In this document: piece by piece, positions 1 to 48,251 of the stretch
Position numbering within the stretch: position 1 is the stretch's first letter
Layout: the number at the start of each line of letters is the position of its first letter
Origin: Hadesarchaea archaeon
Lineage (GTDB): Archaea; Hadarchaeota; Hadarchaeia; Hadarchaeales; WYZ-LMO6
Assembly: GCA_029259185.1 (NCBI GenBank)
Contig: JAPDJF010000019.1
Span: 1-48,251 of the forward strand
Length of the DNA stretch: 48,251 bases
Reading direction: 5' to 3'
Made by a program: the position numbers and the translations under genes
The notes under the pieces: generated by a model
Database searches by the model: none
Told to the model about the DNA's origin: nothing
Seen by the model: the letters and a program-made list of their open reading frames with translations, nothing else

Positions 1-105
1 GACAGGGATCGCATAGCTTGTGTGAACATCGCCAAACTCGAAGATGAAGGGCTGAGGTTCGGCCCGGATTGGTGGGGGATGATTGCGACCCCATCAGTTG
101 CGTAG
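1..105 (+). CDS. tnpB: TnpB-like RNA-guided nuclease, C-terminal fragment (5' truncated by window)
   Basis: Frame 1 reads DRDRIACVNIAKLEDEGLRFGPDWWGMIATPSVA*. DRDxxAxxNI is the RuvC-III motif of TnpB/Cas12f-like proteins. Not in the ORF track because there is no start codon. Confidence 0.8.
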   Translation, partial: DRDRIACVNIAKLEDEGLRFGPDWWGMIATPSVA

Positions 106-128
106 CTCCCGATTACGCAACAGAACCG
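106..128. repeat. Terminal inverted repeat (right end), IS6-family-like
   Basis: CTCCCGATTACGCAACAGAACCG is the exact 23-bp reverse complement of 48124-48146. It abuts the TnpB stop codon and overlaps hairpin GTTGCGTA(97-104)/TACGCAAC(114-121). Confidence 0.85.
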
Positions 129-185
129 GGATTGGTGGACTAGGAAACTCACATGCGGACGATGACAAAACCAAATCGTCTCCGA

Positions 186-1403
186 TCACTCATATTCTGG
201 CTTTATCAACAGAAAACCAGCCAGAGCGCAGAGCGTCCAGCTGAGCACCGAGAGTTTGAGGATCGTCTCGAAGGTAGACCATCCCTGATCCAGTGCCCAT
301 CCTATGGCGCAGGGTACGAGCGCACCCATGGCCCCAGCTATCGCCAAAATCGCCCCGATGGCTGGGATCATGAGATCCAAGGTCACGCCCGGAAGCTCCT
401 GAAGCTCGATCACCCACACGGGGATTATCACCGCCAACTGCAACAAAGCGAGCATTATCATCTCCAGCACGACCCCTATCCACATGCCCGAGAAAGGTAA
501 GGAGAGTGCCACGAAGGCGAAGAGCGGACCCAGGAGACCGGAAACCACGCACATGGTTCGTCTTCTCCCTTTCCCCTCTGCTACCGAGAGGAAGAGGGAG
601 GCCGCGAAGATTAACAGAAATGAGTTGATGGCGGCCGCGATGTAAAACGGCGTGGGGAAAGTCATCCGCTTGCTCATCACCGCAACATCCCACCTCCCCG
701 CCAAGGCAACGAACACGAAGGTGAAAACACCCAGGTAGGAGAGAAGCGTGTAGAGGATCAAAGAGGAGTACCATACCCCCCGGTTTTTCAACACCCTCAA
801 AGGAGAGGACGGGGGTGGGGCCCCTCCGTCCGGTGTGAAGGGGAGAGGCTCACCCTTAATCCACACACCCAAAGCACCCATGCCCACCACACCAAAGCAT
901 GCGGGCAGAACTTCCCAGCCCCCGAGTTCCTCAGACATGAGGGAACCGAAGAATGAGACGACGAGGACCCCCAGGACCATGGAGACGATGCCCATCACCA
1001 CCATAAAGTTCAGTCTCTCGATGAACCACTCCACCGCCAAGATGAGCATCAGCAAGGCAAGCCCTATACAGCAGAGACCCGCTAAGAGCCTCGAGAACCA
1101 CAGGATCCAGTAGGAGTGGGTAAACAATGGGACAAGACCCGAGAGGACAACTCCACCCATCAGGAAAGTGACGAGTGTGCCAAACCCCTCCCGGGTGATG
1201 AGCTTATCCGAACCGATCACCAAAGCACCCCCGAGCAAGGCGAAACCCACGAGTGATGCCCCCGCGAGGAGACCCATCCTTAGGGCACTCACCCCGAGCT
1301 CCTCCATCATCAACACGAAAACCGGGGATACGCTCCCCACTATCCCACCCGCTGCGAAAATGGAGACGCACATGGATAAGGCGTTCAGGTACCCCCGGTT
1401 CAT
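186..1403 (-). CDS. MFS transporter
   Basis: 405 aa with about 12 hydrophobic segments, GSDKLxxR motif-A-like loop and SRLLAGL (TM4) pattern. Confidence 0.75.
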   Translation of the reverse strand: MNRGYLNALSMCVSIFAAGGIVGSVSPVFVLMMEELGVSALRMGLLAGASLVGFALLGGALVIGSDKLITREGFGTLVTFLMGGVVLSGLVPLFTHSYWILWFSRLLAGLCCIGLALLMLILAVEWFIERLNFMVVMGIVSMVLGVLVVSFFGSLMSEELGGWEVLPACFGVVGMGALGVWIKGEPLPFTPDGGAPPPSSPLRVLKNRGVWYSSLILYTLLSYLGVFTFVFVALAGRWDVAVMSKRMTFPTPFYIAAAINSFLLIFAASLFLSVAEGKGRRRTMCVVSGLLGPLFAFVALSLPFSGMWIGVVLEMIMLALLQLAVIIPVWVIELQELPGVTLDLMIPAIGAILAIAGAMGALVPCAIGWALDQGWSTFETILKLSVLSWTLCALAGFLLIKPEYE

Positions 1404-1466
1404 TTCGCTTTAAACCAGTGCGGGGGATTAGTTAAACTTTATCGGGTGATCGGAGAATCTTTTGAG

Positions 1467-2033
1467 ATGAGCGAGGACCTGAAAAGCATGGTGGAGAGTG
1501 CTCTCGCACTATCTCAAGAAGAGCTGAAATCTAGCCTGCCATTCCTTATGGACGCCATCAAAGGATTCGGGGCTAAGGAGATGATAAAGACCATCCCCGA
1601 CTTCATCCCGCGGATGATGCAAAAGATAGAATTGCTCGACCTCCCCAAGTTCGTCAGGGAAGCGCCAGAAGGTACGGCTAAATTCTTGGATGTCCTGTGG
1701 GAGGGTGCCCGGTTCATGGCCCAAGAAGATCCCGAACTCACCGAAAAGTTAAAGGAGATAGGGTTCGTGCGGGTGAATTTCGAGGCTACGGACTCGCCCA
1801 TGAAAGGTCATTTCAAGATAGAGGGCGGAAAACTCTCAGGAGGGGGAAAACCGGTGATGCTCGCCGACCTCACCATCGAGGCCCCCACCGACACCTTGGT
1901 TGGATTGCTCACAGGCAGAGTGGATCCCGTGTGGGGCGCCCTGAAAGGAGAGTACAAGGTGAAGGGGAAGGTCTCTACCGCGATGAAGCTCGCCCCCCTC
2001 ATGAAACGTCTGCCCAGGATATTCAGGGGATGA
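1467..2033 (+). CDS. SCP2 (sterol carrier protein 2) lipid-binding domain protein with N-terminal helical extension
   Basis: C-terminal ADLTIEAP..LLTGRVDPVWGALKGEYKVKGKVSTAMKL is SCP2-like. ATG at 1467 preferred over GTG at 1446. Confidence 0.8.
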   Translation: MSEDLKSMVESALALSQEELKSSLPFLMDAIKGFGAKEMIKTIPDFIPRMMQKIELLDLPKFVREAPEGTAKFLDVLWEGARFMAQEDPELTEKLKEIGFVRVNFEATDSPMKGHFKIEGGKLSGGGKPVMLADLTIEAPTDTLVGLLTGRVDPVWGALKGEYKVKGKVSTAMKLAPLMKRLPRIFRG

Positions 2034-2039
2034 ATCGCT

Positions 2040-2058
2040 GGGCTTTGCAAAAAAGCCC
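2040..2058 (+). terminator. Hairpin downstream of SCP2 gene
   Basis: GGGCTTT-gcaaa-AAAGCCC perfect 7-bp stem just after the stop codon. Confidence 0.4.
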
Positions 2059-2070
2059 TGAGGCCAATTT

Positions 2071-2295
2071 CCGTGCTTGGGGGCTCGGGGTCCCCTAAGG
2101 GCCGAAAGCCCTACGGCCCAGGCCCTTGAGAAGGATTACCGGACTCTGAGAGAGCAAACGAGGCTGCCCTCTTACTACTGCCGTGCTTGGCTTGGAAGGC
2201 TGGCGATGGGCGGAGGGTTTCCTTCAAGCTCGTCGACACGGCTTGGATCGGAGGCCGTAGGGTTCAGCCCTTATCGCTTGGAGGCCAACCTCAAC
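2071..2295 (+). mobile_element. Internally deleted IS200/IS605-TnpB remnant (MITE/PATE-like)
   Basis: Hairpin GGGCCG(2099-2104)/CGGCCC(2114-2119); inverted repeat CCCTACGGCC(2109-2118)/GGCCGTAGGG(2253-2262). The reading LEKDYRTLREQTRLPSYYCR resembles an archaeal TnpB N-terminal helix region and AVGFSP resembles the TnpB tail. Confidence 0.5.
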
Positions 2296-2413
2296 CACGA
2301 TCTTTTGGATCCATTTGCTTTTGCAGTATTTTTGTGCGAAGCGTATTTGCTGAAAACGTTTATTAGCCCCAATACAAAATTCAAAACAGCGAAAAAAAAG
2401 GAGGTAGATTTCG

Positions 2414-2911
2414 GTGGTAGGATTCCCGACACCTGAGTGGCTTGAGGAGTATGTCAAAAAACTCAACGAGAGCAAGGAGCTTGAGGAGGCCGGAAAGGGA
2501 TGGGGCGTCGGCTGGAACGGGGATTTCATCTTCCAGATAGACGACCTGCCCGTGGAGAAGATCGAAAGCCTGCCCGAGGGTGACCTGAAGAAGCACATGA
2601 AGGAACTGTTGGAAAAGTACGCCGTTGGAAAGACCGTCTACACATACATAGGGCTAAAGGATGGGAAGTGCACGGGAGCACGCATCGTCAAGGATCCGAA
2701 CGAGGTGCAAGCCGGGTTCAAACTTATAGGAAGCTACGACAGCTGGAAGAAACTCGCCAAAGGAGAGGCTGACGCCACCAAGCTAGTGCTCACCGGAAAG
2801 ATGAAGCTGCAGGGGGACATGAGCAAGATAATGCGGTATATCAAGGCCACCCAGCTGATGGGCAAGATAGCCTCCCAGGTCCCAACGGAGTTCTTGGACG
2901 AGATGGTCTGA
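2414..2911 (+). CDS. SCP2 sterol/lipid-binding domain protein
   Basis: FPTPEWLEEY..LN N-terminus and WKKLAKGEADATKLVLTGKMKLQGDMSKIMRY typical of SCP2; GGAGGT RBS upstream. Confidence 0.85.
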   Translation: MVGFPTPEWLEEYVKKLNESKELEEAGKGWGVGWNGDFIFQIDDLPVEKIESLPEGDLKKHMKELLEKYAVGKTVYTYIGLKDGKCTGARIVKDPNEVQAGFKLIGSYDSWKKLAKGEADATKLVLTGKMKLQGDMSKIMRYIKATQLMGKIASQVPTEFLDEMV

Positions 2912-2918
2912 AAATTCA

Positions 2919-2946
2919 AAACTTCTTTTTCTTTTTTCCACCTTTT
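2919..2946. terminator. Oligo-T archaeal terminator between convergent genes
   Basis: TTCTTTTTCTTTTTTCC run after the SCP2 stop codon. Confidence 0.5.
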
Positions 2947-2952
2947 GAAAAG

Positions 2953-4671
2953 CTAGAGTAGACCAGCCTTCTTCATCTTCTCTATTTCTTCCTCGCGGAG
3001 CTTCCGCTTGAATACCTTCTCCGTTACCGTCAACGGGAGTTCCTTCCTGAATTCCACGAACTTCGGAACCGCATACGGGGGAAGCCTCTCCCTACAATGC
3101 CTGATGAGATCCTCTTCTAATTCCTTGCTGGGCTCGTAACCTTCCTTGAGCTGGATGAAGATCTTCACGCGCTCGCTCCCCGGACGCTCTGGATCCGGAA
3201 CCCCTATCGTCGCGGCATTTGCAACGGCCGGATGCTCGAACAACACGTCGTCCACCACCCGCCCATAGACCTTAAGCCCCGAAACGTTGATCATGTCCTT
3301 GGTTCGATCCACTATGTAGAAGTAGCCATCTTCATCCATCTTCGCCACATCGCCTGTGTAGAGCCATCCATCCCTCAAGCCATCTCCCGGATTGGGCCAG
3401 TATCCCTTCATCACCTGGGGACCTTTGATTATCATTTCGCCCGGTTCTCCCACCGGCATCTCTTTCGTCCCGGTTTCGATATCCACTATCTTGACTTCGG
3501 TGTCGGGTACGGGTATCCCTATGGACCCGACCTTCACGGGTAAACCCAAATCCAGTCCCACCCCCTTGAGGATGGCGACGAAGTTAGAGTGGGTCACAGG
3601 ACTCGTCTCCGAGAGTCCGTACCCCTCACTGACCAATACACCAGCTTTCTCCTCGTACTTCTTCGAAATCTCCGGGGGCAAGGCCGCCGCCCCGCTGAAC
3701 GGGACGCATCCACGGAGCTCCGACAGGTCCACGTTCTTCTCCTGCATCAATCGCATAAACTGCGTTGGAACCCCGGGCATGAAAAGTGGATGATACTTCA
3801 CCAAGAGCTCGTAAATCATCCTAGAATCCCTAGCATCTGGAACGAGGAGAAGGCATCCTGCCCAGTTTATAGCCATGTTCATCGCGCAGGTGAAACCGTA
3901 TATGTGGAAAAATGGCAGGCACCCCATCACCGAAAAGTTTCCTTTGTTCGGCTCCAGCATGCCAGCCGCCGTGGGACCGAAAGTTTGGATGATGTTGGTG
4001 GTCAGGTTATAGTGGGTGAGCATCACCCCTTTGGGTACTCCGGTGGTTCCTCCGGTGAAGAACAGCAGGGCCACATCCTCTTTGGGGTTCAGCTCGAGCG
4101 CGGGAGGATCGGGCTCGGATTCGGCTATGAGCTTCCGCAGCTGGATAGCCCCAGGCACGTCCTTCAGCTCAGGCTCCTTGGCGGAGTAGTCCCTCAACGA
4201 AGACACTACGATGTGCTCGAGCTTGGTGCCCTCCTTTATCGATTTTACTTCTTCGAGTCGGGTATCTCCCATCAACATCACCTTCGCACCTGATTTCTGG
4301 AGTTCGTACTCCAGTTCCGGGAGGGGGAGGAGGGGGCTGAAGAGGGATACCGTAGCTCCGGCCTTCAGGGCTCCGTATACGCTTATGATGAACTGGGGAG
4401 AGTTTGGAAACTGAACCCCAACCACATCACCTTTCTTCACGCCCAAGCGTTTGCTCAAGGCCGTAGCCAAACGATCCACTAGAGATTTGATCTCCGCATA
4501 CGTGTATTCCTTCTCCAAGTAAACGCACGCTTTGCTCTGAGGGCACTCGCGTGCAGCCTTGTCGATTAGCTCGAAAAGAGGGATTTCGGGGTACTCGAAT
4601 TCATACGGTAAACCAGCTTCCTCGTAAACTCTCAACCAAGGCTTATCACTGTAGCTCAAAGGCTTACTCAT
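2953..4671 (-). CDS. fadD: Long-chain fatty acid-CoA ligase (AMP-binding, ANL superfamily)
   Basis: FTGGTTGVPKG P-loop, EGYGLSE, GWLYTGD, DRTKDMI and a C-terminal Lys (LPLTVTEKV). Confidence 0.9.
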   Translation of the reverse strand: MSKPLSYSDKPWLRVYEEAGLPYEFEYPEIPLFELIDKAARECPQSKACVYLEKEYTYAEIKSLVDRLATALSKRLGVKKGDVVGVQFPNSPQFIISVYGALKAGATVSLFSPLLPLPELEYELQKSGAKVMLMGDTRLEEVKSIKEGTKLEHIVVSSLRDYSAKEPELKDVPGAIQLRKLIAESEPDPPALELNPKEDVALLFFTGGTTGVPKGVMLTHYNLTTNIIQTFGPTAAGMLEPNKGNFSVMGCLPFFHIYGFTCAMNMAINWAGCLLLVPDARDSRMIYELLVKYHPLFMPGVPTQFMRLMQEKNVDLSELRGCVPFSGAAALPPEISKKYEEKAGVLVSEGYGLSETSPVTHSNFVAILKGVGLDLGLPVKVGSIGIPVPDTEVKIVDIETGTKEMPVGEPGEMIIKGPQVMKGYWPNPGDGLRDGWLYTGDVAKMDEDGYFYIVDRTKDMINVSGLKVYGRVVDDVLFEHPAVANAATIGVPDPERPGSERVKIFIQLKEGYEPSKELEEDLIRHCRERLPPYAVPKFVEFRKELPLTVTEKVFKRKLREEEIEKMKKAGLL

Positions 4672-4736
4672 CTAATAACTGCTCCCCTCCCCATTAAAAA
4701 ACCTTCTAATCAAATGAGTAGTAGGGATGATGGAGA

Positions 4737-5774
4737 ATGCCCGAACTGCGACTTTTGAGGGACAAAAAAGGCGTTTCACCCATGATCGCAGAGATCATTC
4801 TCATCGCGATAGTTTTCCTCATCGCTAGCGCGGTGATCGTGGTCCTCGGCCGAACCGAGGTCTCGGGGAAGAGCATAAACGTTACCCTCGGAGTCGACGG
4901 CTTCGTGCACGGGAGCAATCGGCTCACCATCACCTCGCTTGGGAAAGACGTGATCCCGGATGCTTTCCTGGTTGGCGAGGAAAGCTTTGAGTGGAAGAAC
5001 CTCATCGTAAAGAAGACCGGAAGGGAGGTCGAACCTCTCGACGCTCACTTCAACGGTCGCCCGGTCGCTGCCCTCTCCCACCTCATCTATGAAGATATGG
5101 AATCCCCGCCCCAGGGAACGCTCAAGGGAAACGCCGTTTACGACTCATCGAACAAATGGGTGAGGCTCACGGAAGCCCAGAACGATCTCAACGGCGAGCT
5201 TGAGTACGTCCTCAGCCCCCCTCCAGCGAGCTTCGTGGCGGAGTTCCAGTTCTGGAGTGGGGGCGGCACTGGGGCTGACGCGGTTTGGTTCTACGCGTAC
5301 TGCACGAGCACCCCCACCACCGAAGAAGTGGCGGCCGGAGGGTACCACTTCGTGTTCGATGAGTATAATGAAGACAATGAAATCCAGCTGTGGTACAACG
5401 GCATCTCCATTGAGAACGCGAGCCAGAGCAACCTCGATGATTCGAACTGGCACGACGCAAAGGTAGTCTTCGACGGGTACGCCATAGAGATATACTTTGA
5501 CAACGAGCTGAAGTTGAGGTATATGGACTTCGATGCCCCCTCACGCAAAAACGGCACCCTCTTCGGATGGGGTGCGCGAACGGGGGGGCTTAACAACGAA
5601 CACAGGATTAGATCGCTCAAGGTTAGAAGTATTCCCTTCCAACCTGTGGGGGTGGATTTCTCACCCGGGGACATACTGGAGTTCGAGTTCAAAGACCCGC
5701 TGGTCGTCGGTGATGCGATCACCATTCACTACGTTCCGGAGGAGAAGCTACTCTACATGAACGACATAAGTTGA
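4737..5774 (+). CDS. Type IV pilin-like protein with inserted L-type lectin/ConA-like domain
   Basis: Class III signal KKG|VSPMIAEIILIAIV. The pilin scaffold is split by a WVRLT...GADAVWFY...WHDAKV...FGWGARTGG..NEHRI domain. Confidence 0.8.
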   Translation: MPELRLLRDKKGVSPMIAEIILIAIVFLIASAVIVVLGRTEVSGKSINVTLGVDGFVHGSNRLTITSLGKDVIPDAFLVGEESFEWKNLIVKKTGREVEPLDAHFNGRPVAALSHLIYEDMESPPQGTLKGNAVYDSSNKWVRLTEAQNDLNGELEYVLSPPPASFVAEFQFWSGGGTGADAVWFYAYCTSTPTTEEVAAGGYHFVFDEYNEDNEIQLWYNGISIENASQSNLDDSNWHDAKVVFDGYAIEIYFDNELKLRYMDFDAPSRKNGTLFGWGARTGGLNNEHRIRSLKVRSIPFQPVGVDFSPGDILEFEFKDPLVVGDAITIHYVPEEKLLYMNDIS

Positions 5775-5812
5775 GGTGTTCCTGGAGAAAATCGAGCAGA
5801 AGTTCGGCTAAA

Positions 5813-5858
5813 CCTTTTTAAAGAAACAGACCTAACTTTAACAAAAAGGGAGGTTGAT
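5813..5858 (+). promoter_or_regulatory. TATA-like box and RBS of the candidate major pilin
   Basis: TTTTTAAA at about 5815-5822 and GGAGGTTGA at about 5849-5857 upstream of ATG 5864. Confidence 0.5.
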
Positions 5859-5863
5859 AGGGA

Positions 5864-6382
5864 ATGGATAGCAAGGGTGTGTCCCCAATGATTGCTACCA
5901 TAGTGCTGATAGCCATAGTGTTCGCGGTGGCTGCGATCCTGGCACTATCGTTGGCTTCAGCGCCTCAGCCGGAAGTTATCTTCGGAGGGCAACTTGCAAT
6001 GGAGAACATCGAGAACGGAAGAGATGTCATTACCATCAAGCACGTGTACGGTGATCGAGCTAACGACGCATTGAAAGCTGTCAAGGTAGGAGGAACTCAT
6101 CCTAATGAGACTGACAACTATTGGGACTGGAAAAACCTTGAACTTAGGATCAACGGAGTTGTGGTCTCCCATACCGCAGACCAAGGGATAATTCAAGTTA
6201 TATCGGAGGGGAAGATAGAGAATGTCAATAGCAGTGCTGTATATGATGGTGACACGATATCTCTGATAGTGGGTGACAAAATCGTGGTAAAGCTCTCCAG
6301 TCCGCTCACGATAGGGGACAAGGTATTGCTCAAGTGGGTTCCGAAGAACCAGAGCTTGGTGGAGAAAGAAGTCACGTTCTGA
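5864..6382 (+). CDS. Archaeal type IV pilin (candidate major pilin)
   Basis: MDSKG|VSPMIATIVLIAIVFAVAA canonical class III signal. It has its own promoter/RBS and a poly-T terminator. Confidence 0.85.
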   Translation: MDSKGVSPMIATIVLIAIVFAVAAILALSLASAPQPEVIFGGQLAMENIENGRDVITIKHVYGDRANDALKAVKVGGTHPNETDNYWDWKNLELRINGVVVSHTADQGIIQVISEGKIENVNSSAVYDGDTISLIVGDKIVVKLSSPLTIGDKVLLKWVPKNQSLVEKEVTF

Positions 6383-6390
6383 GGGGAAGC

Positions 6391-6420
6391 TTTTTTTTAC
6401 TTTTTACTTACTATTTTCTT
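6391..6420 (+). terminator. Oligo-T terminator after pilin
   Basis: TTTTTTTTACTTTTT immediately after the stop codon. Confidence 0.6.
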
Positions 6421-6496
6421 AGCATATTTGCTAAACAGCTAAGACTCGTCCTGCACACCTAAATAAGAATCCCTTGGGGGTTGGACCCCCAACAAC

Positions 6497-8368
6497 TTAA
6501 GTCACCTGCGGTTGAGGCAGGGAAATGAAGGAGGAGAGTGGGAGCACATCTATCCCGACGAACAGCAACCATCCCACAAAGCACATTATCACCGAGTGCT
6601 TGAGCCCATCCCTGATCCTCCCCGTCCTGAACTGCCCGGCGAGGATCCCCAAAAAGAAAGCCTGGATGAGAACGGCGTGGAAGAATATCCTCCTTATCAT
6701 CTCAGGGTCGATGGGTGCTATTCCTATCCCCACCCCTGCCGGCATTTCAACGTTCTGGGATGGAAGGGCCGGAATGAACACCGCCACCATCCCAACCGCT
6801 GTCATGGCGAATACCATGAATATCATGTAAGTGATCAGAACGTATGTGAAGGTTTGGGCCTTGCGCTCTCGCTTCAAAAATACCTCCGTTGAAACATCAT
6901 TGGCCAGAACGGACAGCACATCGCCTATTGCCGTCGTAGCCCTGCTGGCTATTTTCATCACCGAGGTTATCCTCATGAGCAATCCACTCTTAATCCTCCT
7001 TTCCATGTTCGAGAGGGCTTCCGAGGCTGGACTACCCCATTCTATGTCCCGTCTCACCTTGATGAGCTCTGGGGCGAGAGCACCGAAACGCTCCGGAGGG
7101 AGGGTCTTTATCGCTTTAGCTGGAGGGAGACCTGAGGAGACGGCGGCGGAAAGGGAGGAAAGATAATCCGGGGTTATGCTCACTATTTTGTCTATTCGCT
7201 TCTCCCTCCGCTCGTGCAGGATGATGAACGGAATGAGGGCTATGAGCAATGCAAAAACCAAAGTAGTTTCGATCTTAGGCTGCAACCCTATAAAAGTCTC
7301 GATGTTAAGTAAACCGGTTCCGAAGCGCAAAATCATGAACCCAACTGCTACGGGAACACTTGTCCAGAAAACCTTGATAGGTTCTTCGACTACCTCTTCC
7401 AAGAAACTCGATATCTTCCTCCGACCCTCTCCCCCAAAAAAACTCCCGATCTTTCCGAGCTGTAATTTCTCCCTACCGGGTGGCTCCACTTCTATTTTCC
7501 TCCTCCGCCTCGCCTCCCAGGGAGAGTACTGAGAGAGGATGAGGATGAAGGTCAAAGCCCCCACGGGAATGGCCACATAGGTGACCGCATAGAACACGAT
7601 CCCGGGCATGGGATTCATCATGTGCATGGGGATCAAAACAACTAGCAGGAGGAAGGGCATCAACCCCACCGAGATGGTGGAGATCTCAGCCATTATCGCT
7701 ACCGTCTCGAAAGATTTTATCTGGGCGTCCCTGGCCTCGAAATAAGCTTTATCACACCTCGTTGCGAGGAACTGACTCAGATCCGCCCCGGTCTCGACCA
7801 CCGTGGCTAAGGTCTTGAGGAACTCCCTGAACTTCTCCGAAGGAGTGGTCTCAGCAACGTCCATGATCGCCTCGACCGGTGATTCCCCGAACAACTCAAC
7901 GTTCCTGACCACCGCATTCGCTTCTTTGCATATCTCGCCGTAATCATCCTCATGCTGGCTCAGCTCCTTGAAGATGCGGATGATCCCAACCCCTCCCTTG
8001 CTAAGGGCAAGCATGAAAGCCAGTGCATGAGGTAACCTGGCCTCGATCTCCCTCTGCCTAGACTTGGCGGTGGATGATAGGTTCGCCAGACTGAGTGAAT
8101 AGAACCCATATCCCCCACCCAGACCGCCGAACACCGCGAGTAGCGGGTAAAGGGGGAGGTTGAACCTAGCCCCTAGGAAAAGGGTAACCCCAAACACCAT
8201 GAAGGCCGTGACGATAGACTGGGTTACAACCCCCGTGAGGAACTCGGTGACAGATCTGGGAACTCTCGCCATCCTCAGGTTCAATCGCACGGCTTTGAGT
8301 TTATCTTCCCCGACTCTCCGGAGAAAAAAATCGACTAAAAACATCTCAGCCTGCCTCAATTTTTTCAA
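6497..8368 (-). CDS. tadC: Type IV pilus assembly platform membrane protein (TadC/ArlJ, two T2SSF domains)
   Basis: Two T2SSF-like repeats (IEARLPHALAFM...TPSEKFREFL; PDYLSSLSAAVSSG...DIEWG) with TM blocks; coupled to the ATPase gene. Confidence 0.9.
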   Translation of the reverse strand: MKKLRQAEMFLVDFFLRRVGEDKLKAVRLNLRMARVPRSVTEFLTGVVTQSIVTAFMVFGVTLFLGARFNLPLYPLLAVFGGLGGGYGFYSLSLANLSSTAKSRQREIEARLPHALAFMLALSKGGVGIIRIFKELSQHEDDYGEICKEANAVVRNVELFGESPVEAIMDVAETTPSEKFREFLKTLATVVETGADLSQFLATRCDKAYFEARDAQIKSFETVAIMAEISTISVGLMPFLLLVVLIPMHMMNPMPGIVFYAVTYVAIPVGALTFILILSQYSPWEARRRRKIEVEPPGREKLQLGKIGSFFGGEGRRKISSFLEEVVEEPIKVFWTSVPVAVGFMILRFGTGLLNIETFIGLQPKIETTLVFALLIALIPFIILHERREKRIDKIVSITPDYLSSLSAAVSSGLPPAKAIKTLPPERFGALAPELIKVRRDIEWGSPASEALSNMERRIKSGLLMRITSVMKIASRATTAIGDVLSVLANDVSTEVFLKRERKAQTFTYVLITYMIFMVFAMTAVGMVAVFIPALPSQNVEMPAGVGIGIAPIDPEMIRRIFFHAVLIQAFFLGILAGQFRTGRIRDGLKHSVIMCFVGWLLFVGIDVLPLSSFISLPQPQVT

Positions 8369-10304
8369 TCACGCTCTGAGGATTGTAATAGTACTGCCTG
8401 AACATGCTGGCTATTTCTGCGGGGGTTATCCAAGCTTTATCGGCCATGTGCTGGAGGACCCTCTCCCTGTTCTTGAGTTCCTTTCTCAACTGGATGGGGT
8501 TCATCCCGGACCTCTTCCTGACCTCACGAAGGACCCACGACTCCTCCACCTTCCTGAAACTATCGGTTGGAGGATCCCACCTGAAGGTGTCCACTACCCG
8601 GATGTCCTCCGTGATGGGATCCAACCCTGCGAACTCCGTTATTTGAAGATTGCGCCTCACCCTCTCACTCCCGAGGTTCGTGAGGAGTTGCAAACACACG
8701 ATGTCAAGCTCCGCCAGCATTGGACGGGGTAGGTTGATCGGGTCCCCCTCCAGCCGGTTGACGGCCGCCTGCACCGACCCGGCATGCATTGTACAGAAAG
8801 CCGTGTGACCCGTACATATAGCTTGGAACATGGCCTGAGCCTCGACCCCCCTGACCTCCCCCACTATCAAACACTCCGGCCTCTGTCTCATCGCGATCTT
8901 CACCAGCTCGTTCATGTCGATCGGTCTTGAACCGATCGCCTCCCTAGTCACGTTCGGAACCCAGTTCTGCTGGTAGAGGGAGAGCTCCCTCGTGTCTTCG
9001 ATTGATATTATCTTAGCATCGGGAGGGATGAAAAACGCCAACGCGTTCAGGGTTGAGGTCTTCCCACTCGCTGTACCTCCTATTACCATCACGCTACTCC
9101 CGTATTCTATCGCGAGCCACAGATAGGCGAGCATCTCTGGGCTGAACGTATGGAACCTTATCAGATCTACTGGAGTGAAAACCTTACCAAGCCATTTCCT
9201 GATCGTGAAGGACGCTCCTCTAGCAGTCACCTCGCTACCAAAGGTTGCCTGTACCCTCGATCCATCGGGCAACCTCGCATCGATAACGGGCTCCGCAAAC
9301 GAGATGTGTTTTCCGCTACGCTCTGCGAGCAGGGAGTTGAAGCTGTCCAGCTCATCTGCACCGAACTGTATATTCGTCTCCATGTTGTAGTATCTCCTAT
9401 GATAGATGAAGATGGGAACCTCTGGACCGTCGCATGAGATGTCCTCGATCATGGGGTCTTTGAGGAGAGCGTCTATCTTACCAAACCCCAAGTTGTCCCG
9501 CCGGAGGATATAGAATATCCTGTAGATCGTTTTGAGGTCCGTTATCCCCAGCCTCTTCATCATCCCCACCATCTCCTTGGCTAGGATCTCTTCCTGCCTC
9601 ACCCCAGAAACTTCATATGGAAGTTTGTCCTTCAGTTCCCCCCAGAGCGTCCACCGCAATCTCTCCTCCTCAAAGGACAGCTTGGGTTCTACCACGTGAT
9701 ACCGGAGGTGTCCCGTCCCCTCCTCGCGGAGAATCACCACATAGGAAAACGGTCTTTCGATCCAGTACCGCTCCACCTCCACGTACCCTTTGGGAGGGGA
9801 GGTGAACTCCTCCAAACGACCGAACGTCCCCATGTCATAGGGAGGCACATCGGCTGCCGCCAGCTCGGGTGGAAGATCCTTCATGCTCTCTGGGATCGTC
9901 TCCGCCAAATGCTCGATACCTGTGGGGAAAGCAACCTGCTGCTCCAATCCCTCCAACATCTCCCTCTGTGCCCGATCCGCCATATCCCCCAACATTTTGA
10001 ACTCTGGATCCTCACCCTCCAGCAAGGGGGCTATCCTCAGTTCCTCGTCCTCCTCCGGTATGCTCCCCACCCTTTTCTCAGACTCGAAGAGCAAGCTCGC
10101 TGGCATCTCCTTTCCCTCCTCCTTCTGGAAGAGTTTTTCTTTCAACTTCTCAAACGGGTCGATCGTCACCGGAGTGGCCGATCCTCCACCCTCACCTTCA
10201 TCTTGACTGCTCTCCGGTTCTCCCCCACGCTCGGAAGAACGATCGGACATCTCCTCTTTTTCCTCATTTTCAGGAGGTGAATCGTCCCTTTCTTCCGGAT
10301 TCAT
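8346..10304 (-). CDS. Type IV pilus assembly ATPase (VirB11/TadA/ArlI family) with acidic N-terminal extension
   Basis: IEDISCDG, Walker A GGTASGKT, SIEDTREL, MRQRPECLIVGEVRG and TGH...TMHA motifs. Confidence 0.95.
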   Translation of the reverse strand: MNPEERDDSPPENEEKEEMSDRSSERGGEPESSQDEGEGGGSATPVTIDPFEKLKEKLFQKEEGKEMPASLLFESEKRVGSIPEEDEELRIAPLLEGEDPEFKMLGDMADRAQREMLEGLEQQVAFPTGIEHLAETIPESMKDLPPELAAADVPPYDMGTFGRLEEFTSPPKGYVEVERYWIERPFSYVVILREEGTGHLRYHVVEPKLSFEEERLRWTLWGELKDKLPYEVSGVRQEEILAKEMVGMMKRLGITDLKTIYRIFYILRRDNLGFGKIDALLKDPMIEDISCDGPEVPIFIYHRRYYNMETNIQFGADELDSFNSLLAERSGKHISFAEPVIDARLPDGSRVQATFGSEVTARGASFTIRKWLGKVFTPVDLIRFHTFSPEMLAYLWLAIEYGSSVMVIGGTASGKTSTLNALAFFIPPDAKIISIEDTRELSLYQQNWVPNVTREAIGSRPIDMNELVKIAMRQRPECLIVGEVRGVEAQAMFQAICTGHTAFCTMHAGSVQAAVNRLEGDPINLPRPMLAELDIVCLQLLTNLGSERVRRNLQITEFAGLDPITEDIRVVDTFRWDPPTDSFRKVEESWVLREVRKRSGMNPIQLRKELKNRERVLQHMADKAWITPAEIASMFRQYYYNPQSVIEKIEAG

Positions 10305-10396
10305 TCTAATAAACTAAACTCCGCTATGCACTTATAAACTTCTTTAATTCTGATTTTCTCCGAAATCGGCCAGAATTAGGGAAAAGTGGGGGTTTT

Positions 10397-11128
10397 TTAC
10401 CTCAATTCTTCGACTAGCTTACGAGCCAGAGCATCAAAAGCCTTTGAAACCGCTGATCGCGGCTTGTAGATGGTCACGGGTCTCTTGGCCACCACCGCGG
10501 CCTCGACGGATTTATCCTCAGGTATCACGCCTAACGCTTTGACCTTCAAGATCCCTTCGATCTCAGCTGTTCTGAGTTGCTTCGATCCGAAGAGTTTCCC
10601 CTTCTTCACCCGGTTCACGACCACCCCAACTATGCTCCTCTCCAATAGGATCACCACCTCCTTCGTGTTTGCCACATCGGAGACGGAGACGGGGTCAGGG
10701 GTGGTCACGAGCAGGACCCTGTCGGACTCTCTTAATGGAATGATTGAGTTCTTGTTTATGCCCGGCGGAGTGTCCACCAAGATGATATCGTAATCATCCT
10801 TTAGTGGAGTGAGGACGGTGGGTAGAAGGTCTAGCTTCGACTTCAGGTAACCACGCAAAGAAGGGCTGACCGGGAGGAGGGGGACTCCCAAGCTCAAGCT
10901 CACCGTTTCCCTCACCTCATCTTCACTCGGCCCGCCTTCGGTGGAGAGGAGTGCGTGCAAACTCCGAGAAGTGGACTTCCCCCCCATGTGAAGGGTGAGA
11001 TTTCCCGAAGAGAGGTCCGCATCCACGAGCAGAACTCTTGCACCTCTTTTGTTCAACACCACTCCCAGATTCGCGGCGATAGTCGTCTTTCCCACACCAC
11101 CTTTAGCTGACGCCACCGAAATTATCAT
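10397..11128 (-). CDS. minD: MinD/ParA-family ATPase
   Basis: Deviant Walker A KGGVGKTT, LVDAD, DTPPG, VVVNRV, IPED; upstream of and co-oriented with the pilus ATPase. Confidence 0.85.
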   Translation of the reverse strand: MIISVASAKGGVGKTTIAANLGVVLNKRGARVLLVDADLSSGNLTLHMGGKSTSRSLHALLSTEGGPSEDEVRETVSLSLGVPLLPVSPSLRGYLKSKLDLLPTVLTPLKDDYDIILVDTPPGINKNSIIPLRESDRVLLVTTPDPVSVSDVANTKEVVILLERSIVGVVVNRVKKGKLFGSKQLRTAEIEGILKVKALGVIPEDKSVEAAVVAKRPVTIYKPRSAVSKAFDALARKLVEELR

Positions 11129-11282
11129 TTTTGCCCGCTATTTTTTACGTATCCCACCATTTAAAGCATGAACCATTCCGCCGACGCGAACCTGTCGGAA
11201 CTCCGAAAGGATCTCCGACCAAACCGATGCACCGAACTCGAGTCCCACCAAACTTTTATGAGCCAAACTTCGAGTAAAATTG

Positions 11283-12080
11283 ATGCCCAAAATACCCACC
11301 GGGATAGAGGGACTTGACCTAGCACTCGGAGGGGGGGTACCCTCCGGCTCCCTCATCCTGCTACTCGGGGAATCCGGGGCGGGAAAGAGCGAGTTCGTTT
11401 ACACGGTAACGGCCAACTGCAACTCCATGAAGGAGGATCCCTCCCTGCTTCCAGAGGGTTTCGACTTAGTGCTCCCCGACAACATATGGTATGCGACCTT
11501 CGCTAGGAGTCAAGAGGGCGTGCTTCAAGACGTAAGGGGTAAATTCAGTGAGGATTTTTCGGAGAGGTTCACGAGAGGAACCCTGTTCAGAGAGTTCCTC
11601 ACCATCCCCGCACGCCTCAGCTCCTTTTCCGAATGGGTATCCGATTTGGTGAGCGATGGGGGACACGTGAAACTGCGGAGGGACATTTTCTCAACCCTCG
11701 CTAGATTCTTGGAGAGGGAGGGACCAAACAGCCTCGTGATCTTCCTGACCTTGACGGACATCGCCATGCTTTTCAAGAGAGGGGAGGAGATGGAATTCGT
11801 GAGTTTTCTGCAGAGCCTCAGGGAGATATGCAGGGGGTGGAACGCTACGGTTTTCGCCATACTCGCCACCGGAATCTTCGGCAAGGACGTGGAGGCCCTC
11901 TTGATCTCGAACGCCGATGGGGTGTTCCTATTCGAGACTCAAGGGGGAGAGGTGGCGAGGAGGAACATGTTCTCCTGCAAGAAGATGAGAGGTACGAACA
12001 TAACTCCTGAACCCTTCGAACTCACCATAGGGCCGGATGGGGTGGAACTCACCCGGGTGAGGACGCTGGCGGGACGCTAA
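11283..12080 (+). CDS. KaiC/RAD55/ArlH-like RecA-superfamily ATPase
   Basis: KIPTGIEGLD..GGGVP.GS, Walker A GESGAGKS, ADGVFLF, KKMRG; Walker B appears degenerate (LVIFLTLTD). Confidence 0.85.
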   Translation: MPKIPTGIEGLDLALGGGVPSGSLILLLGESGAGKSEFVYTVTANCNSMKEDPSLLPEGFDLVLPDNIWYATFARSQEGVLQDVRGKFSEDFSERFTRGTLFREFLTIPARLSSFSEWVSDLVSDGGHVKLRRDIFSTLARFLEREGPNSLVIFLTLTDIAMLFKRGEEMEFVSFLQSLREICRGWNATVFAILATGIFGKDVEALLISNADGVFLFETQGGEVARRNMFSCKKMRGTNITPEPFELTIGPDGVELTRVRTLAGR

Positions 12081-13408
12081 TCGCTCGGGAAGTAATAATG
12101 CTTGCTCGCATCCATCAAATTCGCCAAGCAAACATCTCTGAAGTAGAATTTGAACCCCCTCACATACTCGGGGAACCTCGTGAAGATGTACCTGAAGAGA
12201 TGCCCAGAATTGATCTCCTTCATTCCCCACCTCAACAGCCCTTCCATCCTCCCCGGCTCCACGTGGGGATGATTCCAGACCAAGTGCTTGCAGTCGAACC
12301 TGTGCCAATCTTTTTCGAAAATTCCGTACTCTTCATCCAAATACCTCCACAGCGGAGTTCTTGGAAGGGGGGTCAAAACACAAAGCTGCACAAAACCGGG
12401 ATTGAATTCCTTCAGCTCCCGCAGGCTCCCCTTGATCGATTCCTCCGTTTCGTTTTCATATCCTATGATGTAATAGCCTATCCCACCGATCTCCGTTCCC
12501 CGATCCTTCCACGAGAGTCTGATCCTCCGAATGAGCTCCTTTATCATCTCCACATGTTCCCTCTTCCCTATTTCGTCTAAATTCGACTGGTCGAAGCTCT
12601 CGATGCCGATAAGGGCACCCTTCAAACCCATCCTCCGCCACTCCTCGAGTCTCTCGTTCAAAAGGTCTGCCCTCACCATAGGGAACCACATGAATCCATG
12701 CTCGTGAAGCAGGGAAACCACATCTTCTGCATGCTTTCGGAGGAGCCCGAAGTTCTCGTCCAAGATCAAGACGTAACCGAGCCCCATCTCCTTATAGAAC
12801 TCGAGCACGCGCCCTACGCTCTCGAGCGGAACTTCGGATGGCCTAGAGCAAAAGGAAGGGGTCTGACAAAACTTACATCCGACCCCACACCCCCGGGTGG
12901 TGAAAAGGACTCCGATGGGAGCGAACCTTATTCCAAACGTCGTGCCGACGATTCCGATGAGGGGAGGATGCACGAGCTTCTTCACCCTCCTCCCGAAGAA
13001 CCTAGCTATCTCCCCCTCCGCGTACCCCACGAACACCCTGTCGAAGTAGGGCTGGACCGCCTCGGTGAGGGCTCCGTAGTTTCCCCCCCATATCTCAGAG
13101 ACCCCCTTCCTCCGGGCCACGTCCACCATCTCCAGGATCTCCGGGACTTCATTCAGGTAGAACGAAAACCCCACCACGTCCCAGCCCTCCTCGAGCTTGC
13201 GCACGTATTCCTTCCACGTTGGGTATTCCAGGATCTCCACTTCCGGAACGTTCTGCTTGATGAATCGGAGGCCGTAGGATATCCGCCTCACCCATGTCAT
13301 CCTGAGGGGAGCCCCGAACGTATTGCTCTCCACGTAATCGTAATACCCACGGCCAGAGGTGTAAACGGTGGTGAGCAACACTTTTTTCCCGGAACTTGAA
13401 TCCCTCAT
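12077..13408 (-). CDS. Radical SAM protein with N-terminal B12-binding-like domain (paralog 1)
   Basis: TRGCGVGCKFC (CxxxCxxC), DENF, GIESF and LTPLPRTPLW; N-terminal DVVGFSF...WGG Rossmann-like domain. Confidence 0.85.
   Translation of the reverse strand: MRDSSSGKKVLLTTVYTSGRGYYDYVESNTFGAPLRMTWVRRISYGLRFIKQNVPEVEILEYPTWKEYVRKLEEGWDVVGFSFYLNEVPEILEMVDVARRKGVSEIWGGNYGALTEAVQPYFDRVFVGYAEGEIARFFGRRVKKLVHPPLIGIVGTTFGIRFAPIGVLFTTRGCGVGCKFCQTPSFCSRPSEVPLESVGRVLEFYKEMGLGYVLILDENFGLLRKHAEDVVSLLHEHGFMWFPMVRADLLNERLEEWRRMGLKGALIGIESFDQSNLDEIGKREHVEMIKELIRRIRLSWKDRGTEIGGIGYYIIGYENETEESIKGSLRELKEFNPGFVQLCVLTPLPRTPLWRYLDEEYGIFEKDWHRFDCKHLVWNHPHVEPGRMEGLLRWGMKEINSGHLFRYIFTRFPEYVRGFKFYFRDVCLANLMDASKHYYFPSD
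12963..13283. repeat. 321-bp near-identical direct repeat, copy 1 (copy 2 at 14294-14614)
   Basis: Manual alignment at offset 1331: identical except two point differences and one 17-nt divergent island. Confidence 0.95.
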
Positions 13409-14733
13409 AGGAACCTCTCCCTTTTATAGTCGAACGTGTTGGTCAGACAAAAATGCGTGAAGTATTCCCTGAAGTTGAATGCGTAGTCCGGGAGCCAGTG
13501 AAAGAAGTATCTCAGAAATCCCCTCGAATTCAATTCCCTCATCCCCCACCTCAGCAACCTCTCCATCTCCTCCGGCCCTATGTGGGGATGATTCCAGACC
13601 AAGTGCTTACCATCGAATTTACGTAAGTCCGTCTCGAATATTCCGTACTTCTCATTCAAGTAATCCCAGAGGGGGGTTTGGGGCGCTGGGGTCAGGATGA
13701 AGAGCTGAGTGAAGATTATCCCTAGCTCCTTGAGTTTCCTCACGTTTTCCCTCACCGATCTCACCGTATCGTTTTCGAACCCTATCACGTAGAACCCGAG
13801 CAAGTGCCTACCGTGGAATCGCATGCTGGGGGAGGGGGTGGAGCTTTTCACCATCTCGATCAGCTCGTATACGTCCTCCACCCTCTGCCCCTTTCCGATC
13901 GAATCCAGATTCTCCTGATCCAAGCTCTCGATACCAACTATCGCCCCGGCCAATCCCCTCTCGCTCCAATCCTCCCAGTTCTCCCTTAGGATGTCCGTCC
14001 TCACCATGGGGATCCACAGGAGACCGTACTCCTCCAACAAGGAAATGACCTCATCGGAGTGATGTTTGAATACTCCGAAGTTGTCATCGAGGATTCCCAC
14101 GTATCTGAACCCATGGTCCCTATAGTATCTCAATACGCGGTCTATGCTCTCTATGGGGATCGTGTGGGGCTTTGGACAGAAGACCCGGATCTGACAGAAA
14201 CTACAGTTGTAAGGACAACCGCGCGATGTGAAAAGCACCCCGTAACGGGTTATTTTGAGAAATCTGAGCGGCGAAGCGAAGTAGTAGACCAAAGGAGGAT
14301 GCACGAGCTTCTTCACCCTCCTCCCGAAGAACCTAGCTATCTCCCCCTCCGCGTACCCCACGAACACCCTGTCGAAGTAGGGCTGGACCGCCTCGGTGAG
14401 GGCTCCGTAGTTTCCCCCCCATATCTCAGGGACCCCCTTCCTCCGGGCCACGTCCACCATCTCCAGGATCCTAGGCGTCTCGTGCCCGTAGAACGAAAAC
14501 CCCACCACGTCCCAGCCCTCCTCGAGCTTGCGCACGTATTCCTTCCACGTTGGGTATTCAAGGATCTCCACTTCCGGAACGTTCTGCTTGATGAATCGGA
14601 GGCCGTAGGATATCACTCGGGGAATGGAGAACCTGAAGAACCCCGGGAACCCACCGTACAAGAAATCAAAGGTTTCCCCCTTCTCCTGGCAAACGGTTGT
14701 CAGCAGGACCTTTTTCCCAGCCGAGCGGCTCAC
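13405..14733 (-). CDS. Radical SAM protein with N-terminal B12-binding-like domain (paralog 2)
   Basis: SRGCPYNCSFC, DDNF, GIESL and LTPAPQTPLW; overlaps both neighbours by 4 nt. Confidence 0.85.
   Translation of the reverse strand: MSRSAGKKVLLTTVCQEKGETFDFLYGGFPGFFRFSIPRVISYGLRFIKQNVPEVEILEYPTWKEYVRKLEEGWDVVGFSFYGHETPRILEMVDVARRKGVPEIWGGNYGALTEAVQPYFDRVFVGYAEGEIARFFGRRVKKLVHPPLVYYFASPLRFLKITRYGVLFTSRGCPYNCSFCQIRVFCPKPHTIPIESIDRVLRYYRDHGFRYVGILDDNFGVFKHHSDEVISLLEEYGLLWIPMVRTDILRENWEDWSERGLAGAIVGIESLDQENLDSIGKGQRVEDVYELIEMVKSSTPSPSMRFHGRHLLGFYVIGFENDTVRSVRENVRKLKELGIIFTQLFILTPAPQTPLWDYLNEKYGIFETDLRKFDGKHLVWNHPHIGPEEMERLLRWGMRELNSRGFLRYFFHWLPDYAFNFREYFTHFCLTNTFDYKRERFL
14294..14614. repeat. 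321-bp near-identical direct repeat, copy 2
   Basis: Matches 12963-13283. Confidence 0.95.
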
Positions 14734-15233
14734 TCCACCACCAGCCTGTAAAATAGCCTCCCGGTGGGGGTGTGCACCAGCAGAATTTCGTCCCCCCTCT
14801 CAAGCTTCTTGATGGGAAACCTCAAAACGTCACCGGACACGAAATCACACAACCCAACATCGCTCCTCCCATTGAGGGTCCCACCCTCGGTCACGCGCAC
14901 CCTCAATGCGTTCAATCTCACGTCAAGATTCCTCCACTCGATCGCACCGTTCTCAATCTCGAACGCCTCACATATCGGGTCTCCATACAAGTGGGTCACC
15001 GTGAGATTCTCAGATCCGGCTTTGAACCCTGAAACGCATAGGATGGGTGAGGGTGGAGGTTTAGGTCCTCCAGCGGAGGCGATCGCCCACCCGAGCATGA
15101 TACCCAGTGCCATCGCTAACGAGAGCAACAAGACCTCACAGAGCGTTGGAGAAACCTCGGGCAATCTTCCGGCATACCTCCTACACCAAGAACCCATCAG
15201 AAAAAGTCTGGAGAGATACCTTAAATCACCCAC
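14730..15233 (-). CDS. Pilin-like protein (start uncertain, atypical class III signal)
   Basis: EVSPTLCEVLLLSLAM hydrophobic N-terminus and the locus pilin scaffold LTVTHLYGDPI..AF..IEWRNLDVRLN..DFVSGD..GDEILLVHTPTG; translationally coupled to a radical SAM gene. Confidence 0.7.
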   Translation of the reverse strand: MGDLRYLSRLFLMGSWCRRYAGRLPEVSPTLCEVLLLSLAMALGIMLGWAIASAGGPKPPPSPILCVSGFKAGSENLTVTHLYGDPICEAFEIENGAIEWRNLDVRLNALRVRVTEGGTLNGRSDVGLCDFVSGDVLRFPIKKLERGDEILLVHTPTGRLFYRLVVE

Positions 15234-15296
15234 CCACGAGCCGAATTCGATCCGCGATCAGAAAACCCACAATTTCTTTAGCTTTGGAGGGGGAAT

Positions 15297-15983
15297 TTGA
15301 TGATGTCCTCTCGAACCCACCGGGTTTCTGTGGTCGTTCCTACCTACAACGAAGAGTCCTCCGTAGGGGAGGTAGTGGATGGGATAAAATCGTGCATGAA
15401 GGAATGCGAAATATTAGTGGTCGATGGGGGATCCGAAGACCACACCGTGAGGATAGCCGAATCCAAAGGGGCTAAAGTGTTGGAATTGGGGGAGAGGGGG
15501 AAGGGACTGGCTTGCAGGAAAGGTGTGGAAGTCGCTAAGGGGGAGATAGTAGTGTTCATCGATGGGGATGGGAGCTATCCGGCTGATTACATCCCAGCAC
15601 TCGTTGCCCCCATCGCTCGCGGAGAGGCGGAGATGGTCAGAGGATCGAGATTCATCCGGAGACCACATATCCCTGCCCTCAGATACGTTGGGAACAAATT
15701 TTTTACCGCCATCGCAAGCCTTCTTCATTCAAGGACCACGGATCTGCTCACGGGGATGTGTGCACTCCGGAAAGATGTCTTGCTTAAGATGGATCTCGAG
15801 AGCCAAAACTTCGAGTTCGAAACCGAGCTCTTCGTCAAAGCCGATCATTTCGGTTTAAGAGTAAAAGAAATCCCGGTGCCATATTTCGGTAGGAAAGGTT
15901 CGAAGCTCTCACCCCTCAAGGACGGGTTGAAGATCCTCCTCACCATCTTGAAGGCACCGAAGAGGGGGAAGGTGAGATCCTGA
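15297..15983 (+). CDS. GT2 glycosyltransferase, polyprenol/dolichol-phosphate glycosyltransferase (DPM1-like)
   Basis: VVVPTYNEE, VVDGGSED, GKG, FIDGDGSY (DxD), GSRF, FEFETEL and EIPVPY. Confidence 0.9.
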   Translation: MMMSSRTHRVSVVVPTYNEESSVGEVVDGIKSCMKECEILVVDGGSEDHTVRIAESKGAKVLELGERGKGLACRKGVEVAKGEIVVFIDGDGSYPADYIPALVAPIARGEAEMVRGSRFIRRPHIPALRYVGNKFFTAIASLLHSRTTDLLTGMCALRKDVLLKMDLESQNFEFETELFVKADHFGLRVKEIPVPYFGRKGSKLSPLKDGLKILLTILKAPKRGKVRS

Positions 15984-16759
15984 ATTCCCTCCTCAAACTC
16001 CTGAGGGCTTGGAAGCACGCCCTGCTCGCCCCCGAACGGATAAAGGGGGGGGAGTTCTCGCTGGGGTTCATGCTGACGGTTTCGTTCTACCTCGGCTTCA
16101 TCTACAACACCGTCCACTATTTCATTTACCCGGGGTACATCAAGAGCCATTTTTACGCGGGGAGCATCTTCTGGCTTCACTCGCTCTTCGGGGGGGCGGC
16201 CGCTGCTGGATCACTCCTCTATGTAAGTGTAGTGGGATACCTCGGATCCCTCTTTTTGGGAAAGCGAACCCCGTACGAGCGAATCGAACAATTGGTTTTC
16301 TCATGCACGTTCCTGTGGATTCTCCCCCTCCTCATATCCATTCCGTTTCTAGCTTTAGGACTCACCGAACCCATAGGAGGGGTCAAAGAGTTTTGCGTTT
16401 TCCGAGGATGGTTCTACGTCACCTATCCCGTTCTCATCATGGGGGTGATCGCCTCGATCGTCACTTTTAACATCTTCCGCCGGAGCCTCGGGTTCGATCC
16501 CCTCCGCTCGCTCGCTCCGGCCGTTCTTGTGGTTCCGATCGGGTATTTCTTGGGAAAAGGGCCGCTCATGTTCCTCACGCGGCACGTCCTCGACGTTGAG
16601 AGAAGCGTGAGGTTCACGCTGGGAATAGGGTATTTCACCCTGGCCGGGGGCATCTTCTATTACATCAGGGGGCACGTGGGGAAATTCGAATCCCTCGTAA
16701 TTTGGTTATCTTCCAAGCTGGGTTTTACCCACCGGTCGGATCGCCCACAGACCCAGTAA
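15980..16759 (+). CDS. Uncharacterised polytopic membrane protein, paralog A
   Basis: About 6 TM segments. Identical at DNA level to paralog B from 15981, where B's ATG is CTG here; the first ATG is at 16070. Confidence 0.75.
   Translation: MNSLLKLLRAWKHALLAPERIKGGEFSLGFMLTVSFYLGFIYNTVHYFIYPGYIKSHFYAGSIFWLHSLFGGAAAAGSLLYVSVVGYLGSLFLGKRTPYERIEQLVFSCTFLWILPLLISIPFLALGLTEPIGGVKEFCVFRGWFYVTYPVLIMGVIASIVTFNIFRRSLGFDPLRSLAPAVLVVPIGYFLGKGPLMFLTRHVLDVERSVRFTLGIGYFTLAGGIFYYIRGHVGKFESLVIWLSSKLGFTHRSDRPQTQ
15981..16166. repeat. 186-bp exact direct repeat, copy A (copy B 21737-21922; 63-bp core also at 28303-28365)
   Basis: Manual alignment at offset 5756. Confidence 0.95.
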
Positions 16760-18133
16760 CTGGTCAGCGGGCGCGTAAACGACCATGACGTAGTCACCCT
16801 CCTCCAGCTCCTCCGAGGGTAATACCTCCAACACGTCCCCCTCTCGAAAGTCCACACACCCCTTGACAGGCTTCCCGTTCAACAGAATCCCATTCACCGA
16901 TCTGATTGGAGTGCGGTTAACCATCACCTCCAGGTTAACCCACTCCAGCGCCCCATCCTCAACCCGAAAGGCGTTTTCAATGGTTTCCGGTCCGCGACTC
17001 CTCAGGATGAGCTCTTGAGGTCCAGCGTTGAGACAATACATCCTTCCATCCGTTGATCCCACGTACACTTTCCCCCCTTCTACCCGCGGAGAGGAATGCA
17101 CCGGACCCCCCGTTCGAAACCTCCACACCAGCTCTCCATCGTCCGCATCCAAACAGTAAACGGAGTTATCCCTCGATCCGAAGTATACTCTTCCATCGGT
17201 CACTGCTGGAGTGGAGACAACCTCGCCATCAGTCTGGAACGACCACACCTCCTCCCCCGTTTCGGCGTCAAAGCAATGGATCCTTCGATCATTGCTCCCG
17301 ATGTACACCCTCCCACCATGAACCCGAGGGGCGGAGGCTACAGGCCCGCCAGCTGGAGAGGACCATATCTCTTCCCCTGTGTTGGAGTCGAGACAGTAGA
17401 GGTACCCGTCCATCGACCCGCAGTACACCCTCCCCTCCTTCACGGTGGGGGAAGAGAAAATCGGTCCGGCGGTCGAGAAGGACCACACGAGATTCCCGTT
17501 CTCGGTCAAACAGTATATGCATCCGTCTCCCGAACCCACATATACCCTCCCTCCCGCCACCACGGGTGAAGAGAAGACCGCATAAGCCGTTGGAAATCTC
17601 CAGAGGTTTTCTCCCGTCAAGGCATCGAGCGCATATACCGCTCCATCCAGTGACCCCACGTAGAGCTTATTCTCTGACACGGCAGGAGAAGAGGAGGAAA
17701 TCGGTCCCCCCGTTTGGAACGACCATTTCACTTTCCCCGTAGCCGAATCGAGTGCGTACACCCTTCCGTCCATCGACCCCACGTAAACTCTTCCCCCGAT
17801 CACGACCGGGGACGAATGCACGAACCCCCCGGTGAGAGCGGACCAGATTTCCTCACCGGTGAGGGCATCCAGAGCGTAGATATACGAATCGTTGGATCCG
17901 AAATAAACCACACCCCCCTCCACCCAAGGGGAGGAGTATATCCCATCTCCGGTCTGGTGCGCCCATACCGCGCTCCCCGTCCGACATACCCCCAAACCCA
18001 CGAGGACCCTCGCAGGCTTGCCGGGTTCTTTCAGGACTCCCGCAATGGCGGTCACTAGCACCATTGCTCCGAAAGTGAGGACGACGATCACCAAAGCCCC
18101 AGCGGTGGGTGAGATTTCATGAGCTCTGGGCAC
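16706..18133 (-). CDS. Pilin-like protein with inserted PQQ-type (BamB-like) beta-propeller
   Basis: HEISPTAGALVIV N-terminal helix; 8 repeats of W..TGG.V.SSP.V.GG.VYVGS.DG..Y.LD; C-terminal pilin scaffold IENAF..LEWVNLEV..DFREGD..GDYVMVVYAP. Confidence 0.85.
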   Translation of the reverse strand: MPRAHEISPTAGALVIVVLTFGAMVLVTAIAGVLKEPGKPARVLVGLGVCRTGSAVWAHQTGDGIYSSPWVEGGVVYFGSNDSYIYALDALTGEEIWSALTGGFVHSSPVVIGGRVYVGSMDGRVYALDSATGKVKWSFQTGGPISSSSPAVSENKLYVGSLDGAVYALDALTGENLWRFPTAYAVFSSPVVAGGRVYVGSGDGCIYCLTENGNLVWSFSTAGPIFSSPTVKEGRVYCGSMDGYLYCLDSNTGEEIWSSPAGGPVASAPRVHGGRVYIGSNDRRIHCFDAETGEEVWSFQTDGEVVSTPAVTDGRVYFGSRDNSVYCLDADDGELVWRFRTGGPVHSSPRVEGGKVYVGSTDGRMYCLNAGPQELILRSRGPETIENAFRVEDGALEWVNLEVMVNRTPIRSVNGILLNGKPVKGCVDFREGDVLEVLPSEELEEGDYVMVVYAPADQLLGLWAIRPVGKTQLGR

Positions 18134-18161
18134 AAAGTTGATATCAACGGGAAGCTAATAA

Positions 18162-19001
18162 ATGCACGTGCGGGTGAAACTGATCCTGCTCTCGGTGGGA
18201 GTGATCCTCGGGCTCTCCCTTTGGGCACACTTCACCCCGAGGGAAGAATCCCTCAGGTTCGAGATAGGAATGGATGCGGTCACGATGAACGGGTGGAAGA
18301 TGGAACCTTGGGTCTACATGGGGACGGAGGTGACCAAGATAACGGCTGCCTCCATCTCCGTATCCGGTCTCCATCTTGAACCGCTTGGGGTGAGTTCGCC
18401 CGAATCCAAGATGGGGGAGGTGGTGGTGTACGCTACGTACGTCAAAGGTACGATCAACGGGCTCACGGCCTCTTGGAGAGGGCGGGACGTGCCGCTCGAG
18501 GCCCTTGAGATCCTGCTTCCCAAAGACAACGCATGCATGGAGAACGTGGTGATGGAAGTCGTGGGACTGGAAGCCAGCCAAATGAAACTTCCAGACATGG
18601 AGATCTCGGTTCCGTCCAGCAAAAGGGCCCTGACCGCGAGCATGTCGTACTCGATGCTGAGGGGATGGGATATGCGGGGGCCCGAGGAGTACGAGCTTGA
18701 GGGGGGAGAGAGAACACTCGTCACGAAGATCCTGATCGAGAACCTCACCGGAAACATTCATCTCGGATGGAAAAACTGTGTGCTCGGAGGGGATCTGAGT
18801 CAGCAAAACTCATTGATCAGGTCCACTTGGACGGTAGCGGGAGCACTCGGTTTTAGAATGGAGTGGGAAGGGAGCGAGGAACCACCAAACGTCAAGCCCT
18901 CGGTCGGAGATCCCGCGCTGCTGAACGATGTAGAACTCCGTATCGTCTACATGGGGGCGAAAGAGACCATTCTGAACGATGCTGAGATGAGGGTTCTGTA
19001 G
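18162..19001 (+). CDS. Uncharacterised membrane-anchored/secreted beta-rich protein
   Basis: N-terminal hydrophobic helix; 279-aa ORF fills the intergenic space; no recognisable catalytic motif. Confidence 0.65.
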   Translation: MHVRVKLILLSVGVILGLSLWAHFTPREESLRFEIGMDAVTMNGWKMEPWVYMGTEVTKITAASISVSGLHLEPLGVSSPESKMGEVVVYATYVKGTINGLTASWRGRDVPLEALEILLPKDNACMENVVMEVVGLEASQMKLPDMEISVPSSKRALTASMSYSMLRGWDMRGPEEYELEGGERTLVTKILIENLTGNIHLGWKNCVLGGDLSQQNSLIRSTWTVAGALGFRMEWEGSEEPPNVKPSVGDPALLNDVELRIVYMGAKETILNDAEMRVL

Positions 19002-19032
19002 GTTGGAGAAAACTCTTCCAAACCAAATCGAA

Positions 19033-19521
19033 CTAACGGCTCGCAGGGGATAGGTGGAGCTTCATCCCTTCGAAGACTATATCCCTCGTAGAAACGTGTT
19101 CGGCCGGTAGTTCTAACCCTTCTATGCAGAGGTTCGTGATCGTCAGCTTCTCCCCTCGATTTTCCTCAGCCAGCCGGTGGAGGAAGAAACCTATCCCGGA
19201 GTCCCCCACATCTTCGATCCTCACCAGCATCACGGTGTTCGTGGCTTCCGCCCTCCTCGCCTTTATCTCCAAGACCCCGTTCTCATCCACCTTCGCCAAG
19301 GTGAAACCCCCCGCCGACATCCTCGAAATTTCCATCCGCACCCATCCGTTTTCCGCCATCATCGTGCCACTTAAGATAATCTCATCCGCTGATACCGTTA
19401 TCCCCCCCTCCCCAGCACTCATCACCACCCCTGCGAACCGAAATCCTCCCGCGGGGGCGCTGAGTGCCGCAAAGAGTCCCAAGGCCGCAAGGGCCACCAC
19501 GAGGGGCAAGAACTTATCCAT
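19033..19521 (-). CDS. Uncharacterised secreted beta-rich protein
   Basis: Signal peptide MDKFLPLVVALAALGLFAALSA; alternating hydrophobic beta pattern. Confidence 0.65.
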   Translation of the reverse strand: MDKFLPLVVALAALGLFAALSAPAGGFRFAGVVMSAGEGGITVSADEIILSGTMMAENGWVRMEISRMSAGGFTLAKVDENGVLEIKARRAEATNTVMLVRIEDVGDSGIGFFLHRLAEENRGEKLTITNLCIEGLELPAEHVSTRDIVFEGMKLHLSPASR

Positions 19522-19572
19522 CGTCTATTTTAGAAAACCAAACACTAAAATCTGTTCCAGCCCCACCTTAGC

Positions 19573-20703
19573 GTGATGGAAGATGTGGTGATAGTGGGTG
19601 GAGGTCCCGCTGGCCTCACCGCGGCAAAAACTCTGGCTGAGAGCGGGATATCACCCCTTCTGCTCGAGGCCAGCCCGGAGTTTGGACACAAGGCCTGTGG
19701 AGAACTCATGGCGGAGAATCTCTACGGCTTCTCGGTCAGTAATTTCCTAACAAAAGGTGTGGTCGAAAGGGTGCATGAGGAGATAGCTATCAGGTTCTAC
19801 GACGAAACATTCGTCGTCTCCCGTAGAGGGGGAAGGGGTCTCATCTCGAAACTCAGGATACCCACTCGTCTCCTCTTCATAAACAGGAAGAAGTTCGAGC
19901 GAGGGCTGGCAGCGAAAGCACGTGCAAGCGGAGCAACCATTAAAATGGGAGTGAGGGTTTTCAAAATCGAACGTGGATCGGATTTTCTCGTGATAAACGA
20001 TGAGATAAGAACAAAGCTCCTGGTAGGTGCTGATGGGGCCCTTTCGATCGTGAGGAGGTTCCTAGGACTAGAGCCGAGAGACCTCGCATTCGCGATGAGT
20101 GGGAGGGTAAAGATAAACTCACTCGCAGAGGAGTGGAGGAACTTGGAACTCCCGATGTTAATAGTGGATCCAGGGAAGATCGCTGACAGGGGATACGGCT
20201 GGATCTTTCCCGGAAGAACCGAGGCCAACGTGGGGGTGGGAATCTTCGATGGACATGAAAGGTTCGTAAGGGGCTTGTGGAAAACGTTTGAACGAACCCT
20301 GGGGATAGAGGACCGAGGTGAGGAACCTGAGACCAGAGGGGCTTTCATCCCGCTATCCCTCTCTCGGAAGACATGGGTGGACAACGTGCTGCTGGTAGGG
20401 GACGCTGCTGGAATGGTCGACCCTCTCACTGGAGGTGGCTTAAACGGCGCACTTCTGAGCGGATGGCTAGCGGCGCGAGTATGTGAAGAAGCCGTAAGAA
20501 AAAACGAAACGAAAGGCACGCTGAAAAAGTACGAGGAAAGATGGAAAAGTCACTTTCTCACGAGTTATTTGAAATCCAAGTTGCTGTCTCGTCTGTTTTA
20601 CAGCTTTTTTATAAACCGGAAGAAGTTGACCTCTTGGATCACGAGACACCCTATACTAGGGGGGAGTTATTCATCGCCCAACCCCCACACCCACAAATCG
20701 TGA
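19573..20703 (+). CDS. Geranylgeranyl reductase-family FAD-dependent oxidoreductase
   Basis: VVIVGGGPAG, KACGE, VGADGA, GYGWIFP and LVGDAAGMVDPLTGGG. Confidence 0.9.
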   Translation: MMEDVVIVGGGPAGLTAAKTLAESGISPLLLEASPEFGHKACGELMAENLYGFSVSNFLTKGVVERVHEEIAIRFYDETFVVSRRGGRGLISKLRIPTRLLFINRKKFERGLAAKARASGATIKMGVRVFKIERGSDFLVINDEIRTKLLVGADGALSIVRRFLGLEPRDLAFAMSGRVKINSLAEEWRNLELPMLIVDPGKIADRGYGWIFPGRTEANVGVGIFDGHERFVRGLWKTFERTLGIEDRGEEPETRGAFIPLSLSRKTWVDNVLLVGDAAGMVDPLTGGGLNGALLSGWLAARVCEEAVRKNETKGTLKKYEERWKSHFLTSYLKSKLLSRLFYSFFINRKKLTSWITRHPILGGSYSSPNPHTHKS

Positions 20704-20782
20704 ACCACTTGTCACCGCCCGGAACCAGTCCGAGCTCCATTCACGGATCGGTGGGGGAAAACTAAAAATTATCAAAAAGGAC

Positions 20783-21655
20783 ATGGGGACGATGAACCCG
20801 ATCTTATTCTACAGGATCTCAGGATGGAGAAAAAAACTACCGCTCACGAGGTTCACCGGTTACCTCTTCCTCGGATACGCACTCGGCTTCGGATCAGATA
20901 TCCTTCAAGTTTCCTTCTGGAGATCTTCTTTTTGGCCAATTTTTTTGAACACGCTGGCCATCTATGGATTGTTCATGTTCTCGTTCGCAATCAATGATTT
21001 CTATGATTACACGTTCGAACGAGATGCCAACTACGTGGGACACTTACTAGAGCAAGGCAAACTTAGCAGGGGACGAGCATTGGCCCTCTGCTCCCTCCCT
21101 TTACTCCTCTTGATTCCTTCATGCCTCCTTTATCCCATTTCCTCCTCTTTAGCCATCGTAGCTCTATTTCTTTTTACAGCGTACTCTGCCCCACCCCTAA
21201 GGCTCAAAGAAACTAGGGTATGTCGAACATTCTTCTCCCCCATAGTGGCCTCACTCATTTTTCTCCAAGCTTACTTGCTCTCCGGTCAAATGACCGCGGC
21301 TGCGCTAGCGATGAGTCTCCTCGTGTTTTTATTCCACTGTTACATGGAGGGACTCCACATCCTCGATGACATGAGCCCTCGACCACAGATCGTAGATCCG
21401 CACGCGAGAGATCGGATCGTTCAAAAGATGAAGAACGTTCTCTTGTCCGCCCTCCTAGTTTCTCTAATTTTCGCAATTTCAATAGCCCCAATCTTTTTGA
21501 CTACCACACTTTTCTCTACCTTGCGGATGGTCTCCTCAAGGAAATTAAATTATGATTCAGATTTTCATGAATTGAGGTCTAGAGTGTTCAATCCTCCGGT
21601 ACTTGTCCAAGAATTCTTGATATATGCTGGAGCTAGTATGTTGGGCATCTTTTAG
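20783..21655 (+). CDS. UbiA-family prenyltransferase 1
   Basis: AINDFYDYTFERD Asp-rich motif, YSAPPLRLK and multiple TMs; second motif EGLHILDD. Confidence 0.8.
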   Translation: MGTMNPILFYRISGWRKKLPLTRFTGYLFLGYALGFGSDILQVSFWRSSFWPIFLNTLAIYGLFMFSFAINDFYDYTFERDANYVGHLLEQGKLSRGRALALCSLPLLLLIPSCLLYPISSSLAIVALFLFTAYSAPPLRLKETRVCRTFFSPIVASLIFLQAYLLSGQMTAAALAMSLLVFLFHCYMEGLHILDDMSPRPQIVDPHARDRIVQKMKNVLLSALLVSLIFAISIAPIFLTTTLFSTLRMVSSRKLNYDSDFHELRSRVFNPPVLVQEFLIYAGASMLGIF

Positions 21656-21735
21656 CCACCGTGGGGACTTTTTAGCTTTAACTCCGAAGAACTTGGAAAA
21701 GAAATGTCTGCCCGCAACCGATAGCAGGTATTTGC

Positions 21736-22464
21736 ATGAATTCCCTCCTCAAACTCCTGAGGGCTTGGAAGCACGCCCTGCTCGCCCCCGAACGGATAAA
21801 GGGGGGGGAGTTCTCGCTGGGGTTCATGCTGACGGTTTCGTTCTACCTCGGCTTCATCTACAACACCGTCCACTATTTCATTTACCCGGGGTACATCAAG
21901 AGCCATTTTTACGCGGGGAGCACCTTCTGGATTCACTCGCTCTACGGTGGAACGAGCGGAATCGCATTCTTCCTGTTCGTTAGTATTCTAGGATATCTCA
22001 GCGTGAAATCTATGGGAAAGAACGTCTCTTATGAAAAAATAGAACATCTAGTATTCTCGTGCACTTTCTTGTATATCCTACCCCTCCTCTTCGCTATTCC
22101 CCTCTTAGGATTAGGATATACCCAGCCTACTGGTGGGGTGAAGATGTTCAAACTTGTCGTGCCTTACCTCCCGCCTTTCAAAGTTGTTAGCTGTGTGATC
22201 ATCACGGCTATCGTCGCCACCATAATAGCTTTTAGGATACTCAATCGAGCCCTCGGTTTCACCAAGCGACAAGCCACATTATCCGTCTTACTGGCGCCCC
22301 TCACCTACGTGCCGTTTAAATGGTCTTTTCTTGTTCTCATCCAGGCCTTCTGGAGTCTAACCGGAACCCCGTTAAGTCCTCAGGACCAGTTCTTAATTGG
22401 AGTATTGTATGCGTTGGTCTTAGGGGGAACAACATACTCCATAAGGATGAAAATCGTGGACTAA
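21736..22464 (+). CDS. Uncharacterised polytopic membrane protein, paralog B
   Basis: MNSLLKLLRAWKHALLAPERIKGGEFSLGFM..YNTVHYFIYPG..FWIH..SCTFLYILP; about 6 TM. Confidence 0.8.
   Translation: MNSLLKLLRAWKHALLAPERIKGGEFSLGFMLTVSFYLGFIYNTVHYFIYPGYIKSHFYAGSTFWIHSLYGGTSGIAFFLFVSILGYLSVKSMGKNVSYEKIEHLVFSCTFLYILPLLFAIPLLGLGYTQPTGGVKMFKLVVPYLPPFKVVSCVIITAIVATIIAFRILNRALGFTKRQATLSVLLAPLTYVPFKWSFLVLIQAFWSLTGTPLSPQDQFLIGVLYALVLGGTTYSIRMKIVD
21737..21922. repeat. 186-bp exact direct repeat, copy B
   Basis: Matches 15981-16166. Confidence 0.95.
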
Positions 22465-22715
22465 AAACCCATAAAAGAGTCCCTAAGCGGGACGACATCC
22501 GAGGGAAGGGAAACCGAGACCTTCACGCACTTCTCCCCCTCCACGCTCACCCACTCCCCCCTCTCCGCGGAAACCCACGGAGGGAGGTATTTCTCGTCCG
22601 CCTCCCTGACGAAAAAGTAGGGTGGAAAGCCCTCCTCTTCCACCCACTCGTTTCCAATTCTCTTCCTGACCCAAGTCTTTCCGTTTTTTCCAAACCACCG
22701 GAGGTTCGTGAGCAA
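22461..22715 (-). CDS. Small protein resembling the N-terminal domain of family B DNA polymerases
   Basis: GFPPYFFVRE...SVEGEKCVKVSVSLPSDVVPLRDSF resembles the PolB N-terminal F.PYFYV...K.....P.DV..LR pattern. TTG at 22715 follows GGTGAT; the ORF track start is 22754. Confidence 0.5.
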   Translation of the reverse strand: MLTNLRWFGKNGKTWVRKRIGNEWVEEEGFPPYFFVREADEKYLPPWVSAERGEWVSVEGEKCVKVSVSLPSDVVPLRDSFMGF

Positions 22716-22725
22716 GATATCACCG

Positions 22726-24690
22726 CTATCCGCAGGCTGATCCCATATACCCAACCGCCCAAGCGCTCAGCTCTTGCTTCTTGTTCCAAGCGGTATCGTA
22801 TCCATAGAGATAAAAGTCCGCCACCATCATCTGTTCGTCGACATCCAGACCACAGTAGCCCAAGTCATCGAGAAAACTTGTTCCGTCATAGCTCACAACA
22901 AAGTAATCACCGCCGGGTTCTAAGTACCGTCTATCCCACTTCGCATCGCTGTGAGCGAGTGGATCTCCAATGAAGAACGCTTTCCCACCCTCGCTCGTGT
23001 AGCCATCGCCACGCTTTTGCACAGGGGGTTTCCCCTCCCCCACGTAGGGAGCGTAGACGGTGCCCGTCTTGTGGAAGAAGTACTCTATTATCGGGTTGTT
23101 GTTCTCTGTCAGGTCGTAGGTCACGCCGTGCCTAGCCAGCCTCTCCACCACATCTTGCTCCTCCACCCACCAGTACTGCCCCTCCATCTTCGTGGGGTAG
23201 GGGAAGCGGGGCCAGCGGAAGTTCCAAGTCAGCATCTCCCAGAGGTCGAAGCTCTCGTTCTCCTTAGAAGTGGGAATCAGGGCATTCTCACCTTTCCAGT
23301 CCTCTTCGATTATTATCTTCTCAAATCCGTCATATCTGCCCGATGATTCTCCCGTCCCTTGGAAATACAGTTCAGGCCAGAATCTTGCATTCGGGTTAGT
23401 ATCTTCTCCTCCTCCGTCCACGTTCTCCACCCACGCATACATGTGCCCCACGATGTTCTCCACCCTGACCGTGCCGAGGTTATACACTCTAAGCTTGAGA
23501 TGGAGACCGTTAGTATCCAAGCTCATGCTCTCCACCCAAGGGACTATGAACGGGAGGTAGAGGTCCCGGCTCAGGTCCTGAATGAACCCGCCGGGTATCG
23601 CGTACAGGATCTCCATGTTCTGGAGGAGGGTCTTGGTGTGGTCGTAGTACTTGCTCGCCTTGCGGAGGTTCTCCACCGTGTCCACGTTTTCGCAAATCAT
23701 CTTCGAGTGGTAGGCGGCGTTCTCTATCTGCTCCAAGCTCGTCTCGGCTAGGAGGACGGGATCGTCGGCGTGCAGGTCATTGTAAATTATCGTCTCTATA
23801 AGCTCCAGCGCGTTTATCAGATATGGCAGGCACCCCTCGTAGATGATTATCAGGGTCTTGCAGAGGTTCTCGTTCACCAGATCCCCCATGTAGCGGTTGA
23901 GTTCCCAGAGGTCGTTCTCCAGATACTCGCTATTGGCGAGCCAGTTGTCGTGGATGTCCCTGACTATCGCCTCCATCTCGTATGCCAGCTCCCTAGCCTT
24001 GGCGAACTCCCTGTTCTTCATCGCACTCACGGTGTCGTCCTTTCGTCCGAGCAGGCGGGCGGCTCGGAGCTGGATTCCCGTGTCCACGTACTGCCGCCCG
24101 GGCTGGGGTTCGGGAACGGTGGCCTCCGCCATCTTGTACCCGAGGGGCTTGTATACCACCTCCACCTTGTCCCCGACCTTGAGGAAGCCCTGCTCGAAGG
24201 AGATCGCAAGGGCCTCACCCTCCGCTGGGAGGGGGTTCACCCCGCTCTCGACCTCTCCCGTGACCAGAGCCATGTCTATCTCGTTCTCCACCACCACCCC
24301 GTTCACCCTCAGCTCGATGCTCTCCCACCGGATGTTTTCGAGCAGGGCCCCCATGGGGGTCTCCTCCAGCACGTCCGCCCTGTACGCGTTGTTTATCCCC
24401 TCCCCGCTGGCGTGGACTATGGCCACCCCCCCGTAGCCGGGGTAGTTGGTCCACACCTGAAGGACGGTCTGCGGGGGGATGGATGGGGCCTTTATCTTAG
24501 CCAACGCCACTATGGCAACGCCACCGGCAAGCACGGTAATTATTATCAGACATGTGACCGCCACGATAGGGGATACACTTATTTCCTCTCGTTTTTGCAA
24601 TGCTTTGACTTTTGGACGACTTGTCCCCAACGAACGGTTGCCCAAGCATTTCCGTTCATGTCCACCGCATTTTTTATACTTAAGCTTCAT
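22726..24690 (-). CDS. Large pilin-like protein 1 (pilin domain + helical region + unknown C-terminal domain)
   Basis: KREEISVSPIVAVTCLIII hydrophobic N-terminus (true start probably near LQKRE), pilin scaffold, and VDTGIQLR/LENDL shared with the paralog at 25434. Confidence 0.75.
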   Translation of the reverse strand: MKLKYKKCGGHERKCLGNRSLGTSRPKVKALQKREEISVSPIVAVTCLIIITVLAGGVAIVALAKIKAPSIPPQTVLQVWTNYPGYGGVAIVHASGEGINNAYRADVLEETPMGALLENIRWESIELRVNGVVVENEIDMALVTGEVESGVNPLPAEGEALAISFEQGFLKVGDKVEVVYKPLGYKMAEATVPEPQPGRQYVDTGIQLRAARLLGRKDDTVSAMKNREFAKARELAYEMEAIVRDIHDNWLANSEYLENDLWELNRYMGDLVNENLCKTLIIIYEGCLPYLINALELIETIIYNDLHADDPVLLAETSLEQIENAAYHSKMICENVDTVENLRKASKYYDHTKTLLQNMEILYAIPGGFIQDLSRDLYLPFIVPWVESMSLDTNGLHLKLRVYNLGTVRVENIVGHMYAWVENVDGGGEDTNPNARFWPELYFQGTGESSGRYDGFEKIIIEEDWKGENALIPTSKENESFDLWEMLTWNFRWPRFPYPTKMEGQYWWVEEQDVVERLARHGVTYDLTENNNPIIEYFFHKTGTVYAPYVGEGKPPVQKRGDGYTSEGGKAFFIGDPLAHSDAKWDRRYLEPGGDYFVVSYDGTSFLDDLGYCGLDVDEQMMVADFYLYGYDTAWNKKQELSAWAVGYMGSACG

Positions 24691-25367
24691 CCCAACACTA
24701 AGTTAGCTAGAGAACTGATAAATCTCTCTCACCAACCCTCTACTAAACCCAACACCCAAATGTCGATTGACACACAGCTATTCTCTGTTAGAGTTTGTAC
24801 AAGCGAGAATGAAGCTCTAGAAAGCTCCTCCTCCTAGAACTCTGGGATCCCCAAGTAAAAATTGTGTTGACTTATCGTTTTTGGAAGTATCTATCTCTGG
24901 ATCAAGGAAATGTTAGCTCGCTCTTCAAGCAAGGCTCACTTTTATCCTTTCCACGCCGATCCTGTCTCAAAAACGAGACATCCATCCTTTTCCTGTCCAT
25001 GAATCTCTGCTCGGTAAGCGCCAAAAGTTCCTCCGCCCTCGCCAGCTTCTTAGTACTCTCCAGCTTTGCACGAAAGCTGTTAACCTACTTCTTTTCCTTC
25101 TCTATTCCGGATTTATTGTAAAATCACTTTGCTGGCTTGAGGGTAGGTAGGACATCCCATCACTAACATCTGAGACATCATAGTGACACCATAGACAATA
25201 CTAGGCTGAGAAATCCTGCGTAGAGCTGAGAAGTAGGTCTGAGCGAGACTCACAGCCCGAGACCCTTCCCGAGAACGGCCACGACAACCGGTGGCTCCAC
25301 TTGCTGAGGGCTCAATGACAGCGCCCGAAATGCAACGGGGGAGAATTTGATGCTGAAAATCCCTAAA

Positions 25368-25381
25368 ACGTAACAGAACCG
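25368..25381. repeat. Degenerate third copy of the IS6-like right end
   Basis: ACGTAACAGAACCG matches 115-128 (ACGCAACAGAACCG) at 13/14 nt, same orientation, in a non-coding gap. Confidence 0.55.
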
Positions 25382-25433
25382 GATTTGCTAGCATATTCAT
25401 CCATGCACATAAGGTTCCAGTTTCCCGAGCCGA

Positions 25434-27221
25434 TCAGCATCCCCCTTCTTCCCCTCCTGGAGGCTCTCCACGCTGTCCAACCCAGTGGACGTTCCAGAAG
25501 TACTGCCACTCCCTATCCCCCGTCTTGGGATGGGTGTACACGAAATAATAGTCCTCGAGCCAAATCTGGTTTTCCATTTCGGCGGGGAGGTTTGGAACCG
25601 TTATGTTGTCGAACCACACGCTCCCCGCGTTTATGTTGTCGACATTCCGCGTGAGCACGATGTAGCGGATGGCCTTTCCACCCTCACCCCCGTAGGGGAT
25701 CTGGAGCTCGAAGTAGTCGGATTCTGGACTCAAGTACTCCCGGTAGGAGTGGGTGAGCCTGCTCCACAGCCACTCCGCGATCTTGAGTCTAGCCGTGTAG
25801 CGGTAGCGGTTGTGGTGGGTGTTGTCGTACATGCGCGTCCCCCACTTGTGGATGTTCTCCCCGTGACCCATGGGAACGAGCCAGTTCTCCGGGGCTACGC
25901 TCACGGTCCAATTCGTGCTGTCGCAATCGAAGTATTCACTCACCCACCACTCGTTCTCGGGATCGTACCATATGTCTGCCACCCTCGTGACGTTGATGCA
26001 GTTCTCCGTTCCCACGTTATACACGTAGACCTCCCACACGAAGTTGTCCGCCACCCAGTACGCGTTCTCCAAGTAGGGGGCCAACGCCGGCCTGTAAAGG
26101 TCCTCGTATATGTCGTCCATCGCCGGGGACACGCCGAAATACTCGATGGCCTTCATGGGTACGGGGTATGGCTCTTCTTCCATCTTCGCCTCGATGTCGT
26201 CCACCAGCTTCTGGAGGGAAAGAGAGATCTCCCTCGCATTCTCCATCACGCTCCGGGTCCAGTTGTCGCTCACGTAGGAGGGATCAAAGGCTCGGAGCCA
26301 CCCGACCTCCATGTTGTAAATGTTCTCTAAGCCATCGATCAGCATGTTGAGAAGCCCTTTCTTGTAGCACATACAGAGCTTGTAGTACCTTGGCATGTCA
26401 ACGAGGGGGAGGTAGTTGTACAGCTCTTTGAGGTCGTTCTCTAAGACCCCACCTGTTGACTTCGAGTTCTCCAGCCACTGGTGGACCTCCTCCACCAAGC
26501 CCTCGATCTTGGGTACGTAGCTCCTGGCCTCATCAAAATTCTCCACATACCACCTGCAGTTCTCGTGCACCCGATTCTCCACGTGCGGAGTCAGGGCGTC
26601 CACCACTTTGTTCTCCAGCTCCAATACCCAGAGGAGCCTGAGCTGGATCCCCGAGTCGACCAAGTTGCTCCCTGGTATCCCCCCAGACTCGGTGCAGTAA
26701 AGCGGATCCTCCATTTCAGCCTCTGCCATGATCCAGCCCGTTGGCCTGTAGACCACCGCCACCTCATCCCCGCGATCCAAGAACCCCTGGGTGTAGGAGA
26801 ACACCACTGCCCCCCCTCCAGACGGGAAGTCGAGCAGGGCATCTTTCGTCTTCTTGGATTCAGGGAGGGGGGCGAGATAGAGGATATACTCCAGCTCGTT
26901 CTCCACCTCCTGACCGTTAACCTTCACCTCCATATCCTTCCATCTGACGTTCTCGAAGAGGGTGCCCATCGGCGTATCCGTGATGAAATCTGCGTAGAAC
27001 GCATTCGGTATCTTGTCCCCCTTGACGGATATCACCCCTACCCCCCCCTTCCCCGGGAAGTGTCTCCATATTTGGAGCAGCGTGTTGGGTATCTTACCAA
27101 ATGATACCCCCTCCATCCGCCCGTAAATCAAGGAGACCCCAACTCCGAGCAAGAAAACCATCACGACCAGCAGAATAGTCGCGAGCATCGGAGAAACTCC
27201 GACCTTCTTTCGCTTACTCAT
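25434..27221 (-). CDS. Large pilin-like protein 2 (paralog of 22726-24690)
   Basis: MSKRKKVG|VSPMLATILLVVM class III signal, pilin scaffold, VDSGIQLR, LENDL and EGGKA. Confidence 0.8.
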   Translation of the reverse strand: MSKRKKVGVSPMLATILLVVMVFLLGVGVSLIYGRMEGVSFGKIPNTLLQIWRHFPGKGGVGVISVKGDKIPNAFYADFITDTPMGTLFENVRWKDMEVKVNGQEVENELEYILYLAPLPESKKTKDALLDFPSGGGAVVFSYTQGFLDRGDEVAVVYRPTGWIMAEAEMEDPLYCTESGGIPGSNLVDSGIQLRLLWVLELENKVVDALTPHVENRVHENCRWYVENFDEARSYVPKIEGLVEEVHQWLENSKSTGGVLENDLKELYNYLPLVDMPRYYKLCMCYKKGLLNMLIDGLENIYNMEVGWLRAFDPSYVSDNWTRSVMENAREISLSLQKLVDDIEAKMEEEPYPVPMKAIEYFGVSPAMDDIYEDLYRPALAPYLENAYWVADNFVWEVYVYNVGTENCINVTRVADIWYDPENEWWVSEYFDCDSTNWTVSVAPENWLVPMGHGENIHKWGTRMYDNTHHNRYRYTARLKIAEWLWSRLTHSYREYLSPESDYFELQIPYGGEGGKAIRYIVLTRNVDNINAGSVWFDNITVPNLPAEMENQIWLEDYYFVYTHPKTGDREWQYFWNVHWVGQRGEPPGGEEGGC

Positions 27222-27350
27222 TCCCACCCATCCCAATTCCTGATTGTTGCTCGCTCCTTTTATCATCACCGCTCAGTAAAAAGGATTCTTCCTAGCCGAT
27301 TAATTCGAGTGAGATAGAAAAAGTCTAAATCAAGACAGCTGAACCCAGAT

Positions 27351-28208
27351 ATGGTGTCTGTCAAGAGCTATGTCAAGTGTATGAAACTCGAGAGTTCGCT
27401 CATCGTCGCGAGCTCGATATTTTTGGGTATGGTGCTCGCTAGAGGAAGCCTGAGAATTCCGATCATGGAGTTTCTGATCCTCTATTCGATCGGGGGGATA
27501 GGCATCTCCAGCGGATCCCAAGCACTCAACATGTACTTCGACAGGAGGTTGGACGAAATAGGTCACCCTGGGAGACCATTGCCTCTAGGAGAGGTGAAAG
27601 CCCGGAAGGTCTTGGGACTGGCCATTCTCCTGCTGGTTCTCCCCTCCTTCTCCTTCCTGTTCAAGCGCGAAGTGTTCTACCTCTACCTCCTGGGAACCAC
27701 CATGGGGGTTCTCTACTCCCTTCCCCCCCTATCGCTCGGAAGGAGGTGGTACACTTCTTACCCCCTAGGCTCAATAGGATATGTATCTCTCCCCATGCTA
27801 GCGGGATGGATACTTTTCTCGGGACTCAGCTCCCAAATCCTGAAGGTTGTGTTTTTCTTCACCATGCTCTCAATATTCCTCTCCCCCCTCAAAGACTTAG
27901 GAGAGACCAAAAGCGATCGGGCATGGGGGAAGAGCACCCTGCCCGTCAAGGTTGGGGTTAAAACGACGTGGATGATCTCCTCAGCTGGAGTCTCTCTCGT
28001 AATCTTGAGCTTCCCCCTGCTTGGAATAAGGGGGATCGAATGGTTCGTAAGCTACTTAGTTTTTATGGCTACTCTCTTCATCCCCTCGATCTTCTTCTCC
28101 GAGAGACTCTTGAAGAGGGGGGTGTTTGAACTCGTCAGGGTCTGGGCATTCTTGGCCCAAGTGTTTTTCGCGGTGTGGTGGATATACGTCTCCCCCATCT
28201 TACCCTAG
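27351..28208 (+). CDS. UbiA-family prenyltransferase 2 (DGGGP synthase-like)
   Basis: ALNMYFDRRLDEIGHPGRPLPLG and LKDLGETKSDRAWGKSTLPV motifs, YSLPP. Confidence 0.85.
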   Translation: MVSVKSYVKCMKLESSLIVASSIFLGMVLARGSLRIPIMEFLILYSIGGIGISSGSQALNMYFDRRLDEIGHPGRPLPLGEVKARKVLGLAILLLVLPSFSFLFKREVFYLYLLGTTMGVLYSLPPLSLGRRWYTSYPLGSIGYVSLPMLAGWILFSGLSSQILKVVFFFTMLSIFLSPLKDLGETKSDRAWGKSTLPVKVGVKTTWMISSAGVSLVILSFPLLGIRGIEWFVSYLVFMATLFIPSIFFSERLLKRGVFELVRVWAFLAQVFFAVWWIYVSPILP

Positions 28209-28272
28209 GGATTGAGATGGCTGGGGTCCTTTATCTCTGGCTGCATGACCCGTCTTCAAGCGCGGTGGTTAA

Positions 28273-29046
28273 TTGAGCCCTTTGCACGCGATACTCAGGA
28301 GCTGGAAGCACGCCCTGCTCGCCCCCGAACGGATAAAGGGGGGGGAGTTCTCGCTGGGGTTCATGATTTTCTTCTCTTTTTTCCTAGGGTTCGCGTACAA
28401 TGCCCTTCATTACTTCGTTTATCCAGGATGCGGCCCCTTCCTCCTTTACGACGGGCTGATCTCCTATGATCCATCCAAAGCCCGTCCGAACCTCCAGTTC
28501 TGGCTCCATCACCTCTCGGGGGGAGCTGGGGCAGTAGCACTGTTCTTTTTCGCCAGCGTCCTCGGGTACTACGGCATCAATCTCCTGGGGAGAAAGATCT
28601 CTTACGACAAAGTTCAACACCTCATCTTCTCCTGCATGTTTCTGTACCTCCTCCCCCTCCCGTTCGCTTTTGTCCTCTACTGGCTCGACCTCAAGAGGTA
28701 CATTTACCTCCAGCTCTGGGCTGGGTGGGTGGGAATTCCACTGGGGGTTGCCATCACGGGCGCGGTCGCTACGGTGATGGCGTTTCGCATCTTGAATCGG
28801 GCCGTTGGATTCGGAAAACGCAGATCCGCTATCCTCTCCCTGCTCCTCCTCCCCATGCTTTACTTCTTGGGGAAGGGGGCGTTCATGCTCTTCACCAAGC
28901 GAATATTCCACACGGCTAAGCCCCTCCGCTATGCCCTGTGGACGCTCTACTTCTCCATCTGTGCCTTGATCTTTCACCTTGCAGGGGCGAGAAGGAAAAA
29001 GGTTCTCCCCGTCCTCCGAAAGGTTTTCTTACGATCTTGGGGGTAA
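28273..29046 (+). CDS. Uncharacterised polytopic membrane protein, paralog C
   Basis: WKHALLAPERIKGGEFSLGFM (63 bp identical to A and B), YNALHYFVYPG, FWLH and SCMFLYLLP. Confidence 0.8.
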   Translation: MSPLHAILRSWKHALLAPERIKGGEFSLGFMIFFSFFLGFAYNALHYFVYPGCGPFLLYDGLISYDPSKARPNLQFWLHHLSGGAGAVALFFFASVLGYYGINLLGRKISYDKVQHLIFSCMFLYLLPLPFAFVLYWLDLKRYIYLQLWAGWVGIPLGVAITGAVATVMAFRILNRAVGFGKRRSAILSLLLLPMLYFLGKGAFMLFTKRIFHTAKPLRYALWTLYFSICALIFHLAGARRKKVLPVLRKVFLRSWG

Positions 29047-29050
29047 AGAG

Positions 29051-29860
29051 ATGAAAATTCGTGACCTCTTGTATTTTTATCGTCTGAAGACTTGGAGAAA
29101 CAAGCTCAGCTGTCTCAGGTTTCTAGGTTATCCAGCGATCGGATTCGCTCTTTCCCCCACCATCAACCCTTGGAAGGCGGGCCTCGACACCCTCGCCATA
29201 GTTGGGGTATCGATGTTCGCGTACACCATAAACGATTACTTCGACTTCAAACGCTTAGGCGAGGAGAACTTCCTCTCGAGATGGATGAAGCAAGGGGCGA
29301 GTGAACGCAAGATCTTGGGCACAACTTTCCTTCCACTCTCCCTATTCCCGCTCGTGATCCTTATGAATTCCCTCTCGTTTCTCACCCTCCTCACCATCCT
29401 TCTCTTGACCTCCGCGTACTCAGCACCCCCTCTCAGATTGAAGGAACGTCGTGGGGGTGCCTTGATCCCTCCGCTCTGTGCCCCCCTCTTAATGTTTCAA
29501 GCTCACGTCTCTCTCTCACCCTCCCCAAGCCTAGAAGTCTTGCTCCTCTCCCCCATCCTCTTTTTATTCCAGTCCTACATGGAGTGTCTCCACATCCTGG
29601 ACGTAAAACCGAGACCCGGGAGAATCCTCACCACCTTGAAGGCCATCCCTCTGGGATCGATTTTCCTCTCCGCCATTTTCTCCCTCCTCAACCCAATTTT
29701 CCTCGTGACCCTCACTTCATCTGTGATCAGGGCTTGGGGCGTCAGGCACGTAGGTCCAGAAACCGATTTTCTGAAGCTCAGATCGAACGTGCTGGGTAAA
29801 ACTGTATTCGGTGAAGAACTCTTGGGATACGTTGGAGTGGGTCTGCTCGCCCATCTCTGA
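29051..29860 (+). CDS. UbiA-family prenyltransferase 3 (paralog of 20783-21655)
   Basis: YTINDYFD, YSAPPLRLKE, ECLHILD and DFxxLRS shared with UbiA 1. Confidence 0.8.
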   Translation: MKIRDLLYFYRLKTWRNKLSCLRFLGYPAIGFALSPTINPWKAGLDTLAIVGVSMFAYTINDYFDFKRLGEENFLSRWMKQGASERKILGTTFLPLSLFPLVILMNSLSFLTLLTILLLTSAYSAPPLRLKERRGGALIPPLCAPLLMFQAHVSLSPSPSLEVLLLSPILFLFQSYMECLHILDVKPRPGRILTTLKAIPLGSIFLSAIFSLLNPIFLVTLTSSVIRAWGVRHVGPETDFLKLRSNVLGKTVFGEELLGYVGVGLLAHL

Positions 29861-29937
29861 TTCACGATTTTCTCGGATCTAAGCGAACAAACTTGTACAC
29901 CACCAACCGTTTATTCTCTGATGCTGAGTTTTCTAAG

Positions 29938-30396
29938 ATGACTTTGGGAGAAGACCAAGTTGGGCTGACACCGATGATCGCTACGATCGTCTTAATAGGT
30001 TTAGCCATAGGATTTGGTCTCAGCATACTCGTAGGTTACCTAGGCGCTTTAGCGCCCGGACCGCCACCCAAACACGTTTCCCTTTCCATCACGTATGAGA
30101 ACGACGAGAATAAACTCGCAATAATTCACGAAGGGGGGGACCCTCTCTTCAACGCATTCGTGATCGGTGAGGGAGAACTCCTGAGATGGAACGGTCTGGA
30201 GCTGAGGGTAAACGGTTTGACAGAGAACCGGATATCATCTGCAGTCCTCAACGATGAGAACCTTCCATATTCTACAAGTTTCACGGCTGGTGACGAGCTG
30301 GTACTCACCTTGGAAAATAGGCTGAAAAAAGGTGACATTATCTCGCTCGTCTATATTCCCTCAAACCAGGTACTGATGGAGATGATCATCTTATGA
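29938..30396 (+). CDS. Type IV pilin-like protein
   Basis: QVG|LTPMIATIVLIGL; scaffold IIHEGGDPL.NAF..RWNGLELRVNG..FTAGD..GDIISLVYIPS. Confidence 0.8.
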   Translation: MTLGEDQVGLTPMIATIVLIGLAIGFGLSILVGYLGALAPGPPPKHVSLSITYENDENKLAIIHEGGDPLFNAFVIGEGELLRWNGLELRVNGLTENRISSAVLNDENLPYSTSFTAGDELVLTLENRLKKGDIISLVYIPSNQVLMEMIIL

Positions 30397-30818
30397 ACGA
30401 GAAAAGAGGTCTCTCCCCCCTCATGGCGGTGACGATGCTCCTAGCCCTAACCGTAATGGTTTTCGCCGTCTACGTAACGGAGTTCATCCGCTCACATCCC
30501 CCGAGTTCTCCCATCCGGGCTACATTAAAAGTAGAACGAGAGGACAACACGATTACGATCACCCACCTCCGCGGGAACGAAATAGGGTACGCCTTCAAGC
30601 TCAACGGCGGTGCGGTGCTCTGGCTGAACCTCGTGGTGAGGAAAAACGGAGAAAACCTGAACATCACGGGCGGAGCGAGGGTCGGGGAGCTCACGGATGG
30701 GGTGATAAACTTCGGCGCGGGGAGCAAGCTCGAACTCCCCGTGGGTGTGGAGAGCGGGGACGAGGTGAGCGTGGTGTACGTCCCCACGGGGCAGGTGTTG
30801 GTGGAGAAGAAGTTCTGA
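30393..30818 (+). CDS. Type IV pilin-like protein
   Basis: MNEKRG|LSPLMAVTMLLAL class III signal and pilin scaffold. Confidence 0.85.
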   Translation: MNEKRGLSPLMAVTMLLALTVMVFAVYVTEFIRSHPPSSPIRATLKVEREDNTITITHLRGNEIGYAFKLNGGAVLWLNLVVRKNGENLNITGGARVGELTDGVINFGAGSKLELPVGVESGDEVSVVYVPTGQVLVEKKF

Positions 30819-30823
30819 CGGCT
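30558..30823. repeat. About 265-bp near-identical direct repeat, copy 1 (copy 2 at 37491-37756)
   Basis: Offset 6933, about 10 mismatches; extends 5 nt past the stop codon. Confidence 0.9.
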
Positions 30824-30899
30824 CCGGATGGCCAATCGTGATTGTTTGACGAACTTGGACCACTCAGCTTTTACCCATTCCCTCTAAACCTCCTTATAG

Positions 30900-32678
30900 A
30901 TGTCGGGACGCCTACCCAAATCGAGGCTGCTTGGAGAACTAAGAAAGAGAGGAGTCTCGGTGATGGTGAGTGTGGTGCTGATCATTTTGGTCCTCTTATT
31001 GGCCGGATCAGCTTTGATGGTACTTTACGGACGTATAAGCACGAGAAGTGCCGAAGCCAGCTTCATGAACTCCGTCGAGAAAAGTTTTCTCAAAATCCAA
31101 TCAGCTGTCTCTCAGCTGGAGGCTGGAGACTCGCTGAAAACAAAGCTAAAAATGAGTGCGGATAAACCTTTTCTCTCAGCTTGGGGCGGAAGGGCGGGTT
31201 CTCTCTTCGTTACATCTTCCAAGTTCACATACAAACGGACGATAACCATCACGAACCTGGCCGACTGGGACCTCTCGGAGTATCCAGTACGGATCTGGCT
31301 AACCGCTGACAACTTTGACTTCAGCAAGACCCGAAGCGATGGTGGGGATATAAGGTTTTACCAAAATGAACGTAGCTTGGATTACTGGATCGAGAAGTGG
31401 GACGCTACCAACGAGAATGCAGTCATCTGGGTTGAAGTCCTAAGCCTACCAGCGTCTGAAAACGAAAACATCGAAGTGTATTATGGTTACTCTGAGGCCC
31501 AAGGGACGAGTGATCCGAAAGCCGTCTGGCTGATATATGAGGATATGGACTCCGCTCCAGAGGGTGAGTTGAAGGGTGCTACCGAGTACAAAGAGGCGTG
31601 GAAGTGTGTAAGGCTGACCAAAAACATAACGAACGAAAACGGTGAGTTGGAATACCAGCCCAGTTTGGGGGACGGTTTCCTGGCCAAGTTCGAGCTGTGG
31701 GCGGGACTTATGACCGGATTCGCCAACGTCTACGATTCAGATGTGATAGAGGGTGCAGAGGCCACGTGGCTCTATGCCTACGACACGTCTACTCCAGCCT
31801 CTGAAAATGTAGCTGCAGGGGGGTACCACTTCGTGTTTGATGAATTCGAGGATGAGATCCAATTATACTGGAATGGATCCAAGATAGCTCAAGTTTCAAG
31901 AACGGATATAGACAACTTCGACTGGCATTCCGTTGAGATAAGACACTGGGAAAATCGCATCCAGATCTACTACGATGGGTCAAGGGTGATGGACTACACG
32001 GATACTACCCGAACCAAAACAGGACCACTATTCGGGTGGGGGGCCAGAACGAGCGAAGATACGAATGAACACAGGATTAGGAATCTCTACGTCAGAAAGT
32101 ACGTATATCCCGAGCCCTCGGCAAGTATAGGAGAAGAACAACTCGTGGGGAGGCACTACTTCGGACCTAGGAGCTTTGGAGTCATCGGAATCGAAACGCG
32201 GGGCTGGTTCTACCCCTGGAGGACGTTCGTGTATGAGGGTGGAGCTGTAATAGAGAACGAGTCTGGCACCTGCTACATGGTCTCTGAGCCCGTGCTCGTG
32301 TCGGTCCAAGACGCGGGAGGCGAGAACGTCGGGATAACCGTGAACTACGTGTTCGTCGACGGTTCTTATTCGCTCGTTTCAAGCGGGGAAAGAGAGATAA
32401 CCCTCACGTGCACTTCATCTGGCTACCGGGTAGCGCCTACGGAAGGGCCGAACCGAGAAAATGTGGTGATCGACCTGACCCACATGGTGAAGGCGGAACA
32501 CAGAGGAGTGTGGCGAGATTATTTGGCGAGGGTAAGAGACGAACTCAACGCCCAGGGGCTGAACGCCTCCCTCGACGGGCTCAAGCTCACGATCCTGGGA
32601 AAGGTCACGGGGGCGGGGACGAAGGACATCTACTACCGGGAGAAGATAACCGAGATCCGGGTCGAGTCCATTGTATAA
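30900..32678 (+). CDS. Pilin-like protein with inserted DUF2341-like and lectin domains
   Basis: KRG|VSVMV signal; YKRTITITN..DFSKTRSDGGDIRF..LDYWIEKW..IWV DUF2341-like segment; lectin domain homologous to that in 4737-5774; C-terminal scaffold shared with 35688 and 36509. Confidence 0.8.
   Translation: MSGRLPKSRLLGELRKRGVSVMVSVVLIILVLLLAGSALMVLYGRISTRSAEASFMNSVEKSFLKIQSAVSQLEAGDSLKTKLKMSADKPFLSAWGGRAGSLFVTSSKFTYKRTITITNLADWDLSEYPVRIWLTADNFDFSKTRSDGGDIRFYQNERSLDYWIEKWDATNENAVIWVEVLSLPASENENIEVYYGYSEAQGTSDPKAVWLIYEDMDSAPEGELKGATEYKEAWKCVRLTKNITNENGELEYQPSLGDGFLAKFELWAGLMTGFANVYDSDVIEGAEATWLYAYDTSTPASENVAAGGYHFVFDEFEDEIQLYWNGSKIAQVSRTDIDNFDWHSVEIRHWENRIQIYYDGSRVMDYTDTTRTKTGPLFGWGARTSEDTNEHRIRNLYVRKYVYPEPSASIGEEQLVGRHYFGPRSFGVIGIETRGWFYPWRTFVYEGGAVIENESGTCYMVSEPVLVSVQDAGGENVGITVNYVFVDGSYSLVSSGEREITLTCTSSGYRVAPTEGPNRENVVIDLTHMVKAEHRGVWRDYLARVRDELNAQGLNASLDGLKLTILGKVTGAGTKDIYYREKITEIRVESIV
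32529..32636. repeat. 108-bp near-identical direct repeat, copy 1 (copy 2 at 37181-37288)
   Basis: Offset 4652, 5 mismatches; encodes RVRDELNAQGLNASLDGLKLTILG(K/R)VTGAGTKDIYY. Confidence 0.9.
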
Positions 32679-32757
32679 CCTCTTGATTGATCCCCCACTA
32701 GGGAACTGATCATCCATGCGTGAAAGCTAAAGGATGCGAAAACGAAAGTAAATCAGG

Positions 32758-35691
32758 ATGGGAACAAACAGAGGGCTCAGAGGGTGGAACTCAGTTTCCT
32801 TGATTCTAGCTCTTTTCCTCCTCCTCTCACTACTCCCACCCGTTTCAGCACCCTCCTGGACCGACACCACCAACCAAGATTTTTCCCAGGGGATCCATGA
32901 AAACACCGAAAACGTTAACGATGACGTGAGGCTCATCGCCGGTTACACTCAGGGCCGGTTCACCTCTAGAGTCCTCGATGCCGGGAAGACGGTCTGGAGC
33001 TGGGACACTCTCTCCTGGAGTCAAACCATCCCTAAAGTCAACGTGGAGAACGACAATGTGGGTACCGAACCCGATCCCCTCGTGGATGGAGAGTCGAGGA
33101 GAGGGGAGATCGTTGGAGGTTCGCTCCTTGACACGCGCGACAACGATGGGATCTACGAAAACGTTGCTGAAGAAAATGTAGGTATCTATACCTACGCGGG
33201 AGGTGAGACCGTATCCGAGGGCGGGACGAGTGGCATCTCGGGTGCACAGGCGGACGATGGGATCTACGAAAACCTGTATGAGAACGATTATGGTGGGCTC
33301 ATGTCGACTTTGTATAATTTTTCCTCTGGCGGAGGAACCGACAAGTGGTTCTACGATAGCGACGTAGGTGACGAAGGCGACCCTCCAGCCGATCCTTCAG
33401 ACGCTAGGTGGGAGGAGCAGACAGACTATGATTCAATTGCCAGTTCGGACGATGTTAGCCACACCTATACCATAGCGGCGAGTTCATTCAACAATCCCCA
33501 CACGATGTTTAAGTTCACAATTTCTGAGGATCCATCATCGATAGAGAACATCGAGTGGTCATGGGAAGGTCATGCTGGGGGCGATGCTATTGAAATCTTT
33601 GTATGGAACTCAACTACCGCTGCTTGGGAGTCTGTGGCCACCGATACAAGTGGCACGACCACAGATATTGTCCTCTCAGGGGCTATTACTGCGAGCGTTT
33701 CCGATTACATTGACGCAGATGGGTATTTCTATCTCTGTGCGATGAACGACTCAAACCGTGGGACGGATATTTCTACAGACTATGTTGAGGTCACTGTGAA
33801 CTACTCTGGAGTGGCATATCGGATGGATATCCAACACGACGTTACTGAAATCCCGAACGCAGATGATTATGAGCTTCAGATTGAGTACTACATCGATGGA
33901 GATACCGAGGCGGTCAGCGTCTACCTCTACAACTTCGCAACCACTGACTGGGACAACATCGGGGTCCTGACTTCCACCACTCTCGACAATTTCACATACA
34001 AGCTCACGGGCACAGACTACATCTCGGCAGGCGAGGTGAAAGTCAGATACGTCCAGCTGGATAACGACAGCACCCAAACTAGTCTTATGGTGGACTACTG
34101 CAGGGTTAAATCCGTTGTTTATGCTCTCCGCTGGGGACATCGAATCGAAAACGTTGCTGACAACTATGGGGCGTACGAGCTTACGATCAGGGGATACACG
34201 AGCGGGGACGGGGAGAACGTTGGGGTTTACATCTGGAACTCAACCACCTCGAGCTGGGAGTTCTTGGATAACTTAGATAACGCGGGAGTGAAAACGATTA
34301 CCAAACTTATCTGGGGGGCGGGCATCACGGACTATCTGGTGGGGGAAAACGTCCACATCAAATATGAGGATTACGACAACAGGGACAGCACCAAAACCAT
34401 CGTCCACATAGACCTCTGCATCATGCAAAACTGTAACACGCTCGCAGAGATAAAATTCCAAGTCGCCACGAGCGCTGACAACGTCAACTGGACTCCGTTC
34501 GTGGGTCCGGACAACACGTCTCAGACTTACTTCGAGGTTTCTCCCGCCAGCCTGGAGAACATAGGAGACAACCGCTACTTCAGGTATCGAGCATACTTCT
34601 CCAGTTCGAGCGAGGAGTACACGGGGGCAGACGGTCCCCTTCTCCACGATGTCACCATCGATTACACCCTCCCCCCTGAGGTCATGCCCACCATCACCAC
34701 CCTCGAAGCCAAGGGCATCCAGTGGGATTCCGCAGTATTGACGGCGAGGATAGGGTACGGAAGCTTGGACGAGCTGGAGGTGAGGTTCGCGTGGAGGAAG
34801 GCGGGTGCCACCGAGTGGAAATACACCCCATGGGAAACATGCTCGAGGAAGGAGTACGGCTACGAGCTCACGGGGCTCTCGGAAAACACCGGATACGAGT
34901 TCGAGGCCCAGACTAAGTTCGGAACCGGAGGGATCAGAACGTTCAGAACCCTCCCCGAGAACGCCAGGGCGACCACCCAAGAGGCGACCCTCGTGACCGA
35001 GAGTTCCGCCACCCTCAATGCATCGATTTATTACGGCAGATACGACAGCGTCACCATGCGGTTCTACTACAGGAAATCCGGAGGGGCATGGGAGAACACC
35101 CCCCCAGAGACTGTTACCTCGACCACCTATTCGAAGGAGGTGACCGGGCTTTCCAGCGGTTCGACCTACGAGTTCTACGCGTACATCGAGTTCAACGGGG
35201 GCAAAGACAACGACTATGCCGGCAGGAAGACCTTCACCACTTTCGATTCTTCAGCCGAGGGATTGAACTACGACGGACTCTCCAGCCGTATGCACGGCGA
35301 GGGCGGGTGGAACGGCATCCGCGCCACCCTGAGCGAGGTGAAGGGTTTCACCGCCCAGATACTCATCTCCAGACCATTCTACGGATGGATCACCCTCAGA
35401 GTTGTGGACGCGACGAATCCCACAGACCTCCTCCACCTCCAGAACATACGGTTCAACGGGGAGTGCCAGAAGCGGGTGACCCTAAGCTTCGAACAGGCAA
35501 TTTCGGGAGAGGTGTACGTGGAGATATACGACCCCTACGGCTACCACGCCGTTAGGAGGGGTTCGGGGTCCATCATGCCCGTGACGAAAGGGAAAGCGAC
35601 GTTCACAGAGTCCTACGCGCGCAGGGGAGGGGACGAGGTGGTGTTCACGGAAAGTGTGGTGGGGGTAAACGTGCTGGAGGTATTCACTTGA
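32758..35691 (+). CDS. Large secreted adhesin-like protein with jelly-roll-like domains and two FN3-like domains
   Basis: Sec signal (LLPPVSA|PSW); repeated V.V(Y/F)(I/L)(W/Y)N.TT..W(E/D) and DY/DL-C/V motifs; two LTGLS..T.YEF FN3 signatures. Confidence 0.8.
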   Translation: MGTNRGLRGWNSVSLILALFLLLSLLPPVSAPSWTDTTNQDFSQGIHENTENVNDDVRLIAGYTQGRFTSRVLDAGKTVWSWDTLSWSQTIPKVNVENDNVGTEPDPLVDGESRRGEIVGGSLLDTRDNDGIYENVAEENVGIYTYAGGETVSEGGTSGISGAQADDGIYENLYENDYGGLMSTLYNFSSGGGTDKWFYDSDVGDEGDPPADPSDARWEEQTDYDSIASSDDVSHTYTIAASSFNNPHTMFKFTISEDPSSIENIEWSWEGHAGGDAIEIFVWNSTTAAWESVATDTSGTTTDIVLSGAITASVSDYIDADGYFYLCAMNDSNRGTDISTDYVEVTVNYSGVAYRMDIQHDVTEIPNADDYELQIEYYIDGDTEAVSVYLYNFATTDWDNIGVLTSTTLDNFTYKLTGTDYISAGEVKVRYVQLDNDSTQTSLMVDYCRVKSVVYALRWGHRIENVADNYGAYELTIRGYTSGDGENVGVYIWNSTTSSWEFLDNLDNAGVKTITKLIWGAGITDYLVGENVHIKYEDYDNRDSTKTIVHIDLCIMQNCNTLAEIKFQVATSADNVNWTPFVGPDNTSQTYFEVSPASLENIGDNRYFRYRAYFSSSSEEYTGADGPLLHDVTIDYTLPPEVMPTITTLEAKGIQWDSAVLTARIGYGSLDELEVRFAWRKAGATEWKYTPWETCSRKEYGYELTGLSENTGYEFEAQTKFGTGGIRTFRTLPENARATTQEATLVTESSATLNASIYYGRYDSVTMRFYYRKSGGAWENTPPETVTSTTYSKEVTGLSSGSTYEFYAYIEFNGGKDNDYAGRKTFTTFDSSAEGLNYDGLSSRMHGEGGWNGIRATLSEVKGFTAQILISRPFYGWITLRVVDATNPTDLLHLQNIRFNGECQKRVTLSFEQAISGEVYVEIYDPYGYHAVRRGSGSIMPVTKGKATFTESYARRGGDEVVFTESVVGVNVLEVFT

Positions 35692-36506
35692 ACCTCCCAA
35701 ATCTCGGTGGGGCCGGGGTTTCGCCCATCTTCGGCATGGTGCTCGTTATAGGGATTTTTACGGGCCTGCTCGTGATCCTTTACTCCGCCTACTCGGCCGG
35801 GAGTTCGAAAACGGAGGAGGCTAAACTCCTAGCGTCGGTGGAGAAAGCGTTCATCCAGCTCAAGGAAGCTGTTGAGAGGATGGAAAACGGTGGTCACTTC
35901 TTGGTGGATATTAAGATGAACGCGGGTGGGTGGGCCGGAGGAACCCTCGCGGTTAAACCCCATGAGCCCCCGGGTGGAGATGCGTATGGGTGGCTGGAGT
36001 TCGTGTCCAAGAATTTGCAGCTAGGAGACCTCACCTTCATCTTCGAAGGGGGGGCGGTGATCGAAAACGGAAAGAACGGAATGGAGATGATCTCCCCCCC
36101 TGCGCTCATCACCATCAGCGAGGTGGAAGAGGAAAACGTCATCAGGTGGATAAGGCTCGACGTTCACCACATCCAGGTGGAGAACTACAGTTTCCAAATG
36201 GCCTCGAACCGCCCCAAGACGCTCAGGGTGGCGTGCACCTACGACAACTACCTGGTGTACCCCGAAACCGGAAGACCGAATAGGACCGAAGTAACCATAG
36301 ATCTCGGCTCGAGGGTAGCGACGGAAACGAGAGAAGTCTGGAAGTCTTATCTCGAGTCGTTGGTGACGACACTTCCGATGTACTATCGCGTCTCCTTGGA
36401 TCCCAGCTCGCTCACTCTTACCGTAAAGGGATTCAGGGAAAACAGCGACATCGCTGACATCTTTTACTACGAGAGACTCACCAAGATAACAATAGGGATG
36501 GGGTAG
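35688..36506 (+). CDS. Pilin-like protein (second scaffold type)
   Basis: GAG|VSPIFGMVLVI; FEGGAVIE, PNRTEVTIDL and DIFYYE shared with 30900 and 36509. Confidence 0.75.
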   Translation: MNLPNLGGAGVSPIFGMVLVIGIFTGLLVILYSAYSAGSSKTEEAKLLASVEKAFIQLKEAVERMENGGHFLVDIKMNAGGWAGGTLAVKPHEPPGGDAYGWLEFVSKNLQLGDLTFIFEGGAVIENGKNGMEMISPPALITISEVEEENVIRWIRLDVHHIQVENYSFQMASNRPKTLRVACTYDNYLVYPETGRPNRTEVTIDLGSRVATETREVWKSYLESLVTTLPMYYRVSLDPSSLTLTVKGFRENSDIADIFYYERLTKITIGMG

Positions 36507-36508
36507 GC

Positions 36509-37327
36509 TTGGTTGAAAGTGGACCTAGCGGGGGCGGAAGACAGGAGGGGGTGATCACCGTGGTGACGGCTGTGGTGCTGGTGGGTCTGGCCATCTTCGC
36601 CTTTTTCCTTTTCTATCCGCCGTATGTGGCATCCGAGACAAAAAAACTCGAAAAAGAACACATGGAGGGGGTAAGAGAGACTTTTCTTGACATCCAGCAA
36701 ATGGTGAGCCTGATGGGGGAGGGCGAATCCAAAAGCATCGAAATCCCGATGTATCCTCGATCGAGTTTCCTGATCCCTCCCTCGGGAAGTGCTGCCGGTA
36801 TTTCGATCACCGCCTCCGCTGGGGAGAAGTTCGGGGCACTCGCGTATCGGTTATCAAACACCTACTATCCGAACCAAACCTACGTGCTGGAAGGGGGTGG
36901 GGTGATCCTCGAACAGGGAGGGGTTGAGGTGATGACGTTCGACCCCAACTTGGTGTCCGGTCTGTATCTCGGCGATAACTACGCGAGGGTGGATGTGGAG
37001 GAGTGGTACGTTGTTGGGGAAAACGTGTGGATGTCGAAGACGGGTTCAACGGCCCTCACGATCTCATGCGTTGATGACGACTACGAGGTGTACACCGGGG
37101 ACTCCCCTAACGCCGAAAACGTGGTGGTGGATCTAACGGGAAAAGTCGAACACGAGAACGCGTGGACGGAGTATCTAACTAGGGTAAGAGACGAACTCAA
37201 TGCGCAGGGGCTGAACGCCTCCCTGGACGGGCTCAAGCTCACGATCCTGGGGAGGGTCACGGGGGCGGGGACGAAGGACATCTACTACTACAAACACGTT
37301 AAAAAGATCGAGATCTCGGTGAGGTGA
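36509..37327 (+). CDS. Pilin-like protein (second scaffold type)
   Basis: RQEG|VITVVTAVVLV; E.EHM..V..TF; YPNQTYVLEGGGVILEQ. Confidence 0.75.
   Translation: MVESGPSGGGRQEGVITVVTAVVLVGLAIFAFFLFYPPYVASETKKLEKEHMEGVRETFLDIQQMVSLMGEGESKSIEIPMYPRSSFLIPPSGSAAGISITASAGEKFGALAYRLSNTYYPNQTYVLEGGGVILEQGGVEVMTFDPNLVSGLYLGDNYARVDVEEWYVVGENVWMSKTGSTALTISCVDDDYEVYTGDSPNAENVVVDLTGKVEHENAWTEYLTRVRDELNAQGLNASLDGLKLTILGRVTGAGTKDIYYYKHVKKIEISVR
37181..37288. repeat. 108-bp near-identical direct repeat, copy 2
   Basis: Matches 32529-32636. Confidence 0.9.
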
Positions 37328-37331
37328 TCCA

Positions 37332-37751
37332 ACGAGGGAGCGAGGGGTATCCGTTTTGATCGCCGTCATCACCCTCATCCTCCTCACGATCTTAACAGCG
37401 GGGGCGGTGGTTCAGATGATGGGATCTAAAGCCCCGTCCTCCCCCATCTCCGCTGTTCTGAGGGTAGAAGAGAAGGAGAATAAACTCGTGATAACCCACC
37501 TCAGCGGGGACAAAATAGGGTACGCCTTCAAGCTCAACGACGGTGCGGTGCTCTGGCTGAACCTCGTGGTGAGGAAAAACGGAGAAAACCTGAACATCAC
37601 GGGCGGAGCGAGGGTCGGGGAGCTCACGGATGGGGTGATAAACTTCGGCACGGGGAGCAAGCTCGAACTCCCGGTAGGCGTGGAGAGCGGGGACGAGGTG
37701 AGCGTGGTGTACGTCCCCACGGGGCAGGTGTTGGTGGATGAGAAGTTCTGA
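37332..37751 (+). CDS. Type IV pilin-like protein, near-duplicate of 30393-30818 (non-canonical start)
   Basis: In-frame (ACG)RERG|VSVLIAVI signal lies upstream of the ORF-track TTG at 37356; GAGGTGA RBS precedes ACG 37332; in-frame stop at 37320. Confidence 0.75.
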   Translation, partial: TRERGVSVLIAVITLILLTILTAGAVVQMMGSKAPSSPISAVLRVEEKENKLVITHLSGDKIGYAFKLNDGAVLWLNLVVRKNGENLNITGGARVGELTDGVINFGTGSKLELPVGVESGDEVSVVYVPTGQVLVDEKF

Positions 37752-37756
37752 CGGCT
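37491..37756. repeat. About 265-bp near-identical direct repeat, copy 2
   Basis: Matches 30558-30823. Confidence 0.9.
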
Positions 37757-38214
37757 GGCGAGGAGTTTCGGTGATGGTGGCCATCATTACTCTGATGGGG
37801 CTCACCCTAGCCCTTGCCTCGGTGCTCACGCTCGCGCTGGGGAAGTGGGAGGTAAAGAACCCCACCCAAACCATGCTCACCCTCCGGATAGAGAATGAAA
37901 AACACGGGAAAGAGAATTTGATCCTCATCCACACGGGAGGAGATCCGATACCCGATGCGTTCGAGCTGAAGGGGGGAAAAATCACTTGGATGAATCTGGA
38001 GATCAGGGTAAACGGGGTGAAGCTTGAAGTTTGGGCCGATGCTATGCTCAATGGAGAGGAGAACGCCGGTGTGGTGAGGTTTTCACAAGGAGACGAACTC
38101 TCGATCCTTTTACCATGGGAGAACTCGGTGATTCGGGGGGACTGGCTTTCCGTGGTCTACAAACCGGCGGGACAAACACTCTTGCAAAGCCAGGTGTATT
38201 CACTCCGTGGGTAA
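37738..38214 (+). CDS. Type IV pilin-like protein
   Basis: WRG|VSVMVAIITL; LILIHTGGDPIPDAF..ITWMNLEIRVNG..FSQGD..GDWLSVVYKPAGQ. Confidence 0.8.
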   Translation: MRSSDGWRGVSVMVAIITLMGLTLALASVLTLALGKWEVKNPTQTMLTLRIENEKHGKENLILIHTGGDPIPDAFELKGGKITWMNLEIRVNGVKLEVWADAMLNGEENAGVVRFSQGDELSILLPWENSVIRGDWLSVVYKPAGQTLLQSQVYSLRG

Positions 38215-39786
38215 CTTGTAGGACATCGTGCCGAGCGTTATCGTCTTCCCGTACTGTCCGAGCTTCCGATCCGCGAGACAGCTGTAGTGCAGGATATCCT
38301 TCCCCGACCCGTCGTACCCCTCCTCCACCATTATCTCCATCTTCTCCCTCGTGATGTCGATCGGCCACACCTGACCCTTGGACCAGTCCAGAGGCGGGAA
38401 ATCGCTGGGTTTGAGCCACTCGATGGTGGGGTCGAAGAGCCACTTCAGCCTGGGAACCTCCTCGTAGGAAGGAACCCTCCCCGTCTTGAAGTCCACCCCG
38501 GCTTCGGACTCGAGGAGCTCGATGTACTCCTTCGACAGGAACTCCGGGCTCGGATTCTCTATAAGCCTCGTCTCCTCGATGGTCGTCTCCTTGTAGAGAG
38601 GGGCGGGCAGCGCTGTGAGGAGCGCCCTAGGGGGCGGGATCCCCCTATCATGGGGAAGGGCGAATCCCTTGAACATCTTCCCCTCGTCAAACATTAACTT
38701 CCTTATCGAATGGAGGAGGGGCGTTTTCTTTGGAGAGGTCGCCATCTTGTTCACGGCATCGCACAAGAGTCCCTTGGGCCCTTGGAGGAAGAGTTCTCCC
38801 ATCGTCCTCACGCACGCCTCCCTGCTCATGCCTATCACCGCGGTGAGGGCTTCTGGAGCCGGGTCGTGGAGATAGAACTGTATTGGCATTCCGAAAAGTT
38901 CGGTGCACCTCATCGCTATCCACGGATCCATCCAGAATCCCGAAATCGCCCAGAAGTTCTGCTGCGTCCCCACCCCCCACTGCCCGGGGGAAACGGAGAG
39001 GTAGAGATTAGCATGAATCCACTTCCGAAACATTTCACCGCGGAGATCATCTATCACCTCCCTAGCTATCCTTACCCACTCGTGGAGGACGTACGGGCTC
39101 CGCTTGGGGGCCTCCCGTATCTTTATCCCCGTGGAAGGATCCCTCACCTCAAGTAAATAACTGGGGTCACGAGGGGCTGAAACCTTTTCACCGGGGGTGA
39201 GGAGTGTCTCTCTATCCTCTCCATCGAAATGCTGAGCTATTCCCTCCCCAACTCCCAGCATCCAGTACTGAACCGGAACTCCGTGCTCATTATGAAACCC
39301 CTCTATCCAGTCGAACTCGCCCTTCCAGTAATCCACGTGCAACCACATCGTGGTAGCGTAGTCCCCGTACAGGTACCTCATGCTCTCGAACCCCAAGTCT
39401 GGTCTCGTGAGGTAAGCTGGGGGCTGGGACAGATGGCAGAGCCACTCGGCTTGGATCAATTCCCCTACCGAAAAGTGTTTAGAGGTCGCCTTCTGGCAAA
39501 TGGAGATGGAGTGGATATTGCGGTATGCCCACTCGACAAATTCTTCATATTGAAGTCTGTGCCAAGTCTCTACGTCGAGTCCTCCCCTCTCCCTTATCCA
39601 CACGACCATCCAAGGATCGACACACATCCCATCGGGGGCTAGGTGCTCGGTTCCGGGGGGGTTTATGTCCCTGAACTTCTCCGCTATTTCTTCCCTCATG
39701 TGGAGGACCGGTTCAACCCTTCTCTTAAAATCCTCAAACGCCTCGGGACTGAGAATTTTTTTAACACCCTCGAGGTGTTTGGACAT
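38200..39786 (-). CDS. Uncharacterised 528-aa soluble protein
   Basis: Long ORF with GGAGGAGGT RBS, starting 1 nt after the upstream stop; no motif recognised. Confidence 0.75.
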   Translation of the reverse strand: MSKHLEGVKKILSPEAFEDFKRRVEPVLHMREEIAEKFRDINPPGTEHLAPDGMCVDPWMVVWIRERGGLDVETWHRLQYEEFVEWAYRNIHSISICQKATSKHFSVGELIQAEWLCHLSQPPAYLTRPDLGFESMRYLYGDYATTMWLHVDYWKGEFDWIEGFHNEHGVPVQYWMLGVGEGIAQHFDGEDRETLLTPGEKVSAPRDPSYLLEVRDPSTGIKIREAPKRSPYVLHEWVRIAREVIDDLRGEMFRKWIHANLYLSVSPGQWGVGTQQNFWAISGFWMDPWIAMRCTELFGMPIQFYLHDPAPEALTAVIGMSREACVRTMGELFLQGPKGLLCDAVNKMATSPKKTPLLHSIRKLMFDEGKMFKGFALPHDRGIPPPRALLTALPAPLYKETTIEETRLIENPSPEFLSKEYIELLESEAGVDFKTGRVPSYEEVPRLKWLFDPTIEWLKPSDFPPLDWSKGQVWPIDITREKMEIMVEEGYDGSGKDILHYSCLADRKLGQYGKTITLGTMSYKLPTE

Positions 39787-39787
39787 C

Positions 39788-41308
39788 CTACCTCCTCCGC
39801 CTGCTCATCATCCGCTTGATGAACTCGTCTATCCGATCCCATGGTATGAACGGGACGAATTCGACCTCCCTCACCCTTTTGTACGGGGCCAGCCTCTCCT
39901 CAACCCACCTCATGAGCTCTCCCTGACCCGCTCTCGACTCGGGCTTCAACACGATGAAAGCCTTCGGGATCTCCCCTCCGACTAAGCCAGGCTTCCCAGC
40001 CACCACACAGTCCATCACCGCCGGGTGCTCCTTCAGCACGCATTCCAATTCCACTGGGCATATCCCGTAGCCCCTGAACTTGATGATCCGCTTCTTCTTG
40101 CCCACGATCTCTATGTTCCCCTCCTCGTCCTTCACCGCCAAATCTCCGGTGTGGAGCCATCCCCCGCTCAGAACTCGCTCCGTCTCCTCCGGTTTCTTCC
40201 AGTATCCCTTCATCACCTGGGGCCCCCTAACCAAGAGTTCACCGACCTCTCCGGAACCTAGCTCTTCCCCTCGCTCACCGACTATCTTCTCCTCCACTCC
40301 CCAAGCCGGGGGCCCGACCAGCCCGAGCTTGGTCTTCGACACGGGGGGAACGTTCACGAATCCCGATCCCTCCGCAAGCCCGTAGGTGTTGATGATCGGC
40401 ACCTTCGTCATCTCCTGAAACTCCACCGCCACATCTCTGATCAGCGCCTCCTCCACGTTGCACACGAAGCGCAGGGATGAGAGGTCGTATCTCGCCGTAA
40501 CGTTGGGGAGGTCGGTGAGGAGGGTGATGTTGGCCATCGGCATCATCACCCGGGAAACCCAGAACTGCTCCACATGGGAGAGAAACTCCTCCACGTCAAA
40601 GCCTTTCTCCAAAACGAGCGAGTTACCCGCGAGCAGGCAGGCGCAGAGATCGTTCAGCGTGAAGATGGAATGCATGGGGTGGAAGATGAGCGTCGTTTCC
40701 CCTTCCTTGATGAACTCCAGCTCGGGCTTGGAGATCCTGACCAGGACCGCCATCATGTTGAGGTGGGTCAGCATGGAGCCCATGTACCCCCTCTCCCTCG
40801 CCGCGTACATGATCAAGGCCAGATCGGTAGTGGGTGTTATCTCCACCTCCGGCGGGGGTGACTGCTTCAGAACCTCCGAGAACTTGATGGTCCCATTTCC
40901 GCCGTCTAGGGATATCACGTGCTTGACACTCGGTAGCCCACCGCGGGTTTTTTCCACGATCTGCATCTCCACATCCCCTGTGACCACCACGCTCGCCTCC
41001 GAATCCGTGAGCAGTTCCCGAAACTCTCGTTCCCGAAAAGCCGGGTCTATGGGAACCGCCACCCCTCCCACCTTTAGTATTCCGAAGAAAGCCGTGAGGA
41101 ACTCTGGTCGGTTCCACATGTACAGCGCGACCCTGTCCCCCTTCTTCACCCCTAGCTCCGCCAATCCGGCTGCGAACTTGTCCGACTCCGCATCGAATTC
41201 CTTGAAACTCACGGTTCGGGGGTGAAGGATGAACGGTTTGTCCCCGAACTCCATCGCTGAGCGCTTGGGAAGCTGGGAGATGGAAGGAACAGTTTTTTCA
41301 TCAGTCAT
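39788..41308 (-). CDS. Acyl-CoA ligase-like (ANL) protein with degenerate catalytic motifs
   Basis: GVKKGDRVAL, YGLAE, GELLVRGPQVMKGYW and GWLHTGD are present, but the P-loop reads YAARERGYMG and the C-terminal Lys motif is absent. Confidence 0.8.
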   Translation of the reverse strand: MTDEKTVPSISQLPKRSAMEFGDKPFILHPRTVSFKEFDAESDKFAAGLAELGVKKGDRVALYMWNRPEFLTAFFGILKVGGVAVPIDPAFREREFRELLTDSEASVVVTGDVEMQIVEKTRGGLPSVKHVISLDGGNGTIKFSEVLKQSPPPEVEITPTTDLALIMYAARERGYMGSMLTHLNMMAVLVRISKPELEFIKEGETTLIFHPMHSIFTLNDLCACLLAGNSLVLEKGFDVEEFLSHVEQFWVSRVMMPMANITLLTDLPNVTARYDLSSLRFVCNVEEALIRDVAVEFQEMTKVPIINTYGLAEGSGFVNVPPVSKTKLGLVGPPAWGVEEKIVGERGEELGSGEVGELLVRGPQVMKGYWKKPEETERVLSGGWLHTGDLAVKDEEGNIEIVGKKKRIIKFRGYGICPVELECVLKEHPAVMDCVVAGKPGLVGGEIPKAFIVLKPESRAGQGELMRWVEERLAPYKRVREVEFVPFIPWDRIDEFIKRMMSRRRR

Positions 41309-41376
41309 TTAACCTCTTTTGTACTGGGAGTTTTTAAAACTTAAACAGCATCCACCATCGGACAATGGTGAAAAAA

Positions 41377-43968
41377 TCATCTCCGCAGAGATTCGACCAC
41401 CGTCAATTTCGATGCCCTATACGCTGGATAAAGCCCACCGAACAAAGCAGCAACCAGCGCCAGGATCGAAGCATGCAATATCGCATCGAGTGGTAGGATC
41501 ATCCTTACTCGGAGACCGTCGAAAGCCATCGCCATCGTGGTTCCTTTCAGAATTATCGTCCCACATGCTATGCTTATAACCAACCCAATCAAGCCCATCG
41601 CGATCGCCTCCCCTAAAAACATCAACAACACTTGTCCCCTGCTCATTCCCTGGGATCTCAATATCCCTACCTCTCTTCTCCGCTCCGTCACATTCATTAC
41701 CATCACGATCGCCACGGCTATCGCCCCTATGAAAACGGAGAAGTACAACACCGCGAAAAGGATGTAAAACACCCTGTCGATGCTCTCACGGCCGAACTCC
41801 ACCATGTCCTCGTAGGTGAGGGAATTGGATTGAAATCCGTACTCGGGGAATTCTTGGCTCACTCTCTCAAGAACCGCCAACGGACTGTAGCCCTGACTCA
41901 CGTTGAGGAGAAACGCCCAAGCTCGATCCCTTCCCCACATCGGGTAGAAGTGCTCGGCCTGACTTTCGAAGGATATCACGGCGGACTCGGAGAGGGGATG
42001 CAGCCCTATCCAAACGTGCTGCAAAATCGCCCCAGTGAACACTCCTACCACCGTGAACGTAGTGTTGTCCGGTATCCTCTGTCCCCCCACCTCTACCCAG
42101 CTCTCCAAGACCAAGCTATCCCCTGCGTGGACTCCTAGCTCCTCGGCCAGGTGCTTCGGAATGACCAACGCTTCATTGTCCAAGGCCAACCGTTGGTAAA
42201 CCTCCTCGGGGGATACGCCCTCGGGTTCCACGAAGTCTTGGCGTATTATCGCTGGGAAGCTTTCGGGATCCACCACGAAGATCCCAAGCGATCTGCTCTC
42301 CGGTTCCAGACACTTCGTCCCGGGGTACACAATACTCACAGGGGTCGCCTCCTCCACCCCCCCGACCGCCAAGAGATTCTCGGTGAAACCTATCGGAAGG
42401 TTCTTCTCCGAGATAAGGATTATGTCCGCACCAAGGGATTCCTCGATCCCCCCTTCCATAGCCTCCACTATCCCTGCTTTGAGACCTCCGAGCATCACGA
42501 TGAAGCTCAAACTCATCCCTATTATACCGAAACAAACGGCCGTTCGAAGGGTCTTCCTTCCCAAGTTCCTCGAAACGAGCATGCCCAAGCTTCTTGAGAG
42601 GCCTGAGAGTTTCCGAGAGAGTGAATCCGACCCTTTCCCCAGAAGCAGGGCCGTGACTACGATGGCCCCGATGAGGAGGGCAAACGAATCCACCCCCGGA
42701 AGGCGGAATGGGAGCAGACCGAGATGGAGTGACGACCCTGAGACGAAAAGCAACACTCCGGCGAGAAAGTAGGGAACCCTAGAACCTTCACGCGTGCCCC
42801 TCATCTCCGGTCTCAACGCTTGGTCGACCGTGACCCTACACGCAGCCATCGCTGGATAAGATGCTCCACCCAAGACCGCGAGGAGACCAGCCAGAACACC
42901 CTTCCCAATTATTTCAGGGGTGAGGACAAGCGAAGCGATCTCGGGAAATCCACCCACCCCCATGAAGACATGGACGAACACCTTCGCGAGGATTAAACCT
43001 GCGAAAATTCCCATCAGGATACCCACCCCCCCCAAAAGCAGACTCTCGGTGAAGAAAACCGTGAATACTTGGAAGTTCGAGGATCCGACCGATCTCAGGA
43101 TGCCTATCTCGTTGGTCCGCTCCCTCACGCTCATGAACATGGTATTGAATACGAGGAAAATGCAGACCACGAGCGACACCATGACCATCGCATCTAACCC
43201 CCGCCTGAAGCTCTCCGTCTGGCTCTTCATCACTTCCACCGCCTCCAGCTTGGGCGCGTAGACTTCGAACTCCGAACCGAAGAGTTCTCTAAGCGTTTCC
43301 TTGATCTCTGCCGTTTTCTCGAAGTCTCCGACCTTTAGGTGGATGGAAGTTATTCTATTCTCCAGATCCGAAACGTGCTGGAGGTAATCCAAGTCGACGA
43401 AGAAGTACAGCCTGTTGAACTCTACCTTTTCAGCCAGCTCATATATCCCAACCACCCGCAGGGTGCATGGCCGCCCTCCTTCCAGCGAACTCTTCCTCGT
43501 CGTCACCGTGAAGGTGTCTCCTATTTCCAGACCGTAGTTTTCGCTCAGCGCCTCTGTGATCACCACGTTCTCCCCAGCGATCCTCCATTCCCCCCGGATG
43601 GTATCTTCGTATCCCCGATACACATAATCGGTGCTCGGATCCACCCCTCGAGCCTCTATTATCTCTGCGGGATCTCCGTTCACAAAAGCCGCGACCTCCA
43701 GCCTCTTGGCCACATCCTTCACCTCCTCTAAATTCTCCAGCAGTGTGAGGTTGTCCTCACCGAAGGAGCAGGGGGCCCCATAAGTCACTATGAGATCCGT
43801 CCCCCCCCACGCCTTGTCGAGGTATTCACGAAATGCATGGGAAGCGCTGTCCGTGGCGAGGTTCACTCCCACGAGCAGGGAAACACTCAAGGCGACCGCT
43901 ATCGCCGTCAGAAAGTTTCTCAACTTCCTCCTGGGGAAACTCCTGACCGGTATTTTCAAAAGAGACAA
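41377..43968 (-). CDS. ABC transporter permease, FtsX/MacB/LolE family (duplicated)
   Basis: Two repeats of large extracytoplasmic domain plus TMs with SVRERTNEIGILRSVG and NVTERRREVGILRSQG. Confidence 0.9.
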   Translation of the reverse strand: MSLLKIPVRSFPRRKLRNFLTAIAVALSVSLLVGVNLATDSASHAFREYLDKAWGGTDLIVTYGAPCSFGEDNLTLLENLEEVKDVAKRLEVAAFVNGDPAEIIEARGVDPSTDYVYRGYEDTIRGEWRIAGENVVITEALSENYGLEIGDTFTVTTRKSSLEGGRPCTLRVVGIYELAEKVEFNRLYFFVDLDYLQHVSDLENRITSIHLKVGDFEKTAEIKETLRELFGSEFEVYAPKLEAVEVMKSQTESFRRGLDAMVMVSLVVCIFLVFNTMFMSVRERTNEIGILRSVGSSNFQVFTVFFTESLLLGGVGILMGIFAGLILAKVFVHVFMGVGGFPEIASLVLTPEIIGKGVLAGLLAVLGGASYPAMAACRVTVDQALRPEMRGTREGSRVPYFLAGVLLFVSGSSLHLGLLPFRLPGVDSFALLIGAIVVTALLLGKGSDSLSRKLSGLSRSLGMLVSRNLGRKTLRTAVCFGIIGMSLSFIVMLGGLKAGIVEAMEGGIEESLGADIILISEKNLPIGFTENLLAVGGVEEATPVSIVYPGTKCLEPESRSLGIFVVDPESFPAIIRQDFVEPEGVSPEEVYQRLALDNEALVIPKHLAEELGVHAGDSLVLESWVEVGGQRIPDNTTFTVVGVFTGAILQHVWIGLHPLSESAVISFESQAEHFYPMWGRDRAWAFLLNVSQGYSPLAVLERVSQEFPEYGFQSNSLTYEDMVEFGRESIDRVFYILFAVLYFSVFIGAIAVAIVMVMNVTERRREVGILRSQGMSRGQVLLMFLGEAIAMGLIGLVISIACGTIILKGTTMAMAFDGLRVRMILPLDAILHASILALVAALFGGLYPAYRASKLTVVESLRR

Positions 43969-43973
43969 GCTTC

Positions 43974-44723
43974 CTACCTTCCGGCGACTTTTCCCCGTTT
44001 ACCCGAAATGACCCTCTCCCGCCTGATCTTCCCATCCCTTATCTCCAATATCCTATCCGCCTTCTGAGCGACCACGGGGTCGTGGGTGACGACCACCACG
44101 GTCACATTCTCTTTCTCAGCAGCGAGCCTCAACGCTCTCACGACCTCTGCCCCCGTCTTGGTATCCAAGTCACCCGTGGGCTCGTCGGCCAAGATAATAG
44201 ATGGTCTATTCGCCAGCGCCCTCGCGATGGCCACCCTTTGCTGTTCCCCACCGCTCAGCTCGTCCGGGCGGTGATCCGATCTCGAGGAGAGGCCCACGAG
44301 CCCAAGCAACTCCCTGACCCTCTTAACCCTCTCCCCTCTCGGCCTCCCCGCTATCAGCATCGGAAGTTCAACGTTCTCGAACGCCGTCAAGACTGGGATC
44401 AGATTGTAGAACTGGAAGATAAACCCGATTTTGTTCCTTCGGAGTGCGGTCAGCTCTTCCTCCCCCATCTTGGTCAAATCCTTGCCTTCTATGTAGATCT
44501 TCCCGCTCGTCGGTTTGTCGAACGTCCCTATGAGGTTGAGTAGAGTGGTCTTCCCCGACCCCGAGGGACCCATTATCGCCACGAATTCTCCCGAGAAGAG
44601 CCTCAGGTTCACACCCCTCAGAGCGTGTACCGGAACCTCTCCCAAGTAATATGTTTTCTTCAAATTTCTCATCTCAACCACCGGAGTCAATCGGGATCTC
44701 GCGATCAAGTGCTCTTCCCCCAT
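43974..44723 (-). CDS. ABC transporter ATP-binding protein (LolD/MacB family)
   Basis: [33 protein letters not shown] and VVTHD. Confidence 0.95.
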
Positions 44724-45271
44724 CCCTTTTTTCCATACCCATCGAAGTGAACCATCTCCTCAAGTGGTTTCCTAGAGGGCGGCTTTGGAACCTCGAGTGG
44801 ATAGCCGAGCGGCATCAGCTCGACCACGCGAACCCCCTCGGGCACACCTAGGATCTCTTCCACTCTCTTCGCGTTGAAAAATCCCACATGCACCGTACCT
44901 AACCCCAACGCGTGTGCGGCCAACGAAAGATTGTGGAGTGCGAGGGCCACATCGAACATGAAAAAATCTCCCTTGTCCGTTACCGGGCTCCCTTTATAAA
45001 AGCCCGAAACACCCGTTCGGGCACATGCCACTATGAGCACAGGAGCTTCCTCAATGGCTCCTCTAGCAGGGTTCCCCGGCCCTAGAGTCTCCGAGAGCTT
45101 CTTCTTGGTCTGAGGATCCCTCACCACTATGAACTCCCAACACTGCGTGTTCGCCCACGAAGGTGCCCACCGTGCCGCTTCGAGCACTTCTTTCAGTACG
45201 TCATCTCCAACCGGATCGGGCTTGTACTTCCTGATGGACCTCCTCGTCTTAATCGCTTCGAATACGTCCAC
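44705..45271 (-). CDS. Nitroreductase family protein
   Basis: TRRSIRKY, APSWANTQCWEFIVV, LAAHALGLGT and RKPLEEMV. Confidence 0.9.
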   Translation of the reverse strand: MDVFEAIKTRRSIRKYKPDPVGDDVLKEVLEAARWAPSWANTQCWEFIVVRDPQTKKKLSETLGPGNPARGAIEEAPVLIVACARTGVSGFYKGSPVTDKGDFFMFDVALALHNLSLAAHALGLGTVHVGFFNAKRVEEILGVPEGVRVVELMPLGYPLEVPKPPSRKPLEEMVHFDGYGKKGWGKST

Positions 45272-45378
45272 GTATGTGCTAACACCTTTCCTTTTTTAAT
45301 CCTACCGCCGGGAAGTCCCTTCCGAAAGGGAGGAGATGAGAGGTGGAGCGCATATATAGTAGTTAGTAGCCTATTGCG

Positions 45379-45511
45379 ATGACGAAATACACCATCACGG
45401 TTGAAGATAGGTTGGGGGGAGGAATTCAAGCGGACCATAACGAAGGACAAGACCATCAATGAAGCAATAGCGGAGCTGATGAAGAAAGAAGTGGGGCAGG
45501 GGCGTGCTTAG
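45379..45511 (+). pseudogene. Ribbon-helix-helix DNA-binding protein, frameshifted
   Basis: MTKYTITVEDRL-G / EEFKRTITKDKTINEAIAELMKKEV; one extra G in a G6 run at about 45414-45419. Confidence 0.6.
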
Positions 45512-45844
45512 CCACAGGTTCCGCCTGTATCCTTCAAAGACAGCCGAGCGCGCTCTGAACCGACACATGGCACTTTGCAGGTGGCTCTACAACCGCCTGC
45601 CTCCGAACTCAATTTTGCGCATGAGAAGGGGATAAGGCTGAAGCGAACGGATACTCAGGCCCTCATCGTCGATTTGAAGCAGCGCGAGCTCCCGGAGCTG
45701 AACGAGGTGCACTCGAAAGTTTTACAGATGGTGAATTACCAGCTCTGGTCGAACATCCGAACGCTATCAGAGTTGAAGAAAAACGGTAAGCGTGTTGGCA
45801 AACTCCGCTTCAAGGGAAGGGGCTGGTTCAAGACGCTGAACTAG
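45504..45844 (+). pseudogene. tnpB: TnpB N-terminal fragment, frameshifted and truncated
   Basis: GTG-LSHRFRLYPSK..LNRHMALCRWLYNRL, frameshift at about 45600, then ..LPELNEVHSKVLQMV..KKNGKRVGKLRFKGRGWFKTLN*; RuvC and zinc finger absent. Confidence 0.85.
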
Positions 45845-45983
45845 GTCTTGGCGAGCCTCATCAGAACAGCGTATATGCATTTTCACCCAAAAACCTTCCG
45901 CAGTTCCTCCCCGCCCTCTCGGACGGAGCCTCCTTGCGGTGGTCAAGATGAAAAAAGAAAATAGCGGAAATCCGTGGGTTCGC

Positions 45984-46808
45984 TTATTTTCCCTTCCACT
46001 GGGGCTGTCTCTTCTCCATGAAGGCCATTATTCCTTCTTGGAAGTCCTCGGTTTGGGTCAAGAAGTTAACAGCCTCCTCCTCCAACTTCAGCCCAGACTT
46101 GAGATCCATCTCGATACCCTGGTTCATCACGGCTTTGGCTCTTCTCAACGCAAGCGGCGCCTTGCTCGCCAACTTTTTGGCGAACTCCATCGTCGTCTCC
46201 TCAAGCTTCTCCATGGGCACACAGACATCTACCATACCCATTCGCTCCGCCTCTTTAGCGCTTACCCGCTCGCCGGTGAAGATCAACATCTTCGCCCGGC
46301 TCAGTCCGATCCTCCTGGGAAGTCTCTGAGTCCCCCCCCATCCGGGGATGAACCCACGATCGATTTCCGGTTGGCCAAGCTCAGAATTCTCTGACGCGAA
46401 TATGAAGTCACACGCCAGTGCCAGTTCGTTCCCCCCGCCCAGCGCGAAACCGTTCACCATCGCTATCACGGGTTTCTCGTATTCTTGGATGTAATCTGTG
46501 AGAGAGAACGGCAAAGGTGCGGCTTCTGCCATGTCCCAGCCTGCCGAGAACGCGTACCTGATTTCCTTCTTTCCCTCCTTCTCCCTTATCCGTGGTGCCC
46601 CCGTTATGACGACAGCGCCTATGCTGTTGTCGTTCTTTATTTCCTCCATAGCATCCCTCACTTCGGTCGCTAGGGTTGCGTTTATCGCGTTCATTCGCTC
46701 GGGCCTGTTCAAAGTGATTTTTGCTACCCCGTCCTTCTTCTCCACCACAATCGTCTCGTACGCCAATTTTTCACCTTTTTCCTTTGAATTCATCTTATTT
46801 AACTTCAC
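45984..46808 (-). CDS. Enoyl-CoA hydratase/crotonase
   Basis: ITLNRPERMNA, AFSAGWD, KPVIAMVNGFALGGGNELALACD, QPEI and PGWGGTQRL; start probably a few codons later. Confidence 0.95.
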   Translation of the reverse strand: MKLNKMNSKEKGEKLAYETIVVEKKDGVAKITLNRPERMNAINATLATEVRDAMEEIKNDNSIGAVVITGAPRIREKEGKKEIRYAFSAGWDMAEAAPLPFSLTDYIQEYEKPVIAMVNGFALGGGNELALACDFIFASENSELGQPEIDRGFIPGWGGTQRLPRRIGLSRAKMLIFTGERVSAKEAERMGMVDVCVPMEKLEETTMEFAKKLASKAPLALRRAKAVMNQGIEMDLKSGLKLEEEAVNFLTQTEDFQEGIMAFMEKRQPQWKGK

Positions 46809-46878
46809 CGCCAGAAGTCGGGTTCAAGAAAGCGGAGCGGATTTCGAGCTGAAGAAAAAAATAGGGCTGAGGGTGAGC

Positions 46879-48063
46879 TCAGTACGAGTAGAATCCCTTC
46901 TTGGTTTTCTGGCCGAGCTCTCCCCTCTGAACCATTTCCTCAAGCAACGGACTGGGCTTGTAGAAAGGTCCGTACTTCGCGGAGATCTCCTTAAGTTTGG
47001 AAACCACCACATCTATGCCCAGAGAATCCGCTAGCTCCAAATAACCCATCGGCATGTTGAACCCGAGCCTCATCGCCTTGTCTATGTCCTCTTTTGTTGC
47101 GACATCGTTCCTGAGGAGTTCTGCCGCCATGTTCGCCCCGACGTAAACCGGGATCATTGGATCGAATTTTTCCGCCTTCTCGAACGGTAGATCCAGCGGA
47201 ACCCACTTCTTATCCGGATACGTGTAGAAACCTTTCCCCGTCTTAACCCCGAGTTCACCATTCTTAAACTTCTCCTCGATCAAAGGACAAGCCTTGAACC
47301 CAGGCTCTCTCTCCTCCATGAACTTGAGAACGTGGTAGACTATGTCTATTCCCGTGTAATCCAAGAGTCCGAACATACCCATCGGCATCCCCGCCTTGTG
47401 GATCATCGCAGCATCCACCTCCTCGACAGTGTACTCCCCATTGTATACCATCCAGTAAACCAAGTTCGATCCAGCAACCGAACATCGATTCGCTATGAAA
47501 CCGGGGACATCCTTGTTAACCATTACCGGATCCTTTCCGAATTTCTGTGCGAGCTCAGCCGTGGCCTTGGCGACCTCATCACTAGTCTTATCGCCCTTGA
47601 CCACCTCCACCAAACGCATGATCTGGGGGGGGTTGAAGAAATGCATCCCCACAACCCTCTCGGGTCTTGCGGTCGCTGCTGCGATCTCAGAGATCGGGAG
47701 AGCACTCGTGTTGCTCGCCAAGATCGCGTGCTCGGGGACGTTAGCATCGACTTCCTTAAAAGTTTCTCTCTTCAAGTCAAGCTTCTCCGGAATCGCTTCT
47801 ATGACGAAGTCCACATCCTTTACCGCATCCGCGAGTGGAACGAAAGATTTGATCCGACCCAAGGCTGCGTTCGCATCCTCCTGGCTTATCCTCCCTTTTT
47901 GAGTCAATTTGTCCAAACTCCACTTTATCTTATCGATCCCTGCTTGGATGAACTCTTCCTTGATATCACGCAGGTGGACATCAAATCCCGCCATCGCAGC
48001 GACTTGAGCTATTCCGTGACCCATTGCTCCTGCCCCTAGAACAGCTATCTTCTTTACCTCCAC
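46879..48063 (-). CDS. 3-hydroxyacyl-CoA dehydrogenase (duplicated C-terminal domain)
   Basis: VLGAGAMGHGIA, IEAIPEKLDLK, ASNTS, GMHFFNP, PGFIANR and two LG.KT.KGFY motifs; GTG 48063 follows GGTGAT (ORF track start 48099). Confidence 0.95.
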   Translation of the reverse strand: MEVKKIAVLGAGAMGHGIAQVAAMAGFDVHLRDIKEEFIQAGIDKIKWSLDKLTQKGRISQEDANAALGRIKSFVPLADAVKDVDFVIEAIPEKLDLKRETFKEVDANVPEHAILASNTSALPISEIAAATARPERVVGMHFFNPPQIMRLVEVVKGDKTSDEVAKATAELAQKFGKDPVMVNKDVPGFIANRCSVAGSNLVYWMVYNGEYTVEEVDAAMIHKAGMPMGMFGLLDYTGIDIVYHVLKFMEEREPGFKACPLIEEKFKNGELGVKTGKGFYTYPDKKWVPLDLPFEKAEKFDPMIPVYVGANMAAELLRNDVATKEDIDKAMRLGFNMPMGYLELADSLGIDVVVSKLKEISAKYGPFYKPSPLLEEMVQRGELGQKTKKGFYSY

Positions 48064-48123
48064 TCGATCACCTCTTTTTTTTTGAACTACTTCGGACAAC
48101 CTCTATAAATATTTTTTACCAAG

Positions 48124-48146
48124 CGGTTCTGTTGCGTAATCGGGAG
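48124..48146. repeat. Terminal inverted repeat (left end), IS6-family-like
   Basis: CGGTTCTGTTGCGTAATCGGGAG, exact reverse complement of 106-128. Confidence 0.85.
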
Positions 48147-48158
48147 TTTTTATATAGG
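48147..48158 (+). promoter_or_regulatory. TATA box inside the element left end
   Basis: TTTTTATATA about 25-30 nt upstream of ATG 48180. Confidence 0.55.
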
Positions 48159-48179
48159 TTAGTATCTATACCTATACTG

Positions 48180-48251
48180 ATGGGCAGAGTGGTTGCGCTG
48201 AAGGGCATCCGCATCGGTTACGAGCCCAACACCGAAGTTGGAGAACTCATC
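48180..48251 (+). CDS. Probable TnpB-like protein N-terminus (3' truncated by window)
   Basis: MGRVVALKGIRIGYEPNTEVGELI... resembles archaeal TnpB N-termini and lies directly inside the left TIR; only 24 codons visible. Confidence 0.5.
   Translation, partial: MGRVVALKGIRIGYEPNTEVGELI

Follow-up and report, generated by a model that had tools for sequence, protein, structure and literature searches.

In Haloferax, dolichol is reduced by paralogues of geranylgeranyl reductase (GGR), and in GtrA/GtrB a GT2 glycosyltransferase is paired with a flippase. Known UbiA enzymes act at the cytoplasmic face of the membrane on small-molecule or lipid acceptors; we know of no UbiA enzyme that prenylates proteins, and of none with a role in archaeal N-glycosylation. 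The Hadarchaeales locus described here combines these enzyme families with pilus genes. Its source is an uncultured vent archaeon in which a pilus gene cluster is interwoven with isoprenoid-lipid enzymes. The window is the whole stretch of 48,251 nt that was analysed; strands are given as + or −.

Composition of the pilus locus

Positions 4737–38214 are an archaeal type IV pilus cluster of euryarchaeal style: its pilins belong to PF07790, PilB and TadC form a pair, and its regulators resemble MinD and KaiC. Interleaved with the pilus genes are two radical SAM enzymes, a DPM1/AglJ-like GT2, a GGR-family reductase, three UbiA-like proteins and three copies of a membrane protein here called mem (together, the kit). 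All gene classes named in the earlier note were found at the positions it gave. Their clustering exceeds chance for a 1.27-Mb genome: the interval holds three of the genome's four UbiA matches, all three mem copies, both radical SAM genes of this type and six of the eight PF07790 matches.

Profile matches confirm the TadC-, ATPase-, MinD- and KaiC-like genes. The T2SSF/TadC/ArlJ-like platform protein (6497–8368, −; T2SSF E=8e-25, with ArlJ and UpsF matches both sub-threshold) has relatives (E<=1e-20) in 26 of 66 genomes of the phylum. The T2SSE/PilB3/ArlI-like secretion ATPase (8346–10304, −) matches T2SSE, PilB3_N and PilB3_C, and scores 361 bits against the FlaI model, below its cut-off of 550. 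The MinD/FleN-like ATPase (10397–11128, −) matches the ParA and CbiA families and reaches 192 bits against minD_arch (cut-off 201.75). The KaiC/ArlH-like ATPase (11280–12080, +) matches the KaiC ATPase family in its N-terminal part only (E=1.7e-12), and its ArlH and FlaH matches are sub-threshold.

The thirteen pilin-like genes previously proposed correspond to thirteen ORFs with a class-III-like N-terminus, that is, a [KRE][GSE]-[VIL]-S/T-P/V motif and then a hydrophobic helix (ORF starts 4737, 5864, 14730, 16706, 22726, 25434, 29893, 30393, 30900, 35688, 36509, 37356 and 37738); six match Pfam Pilin_N (PF07790) at E<0.01. The first (4737–5774, +; 345 aa; N-terminus KGVSPMIAEIIL) has a lectin/LamG-like domain, with weak Pfam matches to Pilin_N, Laminin_G_3 and a lectin family. 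It is followed by a small PF07790 pilin (5864–6382, +; 172 aa) that matches Pilin_N above the cut-off (27.3 bits) and TIGR02537, and has orthologues with 59–62% identity in two related genomes (G001 and G003). The small pilin that leads the radical SAM operon, pilin3 (14730–15233, −), probably has its true start inside this ORF; its orthologues begin M(V/G)FP(S/G)ISPT. Genes for a PQQ-type beta-propeller and two proteins without a family lie further on. The propeller (16706–18133, −; PQQ_2 374 bits) has a class-III-like N-terminus (HEISPTAGALVIVVL) and a pilin-like C-terminal domain, its last ~80 aa being alignable with small pilins. A secreted or anchored protein of 279 aa with a hydrophobic N-terminus (18162–19001, +) has orthologues in the corresponding position of G001 and G003; the other is a secreted protein of 162 aa (19033–19521, −).

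Downstream lie a small pilin of 167 aa with orthologues (29893–30396, +; N-terminus VGLTPMIATIVL), the small PF07790 pilin pilin141 (30393–30818, +; 141 aa; Pilin_N E=8e-5) and a DUF2341 pilin-like protein (30900–32678, +; 592 aa; 72.7 bits; N-terminus KRGVSVMVSVVL). The 977-aa protein at 32758–35691 (+) was earlier called an adhesin. It is a secreted protein with a Sec-like signal, and pieces homologous to it are found in G006 and G017, again within pilus loci; it matches no Pfam or NCBIfam family. A DUF7289 pilin-like protein (35688–36506, +; 28.1 bits; N-terminus AGVSPIFGMVL) precedes a 272-aa protein (36509–37327, +) with a pilin-like N-terminus, which is a paralogue both of the DUF7289 protein and of the C-terminus of the DUF2341 protein. 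The run ends with pilin131 (37356–37751, +; Pilin_N match) and a PF07790 pilin of 158 aa (37738–38214, +; Pilin_N E=4e-5). Pilin131 is a recent copy of pilin141, with which it shares a 300-nt tract at 88% identity. No canonical start was found upstream of its signal, where the frame reads RERGVSVLIAV. Gene-conversion tracts are abundant throughout the locus.

Accessory enzymes and the orphan membrane protein

The radical SAM proteins are paralogues (radical SAM 1, class-B-like, 12077–13408, −, 443 aa, PF04055 63 bits; radical SAM 2, 13405–14733, −, 442 aa, 60 bits). They are 58% identical, with a 300-nt tract at 96%, and their CxxxCxxC motif is invariant. As the earlier note had seen, they are coupled behind a pilin: the order is pilin3, radical SAM 2, radical SAM 1, with 4-nt overlaps. 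Its B12 label fares less well, as the Pfam B12-binding domain is unmatched in both proteins and the label thus rests only on sub-threshold NCBIfam matches (for radical SAM 1, to BchE, HpnJ, PhpK and HpnR).

The DPM1/AglJ-like GT2 (15297–15983, +; PF00535 95 bits) scores 167.8 bits against the AglJ model (cut-off 325) and 122.6 bits against the dolichyl-phosphate hexose transferase model; a second, weaker copy lies on another contig (C10). The GGR-family flavoenzyme (19573–20703, +) matches TIGR02032 at 171.8 bits (cut-off 158.8), and the genome has two more members of this family, on contigs C35 and C17. Of the three UbiA proteins that had been proposed, only UbiA2 (27351–28208, +) matches PF01040 above the cut-off (94 bits). 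It has both Asp-rich motifs, which lie in K/R-rich loops, and among solved chains it comes closest to chlorophyll synthase (7e-18) and DGGGPS (4e-11). UbiA1 (20783–21655, +; 26.6 bits, cut-off 34.2) and UbiA3 (28979–29860, +, with a probable start at 29051; 21 bits) are divergent and match below it. Of motif 1, the N-D-x-x-D part is invariant in the UbiA1 clade; in the alignment the third Asp of this motif is missing from UbiA1 and UbiA3, and their motif 2 is poorly kept, which counts against the lipidation reading favoured below.

Judged by sequence, the prenyl-lipid enzymes of the locus are spare paralogues, unlike the housekeeping-like copies on other contigs (on C39 a UbiA that resembles DGGGPS, on C17 a GGR that resembles DGGGPL reductase). 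In the UbiA tree, UbiA2 (97/96 support) and UbiA1/UbiA3 (100/99) fall in clades of their own. The second clade includes a protein from an Aenigmatarchaeota locus (L079), the closest outside relative of UbiA1 and UbiA3. Its neighbours are a UbiE-like methyltransferase, radical SAM enzymes and GT4 enzymes; no pilins occur within the 20.8 kb fetched (10 kb per side), which argues against a tie to pili.

The orphan mem has six helices and three paralogous copies, memA (15980–16759, +), memB (21736–22464, +; AF2 model pLDDT 87.7) and memC (28273–29046, +). In memA, the codon aligned with the ATG of memB is CTG, and it overlaps the GT2 stop. An invariant H46...H67 stretch lies at the outer ends of helices 1 and 2. 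The upstream neighbours of memA, memB and memC are GT2, UbiA1 and UbiA2, respectively. Likeness of mem to GtrA or any flippase was not detectable.

Large pilin-like proteins with a terminal cysteine

Two large pilin-like proteins are encoded between memB and UbiA2. The N-terminal domain of pilin654 (22726–24690, −; Pilin_N match), which ends in GSACG, matches the H. volcanii pilin 8FJ5 with a probability at the top of the scale. Its paralogue pilin611 (25434–27269, −; N-terminus KKVGVSPMLATILL) ends in PPGGEEGGC, and four of four orthologues have a Gly-rich tail with Cys at its very end. A cysteine is the last residue, or in a single case the penultimate one, in 10 of 10 distinct pilin654/pilin611 proteins from six genomes. 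Such a terminus was found in none of 40 other window proteins checked. Among 1108 ORFs of at least 120 aa in the genome of the window (G000), 27 have a Cys within the last two residues, and only pilin654 and pilin611 combine this with a strongly hydrophobic N-terminus. This conserved terminal Cys on two large pilin-like proteins is a new finding and a candidate target for pilin lipidation; it could instead serve in disulfide formation or metal binding.

Conservation and distribution

The enzymes remain linked to pilins in related genomes, contrary to the outcome by which the earlier note would have had its idea refuted. The sister genus keeps the interleaved order at about 45–70% protein identity: in G001 and G003 it reads TadC-PilB-MinD-KaiC-rSAM-pilin3-GT2-memA-PQQ-...-GGR-...-pilin654-pilin611-UbiA3-memC-UbiA2-pilins, and it is partly present in G002, G004 and G005. 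UbiA2-memC-UbiA3-pilin611-pilin654 lie on one strand in G001 and G003, with gaps of 0–90 nt. In the window, the UbiA2-memC-UbiA3 triad is inverted and heads a run of eight pilin-like genes (gaps −14 to 82 nt). The order within the triad is kept in G001, G003 and a further locus (L077), and that of pilin3 and radical SAM in G001, G002 and G003. memB is convergent with the pilin654 orthologue in G000, G002, G003 and G012, and lies beside it in G005. G012 belongs to a second family; there, GGR, memB and pilin654 are adjacent on one contig (C45). Content varies: G001 lacks memB and UbiA1, which counts against the lipidation reading, and G003 has one radical SAM gene by pilin3 and a distant third one, together with two UbiA1-like genes and an additional GGR.

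Nearly the same genomes carry mem (7 of 41 searched: G000–G005 and G012) and the pilin654 C-domain family (6 of 66 searched: G000, G001, G002, G003, G005 and G012); all except G012 belong to one family and are thus not independent. The kit is confined to that family (two genera, six genomes) and one fragment in the second. No kit enzyme was found at any of eight related pilus loci in three other Hadarchaeales families (f2, f4 and f5; fetched stretches of up to about 20 kb per side, some ended by a contig edge). Thus, the kit is an accessory rather than a component of the pilus machine, and the pilus does not need it.

A second new finding is that two unrelated metagenomic contigs, quite unlike each other in composition, each carry the core module, [GGR]-UbiA2-mem. 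One (L083; GC 29%) encodes a UbiA2-like protein and then mem; on the other (L084; GC 46%) GGR-like, UbiA2-like and mem genes abut or overlap. Both UbiA2-like proteins fall in the UbiA2 clade, and neither module has a GT2. Each lies beside a gene for a secreted protein that runs off the contig edge, so that its C-terminus is cut off.

Possible function

We favour, tentatively and with somewhat less than even confidence, a reading in which the pilus-linked kit produces a saturated prenyl lipid and links it to the terminal cysteines of the two large pilin-like proteins. The pilus locus of one Hadarchaeales family would have taken up a membrane-bound accessory kit, with the GGR-family reductase, UbiA2 and mem as its core. 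Each chemical step is inferred; gene content, linkage, paralogue status, the recurring module and the terminal Cys are observed. UbiA2 would transfer a C20-type prenyl chain to an acceptor at the cytoplasmic face, and the GGR paralogue would saturate the attached chain. Then mem, in which an invariant cluster of His, Tyr and Trp lies close to the outer leaflet, may pass the lipid outward or transfer it. The recipients would be pilin654 and pilin611, via the invariant last-residue cysteine, in one group on a flexible Gly-rich tail, and the product a surface protein associated with the pilus, carrying a thioether-linked lipid and either anchored by both ends or lipid-tipped. The GT2-memA pair could supply polyprenyl-phosphate hexose in the same way, and the divergent UbiA1 and UbiA3, with the radical SAM pair, may tailor the lipid; alternatively, the radical SAM pair may act on the small pilin preceding it. 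These giants with a terminal Cys beside lipid enzymes suggest a lipid-tagged pilus protein of a kind not described so far. The dedicated filament lipid or tag of the earlier note is partly supported: it gains from retained linkage, from enzymes unlike housekeeping copies and from a candidate target, and loses from the near-confinement of the kit to one family, the eight loci without it and the pilin-free L079 locus. The Cys would also lie on the exported end while known UbiA enzymes act at the cytoplasmic face, which weakens the lipidation reading, as do their known acceptors and the lack, to our knowledge, of a protein-prenylating member.

An unlikely but appreciable contender is a carrier-lipid and glycosylation pathway without protein lipidation. 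GGR and the UbiA-like proteins would make or trim a dedicated dolichol-like polyprenyl phosphate, the AglJ-like GT2 would load hexose, mem would flip the lipid-linked products, and AglB or another transferase would place sugars on pilins, with the radical SAM pair methylating sugar or carrier. The Haloferax and GtrA/GtrB precedents fit this pathway, every mem copy follows an enzyme with a polyprenyl substrate, and the GT2, translationally coupled to memA, is the best AglJ/DPM1-like match of the genome (166 bits). An AglB (STT3) gene is present on contig C4. N-x-S/T sequons are more frequent in the secreted proteins of the locus (36 in about 5600 aa) than in other window proteins (2.7 per 1000), and an N-x-T sequon of pilin3 keeps its position in four of four orthologues. 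However, glycosylation leaves the invariant terminal Cys and the recurrence of UbiA2-mem without GT2 unexplained, and the lack of flippase likeness in mem and of known UbiA enzymes in archaeal N-glycosylation counts against it. For the radical SAM pair, we see only a slim chance of a RiPP-like maturase that modifies pilin3, for example by C-methylation, independently of the prenyl enzymes. The overlapping, conserved gene order would suit it, as would the five Cys of the window pilin3 (most small pilins have none) and the closest solved chain to the family profile, 9CCB (E=4e-8, 35 bits). The name given to 9CCB is QCMT, a B12 radical SAM enzyme that C-methylates glutamine in methyl-coenzyme M reductase, and this agrees with the TIGR04014 match. 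However, the 9CCB match is weak and limited to the shared radical SAM core, other sub-threshold matches involve enzymes acting on lipids or tetrapyrroles (HpnJ, HpnR, BchE and a family for ladderane lipids), and the extra cysteines are absent from orthologues. Moreover, radical SAM enzymes stay in the cytoplasm, from which the globular part of a pilin is exported. It is improbable, though slightly less so, that the kit is a lineage-specific lipid-tailoring island that acts on bulk membrane lipids and hitch-hikes in a fast-evolving, recombination-prone locus. The eight kit-free loci, the variation between G001 and G003, the gene-conversion tracts and the pilin-free L079 locus would be expected of such an island, and the class-B radical SAM, UbiA and GGR families each include membrane-lipid enzymes among their named NCBIfam matches. 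Against it, interleaving is kept in two genera, and the spacing to pilin genes is operon-like in either arrangement; the second family has the GGR-mem-pilin654 adjacency; mem and the Cys-ended large pilins share nearly the same genomes; and two other lineages show the module beside secreted proteins.

Pilus genes

The gene inventory that an earlier note had drawn up for the pilus locus (4737-38214) was upheld by ORF listing and by Pfam and NCBIfam scans. The window is an entire contig (C7, 48,251 bp) of a genome of 1.27 Mb (95% complete), and the public DNA runs that contain this stretch are labelled as hydrothermal vent metagenomes. For 19501-29500, no RNA run was among those listed. The core genes encode a PilB/ArlI-type (T2SSE) ATPase (8346-10304, minus strand; PF00437 98 bits, with PilB3_N and PilB3_C), a polytopic platform protein of the TadC/ArlJ type (T2SSF; 6497-8368, minus strand; PF00482 87.7 bits in two stretches), a MinD-like ATPase (10397-11128, minus strand) and a KaiC/ArlH-like ATPase (11280-12080, plus strand). 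Thirteen ORFs have a class-III-like N-terminus with a hydrophobic helix. Six of these match PF07790, and six of the eight PF07790 matches in the genome fall within the locus. One of the thirteen encodes a beta-propeller of the PQQ type that can be aligned with the small pilins over its last ~80 residues. A class III signal peptidase (peptidase A24, prepilin peptidase; PF01478 58.5 bits) is encoded on contig C13, and the gene for AglB also lies outside the window, on another contig. The T2SSE ATPase, T2SSF platform, class-III-like pilins and peptidase A24 by which an archaeal type IV pilus (T4F) is recognized were all identified.

The pilus itself is of the ordinary euryarchaeal PF07790 type. 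Euryarchaeal type IV pili with PF07790 (DUF1628) pilins, such as the Haloferax volcanii PilA pilus (8FJ5), likewise combine PilB and TadC with ATPases resembling MinD/FleN and KaiC and with numerous class III pilins, both major and minor. The N-terminal domain of pilin654 (22726-24690, minus strand) matches 8FJ5 with a Foldseek probability of 1.00. Unlike known PF07790 pili, the locus encodes two pilin-like proteins of about 600 aa that have a terminal cysteine and no named family, pilin654 and pilin611 (25434-27269, minus strand).

It is not the pilus but its combination with a kit of prenyl, radical SAM, glycosyltransferase and membrane protein genes that we could not find described in the literature searched. 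The earlier note had not recognized this combination among described archaeal pilus systems, and the main texts of two T4F surveys are in line with this: UbiA, prenyl and radical SAM are each mentioned zero times in the main text of the locus catalogue (Makarova et al., 2016; PMC4858521) and in that of a 2026 survey (PMC13705601). Searches of full-text literature on archaeal pili with UbiA or radical SAM, on Hadarchaeota pili and on archaeal protein prenylation yielded nothing relevant. The excerpted text of the Hadarchaeota alkane paper (PMC11297162) describes Ca. Melinoarchaeum as without PilA and contains nothing on such a system; nor does a paper on chloroplast prenylation (PMC13533914).

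Conservation of the locus

The enzyme and pilin genes, which the earlier note had treated as one locus, are kept together within the family. When all window proteins were compared by tblastn with stretches from two genomes of the sister genus (G001 and G003), the same interleaved order was recovered at about 45-70% identity, and three more genomes have short contigs with matching pieces. There is variation in detail. G003 has one radical SAM gene beside the small pilin gene pilin3, and two UbiA1-like genes, a second geranylgeranyl reductase (GGR) and a third, distant radical SAM gene before memB; G001 is without UbiA1 and memB. In both genomes, UbiA2, memC, UbiA3, pilin611 and pilin654 share a strand and are separated by small gaps. 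In the window, the UbiA2-memC-UbiA3 triad (27351-29860) is inverted and heads the string of genes from pilin167 (29893) to pilin158 (37738). Both arrangements place the triad between two pilin gene sets, co-oriented with one of them.

Across the phylum, orthologues of the radical SAM pair were identified in 6 of 66 genomes and UbiA2 orthologues of >50% identity in 5 of 66, all from the family of the window (f1). TadC relatives are present in 26 of the 66. Eight loci with TadC relatives, from three other families (f2, f4 and f5), all encode PilB and TadC, and most also a MinD-like ATPase (7/8), a KaiC-like ATPase (5/8) and pilin-like genes (5/8). No match of >55 bits to the kit genes or the large pilins was detected within up to 20 kb on each side of these eight loci, some of which are ended by contig ends. 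As the kit has no counterpart in these related pilus loci, we view it as an accessory that was added to a more ancient pilus locus. GGR, memB and pilin654 do occur together in one f5 genome, G012, on a 3.1-kb contig. The genomes positive for the kit are close kin, bar one fragment and two short contigs, and all are metagenome-assembled.

A second, distant TadC/PilB pair occurs ~12 kb from the main locus in both sister-genus genomes (G001, contig C1, L016/L017, about 24.8-32.6 kb; G003, contig C9, L013, about 1-8.7 kb). The match to PilB is split there into three segments (residues 239-438, 458-502 and 489-643) over about 5.6 kb, as might be expected if inteins or other insertions interrupt the ATPase gene.

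Prenyl enzymes

UbiA2 (27351-28208) belongs to the UbiA superfamily (PF01040 94.4 bits, cut-off 34.2). Both Asp-rich motifs, NxxxDxxxD and KD...D, are present in the family alignment, and the best solved matches are chlorophyll synthase and DGGGPS. The protein scores 60 and 66 bits on the two NCBIfam models closest to DGGGPS, far under every equivalog cut-off (on PRK12882, 65.6 bits versus 296). UbiA1 (20783-21655) and UbiA3 (28979-29860) are divergent, with 26.6 and 21 bits on PF01040, both under the cut-off of 34.2. In their first motif N-D-x-x-D is invariant and the third Asp is gone; the second motif is poorly kept. The genome encodes a fourth UbiA, on contig C39, with higher scores than UbiA2 on the same two models (PRK12882, 199.6 bits, cut-off 296; PRK12884, 248 bits, cut-off 269). 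GGR (19573-20703, plus strand) is assigned to its family by TIGR02032 (171.8 bits, cut-off 158.8), and its scores are under the equivalog cut-offs for DGGGPL reductase, ChlP and MenJ. Two further genes of the GGR family are present in the genome, and the copy on contig C17 scores 188 bits on the DGGGPL-reductase model.

The earlier note's proposal of a dedicated pathway would be weakened if the enzymes grouped with housekeeping lipid enzymes. For UbiA this is not what we found. A maximum likelihood tree of 16 sequences groups UbiA2 with its relatives (97/96 support) and, in a separate clade, UbiA1 and UbiA3 with an Aenigmatarchaeota protein (100/99); the DGGGPS-like C39 protein stands apart on a long branch. 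Judged by sequence, the kit enzymes thus appear not to be the housekeeping lipid copies. DGGGPS and chlorophyll synthase are each paired with a GGR (DGGGPL reductase and ChlP/BchP, respectively), and in the window UbiA2 is likewise near a flavoenzyme of the GGR family; the logic of attaching a C20 prenyl chain and then saturating it fits both cases. UbiA2 differs from DGGGPS in its clade, which is apart from the DGGGPS-like gene of the same genome, and in being always followed by the membrane protein mem.

The nearest outside relative of UbiA1 and UbiA3 is encoded in a pilin-free Aenigmatarchaeota cluster (L079, 9962-14450). Beside this UbiA, the cluster encodes a UbiE-like methyltransferase, a B12-binding radical SAM protein and a second radical SAM protein with an HMPTM-type zinc ribbon, and two GT4 genes are nearby. 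It may represent a pathway for a prenylated small molecule or lipid.

An orphan membrane protein

The locus encodes three paralogues of mem, a membrane protein of ~240 aa (memA from 15980, memB from 21736, memC from 28273) for which no Pfam or NCBIfam family was found. A word-index search returned only 12 clusters, and only 10 proteins, without family labels, were found when 1.84 billion representatives were searched in full with a HMMER profile. The confident AF2 model (pLDDT 87.7) has six long helices. Foldseek found no match in the PDB at E<=1e-3, and the best Z of 6.7 from VIA-align wide is at noise level for helical proteins. Bacterial Yip1-domain clusters are the nearest language-model neighbours (scores 0.90-0.91). 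HMMs do not confirm this likeness, with none of the 12 members matching PF04893 even at E up to 10, so we do not assign mem to Yip1 and treat the likeness only as a lead. Yip1 proteins bind doubly prenylated Rabs. A search for related loci with memB alone gave only chance matches of 27 residues, in Pedobacter, and these were discarded. By a rough positive-inside count, the N-terminus is predicted to be cytoplasmic and the invariant residues H46...Y50-P51...W65-H67-G71-G72 to lie at the outer ends of helices 1 and 2.

Every copy of mem follows an enzyme that handles polyprenyl compounds: memA follows GT2, memB follows UbiA1 and memC follows UbiA2. At memA (15977-15986) there is no ATG, GTG or TTG at the conserved N-terminus. 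A CTG (15980-15982) that aligns with the ATG of memB overlaps the GT2 stop codon (TGA, 15981-15983), which suggests that memA has a non-canonical start or is coupled to GT2.

Divergent members of the mem family led to two short contigs from other lineages that carry UbiA2 and mem. Pattern scans, for which alignments A7 and A9 proved too diverse, were made with smaller alignments (A8 and A10) and found nothing beyond these two contigs. L083 (GC 29%) encodes, in order, a secreted alpha/alpha-toroid-like protein, a UbiA2-like protein (46% identity), mem and a secreted protein. On L084 (GC 46%), genes for a GGR-like protein, a UbiA2-like protein (35% identity) and mem abut or overlap, followed by a gene for a secreted Ig/MG2-like protein homologous to the one after mem on L083. 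For this L084 protein no full-length relative was found among proteins of 502-2000 aa. UbiA2 and mem, with or without GGR, thus sit beside secreted proteins in three lineages, and we conclude that [GGR]-UbiA2-mem is a module in its own right, with a real chance of being a new one.

Radical SAM pair and glycosyltransferase

The two radical SAM genes (rSAM1, 12077-13408; rSAM2, 13405-14733; both minus strand) are coupled by 4 nt behind pilin3 (14730-15233, minus strand). Both have the core domain (PF04055, 63 and 60 bits), and the cysteines of the CxxxCxxC motif (C174, C178, C181) are invariant in 7/7 sequences. For the N-terminal cobalamin-binding Rossmann domain of class B enzymes, PF02310 gave no match at E<=0.01, and TIGR04013 matched only under its threshold, at residues about 65-189. 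With rSAM1 as phmmer query, none of the PDB chains matched at E<=1e-3; a profile search of solved chains listed QCMT, TokK and CysS, with QCMT the nearest. GT2 (15297-15983, plus strand) has the GT2 fold (PF00535, 95 bits) and reaches 167.8 bits on the AglJ model TIGR04182 (cut-off 325). It is the best AglJ-like match in the genome, with a weaker copy on contig C10; its standing as a spare, non-housekeeping copy is therefore less clear than that of the UbiA and GGR genes.

Terminal cysteine of the large pilin-like proteins

When the two large pilin-like proteins and their orthologues are aligned, a single column is invariant, and it is at the very end. All pilin611 orthologues end in PPGG(S/E)G(n)GGC. 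The pilin654 orthologues have a short tail with Cys as the last residue, or the penultimate one in the window copy. With tails from G005 (in which masked letters occur just before the Cys) and G012 added and one duplicate counted once, the terminal Cys is present in 10/10 proteins from 6 genomes. These orthologues are related, so the counts are not independent; the pilin611 and pilin654 groups nevertheless share only 25-31% identity, yet this one position is kept in both.

In the genome of the window, a Cys within the last two residues is found in 27 of 1108 non-overlapping ORFs of at least 120 aa, and the N-terminus is strongly hydrophobic in only two of these, pilin611 and pilin654. A terminal Cys was absent from all 40 other window proteins checked. 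The family of the pilin654 C-terminal domain occurs in 6/66 genomes of the phylum, the same set as that with mem (7 of 41 genomes searched) bar G004. No usable Atlas match was found for this C-terminal region, and in the weak AF2 model of pilin654 (pLDDT 61.8) only the pilin domain matched anything.

A possible lipidation pathway

We tentatively propose that the kit lipidates the terminal Cys of pilin611 and pilin654, which we consider possible, though somewhat short of probable; each chemical step is inferred from genomic evidence. UbiA2 would make the lipid, the GGR paralogue would saturate it, and mem would act as carrier or transferase at the outer face. GT2 and memA could form a parallel arm supplying a polyprenyl-phosphate sugar, and the divergent UbiA-like proteins and radical SAM pair could perform tailoring steps. 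Known UbiA enzymes work on the cytoplasmic side, with small molecules or lipids as acceptors, and the Cys is exported. This is a main difficulty of the model, and the reason why it needs mem. Further difficulties are the eroded motifs of UbiA1 and UbiA3 and the pilin-free L079 cluster, whose UbiE-like methyltransferase and radical SAM proteins look like small-molecule or lipid chemistry.

The kit might instead provide a carrier lipid for glycosylation, with mem as flippase. The GT2-memA pair, a surplus of sequons and a conserved sequon in pilin3 would all fit this doubtful but appreciable alternative, which leaves unexplained both the terminal Cys and the module on L083 and L084, where GT2 is absent. 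That a lipid gene island hitch-hikes in the pilus locus seems to us quite unlikely. That the radical SAM pair modifies pilin3 in a RiPP-like manner is suggested by their operon and by QCMT as the nearest solved structure to the radical SAM profile; this reading is compatible with the others, but we consider it very unlikely.

The fullest form of the lipidation proposal is a prokaryotic, UbiA-based protein lipidation, in which UbiA2, a GGR-type reductase and mem would put a saturated C20 isoprenoid on the C-terminal Cys of exported pilin-like proteins. Lipid-tipped or doubly anchored pilus proteins would result, and the same three-gene module, next to secreted proteins in two other lineages, would indicate a wider, so far unrecognized family for lipidation of surface proteins. 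We regard this full form as unlikely. If the kit does lipidate the large pilin-like proteins, this would be a new route of protein lipidation (in enzymes, site and topology), with a protein-directed UbiA and a first function for an orphan membrane family. Archaeal pilins are known to be glycosylated, but we know of no report of a pilin with a covalent lipid. Cultured Hadarchaeota are described, in the excerpted text of one study, as growing on long-chain alkanes (PMC11297162); with alkane degraders as relatives, lipidated pilins might contact hydrophobic substrates or partner membranes. Under milder readings too, the pairing of each polyprenyl-handling enzyme with one mem paralogue is a clear experimental target. 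The investment of ~10 kb in the kit by an uncultured member of the Hadarchaeales from a hydrothermal vent, with its 1.27-Mb genome, suggests that it matters for the cell surface.

Comparison with known lipidation systems

Bacterial Lgt and archaeal AliA/AliB are polytopic membrane proteins with conserved polar residues, and mem would likewise transfer lipid from the membrane to the thiol of a Cys in an exported protein. Lgt and AliA/AliB (arCOG02177/02178; compared here by their description in an excerpt of PMC12462473) act on an N-terminal lipobox Cys, whereas that of the pilin-like proteins is C-terminal. No link in sequence or fold between mem and Lgt was seen (Foldseek against PDB, VIA-align wide).

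In eukaryotic CaaX and Rab CC/CXC prenylation the Cys is at the extreme C-terminus, as it is here, next to genes that handle geranylgeranyl groups. The window tails differ in having a single Cys and no CaaX box, and the substrates are exported. Neither the PF00432 prenyltransferase nor ICMT (PF04140) was found in the 95%-complete genome. With no CaaX or CC/CXC motif, and neither enzyme in the genome as recovered, we do not assign the tails to prenylation of the eukaryotic type. The proposed outcome, a surface protein with a C-terminal lipid, is that of the archaeosortase/PGF-CTERM system. In that system, a sortase-like enzyme removes a C-terminal transmembrane helix that serves as the signal; the tails of pilin611 and pilin654 are unlike it, being short, polar or Gly-rich, and ending in Cys.

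Assembly, internal repeats and flanking genes

Contigs from four public DNA runs over 11001-31000 break exactly at internal repeat tracts. Contigs from a second sample (X4) cover 16137-21778 and 21893-28341 with strain-level differences, and support the assembly between repeats, not across them. For the order of the contig across these repeats we rely on the original assembly and on synteny. Several tracts resemble gene conversion between paralogues. The radical SAM genes share 300 nt (12963-13262 and 14294-14593) at 96% identity, versus 58% for the proteins overall. In the mem genes (15981-16243, 21737-21999 and 28294-28427), memA and memB share 263 nt at 90% identity with a 134-nt core at 100%. 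Small pilins pilin141 (30393) and pilin131 (37356) share a tract at 88% identity (30499-30798 and 37432-37731), and the C-terminal parts of a DUF2341 protein and pil272 one at 90% (32510-32636 and 37162-37288). Upstream of pilin131 (37320-37360), the frame continues through a class-III-like signal (RERGVSVLIAV) with no canonical start after the preceding stop. This gene may have arisen by recent duplication of pilin141 and now be decaying, or its start may be unusual.

Between the two large pilin genes, 743 nt (24691-25433) contain only short ORFs without matches and have many small indels in other strains; this stretch is thus probably non-coding. The flanks (186-4671 and 38200-48099) carry genes of fatty-acid and lipid metabolism, for an enoyl-CoA hydratase, a 3-hydroxyacyl-CoA dehydrogenase, two AMP-binding, acyl-CoA-synthetase-like proteins, two proteins with SCP2 lipid-transfer domains, an MFS transporter, a nitroreductase and a MacB/FtsX-ABC pair. 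Beyond the last pilin gene and close to it, 38200-39786 (minus strand) encodes a 528-aa protein without a family match, of which G001 has two tandem copies at the same place (53% and 58% identity).

Follow-up and report, generated by a model that had tools for sequence, protein, structure and literature searches.

In three-component systems for extracytoplasmic glycosylation, which need a small flippase, the first component can be either a UbiA-family enzyme or a GT2 polyprenyl-phosphate glycosyltransferase, the two being interchangeable; in the GtrB/GtrA/Gtr* systems and in those combining a UbiA-type polyprenyl-phosphoribose synthase, a flippase and a GT-C protein, as outlined there, the cytoplasm-facing lipid-loading enzyme stands beside a small or medium-sized membrane protein that is the putative exporter (PMC11127046). 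A different precedent is provided by AliA and AliB (arCOG02177/02178), archaeal multi-pass membrane proteins that were found by genomic association and are required for lipidating a Cys of secreted proteins; the Cys they act on belongs to an N-terminal lipobox, and both proteins are widespread in Euryarchaeota (PMC12462473). By the same account, the first proteins for archaeal lipoprotein lipidation were reported only in 2024-25 (PMC12462473).

The locus described here lies in a 48,251-nt stretch of DNA (positions 1 to 48,251 of contig JAPDJF010000019.1) of a Hadesarchaea archaeon, the whole of which is referred to as the window. It resembles the three-component systems in that GT2 and UbiA types of enzyme are each followed by a paralogue of one membrane protein, MP. 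Unlike in those systems, MP has no GtrA, SMR or MATE sequence or fold similarity, the locus holds no GT-C gene, the clearest UbiA homologue (UbiAs) is nearer to ChlG/DGGGPS than to phosphoribosyl transferases, geranylgeranyl-reductase-family (GGR) and B12-radical-SAM genes occur in the MP cassettes, and the likely acceptors are proteins, not glycans. Like AliA/AliB, MP is a multi-pass archaeal protein without a recognizable enzyme fold that was found by genomic association; set against the published description only, it differs in occurring in few lineages, beside UbiA, GT2 and GGR genes, and in that the candidate Cys is C-terminal.

Organization of the locus

The three cassettes described in an earlier note on this DNA were all found, each with the gene order given there: GT2>MP-A (A), GGR>UbiA-like>MP-B (B) and UbiA>MP-C>UbiA-like (C) (Table 1). 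The surrounding region is a pilus-type locus encoding a T2SSE ATPase, a T2SSF platform protein and many Pilin_N proteins. Neither a GT-C-type third component nor any candidate transferase other than MP was seen in the locus. The ATG of UbiAw2 is located 5 nt past the MP-C stop codon, and the alignment from 29051 was accepted.

Table 1. Features of the MP locus (positions refer to the window)
Feature	Position	Strand	Basis
GT2, dolichyl-phosphate-hexose-synthase type, without membrane domain	15297..15983	+	PF00535, AglJ model TIGR04182
MP-A, A-type paralogue	15980..16759	+	homology to MP-B/MP-C; open frame from 15980
Gene-conversion tract, 186 nt, MP-A = MP-B (21737-21922)	15981..16166	+	nucleotide identity
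63-nt tract common to MP-A/MP-B/MP-C, copy 1	16010..16072	+	exact match
Accessory GGR flavoprotein	19573..20703	+	TIGR02032
UbiAw1, UbiA-like membrane protein	20783..21655	+	weak PF01040; degenerate second Asp motif
MP-B	21736..22464	+	paralogy; AF2 model
63-nt identical tract, copy 2	21766..21828	+	exact match
Large pilin-like surface protein, 654 aa, end ...SACG	22726..24690	-	Pilin_N at 4.4e-5
Large pilin-like protein, 611 aa, paralogue of the 654-aa protein, end ...GGEEGGC	25434..27269	-	similarity
UbiAs, divergent UbiA prenyltransferase, MP-C partner	27351..28208	+	PF01040 at 94.4 bits
MP-C, TTG start	28273..29046	+	paralogy; AF2 model
63-nt identical tract, copy 3	28303..28365	+	exact match
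UbiAw2, UbiA-like membrane protein	29051..29860	+	PF01040 at 21.0 bits (longer ORF)

Enzymes encoded upstream of the MP genes

The GT2 protein matched PF00535 at 5.1e-27 and the AglJ model at 3.4e-49 (profile positions 2-219 of 293). Its best solved relative is the Dol-P-Man synthase of P. furiosus, 5mlz, with the catalytic domain of which it aligns (query 7-206 against chain 22-230 of 374). No hydrophobic segment was found in GT2, whereas the solved relatives 5mlz and ArnC carry C-terminal membrane helices. The protein also matches, nearly end to end (positions 3-207), the 213-position NCBIfam model of a halophile Dol-P-hexose transferase; given this model, short transferases of this kind exist.

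The GGR reached 171.8 bits against TIGR02032 (cut-off 158.8) and is one of three genome copies above this cut-off. Of the three genes that had been called UbiA, UbiAs (94.4 bits) exceeds the PF01040 cut-off of 34.2 bits, but UbiAw1 (26.6 bits) and UbiAw2 (21.0 bits) remain under it. The hallmarks of this family are the Asp-rich motifs NDxxDxxxD and DxxxD; both weak homologues keep motif 1 and have one Asp only in the degenerate motif 2. Motif 1 of UbiAs has the form N-[M/A/R]-x-x-D-x-x-x-D, in which the first Asp is missing (N-M-x-x-D-x-x-x-D in the window copy), and its motif 2 is kept, as D-x3-E-x3-D in the window copy and D-x-x-D-x3-D in L036. With six predicted hydrophobic segments, UbiAs is integral to the membrane; it lies closer to the chlorophyll-synthase (ChlG) and DGGGP-synthase models than to UbiA enzymes that transfer phosphoribosyl groups, and only 8 clusters were found at E<=1e-10 among 5.8 billion proteins. 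Since a strong UbiA is also encoded on a different contig, and the genome has two GGRs besides this one, the copies within the locus are considered accessory.

A small family of membrane proteins

MP-A, MP-B and MP-C (~240-260 aa; 242-259 aa) are true paralogues: MP-B is 56% and MP-C 43% identical to MP-A, and the genome (1.27 Mb) encodes no further copy. In a phylogenetic tree, MP-A falls within an A clade with five relatives (support 97/96) and MP-C within a C clade (100/100). MP-B was not found in G001. In MP-A, the codon corresponding to the MP-B start is a CTG (15980), which overlaps the GT2 stop as CTGA; the reading frame is open from this point, and the first canonical start, the ATG at 16070, corresponds to Met31.

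The description of MP as an undescribed family was borne out. A Pfam search with 12 family members at E<=10 returned five insignificant matches only, none of them to GtrA, while the NCBIfam and PDB sequence searches gave no match and the VIA fold search with two confident models no convincing one. Each relative with a source name is called a "hypothetical protein". The family comprises only 10 representative clusters among 1.84 billion proteins and is present in 7/66 genomes of its phylum. The MPs are old paralogues in a small, lineage-restricted family of six-helix membrane proteins.

The AF2 models of MP-B (pLDDT 87.2, pTM 0.84) and MP-C (pLDDT 88.2, pTM 0.86) contain six membrane helices, preceded in MP-B by an N-terminal amphipathic helix and accompanied by a beta-hairpin; both termini are predicted to be cytoplasmic. 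A search for internal repeats, which are common in transporters, found none, and Pfam and fold searches revealed no resemblance to known flippase families. The chain 5mlz, with its membrane domain, was absent from the VIA match lists.

Assignments to four families were rejected. GtrA-like flippases are proteins of ~120 aa with four helices, and MP matches them neither in length and predicted helix number nor in the Pfam search (E<=10). Flippases of the MOP/Wzx/MATE type have 12-14 membrane helices in two six-helix bundles; MP has six, and MATE chains were retrieved at noise level (Z 4.0-4.7). GT-C glycosyltransferases are large proteins of 8 or more helices, whose first outer loop carries a conserved acidic motif; MP (~250 aa, six helices) has no invariant Asp/Glu in this loop, and 7zlg reached a Z of only 4.2. 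Archaeosortases and exosortases possess an invariant catalytic Cys with Arg, whereas the sole motif Cys of MP is variable and no sortase match was obtained in Pfam or NCBIfam. A fifth comparison was with CPBP/Rce1 intramembrane proteases, which carry EExxxR, FxxxH and HxxxN motifs; these are absent from MP in that order, there was no Pfam match and the alignment with 4cad_C (Rce1 fold; Z 4.6, rmsd 4.2 over 125 residues) is within the noise range.

Gene conversion and conserved residues

The coding sequence of WKHALLAPERIKGGEFSLGFM, 63 nt long, shows 100% identity between MP-A, MP-B and MP-C (3 exact matches against 0 expected from 100 shuffles), and MP-A and MP-B are identical over 186 nt (Table 1). 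Outside the identical tracts, the genes share roughly 40-70% identity per 30-nt block. In relatives the paralogues differ across the tract, three-way identity of 100% being found in this genome only; the WKHALLAPERIKGGEFSLGFM motif therefore reflects gene conversion in this lineage, and the identity of all three copies indicates that the conversion was recent. Contigs of public runs break at the edges of the 186-nt tract, where the depth is about twice that of the flanks. A 63-nt unitig at ~2-3x flanking depth was observed in three runs, and a 54-nt unitig was present there in a fourth.

The motifs quoted in the earlier note are invariant among the three MPs, but conversion causes WKHALLAPERIKGGEFSLGFM to overstate conservation across the family, the core of which is less pronounced (W, P, R, F, GFM). 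The earlier note also listed an "SC" motif as conserved, but its Cys is not: in the alignment, five of 12 members have S, L, T or G in place of the FSC Cys, and in a sixth it lies one column out of register. His46, His67 and Asn43 are lost in the distant members P0019, P0021 and P0022. Residues kept family-wide are mostly aromatic, Gly and Pro, with no invariant charged residue; conserved patches occur on both membrane faces and contain no universal charged catalytic set. Judged from the alignment, the near-absence of universally conserved charged residues would argue, weakly, against MP being an enzyme. Within Hadarchaeales, a conserved cluster of polar and aromatic residues (YN..HYF.YPG, FW.H) is located where helices 1 and 2 are predicted to end on the outer side. 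Gene conversion at the 5' end of the MP genes is a caution for motif-based inference, as the most striking "motif" is a recombination footprint.

Conservation of the gene neighbourhood

Of the MP copies for which the upstream flank could be read, 16/16 are placed directly behind a lipid-pathway gene. This gene encodes a GT2 in six cases (A-type, G000-G005), a UbiA-family protein in seven (C-type in G000-G003, L036 and L064, plus MP-B of G000), a B12-radical-SAM protein in two (B-type of G002 and G003; both have a GGR gene farther upstream, and in G003 a UbiA-like gene was also seen) and a GGR in one (G012). The neighbourhood proposed in the earlier note is thus conserved, and the family neither maps to a known unrelated function nor occurs mostly without UbiA, GT or pilin genes.

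Each MP paralogue keeps its own lipid-enzyme neighbour across genera. The divergent UbiAs>MP pair recurs in three far-diverged lineages, the MPs of which are only 27-31% identical to MP-C, and the overlap between the two frames spans ~19 nt in L036 and in G001-G003, against 4-13 nt in L064. The overlapping pair has a different gene context in L036 and L064, where no pilin match was found and a gene for a secreted protein follows MP. UbiAs was identified in 5/66 genomes of the phylum, all of them MP holders. As the genomes are close kin, these co-distribution counts are not independent, and, except in L036 and L064, the conserved gene order could be inherited island synteny.

Pilin-like proteins with a C-terminal cysteine

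Two large pilin-like proteins encoded between the cassettes, with ~35% identity over the first 420 residues, have a C-terminal Cys in 10/10 orthologues. It is the last or penultimate residue in all six orthologues of the 654-aa protein and the final residue in all four of the 611-aa protein, which in the window has a Gly-rich tail ahead of it; overall, it is the very last residue in 9/10, and no CaaX box is present. MP, UbiAs and the 654-aa protein are confined to the same small clade. In G002, the genes for UbiAs, MP-C and UbiAw2 are followed, consecutively and on one strand, by two genes for pilin-like proteins with a C-terminal Cys. This order and the recurrent Cys lend circumstantial support to the suggestion that lipid-linked groups are handed to pilins, in which these proteins would be putative acceptors.

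Proposed function of MP and alternatives

The observed paralogy, gene order, overlapping frames and narrow distribution, with the predicted architecture, are tentatively best explained (probability of about 35%) by MP being a dedicated flippase-like membrane partner of the upstream enzyme, which carries the lipid-linked product to the outer face. Each MP would be co-expressed with the enzyme encoded just upstream (the membrane-domain-less, Dol-P-hexose-synthase-like GT2, the divergent UbiA prenyltransferase or the GGR/UbiA-like pair), and this enzyme would make an isoprenoid-lipid-linked product at the cytoplasmic face. MP may then take up the presumed lipid-linked product and either translocate it to the outer leaflet or display it there, in the manner of a "second component" such as GtrA next to GtrB or the exporter that accompanies the UbiA-type polyprenyl-phosphoribose synthase. 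At the outer face, the product would modify surface proteins of the type IV pilus-like locus, the two pilin-like proteins with the invariant C-terminal Cys being candidate acceptors.

In favour of this partnership are the absence from GT2 of the membrane helices of 5mlz and ArnC, the 16/16 gene order, the recurrence of UbiAs>MP, the co-distribution and equal rarity of UbiAs and MP, the mostly aromatic, Gly and Pro conservation with patches on both faces and no charged catalytic set, the one-strand run of G002 and, by analogy, the interchangeability of GT2 and UbiA in the flippase-needing systems as outlined in PMC11127046. Against it are the close kinship of most of the genomes, the lack of likeness to known flippases, of an internal repeat and of a GT-C in the locus, the missing MP-B of G001 and the missing canonical start at the homologous position of MP-A. 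Moreover, UbiAs is nearer to the ChlG/DGGGPS models, so its product may be a prenylated lipid or small molecule, for which no flippase would be required.

It is doubtful, though conceivable, that MP is a non-transporting structural subunit which anchors, stabilizes or scaffolds the upstream enzyme, the product not being moved. Human DPM1, which like the window GT2 has no membrane helices, works with DPM3/DPM2, and MP would play their role for GT2; here too a separately encoded membrane protein follows the catalytic one. The missing membrane segment of GT2, the overlapping frames, which suggest stoichiometric co-expression, and the prevalence of aromatic, Gly and Pro residues are consistent with such a subunit. 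However, the pairing conserved most widely, UbiAs>MP, involves an enzyme that is already integral to the membrane and requires no anchor; pairing with integral-membrane UbiA enzymes also sets MP apart from the Dol-P-mannose synthases, and the existence of short Dol-P-hexose transferases speaks against a required anchor.

An unlikely alternative is that the MPs serve the assembly, insertion or gating of pilus-like or surface proteins, without lipid chemistry, and owe their position to inherited island synteny. The pilus-type character of the whole region, the restriction of MP, UbiAs and the 654-aa protein to one small clade and the secreted protein behind MP in L036 and L064 agree with this, but the same two lineages keep the overlapping UbiA>MP pair away from any detected pilin, and the three paralogues retain their own lipid-enzyme neighbours across genera.

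We consider it improbable that MP is an outer-face transferase, Lgt- or AliA-like, which puts an isoprenoid lipid on the C-terminal Cys of the pilin-like proteins. The polar and aromatic cluster seen within Hadarchaeales, the candidate acceptors next door and the lack of another candidate transferase in the locus would suit this role; the loss of His46, His67 and Asn43 in distant members, the absence of a family-wide invariant charged residue, the variable "SC" Cys and the lack of similarity to any transferase in Pfam, PDB sequence and fold searches weigh against it. Similarly long odds apply to UbiAs and MP forming a machine that attaches a GGR-saturated isoprenoid, through a thioether, to the C-terminal Cys of the secreted pilin-like proteins, in which case the three MP paralogues might serve three different lipid donors. 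In eukaryotic CaaX processing, which involves a prenyltransferase, Rce1 and ICMT, a C-terminal Cys is the lipid acceptor. The candidate C-terminal Cys and the combination of prenyl-handling enzymes with small multi-pass membrane proteins recall this pathway, but here the proteins are secreted and lack a CaaX box, the prenyltransferases belong to the membrane UbiA type and the Rce1 fold match is at noise level.

A generic membrane role as a very distant Yip1-domain protein (PF04893, cut-off 28.6 bits) is highly unlikely: 21/30 matches of a language-model feature search were Yip1 clusters (score 0.90-0.91, 196-201/256 features in common), but by the tool's own note scores >=0.9 arise in 4-10 per 100 shuffled proteins. 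The two families resemble each other in size, in having several membrane helices and in the conserved Pro of a short cytoplasmic helix that precedes the first of these at the N-terminus, and the absence of a Yip1 match from five related genomes of the window's family and from its own genome also counts for this idea. However, PF04893 matched none of the 12 MP family members (E<=10), nor the window's genome in a six-frame search (E<=10) to which control genomes responded; hhalign of the A3 and A7 MP alignments against a 27-sequence archaeal alignment of one Yip1 subfamily gave probabilities of 1.2% and 2.5%, and the models show six helices plus a hairpin. Among the matches of the two MP fold searches there was no Yip1 chain.

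Biological implications

To our knowledge, the transfer of dolichol- and prenyl-linked intermediates across the archaeal membrane is largely unexplained, its flippases being unassigned, and so is the lipidation of archaeal surface proteins. The locus offers a compact testable module, in which a divergent UbiA and a translationally coupled orphan membrane protein, paired in three lineages, occur near secreted proteins with a C-terminal Cys. If the pairing is inherited synteny only, MP would be one more lineage-specific membrane protein family of uncultured vent archaea. Should the pair turn out to be a protein-prenylation machine or an enzyme-translocator unit, archaeal envelope biogenesis would gain a new class of component; a prenylation machine would moreover give prokaryotes a membrane-embedded parallel to the C-terminal protein prenylation of eukaryotes, and archaeal surface proteins a new lipid-anchoring route.

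Organization of the three cassettes

The window corresponds to contig C7 in a genome of 1.27 Mb (54 contigs, estimated completeness 95%), whose closest protein relatives, where the sources give names, are assigned to Candidatus Hadarchaeales. The earlier note had described three cassettes in which related membrane proteins (MP-A, MP-B and MP-C, after which the cassettes are named) accompany polyprenyl-handling enzymes. These are present as stated, all on the + strand, and the motifs quoted for the three proteins are invariant among them. MP-B and MP-C share 56% and 43% identity with MP-A, respectively, and a six-frame search found no copies in the genome other than these three. Features of the distinguished genes are summarized below.

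Predicted genes of the cassettes and of the surrounding pilus-like locus
Feature	Coordinates	Strand	Remarks
T2SSF platform protein	6497-8368		
T2SSE/PilB3-like ATPase	8346-10304		
GT2, cassette A	15297-15983	+	PF00535 5.1e-27; AglJ-type model 3.4e-49; MP-A next
Geranylgeranyl-reductase-family (GGR) flavoprotein, cassette B	19573-20703	+	TIGR02032 171.8 bits, cut-off 158.8
Weak UbiA-like gene, cassette B	20783-21655	+	26.6 bits, under the 34.2 cut-off
MP-B	21736-22464	+	directly after the weak UbiA-like gene
Large pilin-like protein, 654 aa	22726-24690	-	between the B and C cassettes
Large pilin-like protein, 611 aa	25434-27269	-	paralogue of the 654-aa protein
Clear UbiA (UbiAs), cassette C	27351-28208	+	94.4 bits
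MP-C	28273-29046	+	after UbiAs
Second weak UbiA-like gene (UbiAw2)	ATG 29051	+	21.0 bits; 5 nt past the MP-C stop

At the position matching the start of MP-B, the gene encoding MP-A lacks an ATG, GTG or TTG codon. A CTG (15980) is found there, preceded by GGTGA and overlapping the GT2 stop as CTGA. The reading frame is open from 15980, and the first canonical start (ATG 16070, equivalent to Met31) follows after 30 codons. In four public sequencing runs no variant was seen for the C at 15980, a synonymous position in GT2.

UbiAs belongs to a rare, divergent subfamily (8 clusters at E<=1e-10) and lacks the first Asp of the first Asp-rich motif. The subfamily was found in 5 of 66 genomes of the phylum, all of which also carry MP genes. 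Another, stronger UbiA is encoded on a different contig, together with two further GGR genes above the cut-off elsewhere in the genome, so the copies in the window are accessory rather than housekeeping lipid enzymes. Genes of fatty-acid or alkane-type catabolism occupy the flanks (1446-4671 and 39788-48099), including two AMP-dependent ligases, two SCP2-domain proteins, an enoyl-CoA hydratase, a 3-hydroxyacyl-CoA dehydrogenase and a MacB-type ABC exporter.

A family of orphan membrane proteins

No MP matched Pfam at E<=0.01. With the threshold relaxed to E<=10, 12 members gave insignificant hits only, e.g. DUF2070 in six of them (best E 0.13). NCBIfam was also without a match, as was a profile search of PDB sequences at E<=10, and PF09843 had no match in the genome. 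A word-indexed search of 5.8 billion clusters recovered 12 clusters, three of them containing the window's own or near-identical proteins, and wherever a source names a relative, the name is "hypothetical protein". When 1.84 billion representatives were searched exhaustively with a profile, 10 were recovered, the longest having at most 269 aa; thus, there is no fused form among these. MP genes were detected in 7 of 66 genomes of the phylum (all six of the window's family and one of three of a second family; 7 of 41 in a smaller sample).

A tree computed after removal of the converted 5′ part (described below) shows three clades, one of C-type copies from four genomes (support 100/100), one of A-type copies from six (97/96) and one of B-type copies from G002, G003 and G012 (100/100), with the window's MP-B placed near the base in an unresolved position. 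This topology indicates that the triplication is old.

The motif placed at the head of the earlier note, the 21-residue WKHALLAPERIKGGEFSLGFM, has a different explanation from the conservation claimed for it. The 63 nt encoding it are the same, base for base, in all three MP genes (three exact matches; none expected from 100 shuffles). Between MP-A and MP-B the identity is unbroken across 186 nt (15981-16166 and 21737-21922), while past this tract the identity per 30-nt block falls to about 40-70%. The paralogues of the relatives G001, G002 and G003 are unlike one another at many synonymous and non-synonymous positions of the 63-nt stretch, so the identity is a gene-conversion footprint private to the window's lineage. 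As judged from these comparisons, it is no measure of selective constraint. A conserved DNA or RNA element was ruled out by the same paralogues, which are not identical there. An assembly artefact was ruled out by contigs of the four public runs, all from one study. In these runs the unitig breaks coincide exactly with the edges of the tract, the shared repeat pieces have about 2-3 times the flanking depth, and their loose ends run into the flanks of MP-B and MP-C. Three of the four runs also contain a contig of 5,630-5,643 nt that equals positions 16137-21766.

Conservation of the gene neighbourhood

The proposed association with lipid enzymes extends well past the window: counting the window's own copies, a lipid-pathway gene precedes the MP gene in all 16 copies with a readable upstream flank (GT2 in 6, a UbiA-family gene in 7, a B12-binding radical-SAM gene in 2 and GGR in 1), although most of the genomes are close kin and these counts are therefore not independent. 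One fragment at a contig start in G005, whose upstream side is missing, was omitted. The GT2 and MP-A pair is present in five of five sister-genus genomes. The order UbiAs, MP-C, UbiAw2 recurs in G001, G002 and G003, with MP-C starting about 19 nt before UbiAs ends. A B-type copy is missing from G001. In G002 and G003 the B12-binding radical-SAM gene precedes the B-type MP gene; in G012 a GGR gene takes that place. Farther upstream, before the radical-SAM gene, G002 and G003 both carry GGR, to which G003 adds genes for a UbiA-like protein, a SAM methyltransferase and a GT2 of 391 aa.

The complete order in G003, a sister-genus genome (locus L014, 12650-19401), is GT2 (391 aa), class-I SAM methyltransferase (UbiE/COQ5-like), UbiA-like, GGR, B12-radical-SAM and MP-B. 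This B cassette is larger than that of the window and has an extra UbiA-like gene in divergent orientation. Judged by its predicted gene content, it resembles a complete pathway to a modified isoprenoid lipid.

Two short contigs of low-GC DNA encode MPs sharing 27-31% identity with MP-C. On the first (L036, 3.5 kb), the gene order is GGR, UbiAs-like, MP (overlapping by 19 nt) and a secreted protein. On the second (L064, 2.7 kb), a secreted protein with weak squalene-cyclase/prenyltransferase/terpene-cyclase toroid repeats is followed by UbiAs-like, MP (4-13-nt overlap) and another secreted protein, homologous to that of L036. The two UbiAs-like proteins share 43% identity. By this divergence in sequence, the loci are two independent cases, and they bear most of the weight for the linkage of MPs to lipid genes. 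The homologous secreted proteins downstream of MP belong to no recognised family, and no full-length homologues of the L036 protein were found in a search of genome contigs. L064 has been assigned to a bacterial candidate phylum; the contig is so short that mis-binning is possible.

Predicted structure of the membrane proteins

AlphaFold2 models of MP-B (12 sequences; pLDDT 87.2, pTM 0.84) and MP-C (21 sequences; pLDDT 88.2, pTM 0.86) were obtained independently and agree: both show an amphipathic helix at the N-terminus and six membrane helices, with a beta-hairpin separating helix 3 from helix 4. In the topology inferred from Lys/Arg counts, the cytoplasmic parts are the N-terminus, loop 2, the junction of helices 4 and 5 and the C-tail, which is often rich in Arg. 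The conserved YN..HYF.YPG and FW.H motifs would then lie together where helices 1 and 2 reach the outer face. A conserved patch on the predicted cytoplasmic side comprises W11, P18, R20, Y99, E103 and R167/R171.

The earlier note had named Yip1, GT-C, flippase and archaeosortase folds as ones to check. Foldseek comparison of the models with the PDB gave no match at E<=0.001, the best values (0.094 and 0.065) both belonging to GPCRs. In a VIA-align search of 48,161 chains, the best Z scores (6.3 and 6.0, in each case for the soluble DUF507 chain 8t8l) were in the noise range. The matches to Insig (Z 4.0-5.0), Rce1 (4.6) and LptG (4.4-4.5) were not used, since their scores fall within the VIA noise range for helical proteins. 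No internal 3+3 repeat was detectable (hhalign of the N-terminal against the C-terminal half, probability 0.4%). A metal or haem site at His46/His67 was dropped because these residues are missing in distant family members: P0019, P0021 and P0022 lack His46, His67 or Asn43.

The pilus-like locus and C-terminal cysteines

The cassettes are located within a type IV pilus-like locus comprising a T2SSE ATPase, a T2SSF platform protein, ParA/MinD-like and KaiC-like ATPases, two B12-type radical-SAM genes and at least nine proteins with Pilin_N-like domains or class-III signals. The machinery lies upstream of the cassettes (6497-12080) and shares 65-80% identity with its relatives.

The radical-SAM genes are adjacent paralogues (12077-14733, - strand; 443 and 442 aa), whose best NCBIfam models (BchE, HpnJ and PhpK-type B12 radical-SAM methylases) all score far under their cut-offs. 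The pair is kept beside a small pilin gene in G001; G003 has one gene, and G002 a fragment at a contig end. The radical-SAM gene preceding MP-B in G002 and G003 is a third one, distinct from this pair. Directly after MP-A, in convergent orientation (16706-18133, - strand), is a gene kept in five relatives. Its product (475 aa) has a membrane helix at the N-terminus and a PQQ/BamB-like beta-propeller of the eight-bladed type, and the last ~90 residues of the protein are similar to the C-terminal domain found in the small pilins.

The 654-aa family was found in 6 of 66 genomes of the phylum, all MP holders, and in G002 both large pilin-like genes follow UbiAs, MP-C and UbiAw2 consecutively on one strand. 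All 10 orthologues of the 654-aa and 611-aa proteins (from the window and from L014/L015, L016, L018, L009 and L059) have a C-terminal Cys, which is the last residue in nine. Five of six 654-aa orthologues end in Cys, four of them as [L/I]C (in the G005 copy the two residues before Cys are masked), and the window's protein ends in ...SACG, with Cys penultimate. The 611-aa orthologues (4/4) end in Cys after a Gly-rich tail. Among the 1,196 ORFs of 100 aa or more in the genome, a terminal Cys occurs in only 17. A flexible Cys-ending tail beside prenyl-handling membrane enzymes would look like a candidate lipidation site; lipidation or cross-linking at this residue is possible. Literature titles and abstracts yielded no description of the MP family or of a UbiA-linked C-terminal Cys modification.

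Proposed role of the membrane proteins

The earlier view of an undescribed family linked to prenyl-lipid enzymes stands, and the link is robust, whereas function is what we infer from it. PMC11127046 describes GT2 and UbiA-family enzymes as equivalent synthases of polyprenyl-phosphate-linked donors, either of which requires a membrane protein exporting the donor. Donor synthesis is the one established setting in which the two enzyme types do equivalent jobs. In the window, GT2, UbiA and a GGR/UbiA-like pair are each trailed by a paralogue of one orphan MP, often in overlapping frames, which favours a flippase-like partner. The upstream GT2 or UbiA-family enzyme would make a lipid-linked product, and the MP, as a dedicated partner, would hand it to the outer face. 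We give this tentative reading a probability of about 35%.

A purely structural subunit is rather unlikely. GT2 aligns solely with the catalytic domain of the P. furiosus Dol-P-Man synthase and has no hydrophobic segment, while its solved relatives have membrane helices, so it is plausible that MP-A also serves as an anchor. However, the most conserved MP pairing is with UbiA, an integral membrane protein that needs no anchor. We consider it unlikely that the MPs are pilus components whose position reflects inherited synteny; the pilus-like surroundings fit such an origin, but L036 and L064 keep the overlapping UbiAs-like and MP genes in a different context, in which no pilin match was found. 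An outer-face transferase could draw on the predicted outer cluster of motifs and is quite improbable: the residues invariant in all 21 aligned sequences (P, F, G, Y, GG, F, Y) form a pattern that fits better with a scaffold or lipid-handling protein than with an enzyme. A distant Yip1 relationship is very doubtful. In a language-model feature search (Atlas), 21 of 30 matches were Yip1 (scores up to 0.91; without these clusters the best was DUF6574 at 0.79, under the lead level), but the PF04893 HMM matched neither MP members nor the genome, and hhalign against a 27-sequence archaeal Yip1 alignment gave probabilities of 1.2% and 2.5%.

The MPs are thus best filed as members of no known family and, functionally, as a variant of the theme of a donor synthase plus a translocator.
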